Positions 1-64,000 of a DNA stretch of 64,000 bases are shown here, piece after piece. The stretch comes from a virus. Position 1 is the first letter of the stretch. Each line of letters opens with the position of its first letter. The translations under genes and the position numbers were made by a program. Where the stretch lies: IMG/VR virus record IMGVR_UViG_3300017754_002544, positions 1 through 64,000 of that record; one strand, given 5' to 3'. The notes beneath the pieces are model-generated. The model made no database searches. It had not been told where the DNA came from and saw only the letters and a list, made by a program, of their open reading frames with translations.

Positions 1-10
1 AATAAATAAA

Positions 11-424
11 ATGCCAAAATACTTTACAAAAGACGGAAAAGAATGGAAAGGAGCTACTCACAAGCATTCTTCTGGAAAAGTTATGACTGGAAAGACTCAT
101 ACTAAAACTAGTAAAGAATTATTCAAAGCTAGTGAATTAAAAAATGCTACAAAGAAAAAATTAAAAGTAGGAGGTACTGAGCATGTAGTTCACAAGAATA
201 AAAAAGGAGAAGTAGTAGTACATCATCCAAAAGTTTCTGCTGGAAAGTATGACAAGATAAACCTTACGAAAATGGCTAAAGTAAAGACTGTTGAAGAAGG
301 AGTAAAGGCAACCAAAGAATGGCACAAAGATAATCCACATATGAAATATAATAGTAAAGATTCTAAATCTTCTAATAAAGTGTGTAAAAAATGTGGAAAA
401 AAACGATGTAATTGCAAGAAATAA
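11..424 (+). CDS. Basic Lys/His-rich protein with Cys-rich C-terminus; putative DNA-associated core protein
   Basis: 137 aa, very Lys-rich; internal LKVGG separates two halves; ends CKKCGKKRCNCKK. Confidence 0.6.
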   Translation: MPKYFTKDGKEWKGATHKHSSGKVMTGKTHTKTSKELFKASELKNATKKKLKVGGTEHVVHKNKKGEVVVHHPKVSAGKYDKINLTKMAKVKTVEEGVKATKEWHKDNPHMKYNSKDSKSSNKVCKKCGKKRCNCKK

Positions 425-480
425 AAATAATTACTAACTATGAAGTTTGAAAACTGTTCAAGCATAAACAATAACTTAAA

Positions 481-1074
481 ATGAGAACAAAAAGCGTAAA
501 GGCAACTCCTAAAAAAGCTGTTTCTAAAAAAGTTGTCAAAAAAACGACTAAACCTAAATCTACCAAAAGAGTTATAAAATACGAAGATGGTGGTAAAAAA
601 TCGATACTGAAATCTAAAGGCATAAAAAGACCACTTCGTACAAAAGAGAGAGTTAATGAATCTAATGATGATTATGGAATATATGAAATAGGGTATAAAA
701 CTTCAAGAACTAATCCAATTACAGGTAGAAAAGTTGAAAAATCTAAAACTACTTCTGGTTTTAAAGCTATTGACGATGAAGACGTTAGACAGATGGGCAT
801 GGATTATTTGCCTAAAAAAGAAACAAGAAAAAAAACTATAATAGGTAAAAAAGGTAACGTAAAAGAAAAAGTAAAAATTTTTGAAATAACAACAGTTAAA
901 TCAAAAAACTCTAAACTTAAGCCAAAATATTACGCTAGCAAAAAAACTAAAACTGTAACTAAAAATGGAGAGGGTTTTAAAAAAACAAATGACTATGTTG
1001 GTAGAGATAAAAAAGTAAAACTATCACAAGATTCATTTAGAAATTATTCAGGTAGAGAAAAAGTTAAGATATAA
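481..1074 (+). CDS. Basic Lys-rich protein with histone H1-like N-terminal leader ending in KYEDGG
   Basis: 197 aa; leader PKKAVSKKVVKKTTKPKSTKRV shared with the next gene. Confidence 0.7.
   Translation: MRTKSVKATPKKAVSKKVVKKTTKPKSTKRVIKYEDGGKKSILKSKGIKRPLRTKERVNESNDDYGIYEIGYKTSRTNPITGRKVEKSKTTSGFKAIDDEDVRQMGMDYLPKKETRKKTIIGKKGNVKEKVKIFEITTVKSKNSKLKPKYYASKKTKTVTKNGEGFKKTNDYVGRDKKVKLSQDSFRNYSGREKVKI
506..574 (+). repeat. 69-bp exact direct repeat, copy 1 (copy 2 at 1129-1197)
   Basis: ctcctaaaaaagctgtttctaaaaaagttgtcaaaaaaacgactaaacctaaatctaccaaaagagtta read at both positions. Confidence 0.95.
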
Positions 1075-1103
1075 AAAATTAAGTTAATTAAACTTAAAAT
1101 TAA

Positions 1104-1838
1104 ATGAAAAAGTTAGTCAAAAAAGTAGCTCCTAAAAAAGCTGTTTCTAAAAAAGTTGTCAAAAAAACGACTAAACCTAAATCTACCAAAAGAGTTAGAA
1201 AATATGCTAATGGTGGAGCAAAGACTGGTTGCCCTGATGGATATGTGAGATCGACAAAAGGGGGCTGTATTTCAAAAAAAGATTTAGAGTATGAAGAATA
1301 CTCACCTGTATCAATGGATGCTGAAAAGGAAGTTAAATATATATTAAGTCAGCGAAATAACTGGGCTAATCAAGATTTAGCTAATAAAGTTAACAGATAT
1401 CCAAAAAATGATGAGGAAGATTTTTTTACTACTACACAAGATAGGTTAGGTATGTATATGGGTATACCATATCCTGGAGCAAGTGCTAAAAGCATGAAAG
1501 ACTTTAGAAAAGCGACTTACGATTTTTACCAAGCTAATCCAAATGTAAAACCATACATAGGAAGACTTCCAATTAAAAAGGAGTTGCCAACTTTATCTAA
1601 AGGAGGGACTAAAACCTCAGTTAAAAAATACGCTAAAGGAGGTACTAAAGCTAAATTAGGATCAGGAGAAAGATTTAAAGCACTTTCTACAAAAATAGAA
1701 AAAGCTTATCAAAAGAAAGGTAAGTCAAAAAGTGTTGCTGAAAAAATTGGAAAAGCAACAGCTGCTATTATTGGAATGAAGAAATATGGCAAAGCTAAGA
1801 TGACTAAAATGGCAGTTAAAGGAAGAAAAGGTAAATAA
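1104..1838 (+). CDS. Basic modular protein (shared leader, CPxG Cys module, basic C-terminal domain)
   Basis: 244 aa; motifs KYANGG, LSKGG, KYAKGG; C-terminal LGSGERF...IGMKKYG segment resembles small basic phage proteins. Confidence 0.7.
   Translation: MKKLVKKVAPKKAVSKKVVKKTTKPKSTKRVRKYANGGAKTGCPDGYVRSTKGGCISKKDLEYEEYSPVSMDAEKEVKYILSQRNNWANQDLANKVNRYPKNDEEDFFTTTQDRLGMYMGIPYPGASAKSMKDFRKATYDFYQANPNVKPYIGRLPIKKELPTLSKGGTKTSVKKYAKGGTKAKLGSGERFKALSTKIEKAYQKKGKSKSVAEKIGKATAAIIGMKKYGKAKMTKMAVKGRKGK
1129..1197 (+). repeat. 69-bp exact direct repeat, copy 2
   Basis: Identical to 506-574. Confidence 0.95.
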
Positions 1839-1863
1839 TATAAATAATCAAATAATCAACACA

Positions 1864-2163
1864 ATGGCAAAAAGAAGAATTAAAAATGTAGATGTAACTG
1901 TAGAGACAGATAAGTCAAAAGTTACTTTTAATAAAGAAGGTGAAAAAGTTAATATCAATATTGACACTCCTAAAGTAGATGTAGAATTCAATAGAGAGGA
2001 TAAAGATTCTAAAGAATTTAACTTAGATACTAAAAACTTAGATATCCATGTAAAGCAAGAAGGTGATGAAATCACAACAGAAGTTCAAGCAAAATCAGGA
2101 TTTTTAACTAAGCTAGGAAACTTAATTGGTAAAATTTTAACTAAAAGATTTAAAAGAAAGTAA
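1864..2163 (+). CDS. Hypothetical protein with short beta-type internal repeats
   Basis: 99 aa; VTVETDK / INIDTPKVDV / FNLDTKNLDI repeats; amphipathic basic C-terminal helix. Confidence 0.65.
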   Translation: MAKRRIKNVDVTVETDKSKVTFNKEGEKVNINIDTPKVDVEFNREDKDSKEFNLDTKNLDIHVKQEGDEITTEVQAKSGFLTKLGNLIGKILTKRFKRK

Positions 2164-2165
2164 TC

Positions 2166-2846
2166 ATGTCAGCTTTAGATACATCAAAGATTAAACAATA
2201 TCCTCTAAAAGAAACACAGTATGTAAAAGAGGATACTACTAAAAGGCAAATTGTTCTTCATCATACAGCCGGAAACTCTTCAGCATTAAATACTATGATT
2301 AATTGGAATAATGATGATAGAGGAAGGATTGCAACTTGTGTAGCTATTTCAGGTAAAAGTGCAAGTAATTCATATGATGGAGAAATAGTACAAGGATTTC
2401 CATCTAAGAGTTGGGCATACCATTTAGGTGTAAAGCAAGAAGTATTTGCAGCATATGGAGTTACATTCCAAAACCTAGATAAACTATCCATAGGAATTGA
2501 AATATGTAATTGGGGGCCTCTTACAAAGAAAGGAACTAAGTTTTACAACTATGTAGATAAAGAAGTTCCAAAAGATCAAGTATGTACACTAGATACTGCT
2601 TATAAAGGATACAAACATTGGCATGCTTATACTGATGCTCAAATTGAAGCTGTAAGACAATTACTTGTGTATTGGAAGGATATACACAATATAAACATAA
2701 CTTACAAAGAGGCTGATATGTGGAATGTTTCTAAACCAGCATTATCAGGCGTACAAGGAGTCTACACACATAATTCTTATAGAAAAGATAAGACTGATGT
2801 TTCTCCTCAACCTAAGTTGATTGCAATGCTTAAAACATTGAAGTAA
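2166..2846 (+). CDS. N-acetylmuramoyl-L-alanine amidase (Amidase_2-type endolysin)
   Basis: IVLHHTAG, AYHLG, SIGIEIC, YTDAQIEA, THN...KTDVSP zinc-amidase motifs. Confidence 0.88.
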   Translation: MSALDTSKIKQYPLKETQYVKEDTTKRQIVLHHTAGNSSALNTMINWNNDDRGRIATCVAISGKSASNSYDGEIVQGFPSKSWAYHLGVKQEVFAAYGVTFQNLDKLSIGIEICNWGPLTKKGTKFYNYVDKEVPKDQVCTLDTAYKGYKHWHAYTDAQIEAVRQLLVYWKDIHNINITYKEADMWNVSKPALSGVQGVYTHNSYRKDKTDVSPQPKLIAMLKTLK

Positions 2847-3004
2847 TGATACTCAGAAATAATTGGAGAAGAAGTCGCAAACAGTGGGACAAGTTTATTC
2901 TAAAGTTAAGAATAAGTTCATTAGATATATTTAGTTTAGAAATTGATATTTCAAGAGAATTCTACATGATATCATTTCTTAATTTTCAAATAAAAAATAG
3001 ATAA
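2846..3004 (+). CDS. Small hypothetical protein (52 aa; not in ORF track)
   Basis: ATG overlaps the amidase stop (TAATG); MILRNNWRRSRKQWDKFILKLRISSLDIFSLEIDISREFYMISFLNFQIKNR. Confidence 0.65.
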   Translation: MILRNNWRRSRKQWDKFILKLRISSLDIFSLEIDISREFYMISFLNFQIKNR

Positions 3005-3037
3005 TAAACAATAAATAAACAATTAAATTAAACAAAA

Positions 3038-3601
3038 ATGAAAAAGATGACCGGAAAAAAAATGCCTAAAACAACTAAAAAATACGCTGCTGGTGGAAAA
3101 GTTTTAGGTCAAGGTAGAGCTACTAGATTAGCTAATAGAGCTAATAAAAAAATGGATAAAGCTGTTTCTACTTGGAAGCAAGCACGAGCTATCCAAAATG
3201 CTGCACCAACATATTCTCCTGATATGAGAGGCAGAAAGTTGGAAATGTATAATCAAGCTGTAGAAGCAGCTAATTCACTTTATGATACTGCAGCAAGCAA
3301 AGAGGCAAGAGCTAAAAAATTAAGAGCAAAATCTGAAAAAGTAGGAGAAAGAGTTATAAGTAGATTAAACAAAAGAATAGATAAAGCAGGAAAAGATCTT
3401 AATAATCCAAAAAAAGCTAGTAAGTCAGTTCAGTCTTTTAAGATGGGAGGTAAAAAATCCTCTTGTAAAAAGTATGAACTTGGTGGAATGGCTTCAATGG
3501 ATTTACTTGGCAAAAAGAAAAAGAAGAAAAGCAGTAAAGGTATGAAAACTGTTTATCCAAACTACAAAAGAAAGATTTGTAAAAATGGAGTTTGTAACTA
3601 A
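3038..3601 (+). CDS. Basic Lys/Ala-rich protein with three GG motifs
   Basis: 187 aa; KKYAAGG, SFKMGG, KKYELGG; poly-Lys run; ends CKNGVCN. Confidence 0.7.
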   Translation: MKKMTGKKMPKTTKKYAAGGKVLGQGRATRLANRANKKMDKAVSTWKQARAIQNAAPTYSPDMRGRKLEMYNQAVEAANSLYDTAASKEARAKKLRAKSEKVGERVISRLNKRIDKAGKDLNNPKKASKSVQSFKMGGKKSSCKKYELGGMASMDLLGKKKKKKSSKGMKTVYPNYKRKICKNGVCN

Positions 3602-3616
3602 TTAAATTATAAATAT

Positions 3617-3642
3617 AAGAGGAGGCTAAAATCTCCTCTTTT
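3617..3642 (+). terminator. Intrinsic terminator candidate
   Basis: aagaggag-gctaaaat-ctcctctt stem-loop followed by a short T run. Confidence 0.6.
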
Positions 3643-3654
3643 AAAATTTTAGCT

Positions 3655-3843
3655 ATGCCAAAGATATTAGATAAAGCTGTAAAAGAGCTAATGGCTAAAG
3701 GTATGGATGAAAGCAAAGCATATGCAATCGCTACAGCATCTCTACAAAAATCCGGTAGCTTAAAAAAAGGAACTAGAAAAGCAACTGCAAAAGGGGTTAA
3801 AAGAGGTAAGATGACTAAAACTCAAAGAAAGAAGTCAAGATAA
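3655..3843 (+). CDS. Small basic hypothetical protein
   Basis: 62 aa; KGMDESKAYAIAT helix plus basic tail; abuts the next ORF. Confidence 0.65.
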   Translation: MPKILDKAVKELMAKGMDESKAYAIATASLQKSGSLKKGTRKATAKGVKRGKMTKTQRKKSR

Positions 3844-4107
3844 ATGGCCGAAAGAAATTATAAAAAAGAGTACAGTAAATTTCAATCTTCAGAAGAACAA
3901 AAAAAGAAGAGAGCTGAAAGAAATAAATTAAGAAGAAAAGCTCTTAAAAAAGGTATTGTTCAAAAAGGAGATAGTTATGACATGAGTCATACTAAAAATG
4001 GTGTTGTTAAAAAGCACAAATCAAAAAATAGAGGATCAAAGAAAGATATGAAAGGTGATATCAAAGCTAGAGGCAATGGTCAAAAAAAGAATCAGCCTAA
4101 AAGATAG
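3844..4107 (+). CDS. Small basic protein, degenerate HNH-like
   Basis: RNYKKEY...RAERN..RR...KGD..D.SH....S.NR pattern resembles small phage HNH-type proteins. Confidence 0.5.
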   Translation: MAERNYKKEYSKFQSSEEQKKKRAERNKLRRKALKKGIVQKGDSYDMSHTKNGVVKKHKSKNRGSKKDMKGDIKARGNGQKKNQPKR

Positions 4108-4126
4108 TAGCAAGATATTTAATCTT

Positions 4127-4158
4127 TTTGTTCTTAACTAATATAATATATAAATTTG
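4127..4158 (+). promoter_or_regulatory. Bacteroidota sigma-A promoter
   Basis: TTTG (4127-4130), 20-nt spacer, TAAATTTG (4151-4158) upstream of ATG 4174. Confidence 0.75.
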
Positions 4159-4173
4159 TAAAAATACATAAAA

Positions 4174-4992
4174 ATGCCTTGGATAATAGATAAAATAAAA
4201 GACATTCTTCCAAATAGATCATTCGGTAAAACTGCTAAAGATAATAGAGTTGCTAGACTTGTTGACTTAAATAAGCTTATTGATAGCATCAATGAAGGTT
4301 TTGCAAATTCTGGAGGTGATAGACTAACATCTGGTACAAGAGAAGTTGTACTAACTGATAATGCTGGTGATGCAGAGTTAACATTTAATGCAGGTACTGC
4401 AGTAATTCAAACTTCAAGTTCTGGAGCCGATTTATTTATTAGAACACTTGGTGGTGATGATATTATTCTTGAATCAGGAGATGACATTAGACTACAAGGT
4501 GATAAAGGTCTTTATGATGATGAAGCTGAAGGTGGTGACATAAATATTTACGCTGGACATGGTTCTGATGCTGATACAGTATCTGCTGGTCCTGGTGGAG
4601 ATATTAGAATTGAAGCTGGAGATGGAGGTAATAGTAATTCAGGTTCTGGAAATGTTGGTGGATTTGTAACTCTTCAAGGTGGATACACTACAGAAATTGG
4701 TCTTGCTGGAGGTGATATAAATATTTATCCTGGTAGTAGTAATAGTGGTATATATGGCAATGTTATTATAAGTGGCAACTTTACATGGGAATTCTCTACA
4801 AGAGATGCAACACTTAAATTTCCAGCAGTAACTTTAGCTACATTACCAAATCCAGTTGGAGTACCAGGAGCAAGAGCAATAATTGCTGATTCTAATGTAC
4901 CAGCACCAGGGAACTTTGGAGCTATTGCTGCTACAGGAGGTTCTGCTATAGTTCCTGTATTTTCAGATGGTGTAAATTGGTTAATAGGATAA
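4174..4992 (+). CDS. Gly-rich tail fibre/spike-like structural protein
   Basis: Repeats GGDINIYAG / GGDIRIEAG / GGFVTLQGG / GGDINIYPG; C-terminus VPVFSDGVNWLIG typical of phage fibre tips. Confidence 0.6.
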   Translation: MPWIIDKIKDILPNRSFGKTAKDNRVARLVDLNKLIDSINEGFANSGGDRLTSGTREVVLTDNAGDAELTFNAGTAVIQTSSSGADLFIRTLGGDDIILESGDDIRLQGDKGLYDDEAEGGDINIYAGHGSDADTVSAGPGGDIRIEAGDGGNSNSGSGNVGGFVTLQGGYTTEIGLAGGDINIYPGSSNSGIYGNVIISGNFTWEFSTRDATLKFPAVTLATLPNPVGVPGARAIIADSNVPAPGNFGAIAATGGSAIVPVFSDGVNWLIG

Positions 4993-5025
4993 TTTATATC
5001 CTTATTTTAATAAATAATTAAATTA

Positions 5026-5553
5026 ATGTCAAATAGAATAGACATAGATTTTTTAGTCACATCAACACCTTATTTTTTAAAGGTGCTTGACTTATCTCAT
5101 TGGGGCTTAATAGTCAATGAGCCAGCTATTATTGAAATAACTGTACCCGGATATACTGGGCATGTTACTAGGTATTTTGATAAAGGAAAGTCAAATATAT
5201 TTAATAGTAGTCTATTAGATATGTCTTGCCAAGAAGGATGTTTAGATGTTGAGAATATGTCTTTATCTGATGGTATATATACTATAAAAGTAATTGGATC
5301 TCCAAGTAAGTATAATAAAGTTTACTACTATTTAAAAACAGATTTATTCGATATGGAAGTAGATAAAATCTATATTGATAATTTGAATAATAGAAATAGA
5401 ATTGACTTAGTAAATAAATTGACTGAAGTAGAATTTTTAGTTAAAGCAGCTAGTGCACATCTGAGATTTGATGATATAACTACAGCCGGTATGTTATTTG
5501 AAAAAGCTCAAGAAATGGTTGAAGATTTAAAGAGTTGTTCTCACTGTAAATAG
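5026..5553 (+). CDS. Putative tail structural protein (crAss-like conserved gene)
   Basis: 175 aa; IEITVPGY and DGIYTIKV motifs; position in the tail block; C-terminal CSHC. Confidence 0.55.
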   Translation: MSNRIDIDFLVTSTPYFLKVLDLSHWGLIVNEPAIIEITVPGYTGHVTRYFDKGKSNIFNSSLLDMSCQEGCLDVENMSLSDGIYTIKVIGSPSKYNKVYYYLKTDLFDMEVDKIYIDNLNNRNRIDLVNKLTEVEFLVKAASAHLRFDDITTAGMLFEKAQEMVEDLKSCSHCK

Positions 5554-5558
5554 ATGTT

Positions 5559-5852
5559 ATGTGTGGATGTGGAAAATCAAGTACAGGAAATAGACTTTCT
5601 AGAAATAGTTCAAATCTAGGCGGTTGTGGAAATAGAAAACACACACTTATCAAATCTAAAAATAAATTAGTTGCATTATTAAACGTAACTACTGACGAAG
5701 ATTTAAAAAATAACTATAAACAAATTTTATCTGATATAGATAATACTTTAAAACAATCATCGACATCAGGTCAATGTGTAGATTTAAAGTTTGTTTCAGC
5801 AGTAAAAAATGAAATAGAATATGAGTACTCAAAGTATCGTAACCCTAGATAA
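5559..5852 (+). CDS. Hypothetical protein with N-terminal MCGC motif
   Basis: 97-aa ORF in a tightly packed operon. Confidence 0.65.
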   Translation: MCGCGKSSTGNRLSRNSSNLGGCGNRKHTLIKSKNKLVALLNVTTDEDLKNNYKQILSDIDNTLKQSSTSGQCVDLKFVSAVKNEIEYEYSKYRNPR

Positions 5853-6078
5853 TCTGCCAACAGATGTAGCAATGGCTCAATATTTAAGAGAGGCCTCATT
5901 AGACCTATTGAAATATTTAAGATTTGAAATTGGTTGTGTAGACCATAAAAAACTTTCTGAAATGCTTAGGTTACATAGATTAGTTTGTAACAATTATTGT
6001 TATGTAACTTGTGACCAAGATAAACTAATGAGAGAAAGCATAATAAGAAATGCTATAACAAAGATATACGAAATTTAA
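5821..6078 (+). CDS. Hypothetical protein
   Basis: 85-aa ORF in a tightly packed operon; Cys-containing. Confidence 0.65.
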   Translation: MSTQSIVTLDNLPTDVAMAQYLREASLDLLKYLRFEIGCVDHKKLSEMLRLHRLVCNNYCYVTCDQDKLMRESIIRNAITKIYEI

Positions 6079-6079
6079 T

Positions 6080-6538
6080 ATGGGATCTTGTACAGATAAA
6101 ATAAGTAGAACGTGCGGTAAAAAGGTTAATGCTAAATGTGTTGACTATGAAGGAACACTGCATGATGATACACAATTAACGAATTGTGGTTGTTATAATT
6201 TAGAAGATGTTGTTGAAGATATAAATAATACTATTAACAATATCACAAATGCTCTTGATACATCAGGATTAGGAGATAGCTGTATTACTTATACAGAAGT
6301 AAATGGAGAAATAACAATTAAAGAAGCATTATTAAGATTAGAGGAAAAAGTATGTGAAATAGCTAGTTTTGTAAATTTAGCTACACCACCAGCTTGTCCT
6401 CCTATTTTTACACAAGACATAACATGTTTAAATCTTGACTTTGAATGTTTAGTTGATCCATGTGGAGACCAAATAACAAATTTAAAAGACTTACTACAAG
6501 CTTTGATAACAAAGTCTTGTGAAGGTCCAGTATTATAA
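6080..6538 (+). CDS. Cys-rich putative tail-associated structural protein
   Basis: 152 aa; CVDYEG...L.DV and LDFECLVDPC motifs, paralogous to the following genes. Confidence 0.6.
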   Translation: MGSCTDKISRTCGKKVNAKCVDYEGTLHDDTQLTNCGCYNLEDVVEDINNTINNITNALDTSGLGDSCITYTEVNGEITIKEALLRLEEKVCEIASFVNLATPPACPPIFTQDITCLNLDFECLVDPCGDQITNLKDLLQALITKSCEGPVL

Positions 6539-6552
6539 TAAAATAAAAAGAA

Positions 6553-7080
6553 ATGGGACACTGCCACGACTGCGAAGATAACAATATACCTACAGTAAAT
6601 GAGGAAGCTTTAGAGTGCTGTGAATTTATTAGTGCTGATTGTGTTAAAACATCTGAATATAATTCATTTTTTAAAATTGGTATTGGTAAGTCTTTGACAT
6701 ACGTAATAAACACTATTGCTAAATACGTCAAGAAAAATAAAGATAGATTAGACAAAGTAGATGTTTTTAATAACTATGTTGCTTTACTATCTCAAACAAG
6801 CACAAACGCACCAGCAGTAACTGTTGTAAAAAATGATTTGACTGCACCTATTGTTTGGACTAGAATTTCAGCAGGAGAGTATAATGGAACTTTAGTTGGT
6901 GCATTTCCAGTTAATAAGACAATTATAAAACTTGGATCTTTTAATAGTTCTTGGGATGCTAAAGTAAAAGCGTATAGATTAAGTAATGATGTCATAGTTT
7001 TAAGAACTGGAGATTCTACGGATTTTATTGATGATGATGTAATTTCTAACCTACCTATTGATATTAAAGTTTACGATTAA
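6553..7080 (+). CDS. Putative tail fibre protein with Cys-rich N-terminus
   Basis: 175 aa; N-terminal HCHDC...ECC...ADCV; C-terminal YVALLSQ...WTRISAGEY beta domain. Confidence 0.6.
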   Translation: MGHCHDCEDNNIPTVNEEALECCEFISADCVKTSEYNSFFKIGIGKSLTYVINTIAKYVKKNKDRLDKVDVFNNYVALLSQTSTNAPAVTVVKNDLTAPIVWTRISAGEYNGTLVGAFPVNKTIIKLGSFNSSWDAKVKAYRLSNDVIVLRTGDSTDFIDDDVISNLPIDIKVYD

Positions 7081-7090
7081 AATAAATAAT

Positions 7091-8140
7091 ATGAGCTGTA
7101 ATAGTACTAATAAGTGTGGAAAACCTAACTGTGGATGCAGTTCGAGTCACACTTGTAATTGTGGAAGTTGTAATTCTTGTAATAACAATAGTTCATGCTG
7201 TGATCCATGTAATGAGCAACCTTGTGGATGCGCTGTAGAATTAGATATGGCATGCATAAGATACTCAGGTTCTAACCTAGATTGTGTTGGATTAACAACT
7301 GGAGAAACTTTAGAGCAACTAGTTGTAAGTCTAGATAATAAAATGTGCGATTTAAGTTCTGGAGTTGATGGAGAAAATGGAGATTCAGCCTATCAAATAT
7401 GGTTAAATCTTGGAAATATAGGTACAGAACAGGATTTTATCGATAGTTTAGGAGGAACTCCTGGACCTATAGGACCAGCAGGACCAGCAGGACCGACAGG
7501 GCCAACAGGACCAGCTAGTTCAAACATAGTTATAAATGGAGACGATGATATAGTTGTTACAACTGATAATAGTATACCTGGAACTACTACTTTTACTATA
7601 GGTAGACCTAAAGAGTTTTTTTATGATGACCATGTTCAAACATTAGATATTGAAACTGATTCAGCATTTATAGATAATACTTATTTTTTTCCAACACCTT
7701 ATTCAGGATTAACTTATACAAATACATCAGGAGATACTAAAAATTATTTAGTAACTGTATCTTATGATACATTCTCTGCAGTTAGTGGATTATTAAATGC
7801 TGCATCAATAGGCAGTTGGGTTGATGGAGCTATTATTAAAACAGTTGGATCTTCAGATACAATTCTATACGAAAGTCTAGGTACAAGTATTCTTCAAATA
7901 TCACTATATGATGGACCTAATATAACAAATGTTATAAACTTAAGCTCCCTAGATACTGTTGAGACTGTAGATGGTGACGCAGTGTATGCAGCTTTTGGTT
8001 CAAGTAGAATTCCTAGAAATATATCTTTTGTGTATCCAGTAACATTAAACAATACTGAAAAGGTAAGTCTTAAGTTTAAAGGAAAGTCCGGTAATAGAGC
8101 TTGGTTATCAAAAGCTCAAATTTTAGTACAAGAAATTTAA
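7091..8140 (+). CDS. Tail fibre protein with metallothionein-like Cys-rich N-terminus and short collagen segment
   Basis: Start moved to ATG 7091 (MSCNSTNKC); GENGDSAYQIW...FIDSL motif; GPIGPAGPAGPTGPTGPA. Confidence 0.7.
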   Translation: MSCNSTNKCGKPNCGCSSSHTCNCGSCNSCNNNSSCCDPCNEQPCGCAVELDMACIRYSGSNLDCVGLTTGETLEQLVVSLDNKMCDLSSGVDGENGDSAYQIWLNLGNIGTEQDFIDSLGGTPGPIGPAGPAGPTGPTGPASSNIVINGDDDIVVTTDNSIPGTTTFTIGRPKEFFYDDHVQTLDIETDSAFIDNTYFFPTPYSGLTYTNTSGDTKNYLVTVSYDTFSAVSGLLNAASIGSWVDGAIIKTVGSSDTILYESLGTSILQISLYDGPNITNVINLSSLDTVETVDGDAVYAAFGSSRIPRNISFVYPVTLNNTEKVSLKFKGKSGNRAWLSKAQILVQEI

Positions 8141-8145
8141 TAATT

Positions 8146-9390
8146 ATGAGTTGTTCAAATTGTAACCAAAATAATTGTAGTCAAACAAAATGTAATTGTT
8201 CAGGACCTACAAGATATAATGGACCTAATGTTGATTGTGTTGGATTAGAAACTAATACCCCCTATGATGCTGTTGTTCAACAACTAGCTGAATTTATGTG
8301 TGATATTATTGATCCAATTCAAGTTATTGTAGAAGGAGATTCAGAAACAACAGAAGTAACTTCTGTAACTAATGTATCAAATAGTACAATAACGTACACA
8401 GTAGCAGCTCAAGATACTGGATGGGTAGATTTAGAAGGATTTGATTATTACCAAGGCGCAATGTCTACTCAAAAACCACAATGTAGAAAAATTGGTAAAC
8501 AAGTACATTTTAGAGGAGATTTATATATTCCAATAACTGATGGTTCTGCTATTATTCCAATAACAACATCAGATACTTATAGAGCACTTAGAAGGATGGT
8601 TCCATTTATTGGTAATGGAGGAGTTTTTGCAGATACAGAAGATAGATTATTATTTAATAGTAATGGTACATCAGCTCAACCAGTTGTTCCAATATCTGTT
8701 TTACCAGCTTTAACACAAATAGATAATACCTATTTATCATCAAAAACAACAGCTTTAAGACAAGTACAAATTTTTGATATAAGTGATCCAGATATTCAAC
8801 AAGAAGGTACAGCATTATTAAGTGCGTATGTTCATGTTGAAATTCTTCCAAATAAAACATTAAGGCTTACAGCTTTAAATACATTAGAATCAAATGCGTT
8901 AGATGAGACTACAATAAATGGCACATCTAATTTAAGGATGATTACTAGTAGCTATCGAGATAGAGGTAATATATTAGATTTTTCAGACTATACTTATGCT
9001 AGAACATCGCAAAATACAGCAGATTATGGCGAGCAATCTTCTGGTAGTATAAGTGCTGGTGTATTTGTAATAATAAGAAGCTATCAAGCAGGAGATGACT
9101 TTTCAAATATTGGAGGACCAGGTGTAGGTTTACCAGGACAATGGGATGGATATACATTTATTTCTACAGGTGGATTTCCAACTACTTGGACAAATGGTTC
9201 AACAATAGTTGCAAACTCAACTAATGATACATATAGATTATTAAACCAAGATATTGGATCATCTCTATGGCCAGTATTTTTAGATTCAGTTTCTGGACCA
9301 TATAATCCAGGAGTATTACAAGCAGCTAATCCATTTAATCTAGGAGGATTTAAAATAAGCCTTGATGGTCTTATAGCATATATAGATTAA
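8146..9390 (+). CDS. Tail fibre protein with Cys-rich N-terminus
   Basis: Start moved to ATG 8146 (MSCSNCN); DTGWVDL...PQCRKIGKQVHFRG fibre-type motif. Confidence 0.65.
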   Translation: MSCSNCNQNNCSQTKCNCSGPTRYNGPNVDCVGLETNTPYDAVVQQLAEFMCDIIDPIQVIVEGDSETTEVTSVTNVSNSTITYTVAAQDTGWVDLEGFDYYQGAMSTQKPQCRKIGKQVHFRGDLYIPITDGSAIIPITTSDTYRALRRMVPFIGNGGVFADTEDRLLFNSNGTSAQPVVPISVLPALTQIDNTYLSSKTTALRQVQIFDISDPDIQQEGTALLSAYVHVEILPNKTLRLTALNTLESNALDETTINGTSNLRMITSSYRDRGNILDFSDYTYARTSQNTADYGEQSSGSISAGVFVIIRSYQAGDDFSNIGGPGVGLPGQWDGYTFISTGGFPTTWTNGSTIVANSTNDTYRLLNQDIGSSLWPVFLDSVSGPYNPGVLQAANPFNLGGFKISLDGLIAYID

Positions 9391-9435
9391 TATAACTTGG
9401 TAGAAGAGGTTTGTTGGTTTTCCACTTCTATCTCC

Positions 9436-9465
9436 CCCCTCATCGTATTGGTGAGGGGCTTTTTG
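9436..9465 (+). terminator. Intrinsic terminator after the fibre operon
   Basis: cccctcatc-gtatt-ggtgagggg stem-loop followed by ctttttg. Confidence 0.75.
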
Positions 9466-9508
9466 TCTTATAAAATTCAATCTTTTTTAACTACTCAATT
9501 ACTATTAT

Positions 9509-9516
9509 TAAATTTG
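9509..9516 (+). promoter_or_regulatory. Bacteroidota -7 promoter element
   Basis: TAAATTTG 5 nt before ATG 9522; no clear -33 TTTG. Confidence 0.6.
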
Positions 9517-9521
9517 ATGTT

Positions 9522-10226
9522 ATGGTAACTAATTCCGAATTTGTATCAAGAGTTGTTAATGGTTTAAAAGCCTTATCAAAGGACACGCATATTAGTGCTA
9601 GGTATATAGCTCATATTGGAAAAGTAAAATCCAAATTGTATATGAGTCAAAAGCTAGATGATATGTCTTTGTTCAAAGAAGATGGAATTATATCTAGTGT
9701 AAATTGCTTTAAATTAGAAAGAGTAAAAAGTAAGGACTGTGGAATTGTAGAGTTTACACTTTGTGATAATGTAATGAAATCTTGTAAAAAACTACCGGAA
9801 GGGCTTTTCGGTAAGAATGGATCAAGTATAATAAGCGTAATGAGTATTGATGGTGGAAAAATATATAGATATATTACACCAAGAAAATACGTTGATATAA
9901 AGAAGAGAAAATATAGAAGAAAAGATTCTTGGTTTTATTATGTACAAGATGACTTTTTATATTTACCAGATTCAAATAATGAATTAGTTGATCTTACAAT
10001 GATTGTTGTTGATAAAGATGCGATAGAAGAAGTATCTACATGCTCTAATCAAAATAATAAACCATCTTGTAAATCAAAACTAGATTCTGAATTTGTTTGC
10101 CCAGATAGAATCCTAGATTTAGTTGTAGGAGCTACTATACAAGAAGTAGGAACTTTGTATAGGACATCAGTAGCAGACGAAAATCCAAATCTAGATGAAA
10201 ACCAAAAAACAAAAACTGTAAACTAG
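9522..10226 (+). CDS. Putative tail ring/adaptor protein (crAss-like)
   Basis: 234 aa; position directly before the IHF-like, tail tube and stabilisation genes matches crAss-like synteny. Confidence 0.55.
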   Translation: MVTNSEFVSRVVNGLKALSKDTHISARYIAHIGKVKSKLYMSQKLDDMSLFKEDGIISSVNCFKLERVKSKDCGIVEFTLCDNVMKSCKKLPEGLFGKNGSSIISVMSIDGGKIYRYITPRKYVDIKKRKYRRKDSWFYYVQDDFLYLPDSNNELVDLTMIVVDKDAIEEVSTCSNQNNKPSCKSKLDSEFVCPDRILDLVVGATIQEVGTLYRTSVADENPNLDENQKTKTVN

Positions 10227-10694
10227 ATGGCTAAGAAGTTGGCAAAACCATACCTTCTTCTACATCATTCTATATATACTGAGTATCTAAACTATAAAAA
10301 GATGCCAGTAAGTCATAGGATAAAAGGTAGAGAAGAAGTTAGAAATATAGTTAAGACTATATGCAAACACATAGGAAATGAAATAGTTGATAGGAAAGCT
10401 GGAGTACATATAAATGGACTTGGTTATTTTTTTATTTGGAAGATTCCTAAAAAAATGACTTATAATAAAAAAATAAAAGGTGTAGGTTTAGAAGAGAATT
10501 ATAACCATCACACAAATAACTATATGTTTTCTCCAATCCTATTACCATCTTTAGATAAAAATAATACTCTAGCTTATTGGAGTATGGACAACTCTTTTGT
10601 AAACAAGCTTAAGCAAGGAGTTAAAAAGAATGTTATGGCTGGTTTTAAATATAAAATTTACCCATACAGTATTAGAAGACTAAATACTTTATAA
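10227..10694 (+). CDS. IHF/HU-like DNA-binding protein
   Basis: Basic; helix followed by GVHINGLGYF, resembling the HU V-x-I-x-G-F-G-x-F motif; crAss-like synteny. Confidence 0.55.
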   Translation: MAKKLAKPYLLLHHSIYTEYLNYKKMPVSHRIKGREEVRNIVKTICKHIGNEIVDRKAGVHINGLGYFFIWKIPKKMTYNKKIKGVGLEENYNHHTNNYMFSPILLPSLDKNNTLAYWSMDNSFVNKLKQGVKKNVMAGFKYKIYPYSIRRLNTL

Positions 10695-11575
10695 TGAATA
10701 ATATTGATTCTCTAATAGCGGAAGTAAAATCAGACTTTAGCAAATATGCTGACGCTGGACTTCTTGACGAAGATTCTATGTATAGAGATATTCTATTAGG
10801 CCTTAAGAAATTTGGGAATGATATAATGGAATTACATGAAACTGTTGTCGAAGTAAAAGATGGGTATGCAGAATTACCCGAAAACTTCTATAGTCTTTAT
10901 TTAGCAGCTCTATGTAAGCCACTAGGTTATAAAAATAATTGTGATTCAGAAGATGAGTTCCACGATTTACAAGATTCTTATTTTTATACAGAAAGAGTTA
11001 AGTACGATAGAAAATGGTCAGAGTGTGGTTCATGTTGTGATGAATTGTCAGAGAGTGTAATTAGAGAAAATCTATACTTCAAATCTAAAAGAATGGCTGA
11101 GTTCTATTATCATCAGCCAGAACTCTTAAGTTTAGGAAAAACATTCAATAAGAATAATTGTCATAGCAAGTGTAGAAATAAACTTGTACATGATAATCCA
11201 AATCAAATAGTTATTGTAAAATATAGACTTCAGGCTAATTTTAATGAAGGAGACATCTATATGCAATACTATGGACTTCCAATGGATGAAGATGGTAATA
11301 TTGATATTCCAGAATCAAAAAACGGACATTTGGAAGAATATCTAGAATATAGATTAAAAAGAAAAATAGCGGAAAGGTTAATAGGTAATGTTGAAGGACC
11401 TGGAATGGCTCAAATGTACGCAAACTATGGGCAGCAAGAAAGGATAAACCTAAAGAATGCTTCTAATGAATTAAAGATGAGAAGTATCACACCTACCTCA
11501 ATGCAAAGACTAAAGAGAATTAACAGATTAGAGTCGCTTCAATTTGAAAGCGCATTCACTAGAATGTATTCATAA
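10694..11575 (+). CDS. Putative tail tubular protein
   Basis: 293 aa; VEVKDGYAELPENF and YYGLPMDEDGNIDIP motifs; synteny. Confidence 0.6.
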   Translation: MNNIDSLIAEVKSDFSKYADAGLLDEDSMYRDILLGLKKFGNDIMELHETVVEVKDGYAELPENFYSLYLAALCKPLGYKNNCDSEDEFHDLQDSYFYTERVKYDRKWSECGSCCDELSESVIRENLYFKSKRMAEFYYHQPELLSLGKTFNKNNCHSKCRNKLVHDNPNQIVIVKYRLQANFNEGDIYMQYYGLPMDEDGNIDIPESKNGHLEEYLEYRLKRKIAERLIGNVEGPGMAQMYANYGQQERINLKNASNELKMRSITPTSMQRLKRINRLESLQFESAFTRMYS

Positions 11576-14500
11576 TGCCAAAACAAAGAAATTTATCCGG
11601 TGCTAAAATGGGGATGAACAGAGACAAAGCCCCATTTGATTTAGATAATTCTGAGTATTCGTTTGCAATGAATGCAAACTTTCATGATGAGCATGGATCA
11701 GGTCCAGTAAATTTACAGAATGAACCTTCTAATATTTATTGTACAGGCTTTAGACCTGGTTTCAAAGTAATAGGACATAAGTTTGATATAAATAAAGATA
11801 GGACTTATTTCTTTCTAGTTAATACAACAACAAATTGTTCTGAAATAGGATACATAAATAGTTTCTATAACATTGATGGTTTAGAGCAAGTAGAGAGTAA
11901 TTGCAATTGTAATCTTCAAGTTGTTTTAGAAAATCCATTAGAAGAAACAGTACAAGTAGCAACTTGTTCATACATAACTATTTTAAATGATTGTGATTGT
12001 AATGGACAATCAGGTAATCAATGTTTAAATTTTAATATAAACTATCCGATATTTGAATCTAACATTCAATTAAAGGACGAGTTCTCAGGAAGAGTTATAT
12101 ATTTTACAGATGGATTAAATCCACCTAGATATATTCAATTAGATAGGTTAGATATTTATCTACAAGATGAAGATCTATGTACAGGAGAGATAGATCCAGT
12201 ATGTCTTGATTGTGAAAAAATGAGGATTTTCAAATTATATGACAAGCCTTGTTTAACTGTAGATATACTTCAAAATGGTGGAAACTTAAAAGCAGGATTA
12301 TACGAAGCTGCAATAGCTTATTGTACACAAGATGGTATAGAGATATCTCCATACTATTCTATGACAAATCCAATACCAATTTTTGATGATAACAATATTA
12401 TACTAGATCAAACTGATTTAGATTATGTAACAAACCTATCTATAAAATTAACTGCAACTGATTTAGATATAGACTATGAGTATTTTAAAGTTGCTATAGT
12501 TTATAGAAGTGGATTAGACGCATCTACAACTGTAGTTATTAATGGGATTTATCCAATAACAACTGGAAGTATTAGTGTATACAATTTAACTGATAAAACA
12601 GCAATTACACTTCCTGAATTAGTTGTTGGTAAAGTATCTTACGAAACATCTAGAGGACTAGCTTCAGGAAATGGGTACCTATTTCAGTATGGGATGAAAG
12701 CTCATAGAGAGATAAATCTTCAACCAGTTGTTAACTTATTAGGATCTTTAGTAAAGTGGAGCACAGTTGCAGCTCAAGAGGACATATATAAAAATGGAGC
12801 TTTAGTATCTAATTTTACTGGATACATGAGAGACGAAGTATACCCATTAGCTATAAAATTTTTCCTTGATGGTGGATATGAGACTCCAAACTTTGTATTT
12901 ATACCAAGACCTCCACTTGATTTTGAAATAGAAGAATTAGGTATAGATTATGCAGAAGATGACAACAATCAATCAGTTTTAGAGCATAATCCTGATTGTT
13001 CAGGAAACGATAGAAATAAAAGATGGCAATTTGAAAATACAGCTCAAGTAATAGACAGATGTGAAGTACCTGAAAATCCAGCATATGGTGAGCAGGTAAA
13101 TATAGTTACTGAAACAAATATTTGTTATTATGATATTGAAGTCACAGTAGCAGGACCAGAAACTTTGGTTATACCAAATGGGCAAAACTTAGTAACTTAT
13201 ATAAACAATAATCAAGCTGAGATAATCGCATCATCAGATCCTGATTGGGCAACTATAGCTGGAATTATCGATGATCCAACTGATTATCCAGGAGATTGTG
13301 TGCCTTCATTTGGAGATACTTGTACAGTCAATCCAATACCAATTTCTGAGGAAATAGTTGCAGTATCAGTAGGTACTGAGTCATCTTCCGAAACAGCTTT
13401 AACAGGGTTTACAGATTATGTTAGAGTTAATCCTCCAGGATTAGCTTCAGTAATTGATATAGATGGATCACCAGCTTTAGAAGATACAACTTTCATAACT
13501 AATTATATGAGGCCATGGGAAGTTGTTTATTATAGAGCTAACTATGGAAATACAAGTTGTTCTACTTTTGACCCTATTATTCAATATATTAATCCACCAA
13601 CAACTGTTAATAATCCAGTATGGCTTGATTACGCAGGTTCTTTAGGAACTAATGCATCACTACTTACACCAATAACAGTATCTGCTGTTGACGTTCCAAA
13701 TGGGTTTACATCTAATCTACATGTAAATGCAAGGTGGTATAAAATAGATTTTCCTAGTGGTCTTGATACTCAAATAATTGAATTGTCTACAAATGCAGTA
13801 GCAACAACAGATGATATTTGCCAAGATAAATTAAGAGTTACATTTTATGATGGTTGTCCAACAACTTCAGATGTTGCTGCATATGCCATAATAATATCTG
13901 ATATTACATTAGCAAATGATCCAGATAAATTTATAGTATTAAATTCTGCTGATTTTCCATCAGGAAGTGCATATATAGCTTTAGATACACCTATTAAAGT
14001 AGATGTAATGTGGTCTTTAGTGTTTACAGGTACTTCAGGAAGCGTAGATATAGAAATTGATGGAATTACATATACACAAGCTTATACTGGAAGTTTACCA
14101 GGAACTGCATCAGATTTCTTATCAAATCATACAACTCCGACAATAATAGATTCTATATCTTATAATATATTAAATGGAAGTAATAACATATATGCTGTAG
14201 TCATTGGACCTTCTGTCATATTTAGAAGTACTGAGGAAGAGTTTAATTCATTAGTTGTAACAAGTATATCTTGGGACTTAGGGGCAGCTGCACTTCCTAT
14301 GCAATATTATCATGTTTTAACTACGATTTGTGGATGTGTAAACTTATTTAGTAGAGAACTAGATACCTTTATAGAAACTACTTTTACAGATTTAGTATTT
14401 TATAAAAAGCAAACATACGAAGCAGATTGTGAATATACAATACCAGTATTAGGAGATTGTGACCCTGTCCCTTACGAATATGGACTTTTTAGTTATTGGG

Positions 14501-17500
14501 AATCAGTTGAAAAATATCCATGTAATGATGAGTTATATGATTCATCAAGCTCAATATGTGTAGAGTTATCAGATTTACAAACATACTTAAGTTCAGCAGA
14601 AATAGACGAATTCTTAGATTATTATATTGAAGGTGGAAGTGCGGCTCCAGTAATAGATGCAGTTATAGGAAGCCCTTGTTTTGGAAAACTAAAATGGAAA
14701 GAAGATTTAAGTGGTAAACCATTTGTAGATTTTAGAGATAGAGAAATAAGACATTATAAATTTCCTTGTTCTATTACATCTCCTTTTATGAGTACAACCT
14801 CTCAAAATCCAGGAGATTTTAATGAAAGTGTAATATATCCAATTGGATTTACAATATCAGAAGAGGCAATAAAAACATTCTTAGATTTAGCTGTAACAAA
14901 TGGATTATTAACACTCGAAGAAAGGCTAAAAATTAATAAATACGAAATATTTAGAGGAGATAGAAGTGTTGATAAATCAATTATATCAAAAGGTTTATTA
15001 TTTGATACATATCAATATGCAGATGGAAATAAAGAGACTGGATTTTTAGACCCAGCTCAAATAGTACTTTATCCAAATTATCCATTAAATGCACTTGGGG
15101 AAGATGTATATAATAGAGTACTTCATCCCTACGATAGTACAAAAAATCATTCATTTACGTACCATTCTCCAGACATCCATTACTATAAACCATTTTTACC
15201 TAGAGAATTAAAAATAGAAGGTTATCAATTTGGAAAGTCTCAAACTACATTTGATATAGTAAGAGACCATTCTACATATGTAGTTCTTGGAAAATTAGCA
15301 TTTAATCTTGCTACAATTCTAGCTATAATAGAAGTTTCTTTAGATATAGCATTACAAGCAGGACAATTGATTTTAGATGCAGGAGGTTCAAATATAACAG
15401 TACTTCCAGCAAATGTAATTATAGCAATTACCCTAGGAGCTTTGTTATTATCTTCTTTCTATAGAGTTCAAGAAGTAAGATATAAGTGGATTGAAACTTT
15501 TTATAATTTAGGGCATTTACATCAATTTGCTTATTATAGTGCCACAATTGGATATTATAATAATTTTTTACCAAATCCACTTTCAAATGAGGTATTGAGA
15601 GCAATGCCAACTATAAAATATTTAAAAGATGGTAGATACTCAATACCTAATGAAGATATTAGTGTTGGTGGAAGTTTCCTATTTAATAATTTTCAAAGAG
15701 AAGATTCAGTATTTTTAAATGTATCTGAATTTCCTATTAATTACCCTTCTATATACTATAATTACGATACAAATAATGATATAGATAATTGTAGTAGAAG
15801 ATTTTATGATGGAGTTGGTAAAAGTGGATTATTAAAAGGAAACGCTGCATCACCTTATGTTTCTTTAAAACAATATTTACCATCTCAGTATGGTAATATA
15901 CAATCTATAGATTGGGTACATACAAATTTTTGTGGAGACTTAAATCAATCATTTGACTGTAATCCTATTTTTGGTGGGGATGTATCTATATCAAGATTTT
16001 CAGTAAAAAGGAAAATACCATTCTTTACTACTAATTCACATGGTTTAGCACCAAGAACTCCTTTTCAATATTCAGAAAATTTCAATATAAATCCTGCAAA
16101 TATTACTAGTAGATATTATATCGATTATTTAATAAATGATGAAGAGACTTTTTTTGGAATAACATTTCCAACTAGTAATAAAAGTGAGTTCTATTTATAT
16201 CCATCAGGAGCATCTGGAGCCTTTGATTTTTATATAAGGCCACCAGAAAAATTCTTTTTATTTTCATATGGATTTCCATACTTTTTAGCAGAAAGCACAA
16301 TAAATAGTAATTTTAGATATGCTAAAAGAGAGAAGTTCCAAGACTTTTATCCAAACACTCCTGATGTAATAGAGTTTACACAAGAAAGTAATGTTAGTAT
16401 TAGAGAGCTAAACTACTACTATTATAACTTTGTATATTCGGCACTTCATACGCCATATAGAAGAAGAATGCTACCTGACAATTATGATAGTGTTCTATAT
16501 GCCGGAACTGAGGATCAAAGTAATACAGTAATATACTCTCTACAAGATAGCTCTGAAACTTCATTGACTGATCCATGGATAGTATATAATGGACTTGATG
16601 CTTACACTTTTCCAAAAACATTTGGTAAGCTAATCACTATGGATAGTATTGAATCTGAGCAAATATTAGCTAGGTTCGAGAATGGATTTACAATGTTCGG
16701 AGCTGTAGATCAAATAGCAGACAGATTCACTTCAGATACAGCTAATTTAGGTCAAGGTGGAATATTTGCAGGAAGGTCAGTAAACTTTAATAAAACTGAT
16801 TTAGGATATGCCGGAACACAACACTCAGCTAAAGTTAGTTGTGAGTTTGGACATTTTTGGGTAGATGCTAAAAGAGGTCAAGTATTACAAGTTGAACCAG
16901 GAGGCACATCTTTTGCTGAAGTAACAGCTGGATTGGAAAAATGGTTTAAAGAAAATCTACCATTCAAGATAACCCAATATGTACCAAATATACCTCAGAA
17001 AGACTTAGATAATAATTTCAAAGGTTTAGGTATAACGATGGGATGGGATTCTAGACTTAGAAGAATATTCTTGACAAAACTAGACTATAAAGTATTAGTT
17101 GATGGTGTACAGTATATAGATGGAGAATTTTATTTAAGAGAAGGAGAAAAACTAAGTAAAGTAGATTTAACAGATAGAACAATATTTGAAGATTGTTCAT
17201 TTACTGTAGCTTATAGTCCATTAACTAAAAGCTGGATTTCATACTATTCCTTTAAACCAAACTACTATATTGGCTATAATAACTATTTTCAAACAGGTGT
17301 AAACTATTCAGTAGATGCAACTGAAGAAGGACTTTGGTCACACTTTCCATTTTTAAGTTCTTATCAAGTTTTCTACGGAACTTTACATCCATTTACAATT
17401 GAAAGTATAGCCCCTACAAAAGGATACAATTCAGTATTACATAGTATTGAGTATTGGTTAGATACAAGAAAATACTATAATAAATATGATTTTGCTGATA

Positions 17501-17901
17501 TATTTGGATATGGTTTCAATAAAGCGTATATTTACAATAGTAATCAAAATACTGGAAGATTAAATTTAGTACATCAAAAGAATAATGATTTAAGTCAATC
17601 ACTTCAATATCCAATACACAATGTAAATTCTACAGATATTTTACAATCAGAGATAAATGGTAAGTGGACTTTTAATTATCTTTACAATTTAGTTAAAAGC
17701 GAAAGAAGTGGATTACCAATTTGGAGATATGACTGTAGCCAAATTGATAAGACGATTGATGATAGATTACTAGATTATAGAAGCAATTATAAAGATAGAA
17801 TACGAGGTGAGTATTTCTTAATAAGATTGGAGCAAGATGCCGAGAGTAGATATAAGATGATATATAGATTCCAATCAGATATGAGAAACTATTACGAATA
17901 A
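11575..17901 (+). CDS. Tail stabilisation/muzzle-like protein
   Basis: 2108 aa; GMNRD N-terminus, IYFTDGLNPPRYI, GYMRDEVY, FWVDAKRG, WISYYSFKP, IRGEYF motifs typical of crAss-like tail stabilisation proteins. Confidence 0.7.
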   Translation: MPKQRNLSGAKMGMNRDKAPFDLDNSEYSFAMNANFHDEHGSGPVNLQNEPSNIYCTGFRPGFKVIGHKFDINKDRTYFFLVNTTTNCSEIGYINSFYNIDGLEQVESNCNCNLQVVLENPLEETVQVATCSYITILNDCDCNGQSGNQCLNFNINYPIFESNIQLKDEFSGRVIYFTDGLNPPRYIQLDRLDIYLQDEDLCTGEIDPVCLDCEKMRIFKLYDKPCLTVDILQNGGNLKAGLYEAAIAYCTQDGIEISPYYSMTNPIPIFDDNNIILDQTDLDYVTNLSIKLTATDLDIDYEYFKVAIVYRSGLDASTTVVINGIYPITTGSISVYNLTDKTAITLPELVVGKVSYETSRGLASGNGYLFQYGMKAHREINLQPVVNLLGSLVKWSTVAAQEDIYKNGALVSNFTGYMRDEVYPLAIKFFLDGGYETPNFVFIPRPPLDFEIEELGIDYAEDDNNQSVLEHNPDCSGNDRNKRWQFENTAQVIDRCEVPENPAYGEQVNIVTETNICYYDIEVTVAGPETLVIPNGQNLVTYINNNQAEIIASSDPDWATIAGIIDDPTDYPGDCVPSFGDTCTVNPIPISEEIVAVSVGTESSSETALTGFTDYVRVNPPGLASVIDIDGSPALEDTTFITNYMRPWEVVYYRANYGNTSCSTFDPIIQYINPPTTVNNPVWLDYAGSLGTNASLLTPITVSAVDVPNGFTSNLHVNARWYKIDFPSGLDTQIIELSTNAVATTDDICQDKLRVTFYDGCPTTSDVAAYAIIISDITLANDPDKFIVLNSADFPSGSAYIALDTPIKVDVMWSLVFTGTSGSVDIEIDGITYTQAYTGSLPGTASDFLSNHTTPTIIDSISYNILNGSNNIYAVVIGPSVIFRSTEEEFNSLVVTSISWDLGAAALPMQYYHVLTTICGCVNLFSRELDTFIETTFTDLVFYKKQTYEADCEYTIPVLGDCDPVPYEYGLFSYWESVEKYPCNDELYDSSSSICVELSDLQTYLSSAEIDEFLDYYIEGGSAAPVIDAVIGSPCFGKLKWKEDLSGKPFVDFRDREIRHYKFPCSITSPFMSTTSQNPGDFNESVIYPIGFTISEEAIKTFLDLAVTNGLLTLEERLKINKYEIFRGDRSVDKSIISKGLLFDTYQYADGNKETGFLDPAQIVLYPNYPLNALGEDVYNRVLHPYDSTKNHSFTYHSPDIHYYKPFLPRELKIEGYQFGKSQTTFDIVRDHSTYVVLGKLAFNLATILAIIEVSLDIALQAGQLILDAGGSNITVLPANVIIAITLGALLLSSFYRVQEVRYKWIETFYNLGHLHQFAYYSATIGYYNNFLPNPLSNEVLRAMPTIKYLKDGRYSIPNEDISVGGSFLFNNFQREDSVFLNVSEFPINYPSIYYNYDTNNDIDNCSRRFYDGVGKSGLLKGNAASPYVSLKQYLPSQYGNIQSIDWVHTNFCGDLNQSFDCNPIFGGDVSISRFSVKRKIPFFTTNSHGLAPRTPFQYSENFNINPANITSRYYIDYLINDEETFFGITFPTSNKSEFYLYPSGASGAFDFYIRPPEKFFLFSYGFPYFLAESTINSNFRYAKREKFQDFYPNTPDVIEFTQESNVSIRELNYYYYNFVYSALHTPYRRRMLPDNYDSVLYAGTEDQSNTVIYSLQDSSETSLTDPWIVYNGLDAYTFPKTFGKLITMDSIESEQILARFENGFTMFGAVDQIADRFTSDTANLGQGGIFAGRSVNFNKTDLGYAGTQHSAKVSCEFGHFWVDAKRGQVLQVEPGGTSFAEVTAGLEKWFKENLPFKITQYVPNIPQKDLDNNFKGLGITMGWDSRLRRIFLTKLDYKVLVDGVQYIDGEFYLREGEKLSKVDLTDRTIFEDCSFTVAYSPLTKSWISYYSFKPNYYIGYNNYFQTGVNYSVDATEEGLWSHFPFLSSYQVFYGTLHPFTIESIAPTKGYNSVLHSIEYWLDTRKYYNKYDFADIFGYGFNKAYIYNSNQNTGRLNLVHQKNNDLSQSLQYPIHNVNSTDILQSEINGKWTFNYLYNLVKSERSGLPIWRYDCSQIDKTIDDRLLDYRSNYKDRIRGEYFLIRLEQDAESRYKMIYRFQSDMRNYYE

Positions 17902-17907
17902 TAAAGT

Positions 17908-19095
17908 ATGGCTACAGAAACATCTAAATCTAGAGCAAAAGACGCTCAGAATGTAGATCCTAATGAGGTTCTTCAATACCTATTATCTAAAAATGTATCT
18001 ATAAATCATGCTGTAGGTATGGTTACAAATATGTATTATGAATCACTTTTTGACCCATTAGCAATGGGAGATAAAGGAACTTCAGCCGGACTATTTCAAC
18101 ACCATGCAGATAGAAAAGCAAAATTAATGAAAGCAACAAATGGGGATTTATCCAATTGGAAAGCTCAGGTTGATTATGCTTTATCAGAAAGTGCTAGTAA
18201 AAAGTATTTATCAAGAAGTTTTAAAACGCCTGAAGAGGCATCTTATTGGTTTACTTACAATTGGGAGAACCCATCTAATAGAGCTGAGAAAGCAGTTCAA
18301 AGACAATCTTGGATAAAATCTTTTAATGGAGGGCAGTACTTTACAGGAATATACAATCCTAATAATTTAAATGTTGAATTAAAAGCTGTAGCACCTTCAA
18401 AGTCTAGTGGCAAAAAGGCTACATATACAAATCTTGAAGGCACAGCTACAGAAGAAGCAACTATTCCAGAACCTCAACCATATATACCTTCAGCCTATAT
18501 TCCACCAGAAATGATGAGTGGAGTTGATTATGGTCCACAAGAATTCGTAGCTGAAGTTGAGAAAGAGCAAGATAAACAAGTTGAGAAAGAAACTAAAAGT
18601 CAAGAATCTCAAGCAAGAGCCGAGTTAGATGCAAAAACTCAAGAGGCACAACAGAAAGAGAATGAAATGGCATTTTTAAAAACAATACAAAATGCAGTTG
18701 ATGTAAGTGCTTTAAATCAAAATCAAAATACTTCACAAGAAGACCAAAATAGAATGGCCAATATGGCAGCAGGATATCAATTCGAAGAAATGCCAATTCA
18801 GCAATCTTTACCTCAATTACCTACAATATACCAATTTGAAGAAGGAGGAGAAAAGTCAGAGGAAGATGAAGAAGAAGTTGAAGAATCTGAAAATGAAGAT
18901 GAAAACAATGAAGAATCTGAGGACGAAGATAGCAACGAAGAAAATATGGAAGAGGGTGAAGAAAGTGAAGATGATGAGGAAGAAGATAAAGGAGAGGATA
19001 AAGATGAAGATGAAGATGAGGTAGAATATTTAACTCCTGAAGAAATCGAAGAATTAATTAAAAAAGGCTACAAAATCGAGTACGTTAAAGAATGA
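17908..19095 (+). CDS. Virion-associated lysozyme (phage tail lysozyme type) with long acidic tail
   Basis: AVGMVTNMYYES...GDKGTSAGLFQH...AQVDYAL...WENP; ~57-aa D/E tract after FEEGG. Confidence 0.75.
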   Translation: MATETSKSRAKDAQNVDPNEVLQYLLSKNVSINHAVGMVTNMYYESLFDPLAMGDKGTSAGLFQHHADRKAKLMKATNGDLSNWKAQVDYALSESASKKYLSRSFKTPEEASYWFTYNWENPSNRAEKAVQRQSWIKSFNGGQYFTGIYNPNNLNVELKAVAPSKSSGKKATYTNLEGTATEEATIPEPQPYIPSAYIPPEMMSGVDYGPQEFVAEVEKEQDKQVEKETKSQESQARAELDAKTQEAQQKENEMAFLKTIQNAVDVSALNQNQNTSQEDQNRMANMAAGYQFEEMPIQQSLPQLPTIYQFEEGGEKSEEDEEEVEESENEDENNEESEDEDSNEENMEEGEESEDDEEEDKGEDKDEDEDEVEYLTPEEIEELIKKGYKIEYVKE

Positions 19096-22000
19096 AAAAG
19101 TCTAGTAGAAAAACAAAAAGAAAAGGAACAGTAGCCGTAAAAGTTATAGCTCCTAAGAAATTTGCAACTGGTGGAGCTGTCTCTTTTGATTTTGATGATA
19201 CGCTAAGTACAGATTTAGGATTACAAATGGCTAAAAGTAATCCAAGTTCAAATAAGTATGTAATATCAGCTAGATCAGAGGTAACTCCAGATATGATTGC
19301 TAGAGCTCGTCAAGCAGGGATACCTGATAGTAACATATTTGCAACTGGTTCTGATGAAGCTAAAGTAGCTAAGATACAAGAACTTGGTATCAAAAAACAC
19401 TTAGATAATAAAAAGTCAGTAATTGATAGATTAGGTTTTAAAGGTCAATTATTTGAAAATGGTGGAAATAAAAAAGGAAATCCACCGTACAAATCGCCTG
19501 TTCAAATAGTTCCATACTATAGTTTTAATCAACCAACTACTCCAGAAGAATGGGTTAAATCTATAGATCAAATAGAAAAAATAATAGGTAATCCATCTAC
19601 ATGGACACAAGATGACTATAATATATATCAAAATAAGTTAAACGAATATAAGATATGGAGAGAAACAACTCCTGAAGGACAGGCAGTTGTTGATTCTAGT
19701 AAAAGACCAAATGAATACGTAATTCCATTACCAACTCAATTAAGTACTTATTTAACATCCGAACAAAATAGGATACTACAAGAAAATCCAGAGCTTCAAT
19801 TTATACCTAAATCTAAATTTGCATTTGGAATGCCAGGAGCATATGGAGTTACAGATGAAGTAGGTTATGCATATGGTGGGTACTCAGGACTATTTAGATA
19901 CGCTGATGGAGGAACCGAAGGAGAGCCTATAGAAAATCCACCTATATATACATGGGAAGGAGATCCAAATAGCTATTACAGAAAAGACGAAAAAGGAAAT
20001 TGGAGATACTTAAATAAGGATACACAATCAGAATTTGCAAGTGGTCTATATGCTTTTGATAAGGTAAGAAATCGTAAAGTCAAAAAGAAACTTGATGCAG
20101 AAGCTGTATTAAATCCAAATGCGGAAGCAGTATTAAATCAATGGGGTAATACACTTACAACACCAGAGATTTCTGAAGTAACATTAGGTAGAAAAGAGAC
20201 TCGTAAAGAAAGGAAAGAAAGAGAAGCTAGGTATCAAGCTATGACTCCGGAAGAAAGACGCATATTTGACCAAAGAAAAGAGCAAATGAAGGAGGAAATG
20301 TGGAGAAGAGATAATCCTAATCTTTTAGCAAATAACTTCTTTAATGATCCTTCAAATATGACCTCTGAGCAATTGCGTCAAATGGCCTATAAAGTTCCTT
20401 TTGCTGAAGCACAGAAATGGTTGGATATGGCAGAAGTTCAAGCGAGAAGAGAAGGAGAGCTAAGAACAAATAAACGAGAAAAGGATTATTTTCAAATGGG
20501 CATGAGTACAATGCATGGTGGTGATTATCTTGCTCCTGGAGAAACTTATGCTAGTACATATAATAAACTAAACAACTTTAAAACTTCTGAAGAATTACCT
20601 TATGCATATGCTGGAACAGATAAGTCTGGCAATATACAGTTAATGACTCAAGAACAAAAAGCTAAGAATGATGCTCAACTAGCTCAGATTACAGCTGTCA
20701 ATGAAGCATTAAAAAATAGAGCTCTTATTGAACAAATAGAAGGACGAAAGTTAACTGATTCAGACATATATGGAGAAGATGGTAACTACAATCCTAATTT
20801 AGCAAAATATAGTACTCAAGAATATTTAGGAAAAATAGATGACCAAAAATATCAAAACTTTTTAGCAGAAAATCAAAAAGCAGCAGATGAAGCAGGCATA
20901 CTATATAATAGTATGGACTTTTTAAGAAATCTAGCAGTAAACTTTCCAAGTACTACAATCAATCTTCTTGAAGGTAAGATGCCTTTATTTCAACAAGGTT
21001 TAGGTCTTAGATCCGAAGATCCTGAATTACGAGCTATGTATGAAGGATATATGCCAGCAGGAGGAACAGATACTGATTATTGGTTTAATTTTATAAATCC
21101 AGTGGCATCTCTACAAGAGGCTAAAATAAGCTATGATTTAGGAAATTATGGTAATGCTGCATTAGCAGGATTAGGTGCATTACCTCTTATAGGCGCAGTA
21201 GGAAAAGGTACTGCCAAAGGTATTGGAATTTTAGATGATGCCTATAGAGCAGCTATGTCTAAGTCTGATGAATTTGCTAGGTCATTTAATTTAGCAGATG
21301 AAGCACCAGAAAGTAGTTATACATTTACTCAAAGTACTGATGATTTAGCTAATTTAGCAGATGAAGCAACAACAAGTGTTGGGGCTAGAAATAATCCTAC
21401 TAATTTTTATGATGAATACTTATTTAATGAAAATGTAAATTTAGAGAGAATTCCAGAAGAAGATTTGATGACTGCTTTTTCAGAAAATCCAAATGCTACA
21501 ATAGTAGAAGCTATATCTCCTACTTTACCAGGAAATTATACTAATTTAAATGAATTATTAATAGCTCAAGACAAAGCCTTTAGTGAAGGTGTCGACATTT
21601 CTAATAGATGGGCTTTAGCAGATAGTGAAAAATATTTTAGTACTATAGATGAAGCTAGTAAAATGATGGAAGAGATACCTAAAATACAAGATCAAAAAGC
21701 TGCAATAATTAATCAGAGAGAATTAGTTGTTCAAAAGTCAATCGAAGATTTTATGCAAAGTAAGGGATTGCTTGAAAAATACAAAGAGAATCCCTTTAGA
21801 ACAGATATACCCCATTCATTTTTTATTGAGTTCCATGATGACTTGATGAAAAATCCTGATTATGTGAAATTAACTGATGAAATTAATTCATATGACGAAG
21901 CTATAAAACAAATAGAAGTAAGTGCTAATCAAAAAATAGTAGATGCAGAACAATATGTAGATCCAATATTTAAAGAAAAAGTACAAAATCTATATAATCT

Positions 22001-22868
22001 TGCCGGACAAAATGCACCTGAATTAGCAAATATTCAAAAGGATATTCCAATATTTCTACAACTAAATGAATCAGATCCATTATTTTCAACATTATCAAAA
22101 GAAGCTCAAGACTACATTAGAAAAAATAGAGGTGAAATTTATGGTACATCTGGGTTACCAAAAGGCGAAACAGTAACATTAGGATCTATAGCAGGAGATG
22201 AATTAACCTATTTATCAACTCCAAAAGACTCTTCAATAAATACAGAAATAGTGAGATCTGTAGAACAAAAATTTTTACTTCCAGAAGATGTTAGAGCAAC
22301 TGCGGTACATGAAGGGGGTCATGCCATTTCTCAAAAAGCATATAATAATTGGGTTAAATTAGTTGCAGAATATGACCCTATGTATTTATATTATGTAAAT
22401 CATAGTAGAAACGACATTGCAAAAGAGTTTAAAAGATGGATGGTTGACCCAACCCTTCCTGTTGATGGTAAATATACAACTCAAACTTGGAAAAGTGGTA
22501 TTGGAGAGTTACATTCTGAATTAATGGCAGCAAGAGCTGAAGTTGTATCTAATTATGTAAAAAAGAATGGTATGTCTATCGATGAAGCTGTAGAACTAGT
22601 TAAAAAACAAGAAGCAGAAGGCGACCCATTCTTATTTGAATACTACCTAAATGAATCTCCTGCTGAGTTAAGAAAACATTTTAAACCAGATACTCCTGAC
22701 CAAATAAAAAAACAATTGATTCAAATACTTCCAGCTGGTATTGTAATTGCAGGAACAGCATCAGGTATATCTATGGCAGGAAGTGGAGATGGCTCAACAA
22801 CCAATACTCAAGGATATAAATTAGGAGGAAGTCATAAAAATAAATACATTGGTTTATTTAGACAATAA
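19092..22868 (+). CDS. Multidomain putative internal virion protein (HAD module, hydrophobic segment, zincin HExxH domain)
   Basis: 1258 aa; SFDFDDTL HAD motif I; AALAGLGALPLIG hydrophobic helix; HEGGH at 22308-22322; five GG motifs. Confidence 0.65.
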   Translation: MKKSSRKTKRKGTVAVKVIAPKKFATGGAVSFDFDDTLSTDLGLQMAKSNPSSNKYVISARSEVTPDMIARARQAGIPDSNIFATGSDEAKVAKIQELGIKKHLDNKKSVIDRLGFKGQLFENGGNKKGNPPYKSPVQIVPYYSFNQPTTPEEWVKSIDQIEKIIGNPSTWTQDDYNIYQNKLNEYKIWRETTPEGQAVVDSSKRPNEYVIPLPTQLSTYLTSEQNRILQENPELQFIPKSKFAFGMPGAYGVTDEVGYAYGGYSGLFRYADGGTEGEPIENPPIYTWEGDPNSYYRKDEKGNWRYLNKDTQSEFASGLYAFDKVRNRKVKKKLDAEAVLNPNAEAVLNQWGNTLTTPEISEVTLGRKETRKERKEREARYQAMTPEERRIFDQRKEQMKEEMWRRDNPNLLANNFFNDPSNMTSEQLRQMAYKVPFAEAQKWLDMAEVQARREGELRTNKREKDYFQMGMSTMHGGDYLAPGETYASTYNKLNNFKTSEELPYAYAGTDKSGNIQLMTQEQKAKNDAQLAQITAVNEALKNRALIEQIEGRKLTDSDIYGEDGNYNPNLAKYSTQEYLGKIDDQKYQNFLAENQKAADEAGILYNSMDFLRNLAVNFPSTTINLLEGKMPLFQQGLGLRSEDPELRAMYEGYMPAGGTDTDYWFNFINPVASLQEAKISYDLGNYGNAALAGLGALPLIGAVGKGTAKGIGILDDAYRAAMSKSDEFARSFNLADEAPESSYTFTQSTDDLANLADEATTSVGARNNPTNFYDEYLFNENVNLERIPEEDLMTAFSENPNATIVEAISPTLPGNYTNLNELLIAQDKAFSEGVDISNRWALADSEKYFSTIDEASKMMEEIPKIQDQKAAIINQRELVVQKSIEDFMQSKGLLEKYKENPFRTDIPHSFFIEFHDDLMKNPDYVKLTDEINSYDEAIKQIEVSANQKIVDAEQYVDPIFKEKVQNLYNLAGQNAPELANIQKDIPIFLQLNESDPLFSTLSKEAQDYIRKNRGEIYGTSGLPKGETVTLGSIAGDELTYLSTPKDSSINTEIVRSVEQKFLLPEDVRATAVHEGGHAISQKAYNNWVKLVAEYDPMYLYYVNHSRNDIAKEFKRWMVDPTLPVDGKYTTQTWKSGIGELHSELMAARAEVVSNYVKKNGMSIDEAVELVKKQEAEGDPFLFEYYLNESPAELRKHFKPDTPDQIKKQLIQILPAGIVIAGTASGISMAGSGDGSTTNTQGYKLGGSHKNKYIGLFRQ

Positions 22869-22944
22869 GTAATAAGAAAATCAATCTATTTTATAAATAT
22901 ATAATATTTTTATAATTTTATAAATTCAGTAATACACAATCAAT

Positions 22945-25380
22945 ATGGATTTAAATGAATTGAGAAGGATGGCAAATATGATGAGGCTTCAAAACCTTGG
23001 ATATTTCAATCAAAATCCCAATCCTATAGGACCTTACACATCATATGATAATTTATATGGTACTCCTAATGTAATTCAGCCAGGTCAAGAAGCATTTCCA
23101 TTGCCAATGACACCTACTCCTAGTATGCTTATTCCAGGATTATCTCAGACACCTGTTGAACCTAGTGCTGACATACCATTTAATTTTTTTAATAGAGCTG
23201 ATAGGTTACAAAGAAGAGCCGAAAGAAGTATGCCTATGGATCCATCTATGGAAGGATACTCTGATTATGCCGATATACCTTATAATTTTTTTAATAGAGC
23301 TGATAGGTTACAAAGAAGAGCAGATAATCAGATGACTATGAATTTAGGAATGGATGGAATGTATACAAGCCAAGATGCTACTAGTTTACCACAAATGCCT
23401 AAATATACTAGTTTAGACCAACTTAAACAGGACTATCAATCCGGTGCTGATAAAAATATTGAAACATATTATTACAAAGAGTTTGACAGGCTTACAGAAA
23501 TAGACTCTATTGATAAAGATTTTAAATCAGGTAAAATAACTCAAGCTGAAAGAGACAGTAAGGTAAACGAGATAAATCAAAAATATGTAGATACAATGCC
23601 TACAGTTTCTGCACAACAAGCTGAAACACCTACAGTAGGCGAAGAGACACCTGAAGATGCATACAAAAAATATCTAGATTTAATGATGTATTCTAGATTA
23701 GGTACTTCTGGATTATCTATTCCTGAAACAGCATTCTTAACAGGTAAGTATCTTGGACTAGCACCTGGAACTAAAGGTAAGTGGTTAGGAGCTGGATTAG
23801 GTTTCGCAGACTTAGCATTAAAAGGGGCAAGAGAAGTTTTATCAGGAATTGGATACCAGAAAGCTAATGAAGAAGCAAAGAGATGGTATGCCGAGCAAAT
23901 GAATAAAAGAAGGTATGAACCAATAAGTGAAACTAGAACTGGTTATACAGGAGACATTGCAACAGCTGCTGAAGGTGGTACTTTCAATAATCCCGGATTT
24001 AACGCTCTTCCACAGAATATTCAAAATAAGATAATGCAAGGTTATCAAAATAAGAAGTATGCTGAAGGTGGAGGACCAGGTGATAGACTTAAAGAGTTTG
24101 GAGAAAAACTAAAAGAAAATGCTTTCTTCTCTGCGTATCCATATGAATATAATGCTTTTGATACCATGAATAGAAGAAATGATACATTAGCAATAGAGAA
24201 TTGGTATGAAGGTAATCCAAGTCCAAATTACCAAGATGCTTATTATACTCCAAATAATAAATTTGGTATAGGTTATGAAAAATATCTTAAATTTAATCCG
24301 ATACAAGCTATAAGACCATCAATAGGCATAAATGTAGGCCTTCCTTATAGTGGAGGTTTTAAACCAAGTGTAGAAGGATTTTTTAGTGGTAAATATACAG
24401 CAAGAAGAGGAGAAAACTCAGGGATTCCAAAAGTAAAATCAACTCTTAGTGCAGGATATTCGCCTGAAGAAGGTTTAAATGCAAGTATAAATCTTAATCC
24501 TTATTGGGATATATTTAAAAATAGAGTAGGTAGAGATACTATGGGAATACCTTTTCAAAAAGGTTATAATACTAAATTTTTAAGAGGTTATGCAGGTCCA
24601 GCATTTGAATTTGCATCAAGCTTCAAACAAGCGAATGATCCAGCATATTCTGGAGGAAAAAGATTTTTTGCTGGACCATCTTTTAATTATGGAGCTCAAG
24701 CTGGATTTACAACAAAACCTTTTGAGAAATCTAATCTTCAATTAAAAGGGGATTTTGGATTATTTTGGAATCCAGTAGGTGGAAAAGGTAAAGAAGGTGA
24801 TGAAGCCGGAAAATTGCAAGGAGGCTGGAATCCATCAGCAAAAATAGGAATAACATATCCATTAGTAAATACACCTTCATTTCCTAGTAAAATTAAAGAC
24901 GACCAAGACTTTTATAAATCTCTACAAGAGAGTGAAAATAAACAAATGGAAGACTCTAAAAGAGAAGAAGAAAAGAGACAGAGAATGATGAAAAATGTTG
25001 AACCAATGGGAGAATCAAGACATCCTAGATGGTTAGAAAATGGTGGCAAATTCAATAATCCTGGTTTTAATGCTCTTCCAGTAAATGTTCAAAATAGAAT
25101 TATTCAAGGATATCAAGGAAGGAAATATGCTGAGGGAGGAGAGATGCCACCTTTAGTTGAAGATGCTAATTCATATTTAGATTTATTTTCATTTTTAACA
25201 CAAGGTCAAATGCCAACAGATTATTCAGCAATGGCTCCTATGGATATGGGATTACAACAATCTGATTTCGCTACCGATCCAATGTACCAACCAGGAGAAT
25301 ACATAGAATTTGAGTATGGTGGTAAAATGCATAAAGGTATAATTAAGAGTAATAACGGAAAGACAATTTCATTAAAATGA
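22945..25380 (+). CDS. Putative internal virion protein with internal repeats and a beta-rich cassette
   Basis: 811 aa; two repeat pairs; five GG motifs. Confidence 0.6.
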   Translation: MDLNELRRMANMMRLQNLGYFNQNPNPIGPYTSYDNLYGTPNVIQPGQEAFPLPMTPTPSMLIPGLSQTPVEPSADIPFNFFNRADRLQRRAERSMPMDPSMEGYSDYADIPYNFFNRADRLQRRADNQMTMNLGMDGMYTSQDATSLPQMPKYTSLDQLKQDYQSGADKNIETYYYKEFDRLTEIDSIDKDFKSGKITQAERDSKVNEINQKYVDTMPTVSAQQAETPTVGEETPEDAYKKYLDLMMYSRLGTSGLSIPETAFLTGKYLGLAPGTKGKWLGAGLGFADLALKGAREVLSGIGYQKANEEAKRWYAEQMNKRRYEPISETRTGYTGDIATAAEGGTFNNPGFNALPQNIQNKIMQGYQNKKYAEGGGPGDRLKEFGEKLKENAFFSAYPYEYNAFDTMNRRNDTLAIENWYEGNPSPNYQDAYYTPNNKFGIGYEKYLKFNPIQAIRPSIGINVGLPYSGGFKPSVEGFFSGKYTARRGENSGIPKVKSTLSAGYSPEEGLNASINLNPYWDIFKNRVGRDTMGIPFQKGYNTKFLRGYAGPAFEFASSFKQANDPAYSGGKRFFAGPSFNYGAQAGFTTKPFEKSNLQLKGDFGLFWNPVGGKGKEGDEAGKLQGGWNPSAKIGITYPLVNTPSFPSKIKDDQDFYKSLQESENKQMEDSKREEEKRQRMMKNVEPMGESRHPRWLENGGKFNNPGFNALPVNVQNRIIQGYQGRKYAEGGEMPPLVEDANSYLDLFSFLTQGQMPTDYSAMAPMDMGLQQSDFATDPMYQPGEYIEFEYGGKMHKGIIKSNNGKTISLK
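23167..23323 (+). repeat. Internal direct repeat pair (23167-23222 and 23269-23323)
   Basis: ADIP(F/Y)NFFNRADRLQRRA twice, with a near-identical nucleotide core. Confidence 0.9.
23968..24072 (+). repeat. GG-linker repeat, copy 1 (copy 2 at 25036-25140)
   Basis: AEGGTFNNPGFNALPQNIQNKIMQGYQNKKYAEGG. Confidence 0.9.
25036..25140 (+). repeat. GG-linker repeat, copy 2
   Basis: ENGGKFNNPGFNALPVNVQNRIIQGYQGRKYAEGG. Confidence 0.9.
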
Positions 25381-28300
25381 AAAAGTTCGATACTAAAAAA
25401 ATAAAGATTAAATCCAAGAAAGAACCCTCAATGGAGGAGAAGCTTACTGGATCTGTAATATCAGAATTAAAAACTGATAAAGTTGAACCTAACGCAGAGT
25501 TAGAGGGAGATGAAATTGTACAATTCCCTGATGGATTAATCCAAACTGTTAAAGGTGAACCTCACTCTAAGGGTGGGGTAAAAATGAATATACCTGATGG
25601 CACGAGGATTATATCAAATAAGCTTACGTTATCAAAAAAAGATGTAACTAGATTAAAAGATAAGTATGATTTAAATACATCAACTAATGATACTTATGCT
25701 AAAGCATTTGATAAGTTCCTAAAGAAAAGTGGAATAACAAGACTTAACGAAGAACAGAAGGGGTATTTTGAAACATTAAAGAAGCAATTAGAAAGTGAAA
25801 GTATTCCATCTGCCACTTTTAGATTGAACCAAGAACATTTATCTAAAAAGATAAGTGAGATAGAAATGCAGAAACAAATCAAAGAAGATGTAAAGAAAGA
25901 AGTTTTCAATGACATATTTCAAATGCAAGAAGTATCTAAGTCACCTGATAAAAAAGCAAAATCAGAATCAGGAGAGTACAAATATGGAGGGACATATAGA
26001 AAGTTTGCAATGGGTGGATTTCAACCAATGAATGGTATGCCGTATGGAAATTATTCAGGCTTGTATTCTAAAGGAGTATCGCCAAATATTCCAATGATGC
26101 CTTCAACTCCCCCACCTCCACCACCACCTCCACCAATGTCTCAGAAAGGAAAAGATATGTTTAAAGCTGAGAAGGGAGGTACTAAAAATGAATTTAGCAT
26201 TTCTGAAATAAAAGTAGTACCTAAGCCTAGAACTCGCTATGCTGATGGAGGCCCAAAAAATCCATGTCCTGAAGGAATGACCTATGATCCAGTTTATGGA
26301 TGTGCTCCAGTTGATACTATTATATATCCCCCAGGAGATTCTGAGTATATGAATCAACCTCGTCTTAATTATGACATTATTGAAATGCTTAATCAAAAAT
26401 ATAGAAGAGATGCCGAAGAATATATAAGGGATATGAATGACCCCACTAATATTCAAAGAGCTACACCTGCAGAACAACAGAAATTTTATATGAATCAAGG
26501 ATTAGTTTCTGCACAAAATGGTGGTACTATTAATATGTCAGGAGCTACTTATGCTAAAGGTGGAGAAAAGAAATCAGGTTATGGAAACTTAACTCAAAGT
26601 CAATTCCAATCTTTATGTAAGAAGTATGGAATGACAGAAGAACAAGGTAAAGTTCTTTTGCTAAGTAAAACTAAACAGTATGCTATAGGTGGTGTAGCCG
26701 ATAGTGGGGATCCATATGTAGTAGTAAATCCTGATGGGACTCACGTATTAAGAACTTCAGAAGGAGATATGCCACTTGGTAAAGGAGATTATAAGATAAA
26801 TCCTGATGGAACAGTAGACGTATTTAAGCAGGTAGGTGCATCTAGGATGATAACTACGCCTTATTATTACCAAAACCCACAATCTGATACTGAAGACTTA
26901 TTAACTCCAGAAGACTATGTTAAAGGTGACTATGCGTCTGCAGCTGCTTTAGGTAAAGCTAGTCCTACAAATATAAATTTAGTTCAAAAAGAAGATGGAA
27001 GTTTTGAAGCAATTAAACCAGAGACTTCTGAAACTAGAACTATACCGAATAAAGATGTAGTTGTAAATAATGATGGAACAGCAACTGTTAAAGTTGATGG
27101 AAACAATGTTACAACTGAATACCAAGTAGTTAATAAAGAAACAGGAGAACTAGAATCTCCAGTAGTTCAAGTAGCTGAGTCTATTGATAAGACTCCAAAA
27201 GGAATGACTAAGCAAGAGTACTTAGCTTTAAAGAAAGAGTTAGATTCACCAATAAAAATTGCTAAGGCATATTCAGAAGGTAAAATAGATGCTCAAACTG
27301 CAAATAAACTACAATTTATATTAGACAATAGCACAGGTGCTCTTTTTACAACTAGTACAGCTGGTAAAAGTGTCTACTCTAAATCCGAATTATATCCTGC
27401 CACATACCAAAAAGTAAATGAAGCAGCTCATGGAAATATAACAAAAGAAGATTTACCATTAGTTATGGAGTATCTGTATAAAAATTTTCCAGACATTGTT
27501 TCTTCAGAAGATATATTTGGAGGTAAATTTGATGAAAGTGGTAAGTTTACTTATAATGAGAGTCTAGATTTTACAAAAGCTTCTGAACAAGTTGGAAAAT
27601 TTCAAGAAAGAGCTAATGATAGAATGAAGGCGACAGCTAGAGTTATATTAGATAATGCACACTTATTTGATACAAAAGATGTAGAAGAAGCAAGAAGATT
27701 TCTATCAGATGAAACATTTAACGAAGGATTGCCAGCTAGAAAGTTTGATAAATTGCTAGGCAACTTTACCTCTGGTAGATATAATTTAGGAGTTAATGTT
27801 GTATCAAAAGACGAACTACAAAAACTAAATGCTTTAAATATATACACTATAAAAGATTTAAATAAAGCAATAGAAGAAAATCCAGAACTTATTAGTGATG
27901 CTAGTAAAGCTAGATTGTACGAGTTATCAGATATTATGTCAGATGATTCAGACTTTCTATTAAATCCAACAGTAGAACCTGAAGTACCAGAAGAGGAACA
28001 AGTAGTGGAACAGAAGCCTATATCTGAGGATGTGACATTACCAAAACCATTTATACCTACTAGATATTTTACACCTGATGTAGCACCACTTCCTCCAACC
28101 GCAATGATGCCACACTTTATGGGTCAGAGTCAATTTGGATTAGCTGAACCAGTTAGAATTGGGATTGAGCAACAAGTACAAGCTACTAATGATATAATGA
28201 GAGATGTGAGTAGACAAGTTCAAGACTTACCACCACAACAAAGAGCTCTTGTTATGTCACAAATGCAGGCAGAAAGAGGCAAACAATTAAATGATGCTGC

Positions 28301-28652
28301 TTATCAAGCTAATGTCACAAACGCTCAGAACTTAGCAAATACCGAGTTGTTTAATATTGGACAAAGAGATAGACAAAGTGAAGCAGATATAAGAAACAAA
28401 CTAAGTTTTGAACAAAGGCAATATACAGCATTAGCTAATACCCAAGAGGAATTCAAGAGGTACTTTGATAGACTTAATGATATCAGATTGAATGAATACT
28501 CAATAAATCAAAACTTAAATATGCTAAATCAAATTTATCCTGATTATAGTCTAGATAGTACTGGTATGTCGATAGAGTATACTCCAGAAGAGATAAATAA
28601 GATAAGAGAATTGAATCAATACTCTCAATTATTTGGTAATCCATATATATGA
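25377..28652 (+). CDS. Putative internal virion protein
   Basis: 1091 aa; N-terminal AELEGDE...GEPHSKGGV...IISNKL domain; seven GG motifs within 25977-26693; poly-Pro; Gln-rich coiled-coil C-terminus. Confidence 0.6.
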   Translation: MKKFDTKKIKIKSKKEPSMEEKLTGSVISELKTDKVEPNAELEGDEIVQFPDGLIQTVKGEPHSKGGVKMNIPDGTRIISNKLTLSKKDVTRLKDKYDLNTSTNDTYAKAFDKFLKKSGITRLNEEQKGYFETLKKQLESESIPSATFRLNQEHLSKKISEIEMQKQIKEDVKKEVFNDIFQMQEVSKSPDKKAKSESGEYKYGGTYRKFAMGGFQPMNGMPYGNYSGLYSKGVSPNIPMMPSTPPPPPPPPPMSQKGKDMFKAEKGGTKNEFSISEIKVVPKPRTRYADGGPKNPCPEGMTYDPVYGCAPVDTIIYPPGDSEYMNQPRLNYDIIEMLNQKYRRDAEEYIRDMNDPTNIQRATPAEQQKFYMNQGLVSAQNGGTINMSGATYAKGGEKKSGYGNLTQSQFQSLCKKYGMTEEQGKVLLLSKTKQYAIGGVADSGDPYVVVNPDGTHVLRTSEGDMPLGKGDYKINPDGTVDVFKQVGASRMITTPYYYQNPQSDTEDLLTPEDYVKGDYASAAALGKASPTNINLVQKEDGSFEAIKPETSETRTIPNKDVVVNNDGTATVKVDGNNVTTEYQVVNKETGELESPVVQVAESIDKTPKGMTKQEYLALKKELDSPIKIAKAYSEGKIDAQTANKLQFILDNSTGALFTTSTAGKSVYSKSELYPATYQKVNEAAHGNITKEDLPLVMEYLYKNFPDIVSSEDIFGGKFDESGKFTYNESLDFTKASEQVGKFQERANDRMKATARVILDNAHLFDTKDVEEARRFLSDETFNEGLPARKFDKLLGNFTSGRYNLGVNVVSKDELQKLNALNIYTIKDLNKAIEENPELISDASKARLYELSDIMSDDSDFLLNPTVEPEVPEEEQVVEQKPISEDVTLPKPFIPTRYFTPDVAPLPPTAMMPHFMGQSQFGLAEPVRIGIEQQVQATNDIMRDVSRQVQDLPPQQRALVMSQMQAERGKQLNDAAYQANVTNAQNLANTELFNIGQRDRQSEADIRNKLSFEQRQYTALANTQEEFKRYFDRLNDIRLNEYSINQNLNMLNQIYPDYSLDSTGMSIEYTPEEINKIRELNQYSQLFGNPYI

Positions 28653-28718
28653 TAATGTCTGATTATTTTTGCATATTAAATTAAATATTACTAATTTTAC
28701 ATTTTAAAATTTTAAGTT

Positions 28719-31607
28719 TTGGCAAACGCTTATAGTATATTACATAACTACGATAGGCCTCTATATACACCTAATTATGAGCTTATTGCTACTGCTATGC
28801 AGTATAAGCAAGGTAAATTAGATGCAAATAGGGCTAGATTACAGACAGTTGCTGATCAAATAGGATTTGCTGACGTTGCAAAAGATCAAGATAAAGATTA
28901 TATTGAAAATAGATTACAAAGTGCTGTAGATATTGCTAATAAATATGCAGCTTTAGACTTATCATCTAGCTCATTAACTAATCAATTAATTGGAAAGGTA
29001 TCAGAAGTAGTTGATGACAATGTTAAAAACGCAGTATTATCAACCAAAGTTTACCGGTCTGAACAAGCAGAATGGGCTAAAAAGCAAGAAGAGGAGCCAG
29101 AATTGTACTCAGAAGACAACTATCAATACGCAATGAGGGGAGCTAATGCTTGGCTCAATGATGAAAAAGTTGGAACTAAGTATAATGGCGGAGGTGGATT
29201 TATAGCTTATGATAACTATGGAAAGAGGGTCCAAGATAATATTATAAACATAGCTAAAGAGCTGAAAGCTACATTCCAGTGGCAAGAAAATGGACAAGGA
29301 ATCTTTATAGATAATGTCACTGGTGAAGCAGTTGATAGAGGGAGGTTAGAGTCAGCTATTGATGCTGTTATTGGAGATACTGGAAGACAGCAAATGTCAA
29401 GAGAAGCCTGGAATAGAAGTAGATTTACAGAAGATGAAGCACTAAGAGCAGAATATGATTCTAGATTAACTCCTCAAATAGATGAAGCTGATAGATATGT
29501 AGTTAATCTAAAATCTATGATAAGTAAAGAAACTGATACTAGTAAAAAAGCAGAGTATCAGGCTAATTTAGAATCATGGAAAAATAGAAGAAACTTATTA
29601 GAGACTCAAAGTTATGATGCTTTAGGAAAAGAAAACGCATTTTACGTATTACACTCAGAGAAGTTCAAAGCTAATTTCTTAGATGCATATTCTTATAGTC
29701 CAAGAGTTATTAAGAGGGAAGTGGATCAAAACTCTGTAAAAACTACTGAATTTAAAGAAAAAGTAAGACAATTTGAATTAGAGTACTCCCTTAAAGAAAA
29801 AGAATTTCAACTCAAAGAAAAAGAGTTTGGCTTAAAAGAAAAGAAAGCTATGTTTGATATGGGTATAGACCCACAGACTGGCCTACCCATTGATAATAAA
29901 GGGATTATACCAGGTACTACTCCAGAAGAATTTGGGTTATTTGGAGCAGGTAGTGGTGCATATCCATCAGAAACATTTGCAACAGATAAGTTTAGAGAGC
30001 AAATAAATTCTAGTATACAAGGTTTAAATGAACAATTAGGAGGGAATTTAAGTGAAGCTGATTTATTAGCTATTGCTGAACAAGTAACAGAAGCTGATAT
30101 AGCTAAGGGTGGTAAAAAAGTAGTAACAAGACTCGATGGAAAAACAGTAACTATTGATTTTGATAACAAGAATACAAGAGATGCTTATATTAAATTTAAA
30201 ACTAATGTTGCTGAAAGTTCTCAAGAGTTAACTGAAGTATACGAGGGTATTGGATCAGTTAAGAAAAACCTATTAGATAATTACCTAAGTCTATTAAAAA
30301 ATGGAGAATTAGAGAAATTTCAAAATCTTCCAAATTATTCATATGTTGTAAAAAATGTTAATGGCAAGCTTAAAGTTGTACAAAGTGCAAAGGGAACTAA
30401 TGATTTTGCTAGAATAGTTCAATCTATACATGATAAAGGTGGCGGAGTAGAAGGTTATAATAAACTTTCTAAAGAAGATAAGGCAAGTCTAGATATGTAT
30501 TTATATAATAGAATGGTCGAAGATAATGGCACAGATACTAGGACAGGTACTTTTATCAAAGAAAAAATGAGAAGAGACTTAGTAGAAGTTGTTGGTTGGG
30601 ATGGTTTAAATGGAAATTTCACCGACACTCGTAATTTTGGTAATTGGGGAACTTTTTCAATAAACTCAGGGTATCTTTATGAAAAAGTTAGAGGAACTAC
30701 TGGATCACCTTCTGAAATTCTCGGTTCAAAGTATGCTGCTGATTTAGAAGTTGTAAAAAGAACTGCTGAAGAGTCTATAAAATCTAGTGATTTTTATCCT
30801 AGAGTTCAAACATTTATTGTAACTAAAGACAGTCCAAAAGCAAAAGCTTTGAAAAGTGCAATTGGTAAATCTACTAACAAAAATGATATTCAACTTACAA
30901 CTGAAGTAGATGATGAGGGAAATCCTACTGGAGCCTTTTATTATTCATACTATGAATATGATAATGACTCAAAACAGCATAAGCTTGTCGTAAATAAAGA
31001 TAATAAAATATCAAAAGAAACTGCAACAGCTTTAGGACTTAATGTAACTGCATTTAAGGCTGATTATGATGCAAGTTCTAGTGGTGCTCCAACATTTAAT
31101 TTAGGTGGTGTCGGATCTGCATATAGTGGAGCTAAAGATAGAGCTCAAACTAAGTATGGCACATTAGCAATGGATGACGCTACAGTTCTTGAAAATACTT
31201 TAAATATTGCATATGAACAAGGAGGAGAGTCTCTTTACAATACTGTATCAGATGAAATAAGATCCTATCATGGAATGATGCCATCTGGAAATTATACTCC
31301 AACTTTAGCTGAAATGAGTGGATTTGCAGAAGATACAGGAGAAAGTATTTTTAATTTAAAGTTAAGACCTAGAGATGGTCAATATTACTTAGATTTAGAA
31401 AAAAGAGGAAAAACTGTTTATTCTACACCATTTGGATCTAGTTCATTTACAGCAGCGGAGTTATCAGATTTTATGTATGACGAAGCTCACTATTTTAAAA
31501 GTGCTACATTCAATATGTATTTGAACTCTATGATTGGGGGATCAGCAGCTCAAACAGCTATAAAACAATCTGAAGACAATATAAGAAGAATGCTAAATAA
31601 TAGATAA
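28719..31607 (+). CDS. Putative internal virion protein (TTG start)
   Basis: 962 aa; helical N-terminus; EKEFQLKEKEF coiled-coil repeat; located in the cargo block. Confidence 0.6.
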   Translation: MANAYSILHNYDRPLYTPNYELIATAMQYKQGKLDANRARLQTVADQIGFADVAKDQDKDYIENRLQSAVDIANKYAALDLSSSSLTNQLIGKVSEVVDDNVKNAVLSTKVYRSEQAEWAKKQEEEPELYSEDNYQYAMRGANAWLNDEKVGTKYNGGGGFIAYDNYGKRVQDNIINIAKELKATFQWQENGQGIFIDNVTGEAVDRGRLESAIDAVIGDTGRQQMSREAWNRSRFTEDEALRAEYDSRLTPQIDEADRYVVNLKSMISKETDTSKKAEYQANLESWKNRRNLLETQSYDALGKENAFYVLHSEKFKANFLDAYSYSPRVIKREVDQNSVKTTEFKEKVRQFELEYSLKEKEFQLKEKEFGLKEKKAMFDMGIDPQTGLPIDNKGIIPGTTPEEFGLFGAGSGAYPSETFATDKFREQINSSIQGLNEQLGGNLSEADLLAIAEQVTEADIAKGGKKVVTRLDGKTVTIDFDNKNTRDAYIKFKTNVAESSQELTEVYEGIGSVKKNLLDNYLSLLKNGELEKFQNLPNYSYVVKNVNGKLKVVQSAKGTNDFARIVQSIHDKGGGVEGYNKLSKEDKASLDMYLYNRMVEDNGTDTRTGTFIKEKMRRDLVEVVGWDGLNGNFTDTRNFGNWGTFSINSGYLYEKVRGTTGSPSEILGSKYAADLEVVKRTAEESIKSSDFYPRVQTFIVTKDSPKAKALKSAIGKSTNKNDIQLTTEVDDEGNPTGAFYYSYYEYDNDSKQHKLVVNKDNKISKETATALGLNVTAFKADYDASSSGAPTFNLGGVGSAYSGAKDRAQTKYGTLAMDDATVLENTLNIAYEQGGESLYNTVSDEIRSYHGMMPSGNYTPTLAEMSGFAEDTGESIFNLKLRPRDGQYYLDLEKRGKTVYSTPFGSSSFTAAELSDFMYDEAHYFKSATFNMYLNSMIGGSAAQTAIKQSEDNIRRMLNNR

Positions 31608-34600
31608 TGCCAACTTACGAAGCAACAATACAAGATATCATAGATGGCGTTAAACGCCGGACAGCTCCAAAACCACAACTTAATCAGCCAGACTTAACCG
31701 TTAAGTCAACACAAAATAGGGGATTAGTTGGTGTAACTTATGATGTACCAATGGATGCTATTTATGACAGGCTTTCAGATGGATCATATATTGCTAAATA
31801 CGACAACTACTTAGATGCTTACGGTAATGAAGATAGGCTAGGAAGACAACAATCAGCCACAGAGCAATGGTTTAATGGTATTTCAAAAAACCTAACTAAA
31901 GTAGGTACATATGCTCTAGACGCTACGTTAGGTACAGCAATTGGGCTAATGGATGGTATATCTGGAGAAAATGTCTATAATAATACCTTTTCTAACTGGG
32001 TTGATGATACTAATAAAAGATTAGATAATGCGCTTCCAAACTATTATACCAATGAGCAAAAAAATATGTCAATTTTTGGAAGTGCTCTTACAGCTAATTT
32101 TTGGGCAAATGATGTTGCTGGAGGTTTAGCTTTTGTTGGTGGAGCACTACTTCCAGAGGTAGCTATCGCATTTGCAACAGGAGGTGCTTCAATACCTGTA
32201 AGTGTAGCCAAAGCTGGAGCAAGGACAGTAGCTAAAAGCTTATTCAAAGCTGGTACCAAAGAAGTTATAAAAGAAGGTGCTGAAGCGTTAGGTAGAGGAG
32301 CTGTTGGAAAGCTTGATGATCTTGCTAAATATAGTAGAGCTGAAATAGGTGCTAATAGTGTAAGAGCTTTAAAAAGAGCTAACTATTTTAACACATTTGG
32401 AAATGTGGCAAATACAGCTAGATTTTTAGCGCAGACTTCAAATTTTGAAGCAGGTATGGAAGCTAGACACAATTTTAGAGAAGCTGTAGATACATATTAT
32501 AGTGATTTTAGGATTAAAAATGGTAGAATGCCAACATTTGAAGAGGCTAAGGATTTTACCAATACTGCCCTACAATCAGCTAATTATGTGTATGGAGCCA
32601 ATCTAGCTATTCTATCGTTGTCAAATTTAGCTATGTTTGGTAAAACTTTTGGAGTCGGTACTAAAACATTAAGTAAGTTAAATAATGCTGGTAATAAGCT
32701 TATTGGATTAGGCATAAAGAAACAAGCAGCTGGAATGGTTGCTTTACAAGAGGCAAATAGATTTCAAAGAATAGTTGGAAAATCTTATAAAATTTTAAGT
32801 AAACCTGCTATAGAAGGTATCTACGAAGAAGGTATGCAAGGTGTCGCAGGTCAAACTATGCAAAATTACCTTAAAGCAAAATATGACCCAGATTCAGAAG
32901 ATGCCTATGGATTGTGGTCATCATTCACCGATGCTATGGCCCATCAATATGGTTCGAAAGAAGGGTGGAAAGAGATGGGTATAGGAATGCTAATTGGATT
33001 TGGAGCTCCTGTAATTCAAGGACAGTCTGCACCTGGATTAATGAAAGATAGTTGGAAGTCTAGAAGAGCACAATTAGAAAAACAAGTTGAGTCAGTCAAT
33101 AAAGCTCAAGCGAATTTACATACTAGAGTTACTGATGCAAATGCTATAACTAATTTTAGTAAGGTAATGAAGAGCAAAGCTGATAAGTATGAATCTACAT
33201 CTATAGACAATGCTGTAATAGACGCTCAACATATAAAAATACAAGAACAATTAAAATCTGACAATGAAATTTTAGAAGACTTTAATTCTGTTGTAGACAA
33301 CATGCAATTAGAGGATGACCAACTTGCTGAAATTGGAGGAAGTGATAATCTAACAATGTATAAGCAGTCTCTAAAAGATGAGTTCAAAAGAAATATGGCT
33401 GACTATAGATTTGCAAGAAAAACTGTAGAATCTTTAGGCCTTGATAAAAGATTAAAAAATACTGGTAAAGGTAACGTAGGAGCAATAGCTGACGCTTTGA
33501 CTATGAATATAATGATAGGCAAAAGCTCGTTAGAATCAGCAAGAAATATAGGAAGTCAAATTGATACTTTGATAGGTTCAGAAGGAATGTTCAGTCATAT
33601 GGAGCATTATAGTAATTTGTCAAAAGATGAAATAAAAAAGACAGAGCAGTTAAAGTCTAAAAAACAAGCACTTAGTGCTGCTAAATCTAGAGCGAATAAA
33701 TACGCTATGGAATTAGCTAAAATGCCTACTGGCACATCTGAAAGCAAAACTAAGTCTAAACAAGATGCCTATAAAAGAAATAGTGAGAAAAGAGTTGCTG
33801 CTGAACAGGAAGTAATTAGGCTTACTCAAGAAATAAAAGACATAAGTAATGATTTAAAGAAGTCCTCAAAAACAAACACTTTTAATATAGACCAATTAAC
33901 ATCAGTAGATTTAAATACACATGATGTTGAAAGAATGGTCGAAGAACTAGATAAACTTGATGCATTTGTTGAATCTCTTGAGAAATCGGGTAGAAAATCA
34001 GATGCAAGAATGTTATCTGGATTAATCGAAGAATTTAAGTCTTATTCAGATGCTCATAGAGAGATGAATAACACTGTTCGAAAAATGATAGATACAGATT
34101 TTTTTGCTAGTAAAGAAGGAAAAGGATTCCAGAATTATATTTTAGGCAAAAAATACCAAATGTCTGATGAGTTTAGACAAATAATTAGAGACAATGATGC
34201 TGTAATAGATAGGTCATTAAATTTAGTTGGTATAAGAGGTCAAGAGTCTATAGAAAGAATTATTGAAGAGACTATTCAAAATAATAATGAGCTATCAGAT
34301 AGAGAAAAGTATAGATTAGAATCAATTATAAGACTTCAATTAGGATACGCAAAATTAGAGCAAAGAATAGCTGTAATTCAAGATGAAACCGAAATTTCAG
34401 TAGCAGAAGAAGAGCCATCTGGTGACCCATTAGAAGGAGATACAGTAAGACTTAAAAATAAATTAAATACTGAAGGAAAGGACTTAGGTAACTTAGAAGT
34501 AATAGATGAATTAATTTCTAAAATAACTTCTGAACTAGAGCAATTTAGACTAGGTAGAGTTGATAATAGTCTTGTAGAATCTTTAGAAAACCAACTTGAA

Positions 34601-36655
34601 GAGTTAAAACGTCAAAAGGAAAAGCAAACAGCAACTCCAACTTCAACAACTTTAGAACCTATAACAGAAGAAGAAAACTTATTAATTTCGGATATAGATT
34701 CTAAAATAAAAGAGTTAGAAGACGAATTAGAAAAAGCTAAGAATACAAAGTCCATAAGAATTGTTAATTCTGCTGAGTATCTTAGACTAGAAGAGCTAAA
34801 TAAAAAATTAGTTCAAGGAGTCCTGACTCCTAGTGAAATAGAGGAGCTTAAAGAGTTAGAACAAGACATAGACCAATGGATGACTATAACAGGTATAGTC
34901 GCAGAAGGATTCAGGTTAAGTGATTTAATCAAACAAAAAATAGCACTTCAGAATTCAATAATAAGACCCATAGAAAATGTTGTTACAATCACATCTCAAG
35001 AAGTTCTAGATTCAATAGATTTTGGAGAGAAGACTACTGCAACTAACTATTCAATAGGTCAAAGTTATGACTCTGTAACAGCTATCATGACAAAAGATAA
35101 TACAGGTAAGCCTGTTATTGAAATATCTGGAATTAATGCAAACGATTTCGCTGAAGAAGTAGGGTTTCCTTTTCCATTTAAAACAAATGATCAGAATAAT
35201 ATTTTAATTGATGAGGAAACTAGAGTACTGATAAATGAAAATAGTAACATATCAATACTGCCTACTAATAAGAACTTGACAACTAACTATAGTATAGTTT
35301 TAAAAACAACTCAAAATGTAGATGGAACTACAACTACATCACCTTTAAAGTCAAGCTTCAATAACGAGTTTACTCAACAACAATCATCTGAAATGATTTA
35401 TCTCTTAAGCAAAGGAGATGAGCTAGTACTTGAAGTAGATCCAACAGATTCATATAATGTAAAATTACTTGATGAATATAAGAAGGCAAGAACCGATAAA
35501 GCTAGAAGTAAAGCTTTAGAGAATCTCAAAAAAGGCCTTGTTATAAAAGTGAAAGACAAGAATGGAAACTTTTTAGCAGTGTTAAAAGCTAAAAGAAAAA
35601 ATGCTATAAAGAATAAGGAAGCATTAATATTTGAAGCTCTAAGAGATAAAGTTGTAGATGACGAAGGATTTATTGATATGATATCAGAAGTACCAGTAGC
35701 TCAACAACTTGATTTTGGAAGAGTGACTGTTGAAAAAGTTTACATAGGTCAGCCTAATTTTTATTTTTCTAAAAATGCTGATGGAACAGTAACTATCGAT
35801 AGCAGAGAACTAACTCCACAAGACATAGATAAAATAGATGATATAGGGTATGTTCAAAATGGTCAAGCAACGACTAGAAAAGGAATGAAGAATATTGATA
35901 TGACATTTATGAACAAAGTCATAAAATCTCCATCAGATGCTAAAGTTCCTTTTATTGTATTCACTGTTGGTAAAAATAGAATTGCATATCCGGTAAAAGT
36001 AGCTACTACTAAAATAGAAGACTTAGAAGAGTTCAGAAAAATATATGAGTCAGATACTGACATAGTTGATAAGGCAACAGCTTTAAATAACTATATGGCT
36101 AAAAAGGGTATTGACATAAAATTGCCTGGTAATTCATTTATTTCAGTTGGAGTAAACAACGTAAATGATAAGTTTTTTTCTGAGAAACTTGCACAATTGG
36201 AAAAAATTGAGTACTTTCCCAACTTGGAAAATTGGGTAAATATAAAATCTGATATGGCAATGACACTAAGTAGTGGAGTATCTATCGACATAAATTTATC
36301 TGAACCTATATTTGGTCCAAAAGTAAAAATGAATCTTTCAGAATTAGATGTAGATACTTCAGCATCGGCATTAGTGAATCTAAAAAGTCAATCTGATGCT
36401 CAAGCTGAAGCAGCGATAATTGCTGAAAGAGATGCAGCTTTAGACAAAGCTAAGACTGATTTCGAAAATGCAAAAAGGAGCAATGATCCAGATATCAATT
36501 TAGAAAAATTAGAAGAGGATTATGTAAGAACTATGTCAGAGATAAATGACATATATGAGGAAAAACTTAAATTAATAGGTACTGCAGGTACTACTATGAG
36601 AGGAGTGTCATCTCTATCTTCGTTAATAAGAAACGCTAAAAATCAAAGTTGTTAA
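31607..36655 (+). CDS. Large putative ejected protein with membrane-type helices
   Basis: 1682 aa; Gly/Ala hydrophobic segments (GLAFVGGALLPEVAIAFATGG; MGIGMLIGFG); EAGMEAR and EGIYEEGMQ motifs; coiled coils; terminal Cys. Confidence 0.6.
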   Translation: MPTYEATIQDIIDGVKRRTAPKPQLNQPDLTVKSTQNRGLVGVTYDVPMDAIYDRLSDGSYIAKYDNYLDAYGNEDRLGRQQSATEQWFNGISKNLTKVGTYALDATLGTAIGLMDGISGENVYNNTFSNWVDDTNKRLDNALPNYYTNEQKNMSIFGSALTANFWANDVAGGLAFVGGALLPEVAIAFATGGASIPVSVAKAGARTVAKSLFKAGTKEVIKEGAEALGRGAVGKLDDLAKYSRAEIGANSVRALKRANYFNTFGNVANTARFLAQTSNFEAGMEARHNFREAVDTYYSDFRIKNGRMPTFEEAKDFTNTALQSANYVYGANLAILSLSNLAMFGKTFGVGTKTLSKLNNAGNKLIGLGIKKQAAGMVALQEANRFQRIVGKSYKILSKPAIEGIYEEGMQGVAGQTMQNYLKAKYDPDSEDAYGLWSSFTDAMAHQYGSKEGWKEMGIGMLIGFGAPVIQGQSAPGLMKDSWKSRRAQLEKQVESVNKAQANLHTRVTDANAITNFSKVMKSKADKYESTSIDNAVIDAQHIKIQEQLKSDNEILEDFNSVVDNMQLEDDQLAEIGGSDNLTMYKQSLKDEFKRNMADYRFARKTVESLGLDKRLKNTGKGNVGAIADALTMNIMIGKSSLESARNIGSQIDTLIGSEGMFSHMEHYSNLSKDEIKKTEQLKSKKQALSAAKSRANKYAMELAKMPTGTSESKTKSKQDAYKRNSEKRVAAEQEVIRLTQEIKDISNDLKKSSKTNTFNIDQLTSVDLNTHDVERMVEELDKLDAFVESLEKSGRKSDARMLSGLIEEFKSYSDAHREMNNTVRKMIDTDFFASKEGKGFQNYILGKKYQMSDEFRQIIRDNDAVIDRSLNLVGIRGQESIERIIEETIQNNNELSDREKYRLESIIRLQLGYAKLEQRIAVIQDETEISVAEEEPSGDPLEGDTVRLKNKLNTEGKDLGNLEVIDELISKITSELEQFRLGRVDNSLVESLENQLEELKRQKEKQTATPTSTTLEPITEEENLLISDIDSKIKELEDELEKAKNTKSIRIVNSAEYLRLEELNKKLVQGVLTPSEIEELKELEQDIDQWMTITGIVAEGFRLSDLIKQKIALQNSIIRPIENVVTITSQEVLDSIDFGEKTTATNYSIGQSYDSVTAIMTKDNTGKPVIEISGINANDFAEEVGFPFPFKTNDQNNILIDEETRVLINENSNISILPTNKNLTTNYSIVLKTTQNVDGTTTTSPLKSSFNNEFTQQQSSEMIYLLSKGDELVLEVDPTDSYNVKLLDEYKKARTDKARSKALENLKKGLVIKVKDKNGNFLAVLKAKRKNAIKNKEALIFEALRDKVVDDEGFIDMISEVPVAQQLDFGRVTVEKVYIGQPNFYFSKNADGTVTIDSRELTPQDIDKIDDIGYVQNGQATTRKGMKNIDMTFMNKVIKSPSDAKVPFIVFTVGKNRIAYPVKVATTKIEDLEEFRKIYESDTDIVDKATALNNYMAKKGIDIKLPGNSFISVGVNNVNDKFFSEKLAQLEKIEYFPNLENWVNIKSDMAMTLSSGVSIDINLSEPIFGPKVKMNLSELDVDTSASALVNLKSQSDAQAEAAIIAERDAALDKAKTDFENAKRSNDPDINLEKLEEDYVRTMSEINDIYEEKLKLIGTAGTTMRGVSSLSSLIRNAKNQSC

Positions 36656-36659
36656 AATT

Positions 36660-39600
36660 ATGGGTTTAAAATGTAGGATATCATATTTAGATGGTAAAGC
36701 AATTGTAGTAGATGCAAGAGGAAATAGGTCTAAATTATACAATGATTTACTTGCGTACACTAACAATCAATCAGACGCATTAGATATGTGGGTTACAGCC
36801 TACTCAAGAGAGTATGGTGAAAGGGGAGAAAACACTACAGTTTTAGACTTAGTTAAATTCTTTGATAGTTTAGTAGCTTCTAATCAAGAGTTAACTCCAT
36901 CAGAAAAGTTCCAGGTTCAAGATTTTATGAGAAGAAATAACATCGTGTACCTATCGGATTTAAATAAGATAATGACTACTGTATTTAAATCTGAAGGAAT
37001 ATTCAAAGTTAATCCTGAAGCAGCAATAAGCTCCAATCTTTTTTCTCAAGAAGAGATAAGAGATTTGAATGTTGAGGACATGAAAAAACTTCTACTAAAG
37101 GTAGAGGGGCATTTGGCAAAGGAAAACTTCTCTGTAGAACCTGAAGGTACAGAATATGTATTCAAAGACTCTGCAAAGAAAAGTATATTTGGAACATACT
37201 ACAATGTATCTCAAACTGAAATAGACCAAGATATTCTAAAGGCTATAGATAACTTCACAGATGTTGAAAGCTTTTATAATGGGATAAAAACACTTCCATA
37301 CGAAGATTTTGTAAATAGGTTTCTAGAAGATGACGCATTTGCTAATGATGTCATGAATAGATTTAGTGGACTTAAAAAAATACCAAAACTATCTTTCGTA
37401 GATGGAAAATTAAGCTCTGAGAATAACAAGCTTTACACGACTATCAATAACACTATCATCTCATCAATAGACACAAAGTCTTTAGAGGTTGATATGGAGT
37501 ACTTAGATTCGATACCTGATGCAATATGGTCCGATAATTTTGAGCTTGTTAGTAATGTATTAAAAGAAGTTGAAGGTACATTTGCTAAAGCTAATATTGA
37601 TATTGTAGGAATCTCTGAACACGCAGATAAAAGAGCTCAAGTTATGGGGTTGATTTCTGCAGGTATAGAGATGGCCAACAATACTAATAAGAGTACGATA
37701 AAGAACTTTGTAGAAATTCATAAGAACTTAATTCCTTCTGAAGATACAACTATCGTAGAGAATTTACCTGAGCAATACATTGGATATAATATCGTTTCAT
37801 TGTATACGAATAAATCAGAAGCAGAGCTATTCTCAAATCATGGGCTTATAAAAGTTGGTGAGAATCTTTATCATAAAGTATCTCAGGATGCAGATATAAA
37901 TGATTTAAGAGAGTATTTATTTGATGAGATTAAAAATAAAAGATTCTCGTTACCTGAAAATTTTAGACTTGAAAAAGACTTAAACAATAAGCCTAATGTC
38001 CTAGAAGATATTTCTAGATATTTATTATCGAGAGAAGTACCTAGTGGAATAGTTAATAGAGAATTGTATTCAGGATACCAGGTGGCGTTTAACCACTTAC
38101 CTATCGAATCTAGAGAGCAAGATTTAAAATTGTTATCTTCTATTAGAACTGATGCAACTTATTTAAAGACTAGATTTGTAGCAGATTTCTATAATTACAT
38201 TCTTACTGAGAAGGCAAAGAATTCAGAAGTGTATAATTCAGTTCTTTCTAAATTTGAGATAACCGACAAAGACATCGTAATGGTTAGTCCGGTAAAATCT
38301 ATAGATGGAATTGAGTATAGCAAAGAGTTAAAAGACTACATAAAGTTACATAAGGACTCCAATATGAAATATCTAGTTGAATCTGAAGATACTATTGTGT
38401 CCGAAGATTTAATGATGATTAACTATCCTAAAAGTAAATCAGAGTTTGAAGGAGATTTTATTTTGGATGGAAAGTATGTTGTGACTAATTCTACTTCTGA
38501 CAACTTTATTAAGCTAAATAATATAATTTATAGAAAAGGATTAGAAAGAGATAATGCAGCGTTATTTGTGCAAGTAACACCTAAGACAGATAGCACATAC
38601 TATTCAACTGATATGTATTTCAATTTTGATAGATTGGAAGCAACAGCTGTTTTAGATGCTTATGGAATGCTATCACCTAATAGTGTTGATTACGCAAGAT
38701 TCAATAACGTAATAGCTAAGTCTAGATTAAATGATGAGATGTCAGTTCAGTTGAAGGACAAGTCAACATTAAAAGATAAAAGCTATACATTCTTTACAGT
38801 TAACGATGCTATTGTAGCTTATAAAGATGGGGTTAGAGTTGGAGCATTAAGATACACAAGAGTTCAAGATGGGTACGCTGATCCACAAATAACAGTATCA
38901 GAAATACATAGAGGTAAAGGTATAGGTACTGAGTTGTTCTTAAAGATGTTTGATAAAATTGGCAAAGAAGGTAAAAAACTATACATACCAGACATCAGAA
39001 CTCAACAAGCTGACAATGTTATTTCTAGATTATCTGACTTAGTTGTTAGAGAGGAAGATGGTGGATATAGATTAAAGGATGGTGAAAAAATTCAGCCTAG
39101 CACAACAAATTTTCAAGTTGTTGGATGGCATGGCTCACCTTATTCTTTTGATAGATTTACTACTGAAAAAATGGGTACAGGAGAGGGAAATCAGACTTTT
39201 GGTTGGGGATTGTATTTTACTGATTTAAAAAGTATTGCAGAGGAATATGCTACACATCTAACTAAAAGTAAAAGTTCTAGCCCATCAATATACATAAATG
39301 GAGTTTTTAATGACAAATTATTTACTAATATCGATACGGCTCTTGGGCAAGATTATCTTACAGATGGAGAATATAATGTAGATAAAATAATTTCAGATTT
39401 AAATAGTGTAATTAAAGAGACTGAAGATTCTCTTAAAAAAACAAAGGATGAGGATATAGTTAAGCAAACAAATTTATATATTAATGATTGGAAATCTGCT
39501 GTTGATACTTTAAGTAATTTAAGACAAGATACATTTAATGTAAAAAATAGAGAAGTCTTGAATAAAAATTTGTACAAAGTAACTCTCCAAAAAGGTAAAA

Positions 39601-42600
39601 ATCCATCTGAATATGATTGGTTAGAATGGGATAAACCTACTATGCGATATAAAATAATAGCAGCATTAGATGTCATAAAGAAAAAAGCAAAATCAGATGA
39701 GTCTATAAAACAAATAGAGCAAAAAATAAGTGAAGTAGAATCTGGAGCTTTTGATAGTGTAACTGGTGAAAATTTATATAAAGGATTATTTAAATCTACA
39801 TTACAAATTATTGGATTAAAAACAGATAAAGACATATCTTTAGCACTATTAGAATCTGGTTTTGATGGTATTAAATATCCTGCTGAAAGTATAGCAAGAG
39901 GCGCAACAAGTGATACAGCAAGAGGATTCAACTATGTTGTATTCGATGAAGATGCTATAACAATAGACGAACAAATAAGATTTAGTCAACAGCTTAATCC
40001 AATTCAAGAATTAGCTATTGTTCCAAGAGAAGCTTTTGGTGCTATAGTAGATAGATTAAAACAAAATGGACTTGCAAAAGATGTCATAGTAGATTCAAGT
40101 GAGTTTACTAAAGAAATAAGAAGGATAAACATTGAGGAAAGAGTAAATGCAGTAGCTTCAAATATTTCAGGATTCGTTAGAAACGATAAGGTTTACATCA
40201 ATCCAAAATTTTTAAATTTCAATACTCCAATACATGAGTATGGACATTTATGGGTAAGCTGGGCCAAGACATCAAGAAAAGATTTGTACGATAGAGGAGT
40301 TGCACTAATAAGAGATACAGAATACTTCAATGACATCGTAGAAAAATCAAAAGATAAGAATAGTGTCTACTTTGGATATACCGAAGAAAAAATAATTGAA
40401 GAAGCCTTAGCTACAGCAATTGGAAATCAAGGAGAGTCTATAGTTCAAAAGAAATATAATACTTTTCAAAATTGGCTATCTGAATTATGGGAATCTATAA
40501 AGAATGCTTTAGGAATAACTCAGTTGTCACCAAATCAGGTTTCTAATTTAACATTAGAAGAGTTCACAAATGCAGTAGCTATTGATTTGTTACGTGGAGA
40601 GAAGTTTGATACAACTACTTATACGATAACTGCATTATTAGATCCGATGCTTGTTGGTAGAGAAGGTAAACTTGTTAGCGTTCAAAGTATAGAACAAGTG
40701 CTAAAACAACCAGCAACTAAGCAAATAGAAAAAGATATTATTAAAGAAGTTTTAGATTTAGAAGGATTTAAAGGCAAAGCTAAAATACCATTTGATGATT
40801 TTTCTACAGAATTAAAAGCTAGGATAATGCCTTTAAAAGTAATTGAATCTAGAACTTATTCTGATTATGGTATAGGTAATACAGGAGTTAGTGCTGATAG
40901 AACAGTTACAAAAATATATAATACTGATTTAGACCATCAAGTAAAAGGCCATTTCTCAGGAGATTTTTCTAGTGGAGGTACAATTGATTTTGAGATAAGA
41001 GAACTTAATGGCCAGTTTGCTGTTGTAAGGGATGGTGTAGTACTAACACAAGATAACGTAACTGACAATGTATTTACAGTTGCACCTACTAGAGAAAAAG
41101 CAGAAGAGTGGATAAGATATTATCAAAAAGCGAATAGAGTAAACACTGGATTATTTGGTCATACTAGAGTTTGGTATAGTGGTGAGGACGCATTTGTAGC
41201 AGAGATACAATCTGATTCATATCAAAAGTCTAAAGCTAAGGATATGCTTCTTACAAGTTATAAGGCTAATCCAGAAACTTTAACTGAAGCACAGAAGCCT
41301 GTATATAATGAACTATTAAGAAATGATGAAATAATTCAGAAAGCAAGAAGAGGAGAGGGTGATTTTAAAGGAGTAAAAGATTTATCCGAAAATATTGTTG
41401 ATACTATAAAATATATTGGGAAATTAAAAGAAGAACTAAAAGATAAAGAAGAGGCCCTCTCTAGAAATCCAGATAACGAATATTATGTTAAAGCTGTAAG
41501 AGTATTTACTAATAGACTTAAATTATCTCAACAAAAATTAGATGGACTTGTTAAATTAGCTAAAGGAGAAGAGGTAACTTTACCTGAAGAAGTGGAGTGG
41601 AATAAAAAAGATTATCCTGGAGCTTCTATTGACCAAGTATCTGTAATAGAACTTCCTTACGATAGTATAAGTAAATTTCAAAAAAATGCTAGAAGCTATA
41701 AAATTAAAAATGGTAAACAAGAGTATACTTTATATCATGATAAGAAAAATGATTTCTTTTTTGAAAAAGATAAGTACGCATTCGATGAAAAATCAAGAGA
41801 TGAGACTTTACAATTATTTATTGAACTAGTAGATAAGACAAGTAGAGATGTAGTTATAGGAAGGGTAAATTTATCAGATGAGCCTTTGCTAGAAAAGTTA
41901 GTAAATAATATTAGTAGAAGTGGTAATAGTTTAAAAATATCTGAAGTACTTGATACGTTGGAACAAATAGTTCCAAACATAAGTAAATTAGGTATAGATA
42001 AGGCATTTAAAAGAAGAACTGAATTAAGTGTTCAAAAAGTACTTTTAGCAGATAAAGGAAAAACTAAGGAAAATCTAGCAGAAATAGATAGACAAATCAG
42101 AAGGCTTTATGAAGTTCAAATTAATGTTAGAAACAATAGAGATTACGATGCTTTGGAAGATCAAATACAAGATTTAAAGGATAAAGCAAAGGGTCCAGGA
42201 CTTTTAAGTGACGAGGATCTAGCAGAATATAATAGAATTGAAAGTGAACTTACTATACTAGAAAGGGAGCGTAAGCTCTTCATTACTAATGGCATAATTG
42301 AAGTTTTTGGTATAGATGATAACATAATTAAAAATGGAATATCAGAATTAAGGAATAATCTACCATTAGATGCTACAATAACTTTTGATGTTGAAGCAAT
42401 TGAATCATATAAATTAGAAACAGCAATTGAAGAGGAATTCTTCTCAGTAGAAGAAGCGTTTGATATTTATAAATTGACAACATTTGAGAACAATAAAGTT
42501 AATCCTGAAGCATATCTTCAATACTTTAACGCTACAAAAGACTTATCAAAAATAGAAGATAAGCTAATTGATAACGCATCTGCAAAAGATAAACAGTTCA

Positions 42601-43733
42601 TAGCTCATAGAAAAAATTATACTACAAGATTATTTAGAGAAGAGATAAGAAGAAATGCCGAGCAAGGATTTAAAAACTTACTTATACCAACTCCAAGAAC
42701 TTTAGCTTTAATTGAAGGTTATATAGATCCAGAAGCAAATGCTCCATATGATATAGTATATCAAAGAGATTATCTAAGACTTACTGAAGGAGATGCAATT
42801 AAATATGCAGATACAGAGTACGTTGTAGTTAAATCTGATGAAACATCTATAGATGTAGTTAAATCTGAAGATGTAAGTTGGGTGGATATAGATGATTATA
42901 GGTACGAAGATATTAGAAATAGAGTATCTGACGATATATATGAAATAAAAAAGAAGTTAGATTTAAATACCATTTATACAAAAGAAGAGTATAAAGCTAT
43001 AGACTTTAGGTATCCTGCGTTAGATGTATTATCTAAATTTGATGCTTCAGAAATATCAGATAGATATGATGTTGATACTTATGATGGAGGCGAAACTTGG
43101 GAAGTTAGAGATACTGAATTAATGGGTCAAGAAGGAGAAGTAGTTCAATCATTTGCAACAGAAGAGGAAGCAAGTAGATATGCATCTGATTTAAATCAAG
43201 TGTATAATTTTGATGAAGATGCAGTAGAGGATTTTTTAATGGACTACTATGAAGAGACAACTTCAAATGGAGCTGAGTTTATGGAAGACTTTGGATATAC
43301 AGTATGGTATGAAAGTGGTTCACAAGCTCTAGTTTCTTTTGATTGGGGAATTCAATCTGAGAGCTTTAATCAACCTGATGGATATCAAGGATCAGCAGAT
43401 ATTGACTCATTTAATCCAGAAGATTTATCTGATGAACAACAAACTATTATAAGAAAGTACGATGAGCTTGTAGACATGTTCAAAAAAGAAAGACCTGACT
43501 ACGAGATTAGAACAGACAATGATGGAAATGAATGGTACCAGACAAAACTTACAGAAGAAGATGGTAAAAAACCTGTTGTAGTATTCCAAGAAGCTGTGAC
43601 AAAAAAACAATCTCCTATGAAAAGTATAGAAAATGTATCATCTATTTTTGATTCTCAATTAGAATTATTAGATTTGTACTCTTCCAATGAAGAATCTGAA
43701 ATTCTTAAAGAAATAGATAGCTGTGGAATATAA
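36660..43733 (+). CDS. Large polyvalent protein: GNAT-like, ADP-ribosyltransferase-like and zincin metallopeptidase domains
   Basis: 2357 aa; VSEIHRGKGIGTEL; WHGS...GWGLYFT...GFDGIKY...NYVVFD; TPIHEYGHLW...EEALA; GHTR...VAEIQSD. Confidence 0.72.
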   Translation: MGLKCRISYLDGKAIVVDARGNRSKLYNDLLAYTNNQSDALDMWVTAYSREYGERGENTTVLDLVKFFDSLVASNQELTPSEKFQVQDFMRRNNIVYLSDLNKIMTTVFKSEGIFKVNPEAAISSNLFSQEEIRDLNVEDMKKLLLKVEGHLAKENFSVEPEGTEYVFKDSAKKSIFGTYYNVSQTEIDQDILKAIDNFTDVESFYNGIKTLPYEDFVNRFLEDDAFANDVMNRFSGLKKIPKLSFVDGKLSSENNKLYTTINNTIISSIDTKSLEVDMEYLDSIPDAIWSDNFELVSNVLKEVEGTFAKANIDIVGISEHADKRAQVMGLISAGIEMANNTNKSTIKNFVEIHKNLIPSEDTTIVENLPEQYIGYNIVSLYTNKSEAELFSNHGLIKVGENLYHKVSQDADINDLREYLFDEIKNKRFSLPENFRLEKDLNNKPNVLEDISRYLLSREVPSGIVNRELYSGYQVAFNHLPIESREQDLKLLSSIRTDATYLKTRFVADFYNYILTEKAKNSEVYNSVLSKFEITDKDIVMVSPVKSIDGIEYSKELKDYIKLHKDSNMKYLVESEDTIVSEDLMMINYPKSKSEFEGDFILDGKYVVTNSTSDNFIKLNNIIYRKGLERDNAALFVQVTPKTDSTYYSTDMYFNFDRLEATAVLDAYGMLSPNSVDYARFNNVIAKSRLNDEMSVQLKDKSTLKDKSYTFFTVNDAIVAYKDGVRVGALRYTRVQDGYADPQITVSEIHRGKGIGTELFLKMFDKIGKEGKKLYIPDIRTQQADNVISRLSDLVVREEDGGYRLKDGEKIQPSTTNFQVVGWHGSPYSFDRFTTEKMGTGEGNQTFGWGLYFTDLKSIAEEYATHLTKSKSSSPSIYINGVFNDKLFTNIDTALGQDYLTDGEYNVDKIISDLNSVIKETEDSLKKTKDEDIVKQTNLYINDWKSAVDTLSNLRQDTFNVKNREVLNKNLYKVTLQKGKNPSEYDWLEWDKPTMRYKIIAALDVIKKKAKSDESIKQIEQKISEVESGAFDSVTGENLYKGLFKSTLQIIGLKTDKDISLALLESGFDGIKYPAESIARGATSDTARGFNYVVFDEDAITIDEQIRFSQQLNPIQELAIVPREAFGAIVDRLKQNGLAKDVIVDSSEFTKEIRRINIEERVNAVASNISGFVRNDKVYINPKFLNFNTPIHEYGHLWVSWAKTSRKDLYDRGVALIRDTEYFNDIVEKSKDKNSVYFGYTEEKIIEEALATAIGNQGESIVQKKYNTFQNWLSELWESIKNALGITQLSPNQVSNLTLEEFTNAVAIDLLRGEKFDTTTYTITALLDPMLVGREGKLVSVQSIEQVLKQPATKQIEKDIIKEVLDLEGFKGKAKIPFDDFSTELKARIMPLKVIESRTYSDYGIGNTGVSADRTVTKIYNTDLDHQVKGHFSGDFSSGGTIDFEIRELNGQFAVVRDGVVLTQDNVTDNVFTVAPTREKAEEWIRYYQKANRVNTGLFGHTRVWYSGEDAFVAEIQSDSYQKSKAKDMLLTSYKANPETLTEAQKPVYNELLRNDEIIQKARRGEGDFKGVKDLSENIVDTIKYIGKLKEELKDKEEALSRNPDNEYYVKAVRVFTNRLKLSQQKLDGLVKLAKGEEVTLPEEVEWNKKDYPGASIDQVSVIELPYDSISKFQKNARSYKIKNGKQEYTLYHDKKNDFFFEKDKYAFDEKSRDETLQLFIELVDKTSRDVVIGRVNLSDEPLLEKLVNNISRSGNSLKISEVLDTLEQIVPNISKLGIDKAFKRRTELSVQKVLLADKGKTKENLAEIDRQIRRLYEVQINVRNNRDYDALEDQIQDLKDKAKGPGLLSDEDLAEYNRIESELTILERERKLFITNGIIEVFGIDDNIIKNGISELRNNLPLDATITFDVEAIESYKLETAIEEEFFSVEEAFDIYKLTTFENNKVNPEAYLQYFNATKDLSKIEDKLIDNASAKDKQFIAHRKNYTTRLFREEIRRNAEQGFKNLLIPTPRTLALIEGYIDPEANAPYDIVYQRDYLRLTEGDAIKYADTEYVVVKSDETSIDVVKSEDVSWVDIDDYRYEDIRNRVSDDIYEIKKKLDLNTIYTKEEYKAIDFRYPALDVLSKFDASEISDRYDVDTYDGGETWEVRDTELMGQEGEVVQSFATEEEASRYASDLNQVYNFDEDAVEDFLMDYYEETTSNGAEFMEDFGYTVWYESGSQALVSFDWGIQSESFNQPDGYQGSADIDSFNPEDLSDEQQTIIRKYDELVDMFKKERPDYEIRTDNDGNEWYQTKLTEEDGKKPVVVFQEAVTKKQSPMKSIENVSSIFDSQLELLDLYSSNEESEILKEIDSCGI

Positions 43734-44175
43734 CGAAGATAAAGATAAAATCATACTAAAGAGATCGACATTACCCGGTGTGGACATGTCGATTTCTGAT
43801 TTTACAATGGCCCATACTGTAAGAGTTGTTGTAACTAAGGTTACTGATACAATGTATAAAAAAGGGTCAAGAACTTTTATTGGAACTAAAGACCAATTGA
43901 CAGATGGAGAAGTTATCCAAGTTGGCAATTTAGGACTTAAGTATAGAGTTATTAAAAGAGAACAATCTTTTACCGCATATGCATTTCTATATCAAATAGA
44001 GAGATTAGATTGTAACTCAACTACAGCTACAGATATTGAAGCAGTGGCTGTTGGTCAAAAGATAAAGTTATTGAGTAGGCTATCTTTTAAACAAATGTTA
44101 AACTACACCTGTGATTTAAGAAATCATCCAAACCATAGTTGTGGGTGTAAGAATAATTGTAATTGTAAAAAATAA
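43723..44175 (+). CDS. Hypothetical protein with Cys/His-rich C-terminus (GTG start, uncertain)
   Basis: 150 aa, fills the gap between two giant ORFs; ends HSCGCKNNCNCKK. Confidence 0.55.
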   Translation: MEYNEDKDKIILKRSTLPGVDMSISDFTMAHTVRVVVTKVTDTMYKKGSRTFIGTKDQLTDGEVIQVGNLGLKYRVIKREQSFTAYAFLYQIERLDCNSTTATDIEAVAVGQKIKLLSRLSFKQMLNYTCDLRNHPNHSCGCKNNCNCKK

Positions 44176-44196
44176 AAACCAAGATACGTATAAGAT

Positions 44197-47100
44197 ATGG
44201 CTTGTCAAATAAAAAGAACAAAAGACGGTAAGATAAATAAAGTAATTGCGCCAAATGGAAAAGAGTCAAAATTATTTAACGCTATCCATGGCAATATATT
44301 TTTAGCAGACGCAGATACTTCATTAAAGATTTATACGAATGCTTATACAAATGAGGTAGAAAAAATGTATGAGGGTTCTGATAAGTATAAATATGATAAT
44401 GGAGAACCTCAATTATTTTACAAGGCACAATCTAATAAAGAGTACGACAACTTAGAAGAGTTACTTATAAATGAAGACTTTGGGCCCGTATCTATGGGTT
44501 TTAAAAGTCCAAAGAATGATAAGTTTACACCTATCGCTAAATTTACAACTAAGGGTAGTGAGAAGAATGAGTTCTTAGCATCTAAAGTTAGAGAAGGATT
44601 TTTATCAGCAGATAGAGAGCTTGGAGAAGATGGTGTAACAAGACTTAAAGGTAAGGGTGAATATACAACTTCAAGAGTTGTTAATGCGACTTTTGCTGCT
44701 GACGCATTTATGGCAGAACTTGGAAGTGCTAAAGTTAAAGTGCTTAATGATGGGACTATTGAAATGGAATTCGCTAATGGATATTCATTAGTAGAAAAAG
44801 AAGATGGTCAAACAGAAGTCATAAGAACTGAGTTCATACCTGAGTATTTAAGAGAGAATCCAAATGTTTCAAACAAGGTAGAACTAGTTACGCAATACGT
44901 AATAGAGCATAACAACCCTAGACCATTGGATGTAGCTCCGGTTAAAGCTAATCCTACAAATTCAGATTTAAAATCTTTAGAGACATCTTTATTTGCATTT
45001 ATAAAAAGTTTAGGATTTACTACAACTACTTTAGAAAACTATAAAAAGAATTATAGAACTAAATATGGTAAGGACCCAGATATTCAAGCTTTAATTGACT
45101 TATCAAATAAGGTTGTAGCATTTAAAGAGGGGAATATATCCATAGAGGATTTGACAGAGGAGGTAGCTCACTTAGCTATTGAGGCATTTTCTGATCAGCA
45201 ATCTATCGAAGATGCTATAAAGAATGTACACTTTCATCCTGAATACGCAGAGTTCTATGAATTCTATTTAGGTAAGTATGCTCCATTCTTTAAAGGAGAA
45301 GCATTAGAAAGACAAGTAAGAAAAGAAATACTTGGTAAAATTCTTAAGAGAGAGTTCTTATCTAGATTCGATGGTAAAAATAAAACTGAAGAGCAAAGTA
45401 GAACAACATCTTTCTTGGGAAGAATATGGGAGTGGTTTACTAATTTACTAAATAATAACGTAAAGACATACCATAGAAGAGCTTTAGATGGTCTTAATAA
45501 AAGAATAGCTGATAGCGTACTTAACAACAACACTAAAGACTTCCAAGCTGAGTTCGATGAAAATGTGAACTTCTTCTATAATGCTATGAGTGATAACTCT
45601 AAGACTATTGAGTCGGAGTTTGAAGCTACTAAAAGAATAATTGAAGATTTATTTTCTAGAGGTTTAGAACAACCAACTCCAAATAAAGCGGAATTAGACA
45701 AACTAGTTGCTACTGGAAATTTTGTAGATGTACTAAGTTCAGTTAATACTATTATAGGTATTGCTGAAAATCAGTTAGATATTCTTGAGGCTAACATCAG
45801 GGAGTCCAATAGAAAAAATGAGCTTATTTCTACAAAGGATACACATAGATATGAAGTACTTAAAAATAATATGATTCCAACAATGGAAAATATTATTAAC
45901 CTACTTCCACAAAAGGCAGAGCAGTTAAACATAAGTGATCAAAACCTACTCAATAGGATGAGAACCACAGTATCTGCGTCTGAGCAAATAGCTATAAAGA
46001 TGTCAAGGATTAATCCACTAATGAACAATGATAAGATAAAGTTTGTGGAGAGAACTGTAGAGACAGAGTTAGCTAGAACAGCTTTAAATGATGAAGAAAA
46101 GGCAGAGTTTAAAAGTACTATTGAAGGTGGGTTTAGAGATATTGGATGGCTAGGAAAAATGTTCGGTATTGCTAGTCATAGTAAGAATCCAATCATTCAG
46201 TTACTACATAGATCTATAACAAAACTTATATCAAATACAAATAGAAAATTCAACTCAACGCTTAATAGCACAATGAGTGAAATAGATAAAAAGAATTTGT
46301 ATAGATTTCAAAGAAGTATAATCCATAGAGACGCAAATGGCAACCTCACTAATTACTTCTTATCACCTAAAGATTATCATAGATATGACCAAGAGCTAAG
46401 AGCTAAGGAAGATTCTATAATTGCAAATATAACTGGAAAATCTTTACAAGATGTACAAAGATTAAGAGATAAGTTTAATCCTAGAGAAATAATAAAGGAT
46501 GAAAATTTATTTAGTACATATAAGGAAGAAGTAAAAAAGTGGAGAGATGAAGTTGGCCAGGAGAGAAGATTCACAGATGAATACTATAAGCAAAGAGACG
46601 CTAGATTTGAAAAAGCAAATATATCTGATGAAACTAGAACCTACTTATCTACTAAGAACGTAGGTAGATTTTCTAGAAGAAAGAAGTACATGAATCCTGA
46701 TGGGACTATTGACTTGAATAAACAAACAGAGGCTGAAAAAATCGAAGACTTAAATGACTTCAAACAGCACTTATCTATAAAGAGTGCATACGATACTTCA
46801 GGCAATTTAAAAGCAGGCATTAGAAGAGTTAAGTATAGTGAATTAAGTGCAGAAGAAAGAGCTCAACTTCCATATACTGTAGACCCAACTTACACAGGTG
46901 AACTTACAGTTTTAGAAAGAGGCCAAGATATTGAAGACTTATCAATTGAATCAAGAAGAGCCTTAGATTTATTTAACCTTGATATGTTGTATAGAGAGGA
47001 ATTAAAATCAAAAGCTAGAAACAATAAGCCAATCCAACAATTCCTTGATAACATTTTAGAGATAGAACGTAAGGGAGAGGTAGCTTACGAGTGGGTATTA

Positions 47101-49971
47101 TCCAATTCATCACTAGGTTTGTCTAGTTCTTTTTATGAAAACTTAGGTACTGATCCTACATTTAATTCAGTAGCTCAAGATTTTGTAGATAGCATAGAAG
47201 ATCCAGATGTAAGATTCCGGAAACAAGCTGTCTTAAATAATTTAGTGGAAACTCAGAAAAAGAGAAAAGAGTTATTAAAGCAAAATAGAAGTGCTGATAG
47301 CATCATTGAGACAGATGTTAAACACATGACAACGCACTCTAGAAAATCTTTATTAGAATTAGATTCTGAGATTGCTGAACTAAGAGCAGCATTAGAAATT
47401 CCATACGAAACGCTTGAAGAAAGAGGTGGACTAGAAAATATGGAAGTAGAGCTTAATGAAGACTTTGAAAGACTACTTACTGAAAGTGGATTAGATGCTT
47501 ATAAGTTCTCACTACAACATATGTCAGATAGAAGCAAGTTAAGGACTCAGGAATTTGCTATGCAAATAGACGACTTCATCAGAGGTAAAAGAACTTATAT
47601 CAAAAAACAATATGATGAGTTTGTTACTCAAATGTATGAAAGTGGAAAGTTAGATAATCTAACTGTAGATGAAATATCTAGAACTCTAAAAGAAGAATTT
47701 GCAAAAAGAAACGTAGCAAGTTATTTTAAAAGATTTCAACCAGTAGGGTATACTCAAATGTTAAATGACATGAAGAGTGGAAAGCTTAAGATGAGTGATG
47801 TCTTAAATAACAAAGAAGCTTTTGCAGAACAATATCCGGCTTTGCAATATTTAGAAATAAGCCCTGAGTATTCTTGGAGTGAGGATGTAAATAATGAGGA
47901 ATTTTTAAATCCAAATTTCAAATCTGCTGAGGTAGGTGTTCAACCAAAGTACTTAAATGAAGAGTTCTTTAGTAGATATGGTATTAAAAAAGAAGATTAT
48001 CTAGCTTTAGATAACGAGGACTTATCTAAATTAAAACCTACAAAAAACCAAGATGAGTATGCTTTTCTTGTAATGATGACTGATATTAGACAGCAGTCTA
48101 TTAATAACTATGGAGATACAGGTAAAATCAATAAATACTTAAGGCCTCAAATATCTAAACCTACAATGGAGAAAGTGTTTTCTATTCATAAAGGTGGAGT
48201 TGGGGTAAACATAAAAGACTTCTTCTCAGATTTAGCGCAATCTAAAATAGATGAGAAAGAATATGGTGAAGAAATAGATGACCTTGGTGCAACTATTAAA
48301 CTAATACCAAAGTACTTCCAGACAAAGTTACAATCACCAGATTTAGTTACTGAAAATACTATTGAAGCTATAATGGTAGATTTAAAAGGATCTATTAGAT
48401 ATCAGGAAAGGATAAGTGTTGAAAGAGAAGTTAAGGCTTACGAATATAAGATATCACAACAAAGATTTAAGAATGGAGGAAACAACGCTCTTAATGGAAG
48501 AATACTCAAGAAAGGAGAGGTGTCTAATTACTACGAGAAAGCCCAAGAAATGGCTGACTACTACTTATATGGTATAAAACAAAACAGACAAATTGTAACA
48601 ACCCTATTTGGTAGAGAGGTAGATTTAACTCAGCTATTTAATACGATTACAAATTATATCAGAAACGTAAATTTAGGGTTTAACTTCATAAGTGACTTGA
48701 CATCGTATACTACTGGTTTGTATAATAACTATTTGGATACATTAGTTGGAGACTTCTACCATAAGTCTAGTGCTGCTAAAGCTTCAGCTCAGTTGCCAAA
48801 AATGATTTATGAGTACACTGCTGAAGCTGGTAAAATGAGAAAGACTTCGAAACTAGCACACTTAATGGAGTTCTTTGGTATTAAAAATGCTGAAGATAGA
48901 CTTGGATTATCAGCTTATGCCACACCATTCAGAATGGCTAATAAAAGTATGTTTGCTGCATCTGAATTAGCTAACTTACCGATTACTCCTAGAAACATGC
49001 TGACTATTCTTCATGACTTTAAATTTCATAATGGGTATTTCAAATCCTATAATGACTTTTATAGAGACATGAAAACAGCAAATAAAAATATGACAAAGCC
49101 TGAAATTGATTCTATATGGAAAAGTATGGGAGACACTTTCTATGAAAATATTGTCATAGATCCTGAAAGAGGAGTCTTGATGGGAGACAACTTTAGAGAA
49201 AAGTATGGAGATAAAGCAGAGGAAGAGTTTGAATATATCACTGTAAAAATGACAGATAAGATATCTCAGATAAATCAAAATGTAGATAGTATCTTATCAG
49301 AGTCAGATAAAATAGCTGCACAAAGAGATGCGATAACAAATGCTTTATTGTTACATAGAAGCTGGTTTATTATCAACATGACAAGAAAGTTTAAAGGCAA
49401 GCACTTCAATATTGCAACTGGACAAATCGAATCTGGTCACTATAGTAACATATTAAACTCTACTAAAAAAATGATTACAAGAAGATTTATAAGTAGAGAA
49501 GATTTAGAGGAAACTAATGAAGCATTTGATATGCATGAGAGAGCTAATTTAGTAAGATTTGGATTTGATGCAGCTGGTATAACAATTCTTATATTCCTTG
49601 CTAATGCGTTACTAGCAGGAGATGATGACGATGATTCAGCAGTAGAAAACCTAGCTCAGTACATTACATTAAGAACTACATCTGAAACTCAATCACAAAA
49701 TTTATTAGGAATGTTTGGCTCTGTATCTGAGATATATCAAGACCCAATTCCTCAGTTAAGAACTTTCCAGGATTTGTACAAAGGTATAACCAATATAACA
49801 GATGCTGAAAAGAGGAGATACATGTATAAGCAATTTCTAGCATATAGAAGATACGAGCAATTATCTGATTTACAAACTCAGATTCAGTCGTATATGTTCT
49901 TTAATGGAGAAAAAGGCTACACTTTGATTGGTGTAAATACAGGTAAAAAGGGAGAGGAGAAAGAAAAATAG
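44197..49971 (+). CDS. Large putative ejected protein with degenerate zincin motif and C-terminal hydrophobic helix
   Basis: 1924 aa; LTEEVAHL (HExxH-like, first His lost); AAGITILIFLANALLA followed by DDDDD. Confidence 0.6.
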   Translation: MACQIKRTKDGKINKVIAPNGKESKLFNAIHGNIFLADADTSLKIYTNAYTNEVEKMYEGSDKYKYDNGEPQLFYKAQSNKEYDNLEELLINEDFGPVSMGFKSPKNDKFTPIAKFTTKGSEKNEFLASKVREGFLSADRELGEDGVTRLKGKGEYTTSRVVNATFAADAFMAELGSAKVKVLNDGTIEMEFANGYSLVEKEDGQTEVIRTEFIPEYLRENPNVSNKVELVTQYVIEHNNPRPLDVAPVKANPTNSDLKSLETSLFAFIKSLGFTTTTLENYKKNYRTKYGKDPDIQALIDLSNKVVAFKEGNISIEDLTEEVAHLAIEAFSDQQSIEDAIKNVHFHPEYAEFYEFYLGKYAPFFKGEALERQVRKEILGKILKREFLSRFDGKNKTEEQSRTTSFLGRIWEWFTNLLNNNVKTYHRRALDGLNKRIADSVLNNNTKDFQAEFDENVNFFYNAMSDNSKTIESEFEATKRIIEDLFSRGLEQPTPNKAELDKLVATGNFVDVLSSVNTIIGIAENQLDILEANIRESNRKNELISTKDTHRYEVLKNNMIPTMENIINLLPQKAEQLNISDQNLLNRMRTTVSASEQIAIKMSRINPLMNNDKIKFVERTVETELARTALNDEEKAEFKSTIEGGFRDIGWLGKMFGIASHSKNPIIQLLHRSITKLISNTNRKFNSTLNSTMSEIDKKNLYRFQRSIIHRDANGNLTNYFLSPKDYHRYDQELRAKEDSIIANITGKSLQDVQRLRDKFNPREIIKDENLFSTYKEEVKKWRDEVGQERRFTDEYYKQRDARFEKANISDETRTYLSTKNVGRFSRRKKYMNPDGTIDLNKQTEAEKIEDLNDFKQHLSIKSAYDTSGNLKAGIRRVKYSELSAEERAQLPYTVDPTYTGELTVLERGQDIEDLSIESRRALDLFNLDMLYREELKSKARNNKPIQQFLDNILEIERKGEVAYEWVLSNSSLGLSSSFYENLGTDPTFNSVAQDFVDSIEDPDVRFRKQAVLNNLVETQKKRKELLKQNRSADSIIETDVKHMTTHSRKSLLELDSEIAELRAALEIPYETLEERGGLENMEVELNEDFERLLTESGLDAYKFSLQHMSDRSKLRTQEFAMQIDDFIRGKRTYIKKQYDEFVTQMYESGKLDNLTVDEISRTLKEEFAKRNVASYFKRFQPVGYTQMLNDMKSGKLKMSDVLNNKEAFAEQYPALQYLEISPEYSWSEDVNNEEFLNPNFKSAEVGVQPKYLNEEFFSRYGIKKEDYLALDNEDLSKLKPTKNQDEYAFLVMMTDIRQQSINNYGDTGKINKYLRPQISKPTMEKVFSIHKGGVGVNIKDFFSDLAQSKIDEKEYGEEIDDLGATIKLIPKYFQTKLQSPDLVTENTIEAIMVDLKGSIRYQERISVEREVKAYEYKISQQRFKNGGNNALNGRILKKGEVSNYYEKAQEMADYYLYGIKQNRQIVTTLFGREVDLTQLFNTITNYIRNVNLGFNFISDLTSYTTGLYNNYLDTLVGDFYHKSSAAKASAQLPKMIYEYTAEAGKMRKTSKLAHLMEFFGIKNAEDRLGLSAYATPFRMANKSMFAASELANLPITPRNMLTILHDFKFHNGYFKSYNDFYRDMKTANKNMTKPEIDSIWKSMGDTFYENIVIDPERGVLMGDNFREKYGDKAEEEFEYITVKMTDKISQINQNVDSILSESDKIAAQRDAITNALLLHRSWFIINMTRKFKGKHFNIATGQIESGHYSNILNSTKKMITRRFISREDLEETNEAFDMHERANLVRFGFDAAGITILIFLANALLAGDDDDDSAVENLAQYITLRTTSETQSQNLLGMFGSVSEIYQDPIPQLRTFQDLYKGITNITDAEKRRYMYKQFLAYRRYEQLSDLQTQIQSYMFFNGEKGYTLIGVNTGKKGEEKEK

Positions 49972-49991
49972 TATCTTATTCTAAATAAATT

Positions 49992-50022
49992 AAAGGTAGA
50001 TTTTGGAGTCTACCTTTTTTTT
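49992..50022 (+). terminator. Intrinsic terminator ending the structural region
   Basis: aaaggtaga-ttttggag-tctaccttt stem-loop plus T tract. Confidence 0.8.
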
Positions 50023-50036
50023 ATTAATTTAGCTCC

Positions 50037-50999
50037 ATGGAAAAGAAGGATTATAGGTATGAAGCCTTAGCTTTAGCATCTATAGGGATATCAGTTATAC
50101 CCGTAAAAGATGATGGCTCAAAGCTTCCAAAAATTAAGTGGAAAGAATTTCAGGAAAGAATAATGACTGAAGAAGAAATAGACCTACACTTTGAAAGTTG
50201 TGGAGGTGTAATTGCTATAACCGGAGAGATATCAAAGCTCCTCTGTATAGATTTCGATTTGGATAAACAAAGAGACTCAGATGATTTTTGGGGAAGATTT
50301 ATGAGCCAAGTCCCCGTCCACATGAAAGAAAGGATGCTAGTTAATCAAACTAGGTCAGGAGGATTTCACATTTGGTTAAAGACAGACTACGAAGACAAGT
50401 CTAGAAAAATCGCACACAGACCTTTAACTATTCCCGAATTGAATGATAGGTACAATATACTTATTGACAATGGAGCTAATGAAGATACAGCAACTACGAT
50501 ACTTTTAAAGAAACCTCTTGAATGTGTTATAGAGACAAGATCAAAAGGAAGTTATGGAGTTTTTGTACACCATCAGTATAAAAGATTCTATAATAAATCC
50601 TTATCTTGGTTTACTAAAGAGGAGATAGAATTCCTTTTAAATATAGCTTATAGCCTTGACTACACTTATAAACCTAAGAGAGTATTTGAGGGTAATGTTA
50701 ATTCGTATAGAATAATAGCTAAGTTCAATAAAGATACTAAAGCATCTGGCGTAGTAAGAATGTTAGAAGAATCTGGTATGTTTACAGTATTTGATATTGA
50801 TACAAATGGAAACTACAGATTGTCAAGAGTTGGCTCATCTAGTCTTTTCTCAGCGTATGTTTATGGAGATACTGGAAATCTAAAAATATTTGGATTAAAT
50901 CCATTAACAAATGATGAGAAGTCTGTCCTACAACCATTCGAAGTGTATTGTGCAGTAAACGAGCTCACTACAGATGAGGCTATTGAAAAATTAAAGTAG
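50037..50999 (+). CDS. Bifunctional DNA primase/polymerase (Prim-Pol) domain protein
   Basis: GISVIPV...K.P..KWKEFQ, ITG...LLCIDFD, QTRSGGFHIW motifs. Confidence 0.8.
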   Translation: MEKKDYRYEALALASIGISVIPVKDDGSKLPKIKWKEFQERIMTEEEIDLHFESCGGVIAITGEISKLLCIDFDLDKQRDSDDFWGRFMSQVPVHMKERMLVNQTRSGGFHIWLKTDYEDKSRKIAHRPLTIPELNDRYNILIDNGANEDTATTILLKKPLECVIETRSKGSYGVFVHHQYKRFYNKSLSWFTKEEIEFLLNIAYSLDYTYKPKRVFEGNVNSYRIIAKFNKDTKASGVVRMLEESGMFTVFDIDTNGNYRLSRVGSSSLFSAYVYGDTGNLKIFGLNPLTNDEKSVLQPFEVYCAVNELTTDEAIEKLK

Positions 51000-51003
51000 G
51001 ATT

Positions 51004-51546
51004 ATGTTAAGCAATAAGTTCTACTACTGTGAGATATGTAACTCAAAAGTAGTCATAAGATCAACTATAAAGACAGGCGATAATAAAGGCTTAAAGGTTT
51101 GTCAATCGTGTAAGATAAAGCACGATGGTAGCAAAATACAAAAGACAAAACTAAATAAAGCAAATCCAAAATCGATAGCCAAAAGAAAAGTTGAGAGAAG
51201 TGATTTGCCAGAGTTTTTTGAAAAGGCTATAGTTGAATTAAATAATAATCCTAAATGTGCTAATTGTGGATGTACGATAAATTCAAATTACAACCCACAT
51301 TGGAATATAGCACACATATTACCTAAGCATACATATAAATCAGTCATGGCTGAAGAGCTTAATTGGATCCCTTTATGTTCTTCTAAGGACCGGATAGATG
51401 GTAAAAGCTGCCATAACGACTTTGATGCTAATATATCTAGTATAGCAGACATGCCTTGTTTTATAATAGCCAAAGAGAAATTTAATAAATTTAAATCTAA
51501 AGTTGCTGAACGAGGTAAAATTTTTCATATTTTTGACCAAAACTAA
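51004..51546 (+). CDS. Zn-finger/HNH-type endonuclease
   Basis: CEIC...CQSC; CANCG...IAHILPK...LC...CHNDFD. Confidence 0.6.
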   Translation: MLSNKFYYCEICNSKVVIRSTIKTGDNKGLKVCQSCKIKHDGSKIQKTKLNKANPKSIAKRKVERSDLPEFFEKAIVELNNNPKCANCGCTINSNYNPHWNIAHILPKHTYKSVMAEELNWIPLCSSKDRIDGKSCHNDFDANISSIADMPCFIIAKEKFNKFKSKVAERGKIFHIFDQN

Positions 51547-51550
51547 TAAT

Positions 51551-52081
51551 ATGGATGTAAAAATTAAAATCTTAGATGAGGATGCAGTAATCCCAAAGTA
51601 TGCAAAGCCAGGAGATGCTGGTTTAGACTTAACAGCAATTAACATAGGATATGATGAAGATAATGGCATCATTGAATATGGAACTGGAATCGCACTAGAA
51701 ATTCCTGAAGGATATGTTGGATTAGTGTATCCTAGAAGTTCAATCAATAAGAAGCAATTGATACTATCGAATCATGTAGGAGTCATAGACTCTGGATATA
51801 GAGGAGAGATAACATTTAAGTTTAGAATAGAAGGAGAACATTGGAGTGAGATATCAGAAGAAGATGGATTCGACTATGCTCTTGTAAATGGAGAATTTGC
51901 GTATTATAGAACTGCTGAAGACGAATTCTACCATAGACCTAATGTAAAAGAAATCTATGCAGTTGGTGATAGAATCGGTCAACTTATTATTGTACCATAT
52001 CCAAAAATAAACTTTGTAGAAGTTGAGGAGTTATCTGAGACATCTAGAGGCAAAGGAGGTTTTGGTTCAACAGGACATTAA
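51551..52081 (+). CDS. dut: Trimeric dUTPase
   Basis: AGLDL, PRSS, GVIDSGYRGE, GDRIGQL, RGKGGFGSTG; start moved to ATG 51551. Confidence 0.95.
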   Translation: MDVKIKILDEDAVIPKYAKPGDAGLDLTAINIGYDEDNGIIEYGTGIALEIPEGYVGLVYPRSSINKKQLILSNHVGVIDSGYRGEITFKFRIEGEHWSEISEEDGFDYALVNGEFAYYRTAEDEFYHRPNVKEIYAVGDRIGQLIIVPYPKINFVEVEELSETSRGKGGFGSTGH

Positions 52082-52228
52082 ATGGATATACCATCTCTAA
52101 TAATAGTGCTATTTATACTTCTAAGTCTGAAGCTAGAGCTATCCTTAGATAAGCTAGAGGATGGCACTACTATTATATGGTATACATCTATATCTACTGG
52201 TAAAAGGAAGTATATTAAAATATATTAA
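52082..52228 (+). CDS. Small protein with N-terminal hydrophobic helix (48 aa; not in ORF track)
   Basis: MDIPSLIIVLFILLSLKLELSLDKLEDGTTIIWYTSISTGKRKYIKIY; exactly fills the gap after dut. Confidence 0.6.
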   Translation: MDIPSLIIVLFILLSLKLELSLDKLEDGTTIIWYTSISTGKRKYIKIY

Positions 52229-52239
52229 ATTTTCTAATT

Positions 52240-52836
52240 ATGTATATAAACTTTAAGTTACTCAATAAAAAAGGATTAGAAATATTGGATTTAGTTCTAC
52301 TACAATTAGCCAAGCAGAACAAATCAGAAGACTTATCTAACGAGATAAGCCTATACTCCAAAAATAGAATGGAGACCTTAGTTGAAAAAGGTTACTTGAC
52401 TTTTATTAAGGGTAATAAATCTGATAATGAATACCAAAGATTGAGGATAACAAAATCTGGAAATAGCTTCCTAGAAGACTTAGAAACACCTGAAGTTTTA
52501 GAAGAAGATTTACTTCTATTTGATTGGATATCAAATGTATACATATCTAGAGGAAAGGAGATAGGAAATAAGAAGAAGACTAAAATGTACATAGCTCTTT
52601 TCAGAGTTCAAAGTGGAATTGAAAAGAATCATTTAGCTATTCTCTTAGATGAATTTGTAAAGGATGATAACAATATGGAGTACAACAATAGATTAGAATA
52701 TGCATTTTTTAAGGCTAGTAATGTATTCCAAACCAAATTTGAATTAGATCAGAGTAGGCTGTACACATATTATTTAAAAAGAAAGCAATATTTTGATTCA
52801 GTATTTTCTAAAGTAGAAGTTGAGGAGACAGTATGA
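52240..52836 (+). CDS. Hypothetical protein, possible winged-helix replication initiator/loader
   Basis: LVEKGYL...LRITKSG wHTH-like pattern; overlaps the helicase start. Confidence 0.5.
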   Translation: MYINFKLLNKKGLEILDLVLLQLAKQNKSEDLSNEISLYSKNRMETLVEKGYLTFIKGNKSDNEYQRLRITKSGNSFLEDLETPEVLEEDLLLFDWISNVYISRGKEIGNKKKTKMYIALFRVQSGIEKNHLAILLDEFVKDDNNMEYNNRLEYAFFKASNVFQTKFELDQSRLYTYYLKRKQYFDSVFSKVEVEETV

Positions 52837-54011
52837 CTAAAGAGCAAATAGATAAGATAATTCAGGAAGGAAATAGGCAAGCAGTTATCAAGGCTTGTTC
52901 TGAGATAGCTGCTATACAAAAGAATACAATACCATCCATAAAGACTGGAATTGACCACCTTGATAACTTTTTACCAACTGGTCTAAACAATCAGATGGTA
53001 TTCATAGGTGCTAGACCATCTATGGGTAAAACTCACATGGCAAATACAATAAAGTCAAACCTCTTAAGTAAAGATATAAATCCAAGGTCTGAGATATCTT
53101 TATTAGTTCTCAACTGGGAAATGCAGTTGAAGTCCCTGATACTTAGGGATATGAAGAAAGTTTTGAATAGGGGTATGAAAGATATCTTATCAAAAGAATT
53201 TACTGAAGATGAAAAAGAGAAAGTGTCTGAAGCTATTGGAGAGTTACTTGATGATAGAGTTCTAAACTTTGATCAGACAGTTGAAGGTAATGAATTTGAA
53301 TATCTAGTTAGGCAATACATAAACAAGAATGATGGTAAAGAAGTTATCATACTTATTGACCATATCCATGTACTACTTACGAAGAAACAAATAGATGAGT
53401 TCTTAAAACTATGCAATGACCTTAAGAAAGAATTTACAAATGTGTCTTTTATTATCTTCTTCCAATTAAATCGAGAGATAGAAAAAAGATGGAGAGGTGG
53501 AGCTGATGCAAAAGTTAAATTGAATCCTAAGAATTTTGTACCTAACTCAAGCGATATATACAATACAGATAGTTTGTATCAATTTGCTGATATCATTATG
53601 ACATTAGTAATACCTCAAGTAGTTGACTTAGACGAATATACTACTGTAAGTAAGGATAGGAATGCACATTTGAAGTCCCATTTCATAGGAGATGGTGATG
53701 ACAACAAAACAGCTAGGCTCAAAGGTAGAAACCGGGTTTATCAGAATTATATAAAGATAAGAAACAATGATAACTTTGAAGAGCCTAGACTATTTTGCGA
53801 TGTCATAAATCCTGATATTGAAAAGGTAATAACTGATTTGTACTACAATGAATCCAAGCAACAGAAGTCTAGACCTACATTCACTAAAGAGAGCTCTATA
53901 CCAATAGTTGATACTACTGTTCCATTTATTTCAATAAGTACATTGAATAATAGTAGCGCAAGAGGTCAAGGATTTGAGGACAACCCAACTCCTACAAATG
54001 TTCCATTTTAA
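52833..54011 (+). CDS. dnaB: DnaB-like replicative helicase
   Basis: KTGIDHLD, Walker A GARPSMGKT, Walker B ILIDH, FQLNR, QFADII. Confidence 0.85.
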   Translation: MTKEQIDKIIQEGNRQAVIKACSEIAAIQKNTIPSIKTGIDHLDNFLPTGLNNQMVFIGARPSMGKTHMANTIKSNLLSKDINPRSEISLLVLNWEMQLKSLILRDMKKVLNRGMKDILSKEFTEDEKEKVSEAIGELLDDRVLNFDQTVEGNEFEYLVRQYINKNDGKEVIILIDHIHVLLTKKQIDEFLKLCNDLKKEFTNVSFIIFFQLNREIEKRWRGGADAKVKLNPKNFVPNSSDIYNTDSLYQFADIIMTLVIPQVVDLDEYTTVSKDRNAHLKSHFIGDGDDNKTARLKGRNRVYQNYIKIRNNDNFEEPRLFCDVINPDIEKVITDLYYNESKQQKSRPTFTKESSIPIVDTTVPFISISTLNNSSARGQGFEDNPTPTNVPF

Positions 54012-54042
54012 CCTACAAATTTATTAATATACTTAGTATGTT

Positions 54043-54074
54043 TTTGCTAAATAAAATTTTACTACTTACATTTG
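54043..54074 (+). promoter_or_regulatory. Bacteroidota sigma-A promoter
   Basis: TTTG (54043-54046), 20 nt, TACATTTG (54067-54074). Confidence 0.7.
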
Positions 54075-54183
54075 GTTTATGAGTTGGAATTAAAGAAATT
54101 ACAACAAGAAGGAAACAAGAGGTTGTTTACCGTAAGTCCTCAGATTTTCAAGCACATACCTTGTAAGAATAAAATTCACTCAC

Positions 54184-54218
54184 AAATCCTCCAATTTATT
54201 TTGGGGGATTTCTTTTTT
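54184..54218 (+). terminator. Intrinsic terminator
   Basis: aaatcctccaa-tttatt-ttgggggattt stem-loop followed by ctttttt. Confidence 0.7.
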
Positions 54219-54235
54219 ATATAGATATTAATTAA

Positions 54236-54243
54236 TATATTTG
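54236..54243 (+). promoter_or_regulatory. Bacteroidota -7 element for the DNA polymerase gene
   Basis: TATATTTG 14 nt before ATG 54258. Confidence 0.6.
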
Positions 54244-54257
54244 TTCATCAAAACCAA

Positions 54258-57185
54258 ATGATGAACTTAGACAAAGTTTTTGTAGTTGATATCGAATGTG
54301 ATGGATTGTTAGATACTCTGACAAAGCTACACGTACTATCTGCCTGCTACTATAGTGAAAATAATAAGTGGGAAATTATTAGTACAAATGATTCAGCTAG
54401 GATACAAAACTTAGTTGGAAATCCTGATAACGTAATTGTCGGCCACAACTTTATTGGTTACGATAAACCTGCCCTAGAAAAACTCGGATATGAATTCAAA
54501 GCTCAAGTAATTGATACTTTGGGCCTAAGTTGGTATTTGTATAATGAACATCTAAAGCATGGCCTAGAATCTTGGGGAGAAAGATTTGGAGTTCCTAAAC
54601 CAGAAATTGAAGATTGGGAGAATCTTACATACGAAGATTATAAGCATAGATGCGAGGAGGATGTCAAGATAAACACTAACCTATGGGTTAAGATGTTATC
54701 CCTATTAACCGAATTATACGAAGATAGGAATACAATAATAAGTGTTATAAAATACTTCACATTCAAAATGGAATGCCTTCGATATCAGGAAGAAAACAAA
54801 GTATTAATTGATATTGAGAAGTGTAAAGAGAACTTAGGAATACTAGAGTCCATAATTGAAGAGAAGAACGAGCAGTTGAAAAAGGTAATGCCTAAAGTTC
54901 CTAAGTATAGTGTAAGAAAAAAGCCAGCCAATCCTTTTAAAAAAGATGGTTCATTATCAGCAGCAGGAGAAAGATGGTTCGACCTATTAGAGAAAGCTAA
55001 TCTCCCAAGTGATTACGATGGAGAACTCAAAGAAGTAGTTAAATATGATGATCCAAATCCAGCATCTGATCAGCAAATGAAGGATTACTTAACATCACTT
55101 GGATGGACACCAAAGTTCTTCAAAGATGGTGCTAATGGTAAAGTACCACAGTTGAGAGATGATGATAAGAATCTATGCCCAAACATTCAAAAACTAATAG
55201 CAATCAAGCCTGAATTAGAAGCATTGGATGGATTGTCTGTCGCTTCCCATAGAGCTGGGTATCTCAAAGCCTTTTTAAAATATGCAGATAAGGATGGTTA
55301 TGCTATAGCTAGATGCAATGGATTTGCAAAGACAATAAGGTTAAAGCATTCAAACCCATTTGTTAATCTACCAAAACCAACTGCTCAATATGGAGAATAT
55401 GTTAGGTCTGTAATGATAGCACCTCCAGGAAAAGTTCTTATTGGAAGTGACGTATCTTCTTTAGAGGATAAGACTAAGCAAATAGCAATTTATAGTTATG
55501 ATCCTGACTACGTTGAACAAATGAACGTAAAAGGATGGGATGCTCACTTAGATATTGGGGAGCGTTCAGGACTATTGAATAGTGAGGAAATAAAATTCTT
55601 TAAGTGGTTTAAATCTAAAGATAAAAAGCAAGAGGATTGTCCTGAGATATACTTAAATTTTTCTGAGGAAGCTTTAGAGAAAGAGTTTGTAAGACTATCT
55701 AAGAAGAGAGCTGTTGCTAAAACTGTAAACTATGCGTGTCTACCTCAAGATAATACAGAAGTTCTTACTAAATATGGGTGGAAGTTTGTTGACGATTTAT
55801 CTATAGATGATGAAGTTCTGACATATAATTCTGAATTAGACAAAACAGAATTTTCACCAATAAGATACATACATAAGTACAAAGATGCAGAAGTTATTAA
55901 TATGTCTAACAAATGGTGGTCTATTGAATCCACAAAAGACCATAGGTGGTTTGGTAAAAAGAGATTCGATCATAGTGGTAAAAAAGTATATAAAAATATT
56001 TTTCTAACTACTAGTGAAATAAACTCTGAATTTAGTATACTTAATTCGGCTGAATATAAAGGAGGCGACTCTGATATTAGTTTAAATGATGCAGAGCTCC
56101 TAGGATGGATAGCTTCTGATGGATATCTCAAGTGGTCTGATATAAGTAGTGGTAGTTCAACATCTAAAGGTCGAAAAAGGGGTATAAAATGTTCTATAGC
56201 TCAATCAAAAAAGAAGTACTTTAACGATATCAAAAAACTACTAGATGATATGGAAGCTAATTATTCAATTAGTGAGAATAATTCAAATGTACATGTATTT
56301 ACAATTAACTCTAGTTGGATAAGAAATTTTATGGATAAGATTTTAAAAGATAGAAGTAATAAGCATGAAATAGATTGGGTCTCTCTTATTTTAAGTATGA
56401 AAATAGAATCTATTGAAAGATTTTTTATAGCCTTTTTCAAAGGAGATGGTACATATAGAGATACTAAATCTTTAACTATAACTCAAAATAGAGGCAATAT
56501 TCTAGATGCAATTGAGTTATGTGGCAACCTACTTGGGTATAGAACTACAAAATCTAATAGAAAATCGAATAAAAAATGTTTTGATATCAACTTTAGCAAA
56601 CTGAATTATACAACTGGCCAAAGAATAGTTAGAAAATTTTCTAGAATTACAGATGTATTCTGCTTAACAGTAGACAATGGTACATTTTTGATTAGACAAA
56701 ATAATACCATAACTATAACTGGAAATTGCACATATGGCGCAGGTGCTGCTAAGATAGCTGAATCAGCAGGTATACCACAAAAGGAAGCTAGTGGTGTAGT
56801 AAAGGCATATTGGGAAAGAAATTGGTCTGTTAAACAATATGCCGAAGATAGGGAAACAAAGCAAGCAGATGGCAAGACTTGGGTATATAATCCATATAGT
56901 AAGTTATGGCTTTACTTAACATCTGAACATATAAAGTTCTCAGCTTGTAATCAGAATGCTGGTGTAAAGATGTTTGATTTATGGATTTACTTTATGATAA
57001 ATGAAGGGCTAAAACCCATAGCTCAATTCCATGATGAAGTTTTATTATGTGTAGATGAAGACAAAGCTGAATGGGCTGAGAAGACTCTTCATAAATGTAT
57101 GGAGAATGTAAATAATTTATTAGGTTATCCAATAAAATTAGAAGTAGATGTTCAAGTTGGAAGAACCTATGCTGATGTACATTAA
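54258..57185 (+). CDS. polA: Family A DNA polymerase with 3'-5' exonuclease, intein-containing
   Basis: Exonuclease motifs DIECD, GHNFIGYD, CEEDV; motif A GSDVSSLE; motif B R..AKTVNYA|CTYG; motif C QFHDEV. Confidence 0.92.
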   Translation: MMNLDKVFVVDIECDGLLDTLTKLHVLSACYYSENNKWEIISTNDSARIQNLVGNPDNVIVGHNFIGYDKPALEKLGYEFKAQVIDTLGLSWYLYNEHLKHGLESWGERFGVPKPEIEDWENLTYEDYKHRCEEDVKINTNLWVKMLSLLTELYEDRNTIISVIKYFTFKMECLRYQEENKVLIDIEKCKENLGILESIIEEKNEQLKKVMPKVPKYSVRKKPANPFKKDGSLSAAGERWFDLLEKANLPSDYDGELKEVVKYDDPNPASDQQMKDYLTSLGWTPKFFKDGANGKVPQLRDDDKNLCPNIQKLIAIKPELEALDGLSVASHRAGYLKAFLKYADKDGYAIARCNGFAKTIRLKHSNPFVNLPKPTAQYGEYVRSVMIAPPGKVLIGSDVSSLEDKTKQIAIYSYDPDYVEQMNVKGWDAHLDIGERSGLLNSEEIKFFKWFKSKDKKQEDCPEIYLNFSEEALEKEFVRLSKKRAVAKTVNYACLPQDNTEVLTKYGWKFVDDLSIDDEVLTYNSELDKTEFSPIRYIHKYKDAEVINMSNKWWSIESTKDHRWFGKKRFDHSGKKVYKNIFLTTSEINSEFSILNSAEYKGGDSDISLNDAELLGWIASDGYLKWSDISSGSSTSKGRKRGIKCSIAQSKKKYFNDIKKLLDDMEANYSISENNSNVHVFTINSSWIRNFMDKILKDRSNKHEIDWVSLILSMKIESIERFFIAFFKGDGTYRDTKSLTITQNRGNILDAIELCGNLLGYRTTKSNRKSNKKCFDINFSKLNYTTGQRIVRKFSRITDVFCLTVDNGTFLIRQNNTITITGNCTYGAGAAKIAESAGIPQKEASGVVKAYWERNWSVKQYAEDRETKQADGKTWVYNPYSKLWLYLTSEHIKFSACNQNAGVKMFDLWIYFMINEGLKPIAQFHDEVLLCVDEDKAEWAEKTLHKCMENVNNLLGYPIKLEVDVQVGRTYADVH
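55737..56726 (+). mobile_element. Intein with LAGLIDADG homing endonuclease (330 aa) in polymerase motif B
   Basis: Begins CLPQDNTEVLT..GW; block B STKDHRW; LLGWIASDG and FFIAFFKGDG; DVFCLTV..GTF; ends ITGN with +1 Cys. Confidence 0.92.
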
Positions 57186-57200
57186 TTTAAATTTATAGAT

Positions 57201-57581
57201 ATGACTAAAGAAGAGATGAGTGATTTCCTTAAATCTATTGGAGGCTTAAAGTATGGTTACTATTCAAATAGTTCACCAGTTTCAGATCCACATATGTTTG
57301 ATATTGAACCAGGATGGTATAAATTAGTAAAAGAACTAATAGAAGATTTAATTGAACTTGGATGGGATAGAAGTGTTTCACAAGTTAAAGAAAAATTTGG
57401 GAGCCTTAGATTTTATATTCCATCAGGATCCGATGAAATGCATGATAGGATAACTAAAGCTGAAGACGATAGTTATTTTATATGTGAAGTAACAGGATTA
57501 CCTGGTGAAGTTAGACCAGATTTAGGATGGTGGAGAACACTTTGTGATGAAGAGTATAAAAAAGCAAAAGGGATAAGATGA
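57201..57581 (+). CDS. Hypothetical phage protein
   Basis: GW..L...QVKEKFGSLRFY...CEVTG...WWRTLC pattern common in phage proteins. Confidence 0.7.
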   Translation: MTKEEMSDFLKSIGGLKYGYYSNSSPVSDPHMFDIEPGWYKLVKELIEDLIELGWDRSVSQVKEKFGSLRFYIPSGSDEMHDRITKAEDDSYFICEVTGLPGEVRPDLGWWRTLCDEEYKKAKGIR

Positions 57582-58162
57582 ACACATTACATCTAACAGA
57601 TGAGCAATTGATTATTGTTCAACAAGCATTGGATTTTTATTCTAGAATTGGTATAGGTCAATTTGATAAGATAAAAGACCATCCTACTTTCCAAAGATTT
57701 CTAGAAGAAGTGTGTAGACCAAAGAAGGAACCTGAAGTTGGAGATAGAACCCCACAAGGAGAGATACTAGAAATTAAAAATAAAAAAGCTTTGATTAATG
57801 GAAGCGTTGGAAAAGATGGATTTTGGTGTGATAAAAAAGCTTGGAAGAAATTAAAAGATGTAAAACTATCTACTGATTACACTAGATATCATACACTAAG
57901 AGATGAAGCTGATAGAGCATTTATACAACCAAGAAACATCTTGATAAACGATATTTCTATGCCACTACATGGTTCATGGGGAATCTATAATGAGTCTGTA
58001 GATGATTCTTGTAGAATTGCTTTTGATATCGTTCAAGTAATTAGGCATGAAAAATGGAAGCAAAATCCAAAAAAATCCAATATGACTGTGGACTCTCATA
58101 TACATTTTTCACATAGAAAAGATAATTCCTCCGATAAAATAAAATGCGAAATTGATAAATAG
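57578..58162 (+). CDS. Hypothetical protein
   Basis: 194 aa; ATGA overlap with the previous ORF. Confidence 0.7.
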   Translation: MNTLHLTDEQLIIVQQALDFYSRIGIGQFDKIKDHPTFQRFLEEVCRPKKEPEVGDRTPQGEILEIKNKKALINGSVGKDGFWCDKKAWKKLKDVKLSTDYTRYHTLRDEADRAFIQPRNILINDISMPLHGSWGIYNESVDDSCRIAFDIVQVIRHEKWKQNPKKSNMTVDSHIHFSHRKDNSSDKIKCEIDK

Positions 58163-58227
58163 CATTTAAGCTAATATATTTTTTTATTTCAATATTAAAA
58201 TGTATATTCGAATCTAACAAAGTAGTT

Positions 58228-58650
58228 ATGTCTATGAAAAGATTACTTCAAACTAGGGTAGATGAATTGCATCTAGATGAAAAGGAAGAGATTAAAAGCA
58301 GAGACAATGCTTATGCTACAGTCGTAGCTTGCTTCTTAGATTACGAAGACGCTGAAGATTGCTTACAAATTCAGGAACATTTTCCGGAAGAAGGCAATGA
58401 AGATGATGTAGCTTGGATGCTTGTACTTTCTTTTTGGTTATCAGAAAGGGGTTATGATTGGGGATCTATGAGTGGACATTTATACGATGACTCTTATTAT
58501 ATAGTTATAGGAGAAAGCTTTAGAATGATGCCACACGTTTGTATATACAAGAATGGGCATCTATGGCATGATCCACATCCAGATGGAACAGGGTTACTTA
58601 CCGAAGAATTATTTGAATACATCAGACCAAATAAAGTAATTTTTCAGTAA
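58228..58650 (+). CDS. Hypothetical protein, possible papain/C39-like fold
   Basis: QT...(DNA)YATVVACFL...G.S.R..PHVCIY..G..WHDPHP; expected catalytic Cys not evident. Confidence 0.5.
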   Translation: MSMKRLLQTRVDELHLDEKEEIKSRDNAYATVVACFLDYEDAEDCLQIQEHFPEEGNEDDVAWMLVLSFWLSERGYDWGSMSGHLYDDSYYIVIGESFRMMPHVCIYKNGHLWHDPHPDGTGLLTEELFEYIRPNKVIFQ

Positions 58651-58670
58651 GTATAAAATACTAGAATTAA

Positions 58671-58702
58671 TTTGGATTATACGTAATTAATACTTATCTT
58701 TG
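58671..58702 (+). promoter_or_regulatory. Bacteroidota sigma-A promoter with no downstream ORF
   Basis: TTTG (58671-58674), 20 nt, TATCTTTG (58695-58702). Confidence 0.6.
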
Positions 58703-58739
58703 ATTTGAAGTTATTATAATCTGTTTATGTATTGTTTTT

Positions 58740-58769
58740 GCCTCCCTATTTTTAGGGAGGTATTTTTTT
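58740..58769. terminator. Terminator at the convergence of the + and - gene blocks
   Basis: gcctcccta-ttt-tagggaggt stem-loop followed by a T tract. Confidence 0.8.
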
Positions 58770-60156
58770 ATGCGATAGCTTGTCTTATCTCGATATTTTT
58801 AATATAGAGTTCTAGCTTTAATTTTAAATCAGAGCTTACCCAATCTTGTTTTACTAACCAAGTAATATATGATGGGTCTCTTTTATAGACAGCTTCTACC
58901 ATCCTATCTTTGTATTTTCCAAATGGAATTTTAAAGTCTGAGTCAACCTCTTTGCTATTAGAATTTATATCTGCTTTAGTGACAATTGGACCATCTAATG
59001 GAATAGATGTAACTAATCTTTCTTTTGTAAATACTCCCCACCCATGACCTCTATAGTCCTCTATAGTTATTTCTCTAGGATGAGCTAGTCTTTTGAAGTT
59101 GTTGCAATAATCAATAAATAAAAAATCATCCTTACCTAAATTAGGTCTCACACCTCTTCCATATATCTGATAAAATGAAGACAAAGAATTTGTAGGTCTT
59201 CCCATTATAATACAATCTAATCCTGGGTAGTCAAATCCGGTTGTAAATACTCCAAAGTTAAATAAAACTTTAACTCTACCTGATTTAAAGTCATCAACTA
59301 TTTTAGCTCTTTCTTTAGCAGGAGTCTCTCCCGTAATGTATTTAGCTTCAGGAATAAACTCACAAAATCTTTTGCAAGAAGTAACGCTATCCACGAATAC
59401 AAGAATACTTTTTCTATTGTTTTGATTCAGCAAATCCTTGATTCTAAGATATATCTTATTGTTTATACCATTAGCTTCTACTGCCTCCTTAATACTTTGT
59501 TCAGTAAATTCTGTACCTGTAGTATTTAAGACTAGCCTAGTCTCATCCATGAACCACTCTTCGTCAATAGACTTAGCCCAAAATCCTCTATCAATCATCT
59601 CACCTATTTGAGTTATGTGGATGAATGTTTTAAAAAATCCAGGCCTCATTCTATTTAACATAACTAGCCTACTACCTTCTCTATTATTTTTTAATCTGAA
59701 TGGAGTAGCTGTTAGTCCTATTACTTTACTAGGATTTAGTTTCTTTATAAACTTTGAGAACATAGATTGAGCATCAGGATCTATTCCATGATGACATTCG
59801 TCAATAATAACGAGATTGACACCAGCCTTTTTAAAGTCCTCAACTCTATTCTTGATACTACCTAAAGTTGCATAGGTAACATGCCCAATATTTTTTTCAT
59901 TGGCACTAGCTGAAAATATTGAAGCGTTTCCACCCATCAATACAAATTTCTCGTAATTCTGTTTTAGTAACTCTACTGATGGTTGGAGAACCAATATTGG
60001 TCCACTATACCTCATAGCAATACCTGCTATCTCCCAACTCTTACCTGCCCCAGTTGGAGCTACAATAATTCCTGGACTAGTAGTTTTAGATTCTATATAA
60101 TTAATAGCAGCATCTACTGCACTTTTTTGGTAATCTCTAAGCTCTATCTTTGACAT
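58768..60156 (-). CDS. Superfamily 2 DExH helicase (RadD/UvsW-like)
   Basis: LRDYQ, APTGAGKS, IIDECH, GLTATP, TTGFDYP, QIYGRGVR; C-terminal IPFGKYK...YITWL domain. Confidence 0.9.
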   Translation of the reverse strand: MSKIELRDYQKSAVDAAINYIESKTTSPGIIVAPTGAGKSWEIAGIAMRYSGPILVLQPSVELLKQNYEKFVLMGGNASIFSASANEKNIGHVTYATLGSIKNRVEDFKKAGVNLVIIDECHHGIDPDAQSMFSKFIKKLNPSKVIGLTATPFRLKNNREGSRLVMLNRMRPGFFKTFIHITQIGEMIDRGFWAKSIDEEWFMDETRLVLNTTGTEFTEQSIKEAVEANGINNKIYLRIKDLLNQNNRKSILVFVDSVTSCKRFCEFIPEAKYITGETPAKERAKIVDDFKSGRVKVLFNFGVFTTGFDYPGLDCIIMGRPTNSLSSFYQIYGRGVRPNLGKDDFLFIDYCNNFKRLAHPREITIEDYRGHGWGVFTKERLVTSIPLDGPIVTKADINSNSKEVDSDFKIPFGKYKDRMVEAVYKRDPSYITWLVKQDWVSSDLKLKLELYIKNIEIRQAIA

Positions 60157-60706
60157 TCTTTCCTTCCTCTATTTTTTTATTTATAAATGCTCTTACTTCA
60201 GGATATCTTTCTTCTATAGCATTGCTCATTGTAAATGGTATAGGCTTATCTGAGTGTATAGGAACATCCAAGTTATCTGATTCCTCTCCGAAATTTATTT
60301 TACGTAATCTTTCTTTTAAAGATGATAATTCTTTAAGAACTCCTGATTGAAAAGCTATCTCCATTTCCATTCTCTTTTCGACATTGGAATCTGCCTCATC
60401 GAATTCGGTCCAGTCAAAAGCTCTAGTTACATGATTGTATCTTTTCTCTAAGATATAGTAGAACTCTAGCAATAATTTTATAGACTTATTAACTTCAGGA
60501 TTACCTAATTCTTCCTCAGCTAAAGAGTACAATTTAATAAGAGCTGATATGTTTCTATCATTGAGTATAGACTGTAGATTATACATGCTCTCCCTTTTTT
60601 CTAACTTAGAGACAATAGACCAGTCATGTTCTTTAATGAACTTCAATTCCTTCTTAGCCGGAGGCATAACTAAGTCAAGATGGTCTTGTATTTTTTTATC
60701 TAGCAT
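60137..60706 (-). CDS. Hypothetical helical protein
   Basis: 189 aa with its own promoter, overlapping the helicase start. Confidence 0.7.
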   Translation of the reverse strand: MLDKKIQDHLDLVMPPAKKELKFIKEHDWSIVSKLEKRESMYNLQSILNDRNISALIKLYSLAEEELGNPEVNKSIKLLLEFYYILEKRYNHVTRAFDWTEFDEADSNVEKRMEMEIAFQSGVLKELSSLKERLRKINFGEESDNLDVPIHSDKPIPFTMSNAIEERYPEVRAFINKKIEEGKNVKDRA

Positions 60707-60710
60707 ATCA

Positions 60711-60741
60711 CAAATATAGAAAAAAATTGTGACAAAACAAA
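60711..60741 (-). promoter_or_regulatory. Bacteroidota sigma-A promoter
   Basis: On the - strand: TTTG (60741-60738), 19 nt, TATATTTG (60718-60711); ATG 4 nt downstream. Confidence 0.7.
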
Positions 60742-60766
60742 AAATCCCCCCAATTTTATGGGGGGA
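60739..60766 (-). terminator. Intrinsic terminator after nrdA
   Basis: tcccccc-aattttat-gggggga stem-loop with an A6 run on its left (U tract on the - strand). Confidence 0.75.
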
Positions 60767-60787
60767 CTATTCAGAGATGAAATCTCT

Positions 60788-62434
60788 TTATGCTTCGCAA
60801 GAAGAACAACTTAGAATATCTCTAGATACTTGTTGAGCTTTATTGACACTTCTTTGATAATACAAAGTCTTCAATCCAAGTTTCCAAGCTTCAATAAATA
60901 ATGAGTTGATATCTTTTAGTGGAACATCAGGATGTATCATCAAGTTCAATGATTGTGCCTGATCAATCCATCTTTGTCTTTGAGCAGCTTGTTTTACAAT
61001 TTCCATTTGACTTATCTCTCCGAATGTTTTAAATACATCCTTTTCAACATCAGATAAAAAGTCTAGGTGTTGAACTGAGCCACCTTTAACCATAATACTC
61101 TTCCAAGTATCTGGGGTATCCTTTCCCTTTTCCTTGAGTAACTTTTCTAGGTATGGATTCTTATAAGAAAACTTACCCTTAGCTAAATCCTTTAAAAAGT
61201 AATTGGAATGTAGTGGTTCAATAGATGGAGATACCTGACCTAAGATAAAACTAGATGAGGTAGTTGGAGCTACTGCAACTCTTGTTGTAAATCTCTCACC
61301 ATATCCCTCTAGCATTTTAGGCTCTCCAAAAAGTAAAGCCAAACTCTTACTTGCTTGTAAACTTCTAAAGTCTATTGTTGTAAATATTTCGGCATTAAGA
61401 TACATTGCATCCATACCTTCAAATGAAATCATCTTAGACTGAAGTAAGCTATGCCATCCAAGAACACCAAGACCAATACTTCTATGTTCCTTTGCAAATC
61501 TTACCGCTTTATCCAAGAAAGGAATTCCACTAGCCTTTTCAATAAATTCTGTATAAACAGCATCAAGGAAATAGGTAAGTATTTCAATCGCATCTGATTC
61601 TTTTATCTCGTCCCAATGAATCAAATTTAGAGAAGATAAACAACAAACAAATGTCTTTTCTAAATCAGTATACTCAATTATTTCGGAGCACATCTGACTA
61701 TGGTTAATCTTCAACCCCTTATCTCTATATACTTTAGGACTTGCATTGTTTACATTATCAGAAAAGAATATGTATGGGAATCCAGTTTCAGATCTCTTCT
61801 TATGAATCTTAGCCATTATAGCTCTTTTGGATTTATCGCCATCAATCATTTCTTGCATCCAATAATCTGGAATTGTAACAGCTAAAGCTAAGTCTTGAAT
61901 AGGGTGACCTTCTTCTCTACATTTTAAGAACTCTTCTATATCGGGATGGTCTATGTTTAAGTAGGCAGCAAAGTAACCTCTTCTTGCTTGACCTTGTGTG
62001 ATAACATTGGTAGCAGCTTGAAACAATTCCATAAAAGATACTGGCCCATTTGATACTCCATTGTTTTTAATGGATGAACCTCTATGTCTTAGTTTACCAA
62101 AGAATCCTGCTGTTCCTCCACCATGTTTTGTTAGCATACCAATCTCAGCAGCAGCTCTTACAATATCAGATGTATCATCTTGAATATCAATACCATAGCA
62201 AGAAATTGGTAGCCCTCTATCTAATCCAAAGTTCATCCATACTGGAGTAGCTAGAGAGAAATAACCTTTAGCCATATACCCATAGAACTTGTCAGAGAAA
62301 CCTTGAATACCTAAAATCTCTTCAGCTCTATTAGCTATTTGTCTAATCCTATCTTCAGGAGATACTCCAGGTAATAGGTAACCTTCATTTAAGAATCTTC
62401 TTGATTCTTCATTAAGCCAATAAAAATCTTCCAT
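60788..62434 (-). CDS. nrdA: Ribonucleotide reductase class I alpha subunit (short, no ATP cone)
   Basis: LATPVW, PISCY, GGGT, MCSEI, CCLSSLN, GLGVLG, VAPTTSSS, DQAQSLN, LKTLYY, C-terminal CSSCEA. Confidence 0.93.
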   Translation of the reverse strand: MEDFYWLNEESRRFLNEGYLLPGVSPEDRIRQIANRAEEILGIQGFSDKFYGYMAKGYFSLATPVWMNFGLDRGLPISCYGIDIQDDTSDIVRAAAEIGMLTKHGGGTAGFFGKLRHRGSSIKNNGVSNGPVSFMELFQAATNVITQGQARRGYFAAYLNIDHPDIEEFLKCREEGHPIQDLALAVTIPDYWMQEMIDGDKSKRAIMAKIHKKRSETGFPYIFFSDNVNNASPKVYRDKGLKINHSQMCSEIIEYTDLEKTFVCCLSSLNLIHWDEIKESDAIEILTYFLDAVYTEFIEKASGIPFLDKAVRFAKEHRSIGLGVLGWHSLLQSKMISFEGMDAMYLNAEIFTTIDFRSLQASKSLALLFGEPKMLEGYGERFTTRVAVAPTTSSSFILGQVSPSIEPLHSNYFLKDLAKGKFSYKNPYLEKLLKEKGKDTPDTWKSIMVKGGSVQHLDFLSDVEKDVFKTFGEISQMEIVKQAAQRQRWIDQAQSLNLMIHPDVPLKDINSLFIEAWKLGLKTLYYQRSVNKAQQVSRDILSCSSCEA

Positions 62435-62436
62435 TT

Positions 62437-63414
62437 TTAAAATAATTCTTCTTCGTTAAATACTTTTGTTTTCTTTGCGTAATCAATTGGCTTTTTGTGG
62501 AAGAAGTCAGTCAAGGCTGATGCGTATACTTCTTCTTCCATCCAATTAGTTTTTTCTATAATTTCTTTAGCTACATCAAATGTTTCAGAGAATCCAATCT
62601 TAACAAGACACTCATTCATTCTTCTTTTGATATAACCTTTAAGAATATCCTCTGATAAGAATTCATTTTCATATCCTTGGAGAATCCAATTAATTAAATT
62701 AGATTCAGCATTGAATGCTTCTTGAACCTCAGATAATATTTTTTCTGATAACTCTTCATCAAATATCTCAGGATACTCAGATCTTATTTGATTGATAATA
62801 GCAATACCACCTTCAGCGTGTAAATTCTCTTCTTTAGATGTATACTGTACAATATTTGACACATCCTTTAAGACACCTCTAAATCTATTGAATCCAAGAA
62901 TTGTATAGAATTGAGAGAACAAAGCACAATACTCAGTAAACAATGTAAATAATATTAAAGAGTATACTATGTTTTTGTGGTCATCTTTGTATATTTTATT
63001 TACATATTTAGATAAGTAGTCTACTCTACCTTTTACAACTGGCTCAGAGAATAGTGTTTCAAAGTCTTCTTCTAAACCAAGCTTAGATAGAATCTCAGCA
63101 TAGGCTCTAGAATGGATTACCTCAACTCCTCCAAACACAGCACCTAAGTCTGATATCTCTGGCTTAGGTAATACTCTACCTATATTGGACCAGTAAGATT
63201 TTACAGCAACTTCTACCTGAGATGTAAGTAGTATCGCTCTTTTTATTACTCCTCTTTCTTCTTCTGTTAATTTAGTCTTGAAGTCTTGGACATCGTTTTT
63301 AAAATTGAACTCGTTGTGAGTCCAATGACTAGCCCACATTGCATCTATTAGTGGGTCTGTTATATGCGAATATTCGAAAGGTTTATAGCTAATTCTTTTG
63401 TCAAAAATGCCCAT
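62437..63414 (-). CDS. nrdB: Ribonucleotide reductase class I beta subunit
   Basis: EVIHSRAY, FTE...LFSQF, EENLH, DFF..KP.DY. Confidence 0.93.
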   Translation of the reverse strand: MGIFDKRISYKPFEYSHITDPLIDAMWASHWTHNEFNFKNDVQDFKTKLTEEERGVIKRAILLTSQVEVAVKSYWSNIGRVLPKPEISDLGAVFGGVEVIHSRAYAEILSKLGLEEDFETLFSEPVVKGRVDYLSKYVNKIYKDDHKNIVYSLILFTLFTEYCALFSQFYTILGFNRFRGVLKDVSNIVQYTSKEENLHAEGGIAIINQIRSEYPEIFDEELSEKILSEVQEAFNAESNLINWILQGYENEFLSEDILKGYIKRRMNECLVKIGFSETFDVAKEIIEKTNWMEEEVYASALTDFFHKKPIDYAKKTKVFNEEELF

Positions 63415-63519
63415 TTTTTTAAATTTTGAGGTTAAAAAATCCGGCCATAAAAAAATAAAGCCGGACTATAAAGATATATACAAGATATAAATCTTGCAAT
63501 TAAATTAGAACATTTAAAA

Positions 63520-63963
63520 TTATTTGGTTGCAGACTCTAATGATGGCATAAATACTTCAATAATTTTAGATTCTTTAACAACTGAAACCTCTGGTTCAAA
63601 TAAGAAACCTCCAACCTCACTCATTACAATGTCATATGCATGTTTAGCATCTTTAGCTGATGTAAGATAAGCATAAACTGTCTTCTTATCTTTTCCTGTA
63701 TCATCATCAGAAAGTGTATGCTTTACTTTAACTTCAAAGTAATTTCCATAGTCTTCGTCTTCAAAGATGTCACTAAACATAACTCTAGTAATAGCTTCAA
63801 CTACAAACTCACCTCTGATAACACTTCCTAGATGTGTGTAGATTTCTTCTTCCGCACTACCAAATGTATATGCGTGAACAAGAAAAGATTCAGATACTCT
63901 TTTTAAAGTCCCATTGTCAAGACTTTTTGTGTAACGTACTTTACAAATAAATTGATTGTTCAT
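63520..63963 (-). CDS. DUF4494-like protein (Bacteroidota-associated)
   Basis: F.CKVRY.K...G..KRVSE.FLV.A..F..AE and the duplicated second half resemble DUF4494. Confidence 0.7.
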   Translation of the reverse strand: MNNQFICKVRYTKSLDNGTLKRVSESFLVHAYTFGSAEEEIYTHLGSVIRGEFVVEAITRVMFSDIFEDEDYGNYFEVKVKHTLSDDDTGKDKKTVYAYLTSAKDAKHAYDIVMSEVGGFLFEPEVSVVKESKIIEVFMPSLESATK

Positions 63964-63988
63964 GTTTTTGGTTTTTAAATTAAGATTA

Positions 63989-63996
63989 CAAATATA
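63989..63996 (-). promoter_or_regulatory. Bacteroidota -7 element
   Basis: CAAATATA on + equals TATATTTG on -, upstream of ATG 63963. Confidence 0.6.
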
Positions 63997-64000
63997 TACA

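Follow-up and report, generated by a model that had tools for sequence, protein, structure and literature searches.

Adenovirus protease cuts the core proteins pVII, pX and pVI at (M/I/L)-X-G-G|X sites, and double-glycine leaders carry spaced hydrophobic residues, with the site at the end of the N-terminal leader only. The T4 capsid-targeting sequence is removed by the gp21 prohead protease, which cuts after Glu (L/I-x-E). Among phage proteins that occupy the tail lumen, T5 pb2 is matured to pb2* and pb2C by a cut after R1127, according to PMC10038345, and lambda gpH is converted to gpH* and gpHC by removal of a C-terminal piece of roughly 14 kDa; in the 2025 Ur-lambda paper it is 'unknown how cleavage is catalyzed', and the same holds for the site (PMC12617516). 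For polyvalent proteins, embedded zincin-like domains are proposed as the processors by Iyer et al. 2017 (PMC5512222); neither 'glycine' nor 'linker' occurs in that text, so a junction motif is not described there. In crAss001, the work of Bayfield et al. 2023 (PMC10172136) identifies cargo proteins C1 and C2 as gp45 and gp46, and 'proteol', 'cleav' and 'protease' have 0 occurrences in the paper.

The window analysed here is a stretch of 64,000 nucleotides from a lake phage (positions 1 to 64,000 of IMG/VR record IMGVR_UViG_3300017754_002544), part of a complete genome of 124,113 bp. The original prediction described a recurrent double-glycine motif, [YFLA]-x-x-G-G, in eight ORFs. All 26 of its coordinates encode the reported pentapeptides in frame, and the observation was confirmed by sites, enrichment and conservation; the loose regex [YFLA]xxGG adds two unlisted sites, at 24061 and 24643 in ORF 22945-25380. 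Enrichment was measured against per-protein shuffles (n=2000) of the eight ORFs (4320 aa). [YFLA]xxGG was observed 28 times against 5.18 +/- 2.25 expected, [YF]xxGG 20 times against 2.09, and [YF][AEK]xGG 20 times against 0.52, with no shuffle as high in any of the three cases (0/2000 each). The [LA]xxGG variants (8 observed, 3.00 expected, 25/2000 shuffles as high) were on these numbers graded as weakly enriched, and the core form of the motif is [YF]-[AEK]-x-G-G. The remaining 140 ORFs (33798 aa) hold 13 [YF]xxGG with 11.7 expected, and Y or F stands at -3 of 20 of the 37 GG dipeptides in the eight ORFs as compared to 11 of 127 elsewhere (Fisher p=1.4e-8). The proposed enrichment thus held against both shuffled controls and the GG dipeptides of other ORFs. 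When the earlier choice of ORFs was set aside, 3 of 148 ORFs passed Bonferroni correction individually (3038-3601, 25377-28652 and 19092-22868), and 23 of the genome's 33 [YF]xxGG fell within 5581 of its 38118 aa, in the blocks 11-3601 and 17908-31607. The replication genes, in which the motif had been thought rare, have 0 [YF]xxGG across their 2701 aa.

Around the 37 GG sites of the eight ORFs, position -4 is K or R in 15 and position -2 is A, E or K in 24, and the motif forms five tandem pairs. Codons had been said to differ between copies, which holds for most of them. The leaders at 580 and 1203 share 69 identical nt, after which the two proteins (ORF 481 and ORF 1104) diverge, and the two sites are therefore not independent.

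The small basic proteins at 11-3601 are all encoded on the plus strand. The first (11..424, 137 aa, K+R 28%) has a weak variant, LKVGG at 161, and gave no match in family searches. In the second (481..1074, 197 aa, K+R 30%), YEDGG (580) closes a 38-aa Lys-rich leader. The third (1104..1838, 244 aa) is built from a conserved leader, YANGG (1203), a variable middle, LSKGG (1593), YAKGG (1629) and a conserved 64-aa basic C-terminal module; its leader and C-terminal module are paired with differing partners among homologues, and K178-G179-G180 is invariant in 13/13 sequences. In ORF 3038..3601 (187 aa), YAAGG (3083) closes a 20-aa leader, with FKMGG (3437) and YELGG (3473) as a tandem pair further along; this ORF is significant alone, with 3 motifs observed against 0.048 expected (Bonferroni p=2.6e-3). 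Judging from their basic composition, these proteins may condense DNA.

The large carriers, also on the plus strand, lie in the slot for cargo genes that follows the muzzle gene, and the gene order agrees with crAss001 gp44-gp50. The tail-lysozyme protein (17908..19095) consists of a lysozyme domain (PF18013, E=1.6e-15), a linker, FEEGG (18835) and an 81-aa tail with a net charge of -40. Its counterpart in phi4:1 gp041 is joined to zincin modules, with the motif at the joint, and among the window's proteins only this lysozyme domain matches PHROGs named tape measure. The modular cargo protein of 1258 aa (19092..22868) begins with a 28-aa basic leader, followed by FATGG (19161), module A, FENGG (19452), module B, YAYGG/YADGG (19866/19899), a long body and a zincin domain, and ends in a hydrophobic stretch, YKLGG (22815) and a 12-aa tail. 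In the homologue P0024 the A-B order is reversed to B-A, with the motif at each joint, while the leader in front of the reversed modules is identical. The identical leader is found on P0021, P0023, P0024 and P0026 despite their differing module orders, and G124/G125, G273/G274 and G1245 are invariant in 7/7 sequences.

The next cargo protein (22945..25380, 811 aa) carries a 31-aa unit twice (23965-24072 and 25033-25140), with GG on both sides of each copy and an insert of ~320 aa between them. Its N-terminal module is homologous to L004 ORF 8916-9995 and by eye resembles the N-terminal part of phi4:1 gp040, where that part is fused to a C1-like protein via a tandem motif. FEYGG (25309) lies within its small C-terminal module; this site resembles a turn within a small C-terminal beta module, which is found in L004 too. 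When viral contigs were scanned with the ORF 22945 protein alone, no close relatives appeared, and a 20 kb megablast against the phage collection gave no match. ORF 25377..28652 (1091 aa), homologous to phi4:1 gp040, a virion protein detected by MS, has seven listed motifs (25977-26679), at the end of a folded N-domain and in disordered linkers. In its family G204/G205 is invariant in 20/20 sequences, and all 20 proteins carry 2-6 motifs where 0.5-1.0 are expected. A further protein of the cargo block (28719..31607, 962 aa), beyond the range of the original prediction, has three [YF]xxGG and is homologous to phi4:1 gp039 and L004 ORF 15444-18431. Searches assigned no family to most cargo modules; the recognisable domains are the lysozyme (PF18013) and the zincin in the window, and SET domains in the homologues P0025 and P0027.

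Conservation across homologues agrees with a signal at the protein level. The motif is kept in homologues of 30-90% identity, within otherwise variable, disordered linkers, and the glycines persist while their flanks vary in all sequences compared (7/7, 13/13 and 20/20). The claim that the motif falls at domain boundaries was borne out by counting internal BLASTP ends within 6 aa of a motif, which gave 33 of 133 ends against a background of 5.1%. This test replaced one on MAFFT insertion edges near GG (2/20 for A1 and 6/30 for A2 against ~9% background) because MAFFT fragments insertions. Genes that are separate here are joined via the motif in phi4:1 gp041, and gp040 looks similar, its N-terminal part having been matched by eye. 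Conserved basic leaders stand before the motif at the N-terminus, and short conserved tails come after it at the C-terminus; most copies are internal or near the C-terminus. In the zincin family, 80% or more of the 128 aligned sequences retain a C-terminal k-x-GG and a 10-20-aa tail. A protein-level signal at the module boundaries of probable virion-internal proteins is therefore supported.

Coincidence with homology-block ends would also be expected of a joint that nothing reads: a helix-favouring K-K-aromatic-A/E/K run halted by a Gly-Gly helix stop. Such flexible joints would allow chains of small modules to unfold and pass through a narrow tail channel, and their shared sequence would double as micro-homology for module shuffling. 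The preference for A, E or K at -2 suits this picture, as does the AF2 model of ORF 25377, in which the first motif caps a confident helical N-domain (residues 201-203 helical, mean pLDDT 76 over 201-210); partial unfolding of crAss001 cargo during ejection is also proposed in PMC10172136. However, many conserved copies lie in long low-confidence stretches. In the same model several are found at pLDDT <50 with no adjoining fold, which fits a motif read by a partner better than a domain cap. Both glycines and the aromatic residue are also near-invariant across 30%-identical proteins, beyond the needs of a generic hinge, and DNA micro-homology is limited because codons differ among copies. A reader-free hinge is regarded as unlikely; the most probable role of the motif is to signal cutting or docking.

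The location of homologues bears on what such a signal could do. Cellulophaga phage phi4:1, a cultured system in which gp040 and gp041 carry the motif, has both proteins annotated as detected in virions by MS/MS, and its gp040 has 6 motifs against 1.2 expected. The annotations reportedly derive from Holmfeldt et al. 2013. The crAss001 cargo proteins gp45 and gp46 occupy the same slot, from the muzzle gene to the RNA-polymerase-associated genes. The carriers are thus probably proteins held inside the particle. A direct link from the N-domain of ORF 25377 to crAss001 C1 was not borne out: Pfam crAss_CARG1 (PF25725) matches crAss001 at 2.6e-69 and leaves ORF 25377 unmatched, hhalign gave a probability of 0.2%, and the sole pointer is a language-model look-alike (Atlas) at 0.93. 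The ORF 25377 model had no Foldseek match in the PDB at E<=0.001, and profile and sequence searches of the PDB with this protein gave no match.

In crAss001 gp45, the portal-bound domain is resolved from residue 425 and the other resolved piece spans 214-245 (PMC10172136). Residue 425 is the Ala of A-F-G-G, and 214-245 falls between GG210 and FAEGG260-264, so that aromatic-x-GG sites bracket both resolved fragments. Since the domain was modelled from this Ala, a cut after that GG is improbable. This arrangement would suit a motif that is bound and left uncut, the aromatic residue and tight Gly-Gly turn forming a short linear motif for a repeated site within the particle, such as the portal, the tail-barrel lumen, or the scaffold or capsid floor. 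Docking of this kind would load and position cargo with no cleavage, and tandem copies would add avidity. It is consistent with the short-linear-motif-like conservation in disordered linkers, the five tandem pairs, the negative protease searches described below, and the conserved leaders and tails beside the motif, which could act as binding peptides. However, loading of a single chain needs no tag at every internal joint, and the net charge of the carrier segments runs from +27 to -44, which points to no shared electrostatic partner. No docking partner was found, and cutting does occur in the T5 and lambda precedents. Docking by an uncut motif is a possible but doubtful account.

The reading preferred here, tentatively and at somewhat less than even probability, is that the joint is a proteolytic processing site. 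On this account, [K/R]-[K/R]-[Y/F]-[A/E/K]-x-G-G would be the conserved joint of proteins that this short-tailed phage of 124 kb packages and later ejects, namely its small proteins rich in Lys and, after the muzzle gene, its large modular cargo. Each cassette (N-terminal basic leader, enzyme or binding module, short C-terminal tail) would terminate in a single motif or, often, in a tandem pair 9-13 residues apart. Cassettes would be exchanged at these joints during evolution; leaders and tails would serve as address labels for loading, and later cleavage would release the modules. The chain may be cut after GG or, equally, between the bulky residue and A-x-G-G as in T5 pb2. The motif, its enrichment, its conservation and its place at junctions are observed, as are homologues in virions, whereas loading, cutting and the enzyme are inferred. 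The idea that these ORFs are polyproteins or are tagged for packaging is thus partly supported, by the boundary signal in probable virion-internal proteins, while the proteases named for it are not encoded. Against processing stand the probably uncut A-F-G-G of crAss001 gp45, the packaging of N4 virion RNA polymerase without processing (according to PMC5512222), and the fact that A, E or K at -2 followed by GG also suits a plain helix stop. Enrichment is also weak in the two cultured crassviruses checked: crAss001 gp45 has 3 motifs against 2.0 expected, and phi14:2 g069 and g070 have 3 against 0.74.

The original prediction had named clan CE and C39 cysteine peptidases as possible readers. Across the complete 124,113-bp genome, Peptidase_C39 (PF03412), Peptidase_C5 (PF00770) and Peptidase_C48 (PF02902) gave 0 matches at E<=1, so the peptidase families known for Gly-Gly cutting are not encoded, which also counts against processing in general; a clan CE fold of very great divergence is still conceivable. 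A phage-encoded enzyme cutting after GG in the adenovirus or bacteriocin manner would account for the Gly-Gly with its upstream hydrophobic residue and for basic, core-like proteins with N-terminal leaders. However, the bulky residue is at P5 (20/37 GG sites) instead of P4, where adenovirus sites have it, the Lys-rich leaders do not show the hydrophobic pattern of double-glycine leaders, and the motifs are internal as well as N-terminal. This version of processing is very improbable. No prohead protease was found either, with 0 matches in the genome to PF03420 (S77) and PF04586 (S78) and no protease among 10 head-module proteins scanned against PHROG and Pfam.

Lambda gpK carries a JAB/JAMM domain; a reader of this type was rejected here, as PF14464 had no match and H-x-H-x(6-9)-[ST]-x-x-D is absent from the 148 ORFs. 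The papain-like protein C92 (genome 121603-122094) was also set aside; it adjoins the holin and is missing from phi4:1 and G001.

The candidate readers for a processing site are zincin domains embedded in the cargo, or a host enzyme. The zincin-like metallopeptidase domain of ORF 19092 (22239..22736, plus strand, HEGGH at aa 1073) has the catalytic core, HExxH and a downstream Glu, and 131 representative homologues, and H74, E75, H78, E140 and H142 are invariant in 26/26 aligned sequences. Its AF2 model (mean pLDDT 80.9) had no Foldseek match at E<=0.001, and VIA-align, with a best Z of 4.1 overall, gave weak matches to zincins (PPEP-2, Z 3.8, rmsd 4.1, 115 aligned; lethal factor, Z 3.4, rmsd 4.4, 112 aligned). 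A complex prediction of this domain with the ORF 1104 leader, run without controls, gave a score of 0.00 and a mark of 0.32, which weighs neither for nor against the domain as reader. The family is absent by HMM from the examined loci of phi4:1, crAss001 and L004, and a search with a single sequence did not find it in the complete records of these phages or in the G001 record; since it is missing from the first three, it was rejected as a universal reader. A second zincin-like region, HEYGH (40233..40247, plus strand), lies within the 2357-aa ORF 36660-43733 of the RNA-polymerase-associated block, and the phi14:2 preprint describes a zincin-like protease domain in gp65 and its orthologues.

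Short-tailed phages of Bacteroidota load, store and release megadaltons of ejected protein. Because a regex suffices to locate it, a joint of five residues would expose, from sequence, the module boundaries of fast-evolving proteins that resist annotation, and would indicate sites of processing or docking. Among the titles and abstracts listed by full-text literature searches, none described the motif in phage cargo or tape-measure proteins, and a paper on marine-phage proteomics likewise held nothing of relevance.

Tape-measure maturation in T5 and lambda is the closest experimental precedent. Both pb2 and gpH reside in the lumen and are ejected, and in both [bulky]-A-x-G-G comes after a stretch that is hydrophobic or rich in Gly. 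In pb2, AEGG at 1128-1131 directly follows the R1127 cut. In gpH, FATGG at 733 and YATGG at 778 both lie in the C-terminal 121 aa, within the piece that is removed ([YF]A.GG, 2 observed against 0.053 expected, 5/5000 shuffles). The T5 cut differs in preceding A-E-G-G, four residues upstream of GG|X, and so does not fall after GG. T5 and lambda also have one or two sites per protein, whereas several proteins here each carry up to seven, and TIGR01541, which matches gpH at 1e-134, detects none of the 9 window proteins at E<=1. It is conceivable, though improbable, that every protein kept in the lumen of capsid or tail, from podophage cargo and internal proteins rich in Lys to siphophage tape measures, is recognised at [bulky]-[A/K/E/Q]-x-G-G by a single reader, which may be a protease of the host or one embedded in the cargo. 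In that case the motif would determine gpH and pb2 cleavage, and the cargo of crAss-like and related phages would arrive as cut modules loaded via leader and tail peptides. If the link to pb2 and gpH is true, an old cleavage question becomes testable by point mutation.

The T4 internal proteins are alike in that short leaders common to unrelated proteins precede a short conserved site, and differ in that Peptidase_S77 was not found here and that the present motifs occupy internal and C-terminal positions as well. Adenovirus sites also combine GG with a hydrophobic residue upstream and belong to basic proteins that associate with DNA and have N- and C-terminal peptides; here the bulky residue is one position farther from GG, and a C5 or C48 domain was not found. 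Polyvalent proteins are likewise large, injected and composed of shuffled enzymatic modules, comparable to the lysozyme and zincin of the window and the SET domains of P0025 and P0027, whereas the window's proteins sit in a conserved crAss-like cargo block.

All 26 of the motif sites listed in the original prediction are present in the eight ORFs concerned, named by their start coordinates (11, 481, 1104, 3038, 17908, 19092, 22945 and 25377; 4320 aa in total). Expected counts for these ORFs were obtained from per-protein shuffles (2000 rounds). [YF]xxGG was observed 20 times compared to 2.09 expected, and the core form [YF][AEK]xGG also 20 times compared to 0.52; in neither case did any of the 2000 shuffles reach 20. 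The excess of [LA]xxGG was modest (8 observed, 3.00 expected; 25/2000 shuffles), and the six Leu/Ala sites accordingly belong only weakly to the set. The remaining 140 ORFs were near expectation (13 observed vs 11.7), and [YF]xxGG was absent from 2701 aa of replication genes, so both the proposed enrichment and the proposed rarity in replication genes held. In the eight ORFs, 20/37 GG sites have a Tyr or Phe three residues ahead of GG, compared to 11/127 elsewhere (Fisher p=1.4e-8). A per-ORF test blind to the original choice of ORFs found 3/148 significant after Bonferroni correction, and 23 of the genome's 33 [YF]xxGG are concentrated in 15% of its residues. Written out more fully, the consensus has K/R at -5 and -4, Y/F at -3, A/E/K at -2, G-G, then T/K and K. 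Codons do differ between copies for most sites, as had been claimed, except in the leaders of ORFs 481 and 1104, where the sites are not independent because the two leaders have 69 identical nucleotides in common.

The virus record is complete (124,113 bp with direct terminal repeats; G+C content ~32%), and the window is its first 64 kb. Gene functions assigned from PHROG and Pfam scans place terminase, portal and head proteins at genome 106-120 kb, followed at genome 121-122 kb by a holin and a C92 papain-like enzyme; they also place an amidase at window 2166-2846, tail genes at window 4-18 kb (among them ORF 11575-17901, which encodes a 2108-aa virion protein), large ORFs in a block at window 17908-49971 and replication genes from 50 kb. 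Among annotated phages, the closest are phi4:1 and phi17:2 of Cellulophaga (40% identity along the 2108-aa protein), with further matches to Flavobacterium phages and one human-gut phage. BLASTP matched ORF 11575 weakly to the crAss001 muzzle protein gp44 (E=1.4e-5), ORF 31607 to gp47 and ORF 44197 to gp49; the motif-rich ORFs 17908-31607 therefore stand where crAss001 encodes its cargo proteins gp45 and gp46. Their phi4:1 counterparts, gp039-gp042, carry MS/MS-based virion-protein annotation.

At genome 121116-122094 (16917-17895 of L001, the locus of the same virus beyond the window), a permuted papain-like C92 amidase (PF05708, 40 bits) and a holin (PF05105) form a lysis pair. The Amidase_2 gene (2166-2846) and the tail lysozyme (17908) lie elsewhere, giving this phage three wall-degrading enzymes. 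A GIY-YIG/HNH-type homing endonuclease (genome 122746-123564, L001 18547-19365; phrog_314, E=1e-31) lies between the lysis genes and Lys-rich protein genes.

Conservation of the motif was assessed in homologues. For ORF 25377 (1091 aa), 19 homologues at 30-92% identity were found; each of the 20 proteins contains 2-6 [YFML]xxGG compared to 0.5-1.0 expected, with G204/G205 invariant and the inter-motif linkers rich in insertions and deletions. The ORF 19092 family (n=7) has invariant F121, G124, G125, G273, G274 and G1245. In the ORF 1104 family (n=13), K178-G179-G180 is invariant, and a variable middle separates the conserved leader from a conserved 64-aa basic C-terminal module. With the zincin (HExxH metallopeptidase-like) domain of ORF 19092 as query, 131 cluster representatives were retrieved; the 130 analysed contain 331 [YFM]xxGG compared to 88 expected, and 77 of them have at least three times their own expected count. 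The IMG/VR relative L004 (35% identity) has four motifs in the gene after the lysozyme and two in the gene resembling crAss001 cargo protein 1 (gp45), and its cargo block holds two Lys-rich proteins (K+R 24%) with one and five motifs. phi4:1 gp040 has six motifs compared to 1.2 expected. Conservation across homologues is supported in these families. Enrichment is weak in the two cultured crassviruses examined, crAss001 (gp45, 3 vs 2.0 expected) and phi14:2 (g069 and g070 together, 3 vs 0.74).

The suggestion that the motif falls at domain boundaries was borne out by an all-against-all BLASTP of 24 cargo proteins, in which 33/133 internal alignment ends lay within 6 residues of a motif end, as against 5.1% for randomly chosen positions (binomial p=2e-14, with ends that are partly dependent on one another). 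ORF 19092 has the order leader-motif-module A-motif-module B. Its homologue P0024 has the same leader followed by motif-module B-motif-module A-motif, and in P0026 a different, motif-bounded zincin module is inserted between leader and module A. In phi4:1, gp041 joins a lysozyme and two zincin modules via the motif, and gp040, judged by eye, seems to fuse an ORF 22945-like module with an ORF 25377-like protein via a tandem motif; these are separate genes in this virus. Five tandem motif pairs occur in the window, spaced 9-13 residues apart. Four proteins have Lys-rich N-terminal leaders of 20-38 residues with the motif at their end, and ORF 19092 ends in a motif plus a 12-residue tail. Of 128 aligned zincin-family sequences, at least 80% retain a C-terminal k-x-GG, after which comes one of a small number of recurring tail types. 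ORF 25377 was modelled with AlphaFold2 (mean pLDDT 59): a confident N-domain (residues 20-205, blocks at 76-90) closes at the first motif, and the remaining listed motifs are within or beside stretches of pLDDT <50. The zincin model (mean pLDDT 80.9) is ordered until about fragment residue 216, with the C-terminal motif and tail disordered. Motifs at such joints could be punctuation that nothing reads, which we consider improbable; more probably the motif is a joint under selection that a reader recognises, in proteins that are probably particle-internal and ejected.

Several small modules adjoin the motif. Immediately after it, the unrelated ORFs 1104 and 25377 (window 1212-1270 and 26250-26310) have a mini-module, Cys-Pro-[Asp/Glu]-Gly-[Tyr/Met] ... 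Gly-Cys, possibly a small cassette forming a disulfide or metal knuckle; some homologues in the ORF 1104 family have it, and it is cleanly missing from others. The 64-aa C-terminal module of ORF 1104 (window 1644-1838) is identical in 7/13 family members, attached to different N-terminal parts, and weakly resembles DUF6496 in the Atlas (score 0.77), which is no more than a lead. Module A of ORF 19092 (window 19170-19466) has a DxDxT-like start and two motifs exactly at its borders; its region had no Pfam match at E<=1. The lysozyme protein, ORF 17908, has an 81-residue C-terminal tail (window 18850-19092; net charge -40) whose end looks like a short beta-alpha-beta unit (L-T-P-E-E-I ... G-Y-x-I-E). 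This unit also terminates several unrelated zincin-family proteins, after a GG, and may be a common C-terminal address or oligomerisation unit. A post-motif element, Pro-x-Ala/Gly-x-[LIV]-x-x-Gly-Glu-x-[VILFY], is similar by eye in four proteins (window 25490-25620; phi4:1 gp040 aa 355-400; crAss001 gp45 aa 440-480; lambda gpH aa 745-765), whose homology was unsupported by HMM and hhalign tests. The ORF 19092 relatives P0025 and P0027 bear a SET methyltransferase domain in their N-terminal part (PF00856, E=4.5e-7 and 2.3e-3), plus an additional small zincin module (weak Peptidase_M91 match, 6e-4); SET domains injected with phage cargo are possibly worth attention.

A reader enzyme was sought in the complete genome. 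C39, C5, C48 and Prok-JAB peptidases gave no match at E<=1, nor did the prohead proteases S77 and S78, so neither of the protease kinds named in the original prediction, clan CE and C39, was found. The C92 papain-like protein was rejected as reader: it adjoins the holin, is absent from phi4:1 and the compared phage record G001, and is thus read as a lysis enzyme. Zincin motifs are found in ORF 19092 (HEGGH) and ORF 36660 (HEYGH), and elsewhere in phi4:1 gp041, phi14:2 g065 and g070, and crAss001 gp47. In the ORF 19092 domain (aa ~1050-1215), HExxH and E-x-H are invariant, but fold matches to zincins are weak (Z 3.1-3.8); the family of this domain was not found in the other phages examined. Zincin-like domains have been suggested to process cargo or digest the cell wall, no site being named in the relevant parts of the sources (phi14:2 preprint; Iyer et al. 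2017). The polyprotein or packaging-tag idea finds partial support, in that the motif marks joints of probable particle-internal proteins; cutting by an adenovirus-like or C39-like mechanism is disfavoured, C39, C5 and C48 being without a match. We tentatively favour the motif as a candidate processing site with adjacent address peptides.

Tape-measure proteins offer precedents for such a site. Mass spectrometry described in PMC10038345 places a cut in T5 pb2 after R1127. The next four residues in the T5 record (1128-1131) read A-E-G-G, in a protein with just five GG dipeptides in 1219 residues. The cut therefore adjoins the motif, in front of the Ala instead of after GG. Two motifs, FATGG at 733 and YATGG at 778, occur in lambda gpH (0.053 expected; 5/5000 shuffles), both inside the removed C-terminal glycine-rich piece of roughly 14 kDa; a passage of the Ur-lambda paper (PMC12617516) states the exact cleavage site and catalyst as unknown. 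No family-level homology was found between T5 pb2 or lambda gpH and the window ORFs. In crAss001 gp45, two resolved fragments (214-245 and 425-552) lie between aromatic-x-GG sites, and the portal-bound domain begins at the Ala of A-F-G-G. This start is consistent with a T5-type cut as well as with a structured start left uncut, and speaks against cleavage after the GG of A-F-G-G; because gp45 has 21 GG dipeptides, it counts as compatible evidence only. An uncut motif serving as a docking handle is rather unlikely, and the candidate processing site is preferred. Literature searches found no description of the motif in phage cargo or tape-measure proteins. By its kind it would belong with the known maturation or targeting signals of virion-internal proteins.

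Follow-up and report, generated by a model that had tools for sequence, protein, structure and literature searches.

Why does a phage place the same basic leader in front of two adjacent proteins that have no other similarity, and what could such a leader do? The question arises at the start of a 64-kb window, the whole stretch of DNA that we analysed, which is the first part of a complete 124-kb genome of a crAss-like podovirus from freshwater (lake) metagenomes. The phage was assigned to this type because it encodes the crAss tail ring proteins 2 and 1 and a 2108-aa muzzle-like protein (9522..17901, + strand). The two genes, ORF481 (481-1074, 197 aa) and ORF1104 (1104-1838, 244 aa), encode members of a set of eight small proteins, all very basic (pI above 10), whose genes lie between those for the head and the tail. 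There, the small basic genes are intermixed with lysis genes, i.e. a holin, a C92 papain-like enzyme and an Amidase_2 endolysin.

We first analysed the similarity between the two genes. They share an exact repeat of 69 nt, the first copy at 506..574 and the second at 1129..1197 (both on the + strand), which cannot be extended by a single base on either side. In each gene the repeat spans codons 10-31 plus flanking bases. These are 22 whole codons, in frame, and both copies encode the same peptide, PKKAVSKKVVKKTTKPKSTKRV, as had been claimed in a sequence-only reading of this DNA. A repeat search places the exact block within a wider pair of repeats at 472-593 and 1095-1216 (122 nt, 84% identity). 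Past the block, the two proteins differ by one residue (I/R), agree again in K-Y-(ED/AN)-G-G and then lose all similarity, also as claimed. The leader of ORF481 (aa 1-38, 481..594, + strand, 37% K+R) ends in K-Y-E-D-G-G (577-594), and that of ORF1104 (aa 1-38, 1104..1217, + strand, 42% K+R) ends in K-Y-A-N-G-G (1200-1217). The Gly-Gly occupies aa 37-38 in both proteins, directly before the payload.

The repeat is not an artefact of assembly, because the contigs of independent public runs reproduce both copies. In run X2, the contig pieces 1-574, 545-749 and 1168-1573 contain no other letter. Run X3 has contig pieces starting at 545 and at 1168, and in run X5 a single piece (547-1161) extends from the end of the first copy into the second. 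An exact match of 69 nt in a 124-kb genome cannot be chance. Even when the peptide is given, the probability of finding the same codon at all 22 codons is about 10^-7.2 under the codon usage of this genome. One explanation for identity at the nucleotide level is that the repeat acts as a regulatory or recombination element of DNA or RNA and is coding by coincidence. This would fit the signatures of unequal exchange found near the repeat in relatives, i.e. a joint from 453 to 1101 in run X4 and leader length variants joining 1154 to 1119 or 1107. Yet the X4 joint is carried by one contig with a 37-nt side, we found no RNA structure in the repeat (z-score -0.09; 88 of 200 shuffles reach an equal or better fold), and each gene translates the block in frame into one and the same peptide. 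We find this explanation barely credible.

The exact identity had been taken as evidence of a recent duplication of the leader. What holds is that the exact block is recent, but the pair itself is older and the block is better seen as a conversion tract. All 22 codons are identical inside the block, whereas four of the six residues shared just outside it are encoded by different codons (4/6 vs 0/22 synonymous differences). Furthermore, both payload types with this leader are present in several relatives. Since both types are present there and the synonymous differences are found only outside the block, the 69-bp identity is best read, from these comparisons, as a gene-conversion tract inside an older duplication, a process that would keep the leaders alike. 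There are also natural chimeras (P0006 and P0173), in which an ORF481-type start stands on an ORF1104-type payload. In another case (P0005 and P0016, whose longest contigs are both 11,969 bp), the two leaders share a change from KKTT to KKAT. This co-variation is weak evidence, because the T/A position is polymorphic among relatives and the origin from one contig is inferred only from the equal contig sizes.

The payloads, of 159-206 aa, are unrelated, as the sequence-only reading had it. BLASTP of the whole proteins retrieves only the end of the leader (E 0.51), the next best alignment having an E of 5.3, and Pfam gave no match for ORF481 or ORF1104. The payload of ORF481 (aa 39-197, 595..1074, + strand; pI of the whole protein 10.3) has no family match and resembles a beta-meander in a low-confidence ESM Atlas model (pLDDT 0.56). 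ORF1104 has several modules. Its middle domain (aa 39-173, 1218..1622, + strand), for which ESM Atlas provided nothing usable, consists of a Cys-Pro hairpin and helices. It is followed by a second tag, K-K-Y-A-K-G-G (aa 174-180, 1623..1643, + strand), at the end of a disordered linker (aa 158-182), and by a C-terminal helical module (aa 181-244, 1644..1838, + strand). In the AF2 model, aa 40-157 are folded while aa 1-39 and 158-182 are disordered, and both disordered stretches end in a tag right before a folded module.

The distribution of these modules among other phages shows where they begin and end. The C-terminal module of ORF1104 exists in other phages, including contractile-tailed ones, as a free-standing protein of 54-61 aa, and these stand-alone homologs start at the first residue past KKYAKGG. 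Two proteins, P0007 and P0009, have nothing but a short basic tail after the tag at this position. Relatives also carry a divergent replacement of the middle domain. The limits of the exchanged segment in runs X4 and X5, 1216 and 1623-1626, correspond to the two tags; gaps in the coverage of these runs (e.g. 1261-1540) were taken as evidence only if replacement was visible from a joint or a loose end. Hence, tags coincide with module boundaries: we regard them as joints because stand-alone homologs start there and because mosaic break points and disorder-to-fold transitions fall there. The same arrangement is found within a much larger protein. The segment of ORF1104 made of leader, tag and CP (aa 11-55) matches aa 270-309 of P0171, an internal joint of a giant post-muzzle protein (E 3e-4).

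These observations bear on the proposal that the leader is a way to recruit new payloads. A module that is free-standing elsewhere and the match between ORF1104 and P0171 both fit recruitment, but the exact leader is found on two payload families only. When we looked for the same leader on other payloads, as had been suggested, all eight non-self matches (8/8) were on these same two families (134-427 aa searched). Searches for related loci with ORF1104 and ORF481 as queries, among viral and metagenome contigs, gave only distant loci that have the C-terminal module in common. There was no match among GenBank phages to the DNA of the locus, to ORF1104 or to an 811-aa protein of the same genome (see below), and none to the leader DNA in an exact-pattern scan of viral and genome contigs.

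We then searched the genome for the motif that ends the leaders. Its consensus is [KR]-[YF]-x-x-G-G, and it occurs in N-terminal leaders, at internal module joints and in the C-terminal tails of the giant proteins whose genes follow the muzzle gene. The form YA.GG is present 11 times in the 159 ORFs where 0.41 are expected, an enrichment of about 27-fold (maximum of 4 in 300 shuffles). The looser [YF]..GG has 33 sites, of which 23 lie in 13 small basic or post-muzzle genes (5,613 aa) and the remaining 10 in the other 33,107 aa (odds ratio 13.6, p 1e-12). At the N-terminus, four ORFs combine a basic leader with a tag: ORF481, ORF1104, ORF3038 and ORF19092. ORF3038, the third small basic ORF considered here (3038..3601, + strand, 187 aa, pI 10.5), has a basic leader with KKYAAGG at aa 14-20. 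Further on, it has FKMGG (aa 134) and KKYELGG (aa 144-150), followed by a basic tail containing Cys. ORF19092 encodes a 1258-aa post-muzzle protein (19092..22868, + strand) with a basic leader and KKFATGG within aa 1-28 and four further [YF]..GG sites, one of them 17 aa from the C-terminus. We found no published description of an aromatic-x-x-Gly-Gly tag in the literature, and it appears to be undescribed.

The enrichment of the tag also bears on a plainer account of the locus: a tandem duplication, recently converted over a patch, whose two genes have no function in common, the leader being a basic N-terminus of low complexity. Lys-rich sequence is indeed frequent in all eight small ORFs, and the restriction of the exact leader to two payloads would be expected under this account. 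However, the payloads have no mutual similarity, the leader ends in an enriched tag, and relatives keep the leader about 95-100% identical over the aligned part while the middle domain has diverged to 52-64% overall identity. We therefore consider a plain duplication highly improbable. The architecture noted in the sequence-only reading, a constant leader that ends at Gly-Gly followed by unrelated payloads, is thus borne out. It is more general than was claimed, because four ORFs, many cargo homologs and the crAss001 protein gp45 start alike.

The giant post-muzzle proteins show the tag away from the N-terminus. The 811-aa protein (22945..25380, + strand) contains two copies of a unit of roughly 35 aa, which have GG on both sides and end in KYAEGG (aa 372 and 728). 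Both of these sites are kept in all four homologs (4/4). The 1091-aa protein (25377..28652, + strand; PHROG 36695) has a conserved N-domain (aa 1-208) and a C-domain (about 625-1091). It carries five tags, between aa 201 and 439, which lie either where the N-domain ends or within the variable middle, and its aa 270-309 resemble the segment of leader, tag and CP of ORF1104. Among 150 diverse representatives of its family we counted 394 [YF]..GG against 46.7 expected (maximum of 63 in 100 shuffles). At least one tag is present in 143 of them, and 37 have a tag in the first 60 aa; over the whole family, hundreds of homologs conserve the tag. The number of tags increases with the length of the protein (Spearman 0.59), and in P0024 a lysozyme domain sits between tags. 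For YKYGG (aa 201-205 of the 1091-aa protein), the best conserved of all tags, the model predicts order (pLDDT about 91) and places it within the N-domain rather than in a flexible site.

We compared these proteins with those of crAss001, a Bacteroides phage of the same type and with the same gene neighbourhood after the muzzle gene. In its cargo protein C1 (gp45), the N-terminal basic leader runs into FDTGG, an arrangement like that of ORF481 and ORF1104, and the C-terminal end is a basic tail containing GG. Unlike gp45, ORF481 and ORF1104 are small, and their place is between the genes for head and tail instead of downstream of the muzzle gene. Two other strict tags of gp45, at aa 260 and 559, come just after the segments resolved by cryo-EM (214-245 and 425-552). 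Because they are just outside these segments, they are not ordered. In the parts of the crAss001 atlas that are available, gp45 is modelled as a single chain reaching from the tail to the capsid, and neither the word 'protease' nor the tag occurs (Bayfield et al. 2023, PMC10172136). The 2018 paper on crAss001, consulted for the size of gp45, reports 13 bands and a 'moderate discrepancy', the bands being given without assignments.

At the level of domains, the portal-binding family of gp45 (PF25725, crAss_CARG1) had no match in the four giant post-muzzle proteins at E up to 10, while the gp45 control scored 222 bits. For the N-domain of the 1091-aa protein, hhalign against gp45 gave a probability of 0.8%, and Foldseek found no match among solved structures at E 0.001 or better. 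VIA-align retrieved only generic helical hairpins (best Z 8.3 over 50-63 residues), and the PDB, searched by sequence, yielded nothing beyond ubiquitin matches at chance level (E 0.02-1). For the Cellulophaga phage phi4:1, the annotation marks the homologs of the post-muzzle proteins as virion proteins on the strength of MS/MS. In this phage the tag is limited to gp040, [YF]..GG is not enriched (5 vs 6.4 expected in 19 structural proteins), and no small basic leader proteins are present among the structural proteins examined.

A leader that ends at a fixed motif ahead of variable cargo recalls several systems in which the leader is removed, and we searched for the corresponding proteases. The C39 peptidase (PF03412), the S77 prohead protease (PF03420) and the C5 peptidase (PF00770) had no match in six-frame searches of the complete genome; the Pfam scans of the ORFs gave no S77 protease either. 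The only protease-like Pfam match among the ORFs is the Peptidase_C92 protein adjoining the holin, which is more likely a lysis enzyme. It was considered as a maturation protease and judged unlikely, given its holin neighbour and the presence of tags in crAss001 and phi4:1, where no such gene is annotated in the stretches examined.

In phage T4, the capsid-targeting sequence is an N-terminal leader common to unrelated head-internal proteins and is removed by the prohead protease gp21. It ends in the gp21 consensus hydrophobic-x-Glu, and its payloads include small basic DNA-associated proteins. The locus studied here resembles it in having a short N-terminal leader that ends at a consensus site and combines a constant label with a variable payload. 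It differs in that the leader is 38 residues long, Lys-rich and ends in [KR][YF]xxGG, not in a gp21-type site, that the phage lacks an S77 protease, and that the tag is also found internally and near C-termini. Hence, the parallel drawn in the sequence-only reading is a fair working analogy as regards a shared leader on unrelated payloads, but membership in the T4 system is not supported, given the missing S77 protease and the different leader end. Adenoviruses provide another parallel. Their core-protein precursors (pVII, pX/mu and others) are cut by adenain inside the capsid at (M/I/L)XGG-X. As here, these are very basic DNA-associated proteins with Gly-Gly sites, and a cut would free short polycationic peptides. 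The differences are that adenoviruses infect eukaryotes, that our phage encodes no C5 peptidase, and that the fourth residue before the presumed cut is A, E or K here, with the aromatic residue one position further back.

The other system invoked at the outset is that of the double-glycine leaders of bacteriocins and quorum peptides, which are cut by C39 peptidase-ABC transporters. These leaders are short and amphipathic, with conserved hydrophobic positions before the GG. The likeness is an N-terminal leader ending in Gly-Gly ahead of variable cargo. In contrast, the leader here is polycationic (37-42% K+R), predicted to be disordered and has K-Y-A/E-x before the GG, the aromatic residue precedes the presumed cut by five residues, and proteins of 800-1250 aa contain further copies of the tag internally. 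Membership in this class is unsupported because no C39 peptidase is found in six frames, the leader is Lys-rich and tags also lie inside proteins and at C-termini. A role outside the virion is nevertheless conceivable because the small basic genes are interleaved with lysis genes. Under such an account, the proteins would be accessories of export or lysis, carrying a double-glycine-type or polycationic signal that a C39 transporter of the host might process and with which they would exit the cytoplasm or act against the envelope during lysis. The leader does end in GG, and a Bacteroidota control genome does encode C39 in the same search. Yet the phage encodes neither C39 (six-frame search) nor an ABC transporter (Pfam scans of its ORFs), the leader lacks the hydrophobic pattern of double-glycine leaders, and the same tag is found in giant post-muzzle proteins whose phi4:1 relatives are virion proteins verified by MS. 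This makes an export or lysis role quite improbable.

The presence of one tag on leaders, at joints and on giant tail-end proteins points to a shared particle-loading label, as far as sequence comparison can tell. In the reading that we favour, the leader and its tag would act as an address label by which modules with nothing else in common enter the particle with the cargo set, by analogy with the T4 capsid-targeting sequence, and the 69-bp block would be a converted tract. We lean slightly to the tag being then cut after Gly-Gly. Such a cut would set free the polycationic leader as well as individual modules, among them the 64-residue C-terminal module of ORF1104, and basic leaders and tails would remain with the packaged DNA. 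The protease could be a host enzyme or an unrecognised phage enzyme. We give this reading as a whole a probability of about 45%. The sequence-only reading from which we started is, overall, partly supported.

It is important to consider that the tag may never be cut. It could be a hinge or a docking handle at the joints, the Lys-rich leader being a permanent DNA-binding or anchor tail. The protease searches, by Pfam and in six frames for C39, S77 and C5, gave no fitting enzyme, and the conserved aromatic and basic positions would suit a recognition handle. The predicted order of YKYGG against its domain and the crAss001 atlas, where the available text has gp45 as a continuous chain and does not use 'protease' (PMC10172136), go in the same direction. 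On the other side, the tags of crAss001 are just outside the ordered, bound segments, where a docking handle predicts otherwise, both tags of ORF1104 lie in disordered segments, and the module after the second one is a separate gene elsewhere. We consider an uncut tag possible, if rather doubtful.

The favoured reading of an address label could be extended to crassviruses at large, where the tag would be the punctuation of a polyprotein and loading code and leader-tagged modules would be loaded and then cut after Gly-Gly. The protease would be outside the known head-protease families or borrowed from the Bacteroidota host. The cut would free enzymes, channel formers and small DNA-binding proteins, while the released polycationic leader peptides might help to condense the genome, in analogy to the adenovirus peptide mu. 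Conversion would keep the leaders interchangeable, such that new payloads could be acquired by simple recombination. We see this extension as speculative and, on present evidence, unlikely. If it were true, foreign proteins could be delivered into crassvirus particles by means of the leader.

In gut and water, few phages are as abundant as crassviruses, which carry cargo proteins amounting to megadaltons. We know of no mechanism described for the selection, loading and release of this cargo. The tag at leaders, joints and tails, kept over hundreds of families, provides a concrete and testable handle on the problem. The locus is a clear natural example of a logic of label and payload, with one leader shared by two payloads that are unrelated, a tag behind which a module is fused that elsewhere has its own gene, and strain-level swaps that stop at the tags.

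Matches were also obtained for other small basic genes of the region. One ORF (11..424, + strand, 137 aa, pI 10.1) matches, with its aa 49-108, a stand-alone 64-aa protein on a contig of a contractile-tailed phage (53% identity, E 5e-15). In addition, and as one link to virion proteins, a neighbouring small basic ORF matches phrog_220, annotated as 'minor head protein and DNA pilot'.

The adjacent genes ORF481 (481-1074, 197 aa) and ORF1104 (1104-1838, 244 aa) begin with an almost common leader, a lysine-rich stretch of 38 residues ending in an aromatic-x-x-Gly-Gly tag ([YF]..GG). Positions 506-574 and 1129-1197 are exactly identical, the match cannot be extended by one base on either side, and a looser repeat pair of 122 nt (84% identity) surrounds it. 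Both copies are in frame and code for the same 22 residues. Past this block there is one differing residue, then K-Y-(ED/AN)-G-G in both proteins, and there the likeness ends: BLASTP of the whole proteins gave no payload match (leader end E = 0.51, next 5.3). Both copies were found with their own flanks in contigs of independent public sequencing runs, and one contig of run X5 spans copy 1 into copy 2. The base comparison, BLASTP and these contigs confirm what the sequence-only reading had observed, i.e. an exact repeat within a common leader that ends at GG and precedes unrelated payloads; its interpretation was partly right. No RNA structure was seen in the repeat (z = -0.09).

This identity had been attributed to a recent duplication of the leader. 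The patch is indeed fresh, but the leader pair is older. If only the peptide were conserved, the same codons would be found at all 22 positions with a probability of about 10^-7.2, given the codon usage of this genome. Just outside the block, four of the six residues common to both proteins (K7, Y34, G38 and K40) differ in their synonymous codon. Because 22 of 22 codons are the same inside and four of six differ outside, we regard the block as a freshly homogenised patch inside an older paralogous leader pair, and its exact identity as the probable signature of gene conversion. Homologous proteins from relatives support such an exchange between the two genes, since P0006 and P0173 combine an ORF481-type start with an ORF1104-type payload. 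Paired leader changes are suggestive of exchange within a genome, with an origin from the same contig inferred only from equal lengths: P0005 and P0016 (longest contig of 11,969 bp in each) both have a T-to-A change, and P0014 and P0180 (14,117 bp in each) both have the 22-residue core of this genome. The T-to-A change is polymorphic among relatives, being also present in P0174 and P0175, and leader length varies between strains (joints from 1154 to 1119 or 1107 in runs X2, X4 and X5). Separately, an identical insert of 29 letters links a segment resembling the region around 1550 to the beginning of the leader repeat in contigs of X2 (at 1133) and X5 (at 510), which suggests that some relative may carry a further leader-bearing gene directly 3' of an ORF1104-like segment. 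One X4 contig jumps from 453 to 1101, a skip of 647 bases that would take out the whole of ORF481; with one side of only 37 nt and unread letters in between, it hints weakly that ORF481 may be absent or replaced in some relatives.

The phage is a crAss-like podovirus. Its record is one contig of 124,113 bp (32% G+C) that opens with the 64 kb of the window, has direct terminal repeats and carries a completeness rating of 100%; among the matches listed, 24 runs of freshwater or lake metagenomes, from 22 studies, contain near-identical sequence. The ORFs at 9522-10226 and 10694-11575 match Pfam CrAss_Ring_2 (E = 1.6e-19) and CrAss_Ring_1 (28.7 bits, cut-off 27). The muzzle-like protein (11575-17901, 2108 aa) matches PHROG 37948 with 1149 bits and, aligned over 80% of its length, shows 39.7% identity with a structural protein from Cellulophaga phages phi4:1 and phi17:2. 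Giant ORFs in series and then the replication module follow it, and the head genes (terminase, portal, capsid-like and scaffold-like) occupy 104-121 kb, which across the contig ends places them a short way upstream of position 1. In one giant ORF (36660-43733, 2357 aa), aa 716-775 weakly match a GNAT acetyltransferase and aa 823-880 an ART-PolyVal ADP-ribosyltransferase, both below the Pfam cut-offs. A weak LAGLIDADG-like match at aa 634-695 of the family A DNA polymerase ORF (54258-57185, 975 aa) may mark an intein or a homing-endonuclease insert. Beyond the window, the genome encodes two C5 cytosine methylases (79333-81087) and, at 96537-98371 and 102340-103326, GroES-like Cpn10 and GroEL-like Cpn60 chaperonins and a full RecA (E = 1.5e-109).

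The tag is much more frequent in this genome than expected. Across 159 ORFs (38,720 aa) and relative to 300 shuffled controls, we counted 33 occurrences of [YF]..GG (shuffle mean 13.8, maximum 24), 14 of [YF]A.GG (0.63, maximum 4) and 11 of YA.GG (0.41, maximum 4). They are concentrated: 23 of the 33 [YF]..GG sites fall in 13 genes totalling 5,613 aa—eight small basic ORFs and five post-muzzle ORFs from 17908 to 31607—and 10 in the other 33,107 aa (odds ratio 13.6, p = 1e-12). At the start of four ORFs stands a basic leader (35-42% K+R) ending in a tag, i.e. in ORF481, ORF1104, ORF3038 and ORF19092 (1258 aa). The 811-aa protein contains a unit of about 35 residues twice, with GG at both bounds and a KYAEGG end; both tag sites are kept in four of four homologs, two of which have KYEDGG at the second, as in ORF481. 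The proposed label-plus-payload design is real and general.

Conservation of the tag reaches well past this one phage. Among cluster representatives, 709 homologs (E up to 0.001) match the 1091-aa protein (25377-28652; PHROG 36695), and the best 150 of these contain 394 [YF]..GG sites where 46.7 are expected (maximum of 63 in 100 shuffles), with at least one site in 143 and at least two in 117. Sites fall within the first 60 residues in 37 of the 150, often behind a short basic stretch, and within the last 60 in three; longer proteins have more tags (Spearman 0.59). In phi4:1, gp040 has four [YF]Q.GG sites, but the tag is not enriched over the 19 structural proteins examined (5 vs 6.4 expected) and no small basic leader proteins occur at the equivalent place.

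The tags are module joints. In an AF2 model of ORF1104 (23-row alignment, mean pLDDT 68.6), leader and tag are predicted disordered (aa 1-39), a Cys-Pro hairpin with helices folded (aa 40-157, pLDDT 73-91), a stretch ending in KKYAKGG again disordered (aa 158-182), and aa 183-244 a helical module. Distant phages encode this last module on its own, as a protein of 54-61 aa, its start aligning directly after the tag. In L010, a contig of a contractile-tailed phage, its gene is one of several separate small basic genes clustered beside tail sheath and T4 gp19-like tube genes. P0007 and P0009 retain leader, middle domain and tag, followed by just a short basic tail. Runs X4 and X5 have a divergent middle domain: similarity breaks at 1216, the last codon of the leader GG, and returns at 1623-1626, where KKYAKGG starts. 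The 1091-aa protein aligns at aa 270-309 with residues 11-55 of ORF1104, which cover leader end, tag and Cys-Pro hairpin (pairwise E = 3e-4); therefore, the small-gene N-terminus is arranged like a joint inside one of the giant post-muzzle proteins. In that giant protein, all five tags are found either where the N-domain ends or in the variable middle between two conserved domains. An alignment of 40 sequences shows no variation in the GG at aa 204-205, and in one homolog tags stand on both sides of a phage lysozyme domain. In addition, aa 49-108 of a 137-aa basic ORF (11-424) share 53% identity (E = 5e-15) with a stand-alone 64-aa L010 protein (9811-10005), whose gene directly precedes the stand-alone version of the ORF1104 C-terminal module. 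Freshwater phages of very different kinds have small basic modules in common, one carrying them fused and the other as separate proteins.

Such joints may be cut after Gly-Gly. Consistent with this, floppy segments end in tags with predicted folded modules directly after, the module behind a tag is a separate gene in other phages, and basic peptides are attached via tags at both protein ends. The crAss001 cargo protein C1 (gp45) starts with a basic stretch and FDTGG and ends with a basic GG-containing tail; according to the structural atlas (PMC10172136), its cryo-EM-resolved segments are 214-245 and 425-552, and its other two strict tags (around aa 260 and 559) come just after them, so that the tags are not ordered while adjoining segments are. 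No such tag is present in gp46. However, the atlas models gp45 as one chain, and the best-conserved tag is predicted ordered (pLDDT of about 91). Nor was a protease found: Pfam gives only a C92 protein by the holin, and six-frame searches of the complete genome returned no C39, S77 or C5 peptidase. Just before the window start, a 144-aa ORF (genome 123561-123995) with an HExxH motif, and no Pfam or PHROG family match, is a candidate metalloprotease. A 226-aa ORF on the minus strand (genome 64913-65593) matches Pfam ATE_C, the arginine-tRNA-protein transferase C-terminal domain (E = 9.7e-8), and is a phage-encoded aminoacyl-tRNA-protein-transferase-like protein. Glu is the commonest residue after GG in the cargo family (71 of 394 sites); as pure speculation, if tags were cut it would be a substrate type for such an enzyme.

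Among known systems, the T4 capsid-targeting sequence, invoked by the sequence-only reading, is the closest working analogy, and the gp45 leader and tags are the closest relative in kind; neither is a membership. The suggested likeness to double-glycine bacteriocin precursors is wrong; only the terminal GG is in common. We found no published description of the tag. To judge from titles and the opening of abstracts, none of the papers listed by full-text searches links crassviruses to such a motif or to a head protease; passages of PMC10172136 and PMC6235969 and the supplement of the latter hold no description either, and the word 'protease' does not occur in the atlas text.

Leader and tag may plausibly serve as a loading label. 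Indirect evidence suggests that the proteins belong to the virion. All eight small ORFs (pI 10.1-10.8, 25-36% K+R) lie on the structural strand between head and tail genes; one of them, at genome 122446-122736, matches Pfam DUF5754 (E = 2e-11) and also a portion of phrog_220, 'minor head protein and DNA pilot'; and MS/MS is the source of the structural annotation given to the phi4:1 counterparts of the post-muzzle proteins. Against a virion role, the holin, the Peptidase_C92 protein and an Amidase_2 endolysin are interleaved with the small basic genes. Another small basic ORF (genome 122096-122434) matches Pfam DUF5872 (E = 1.2e-14). Finally, the ORF481 payload (595-1074) might be a membrane-active sheet, a lead that comes from the ESM Atlas's own model (mean pLDDT 0.56) and its likeness to beta-meander proteins or partial outer-membrane beta-barrels (TM by query 0.51-0.72).
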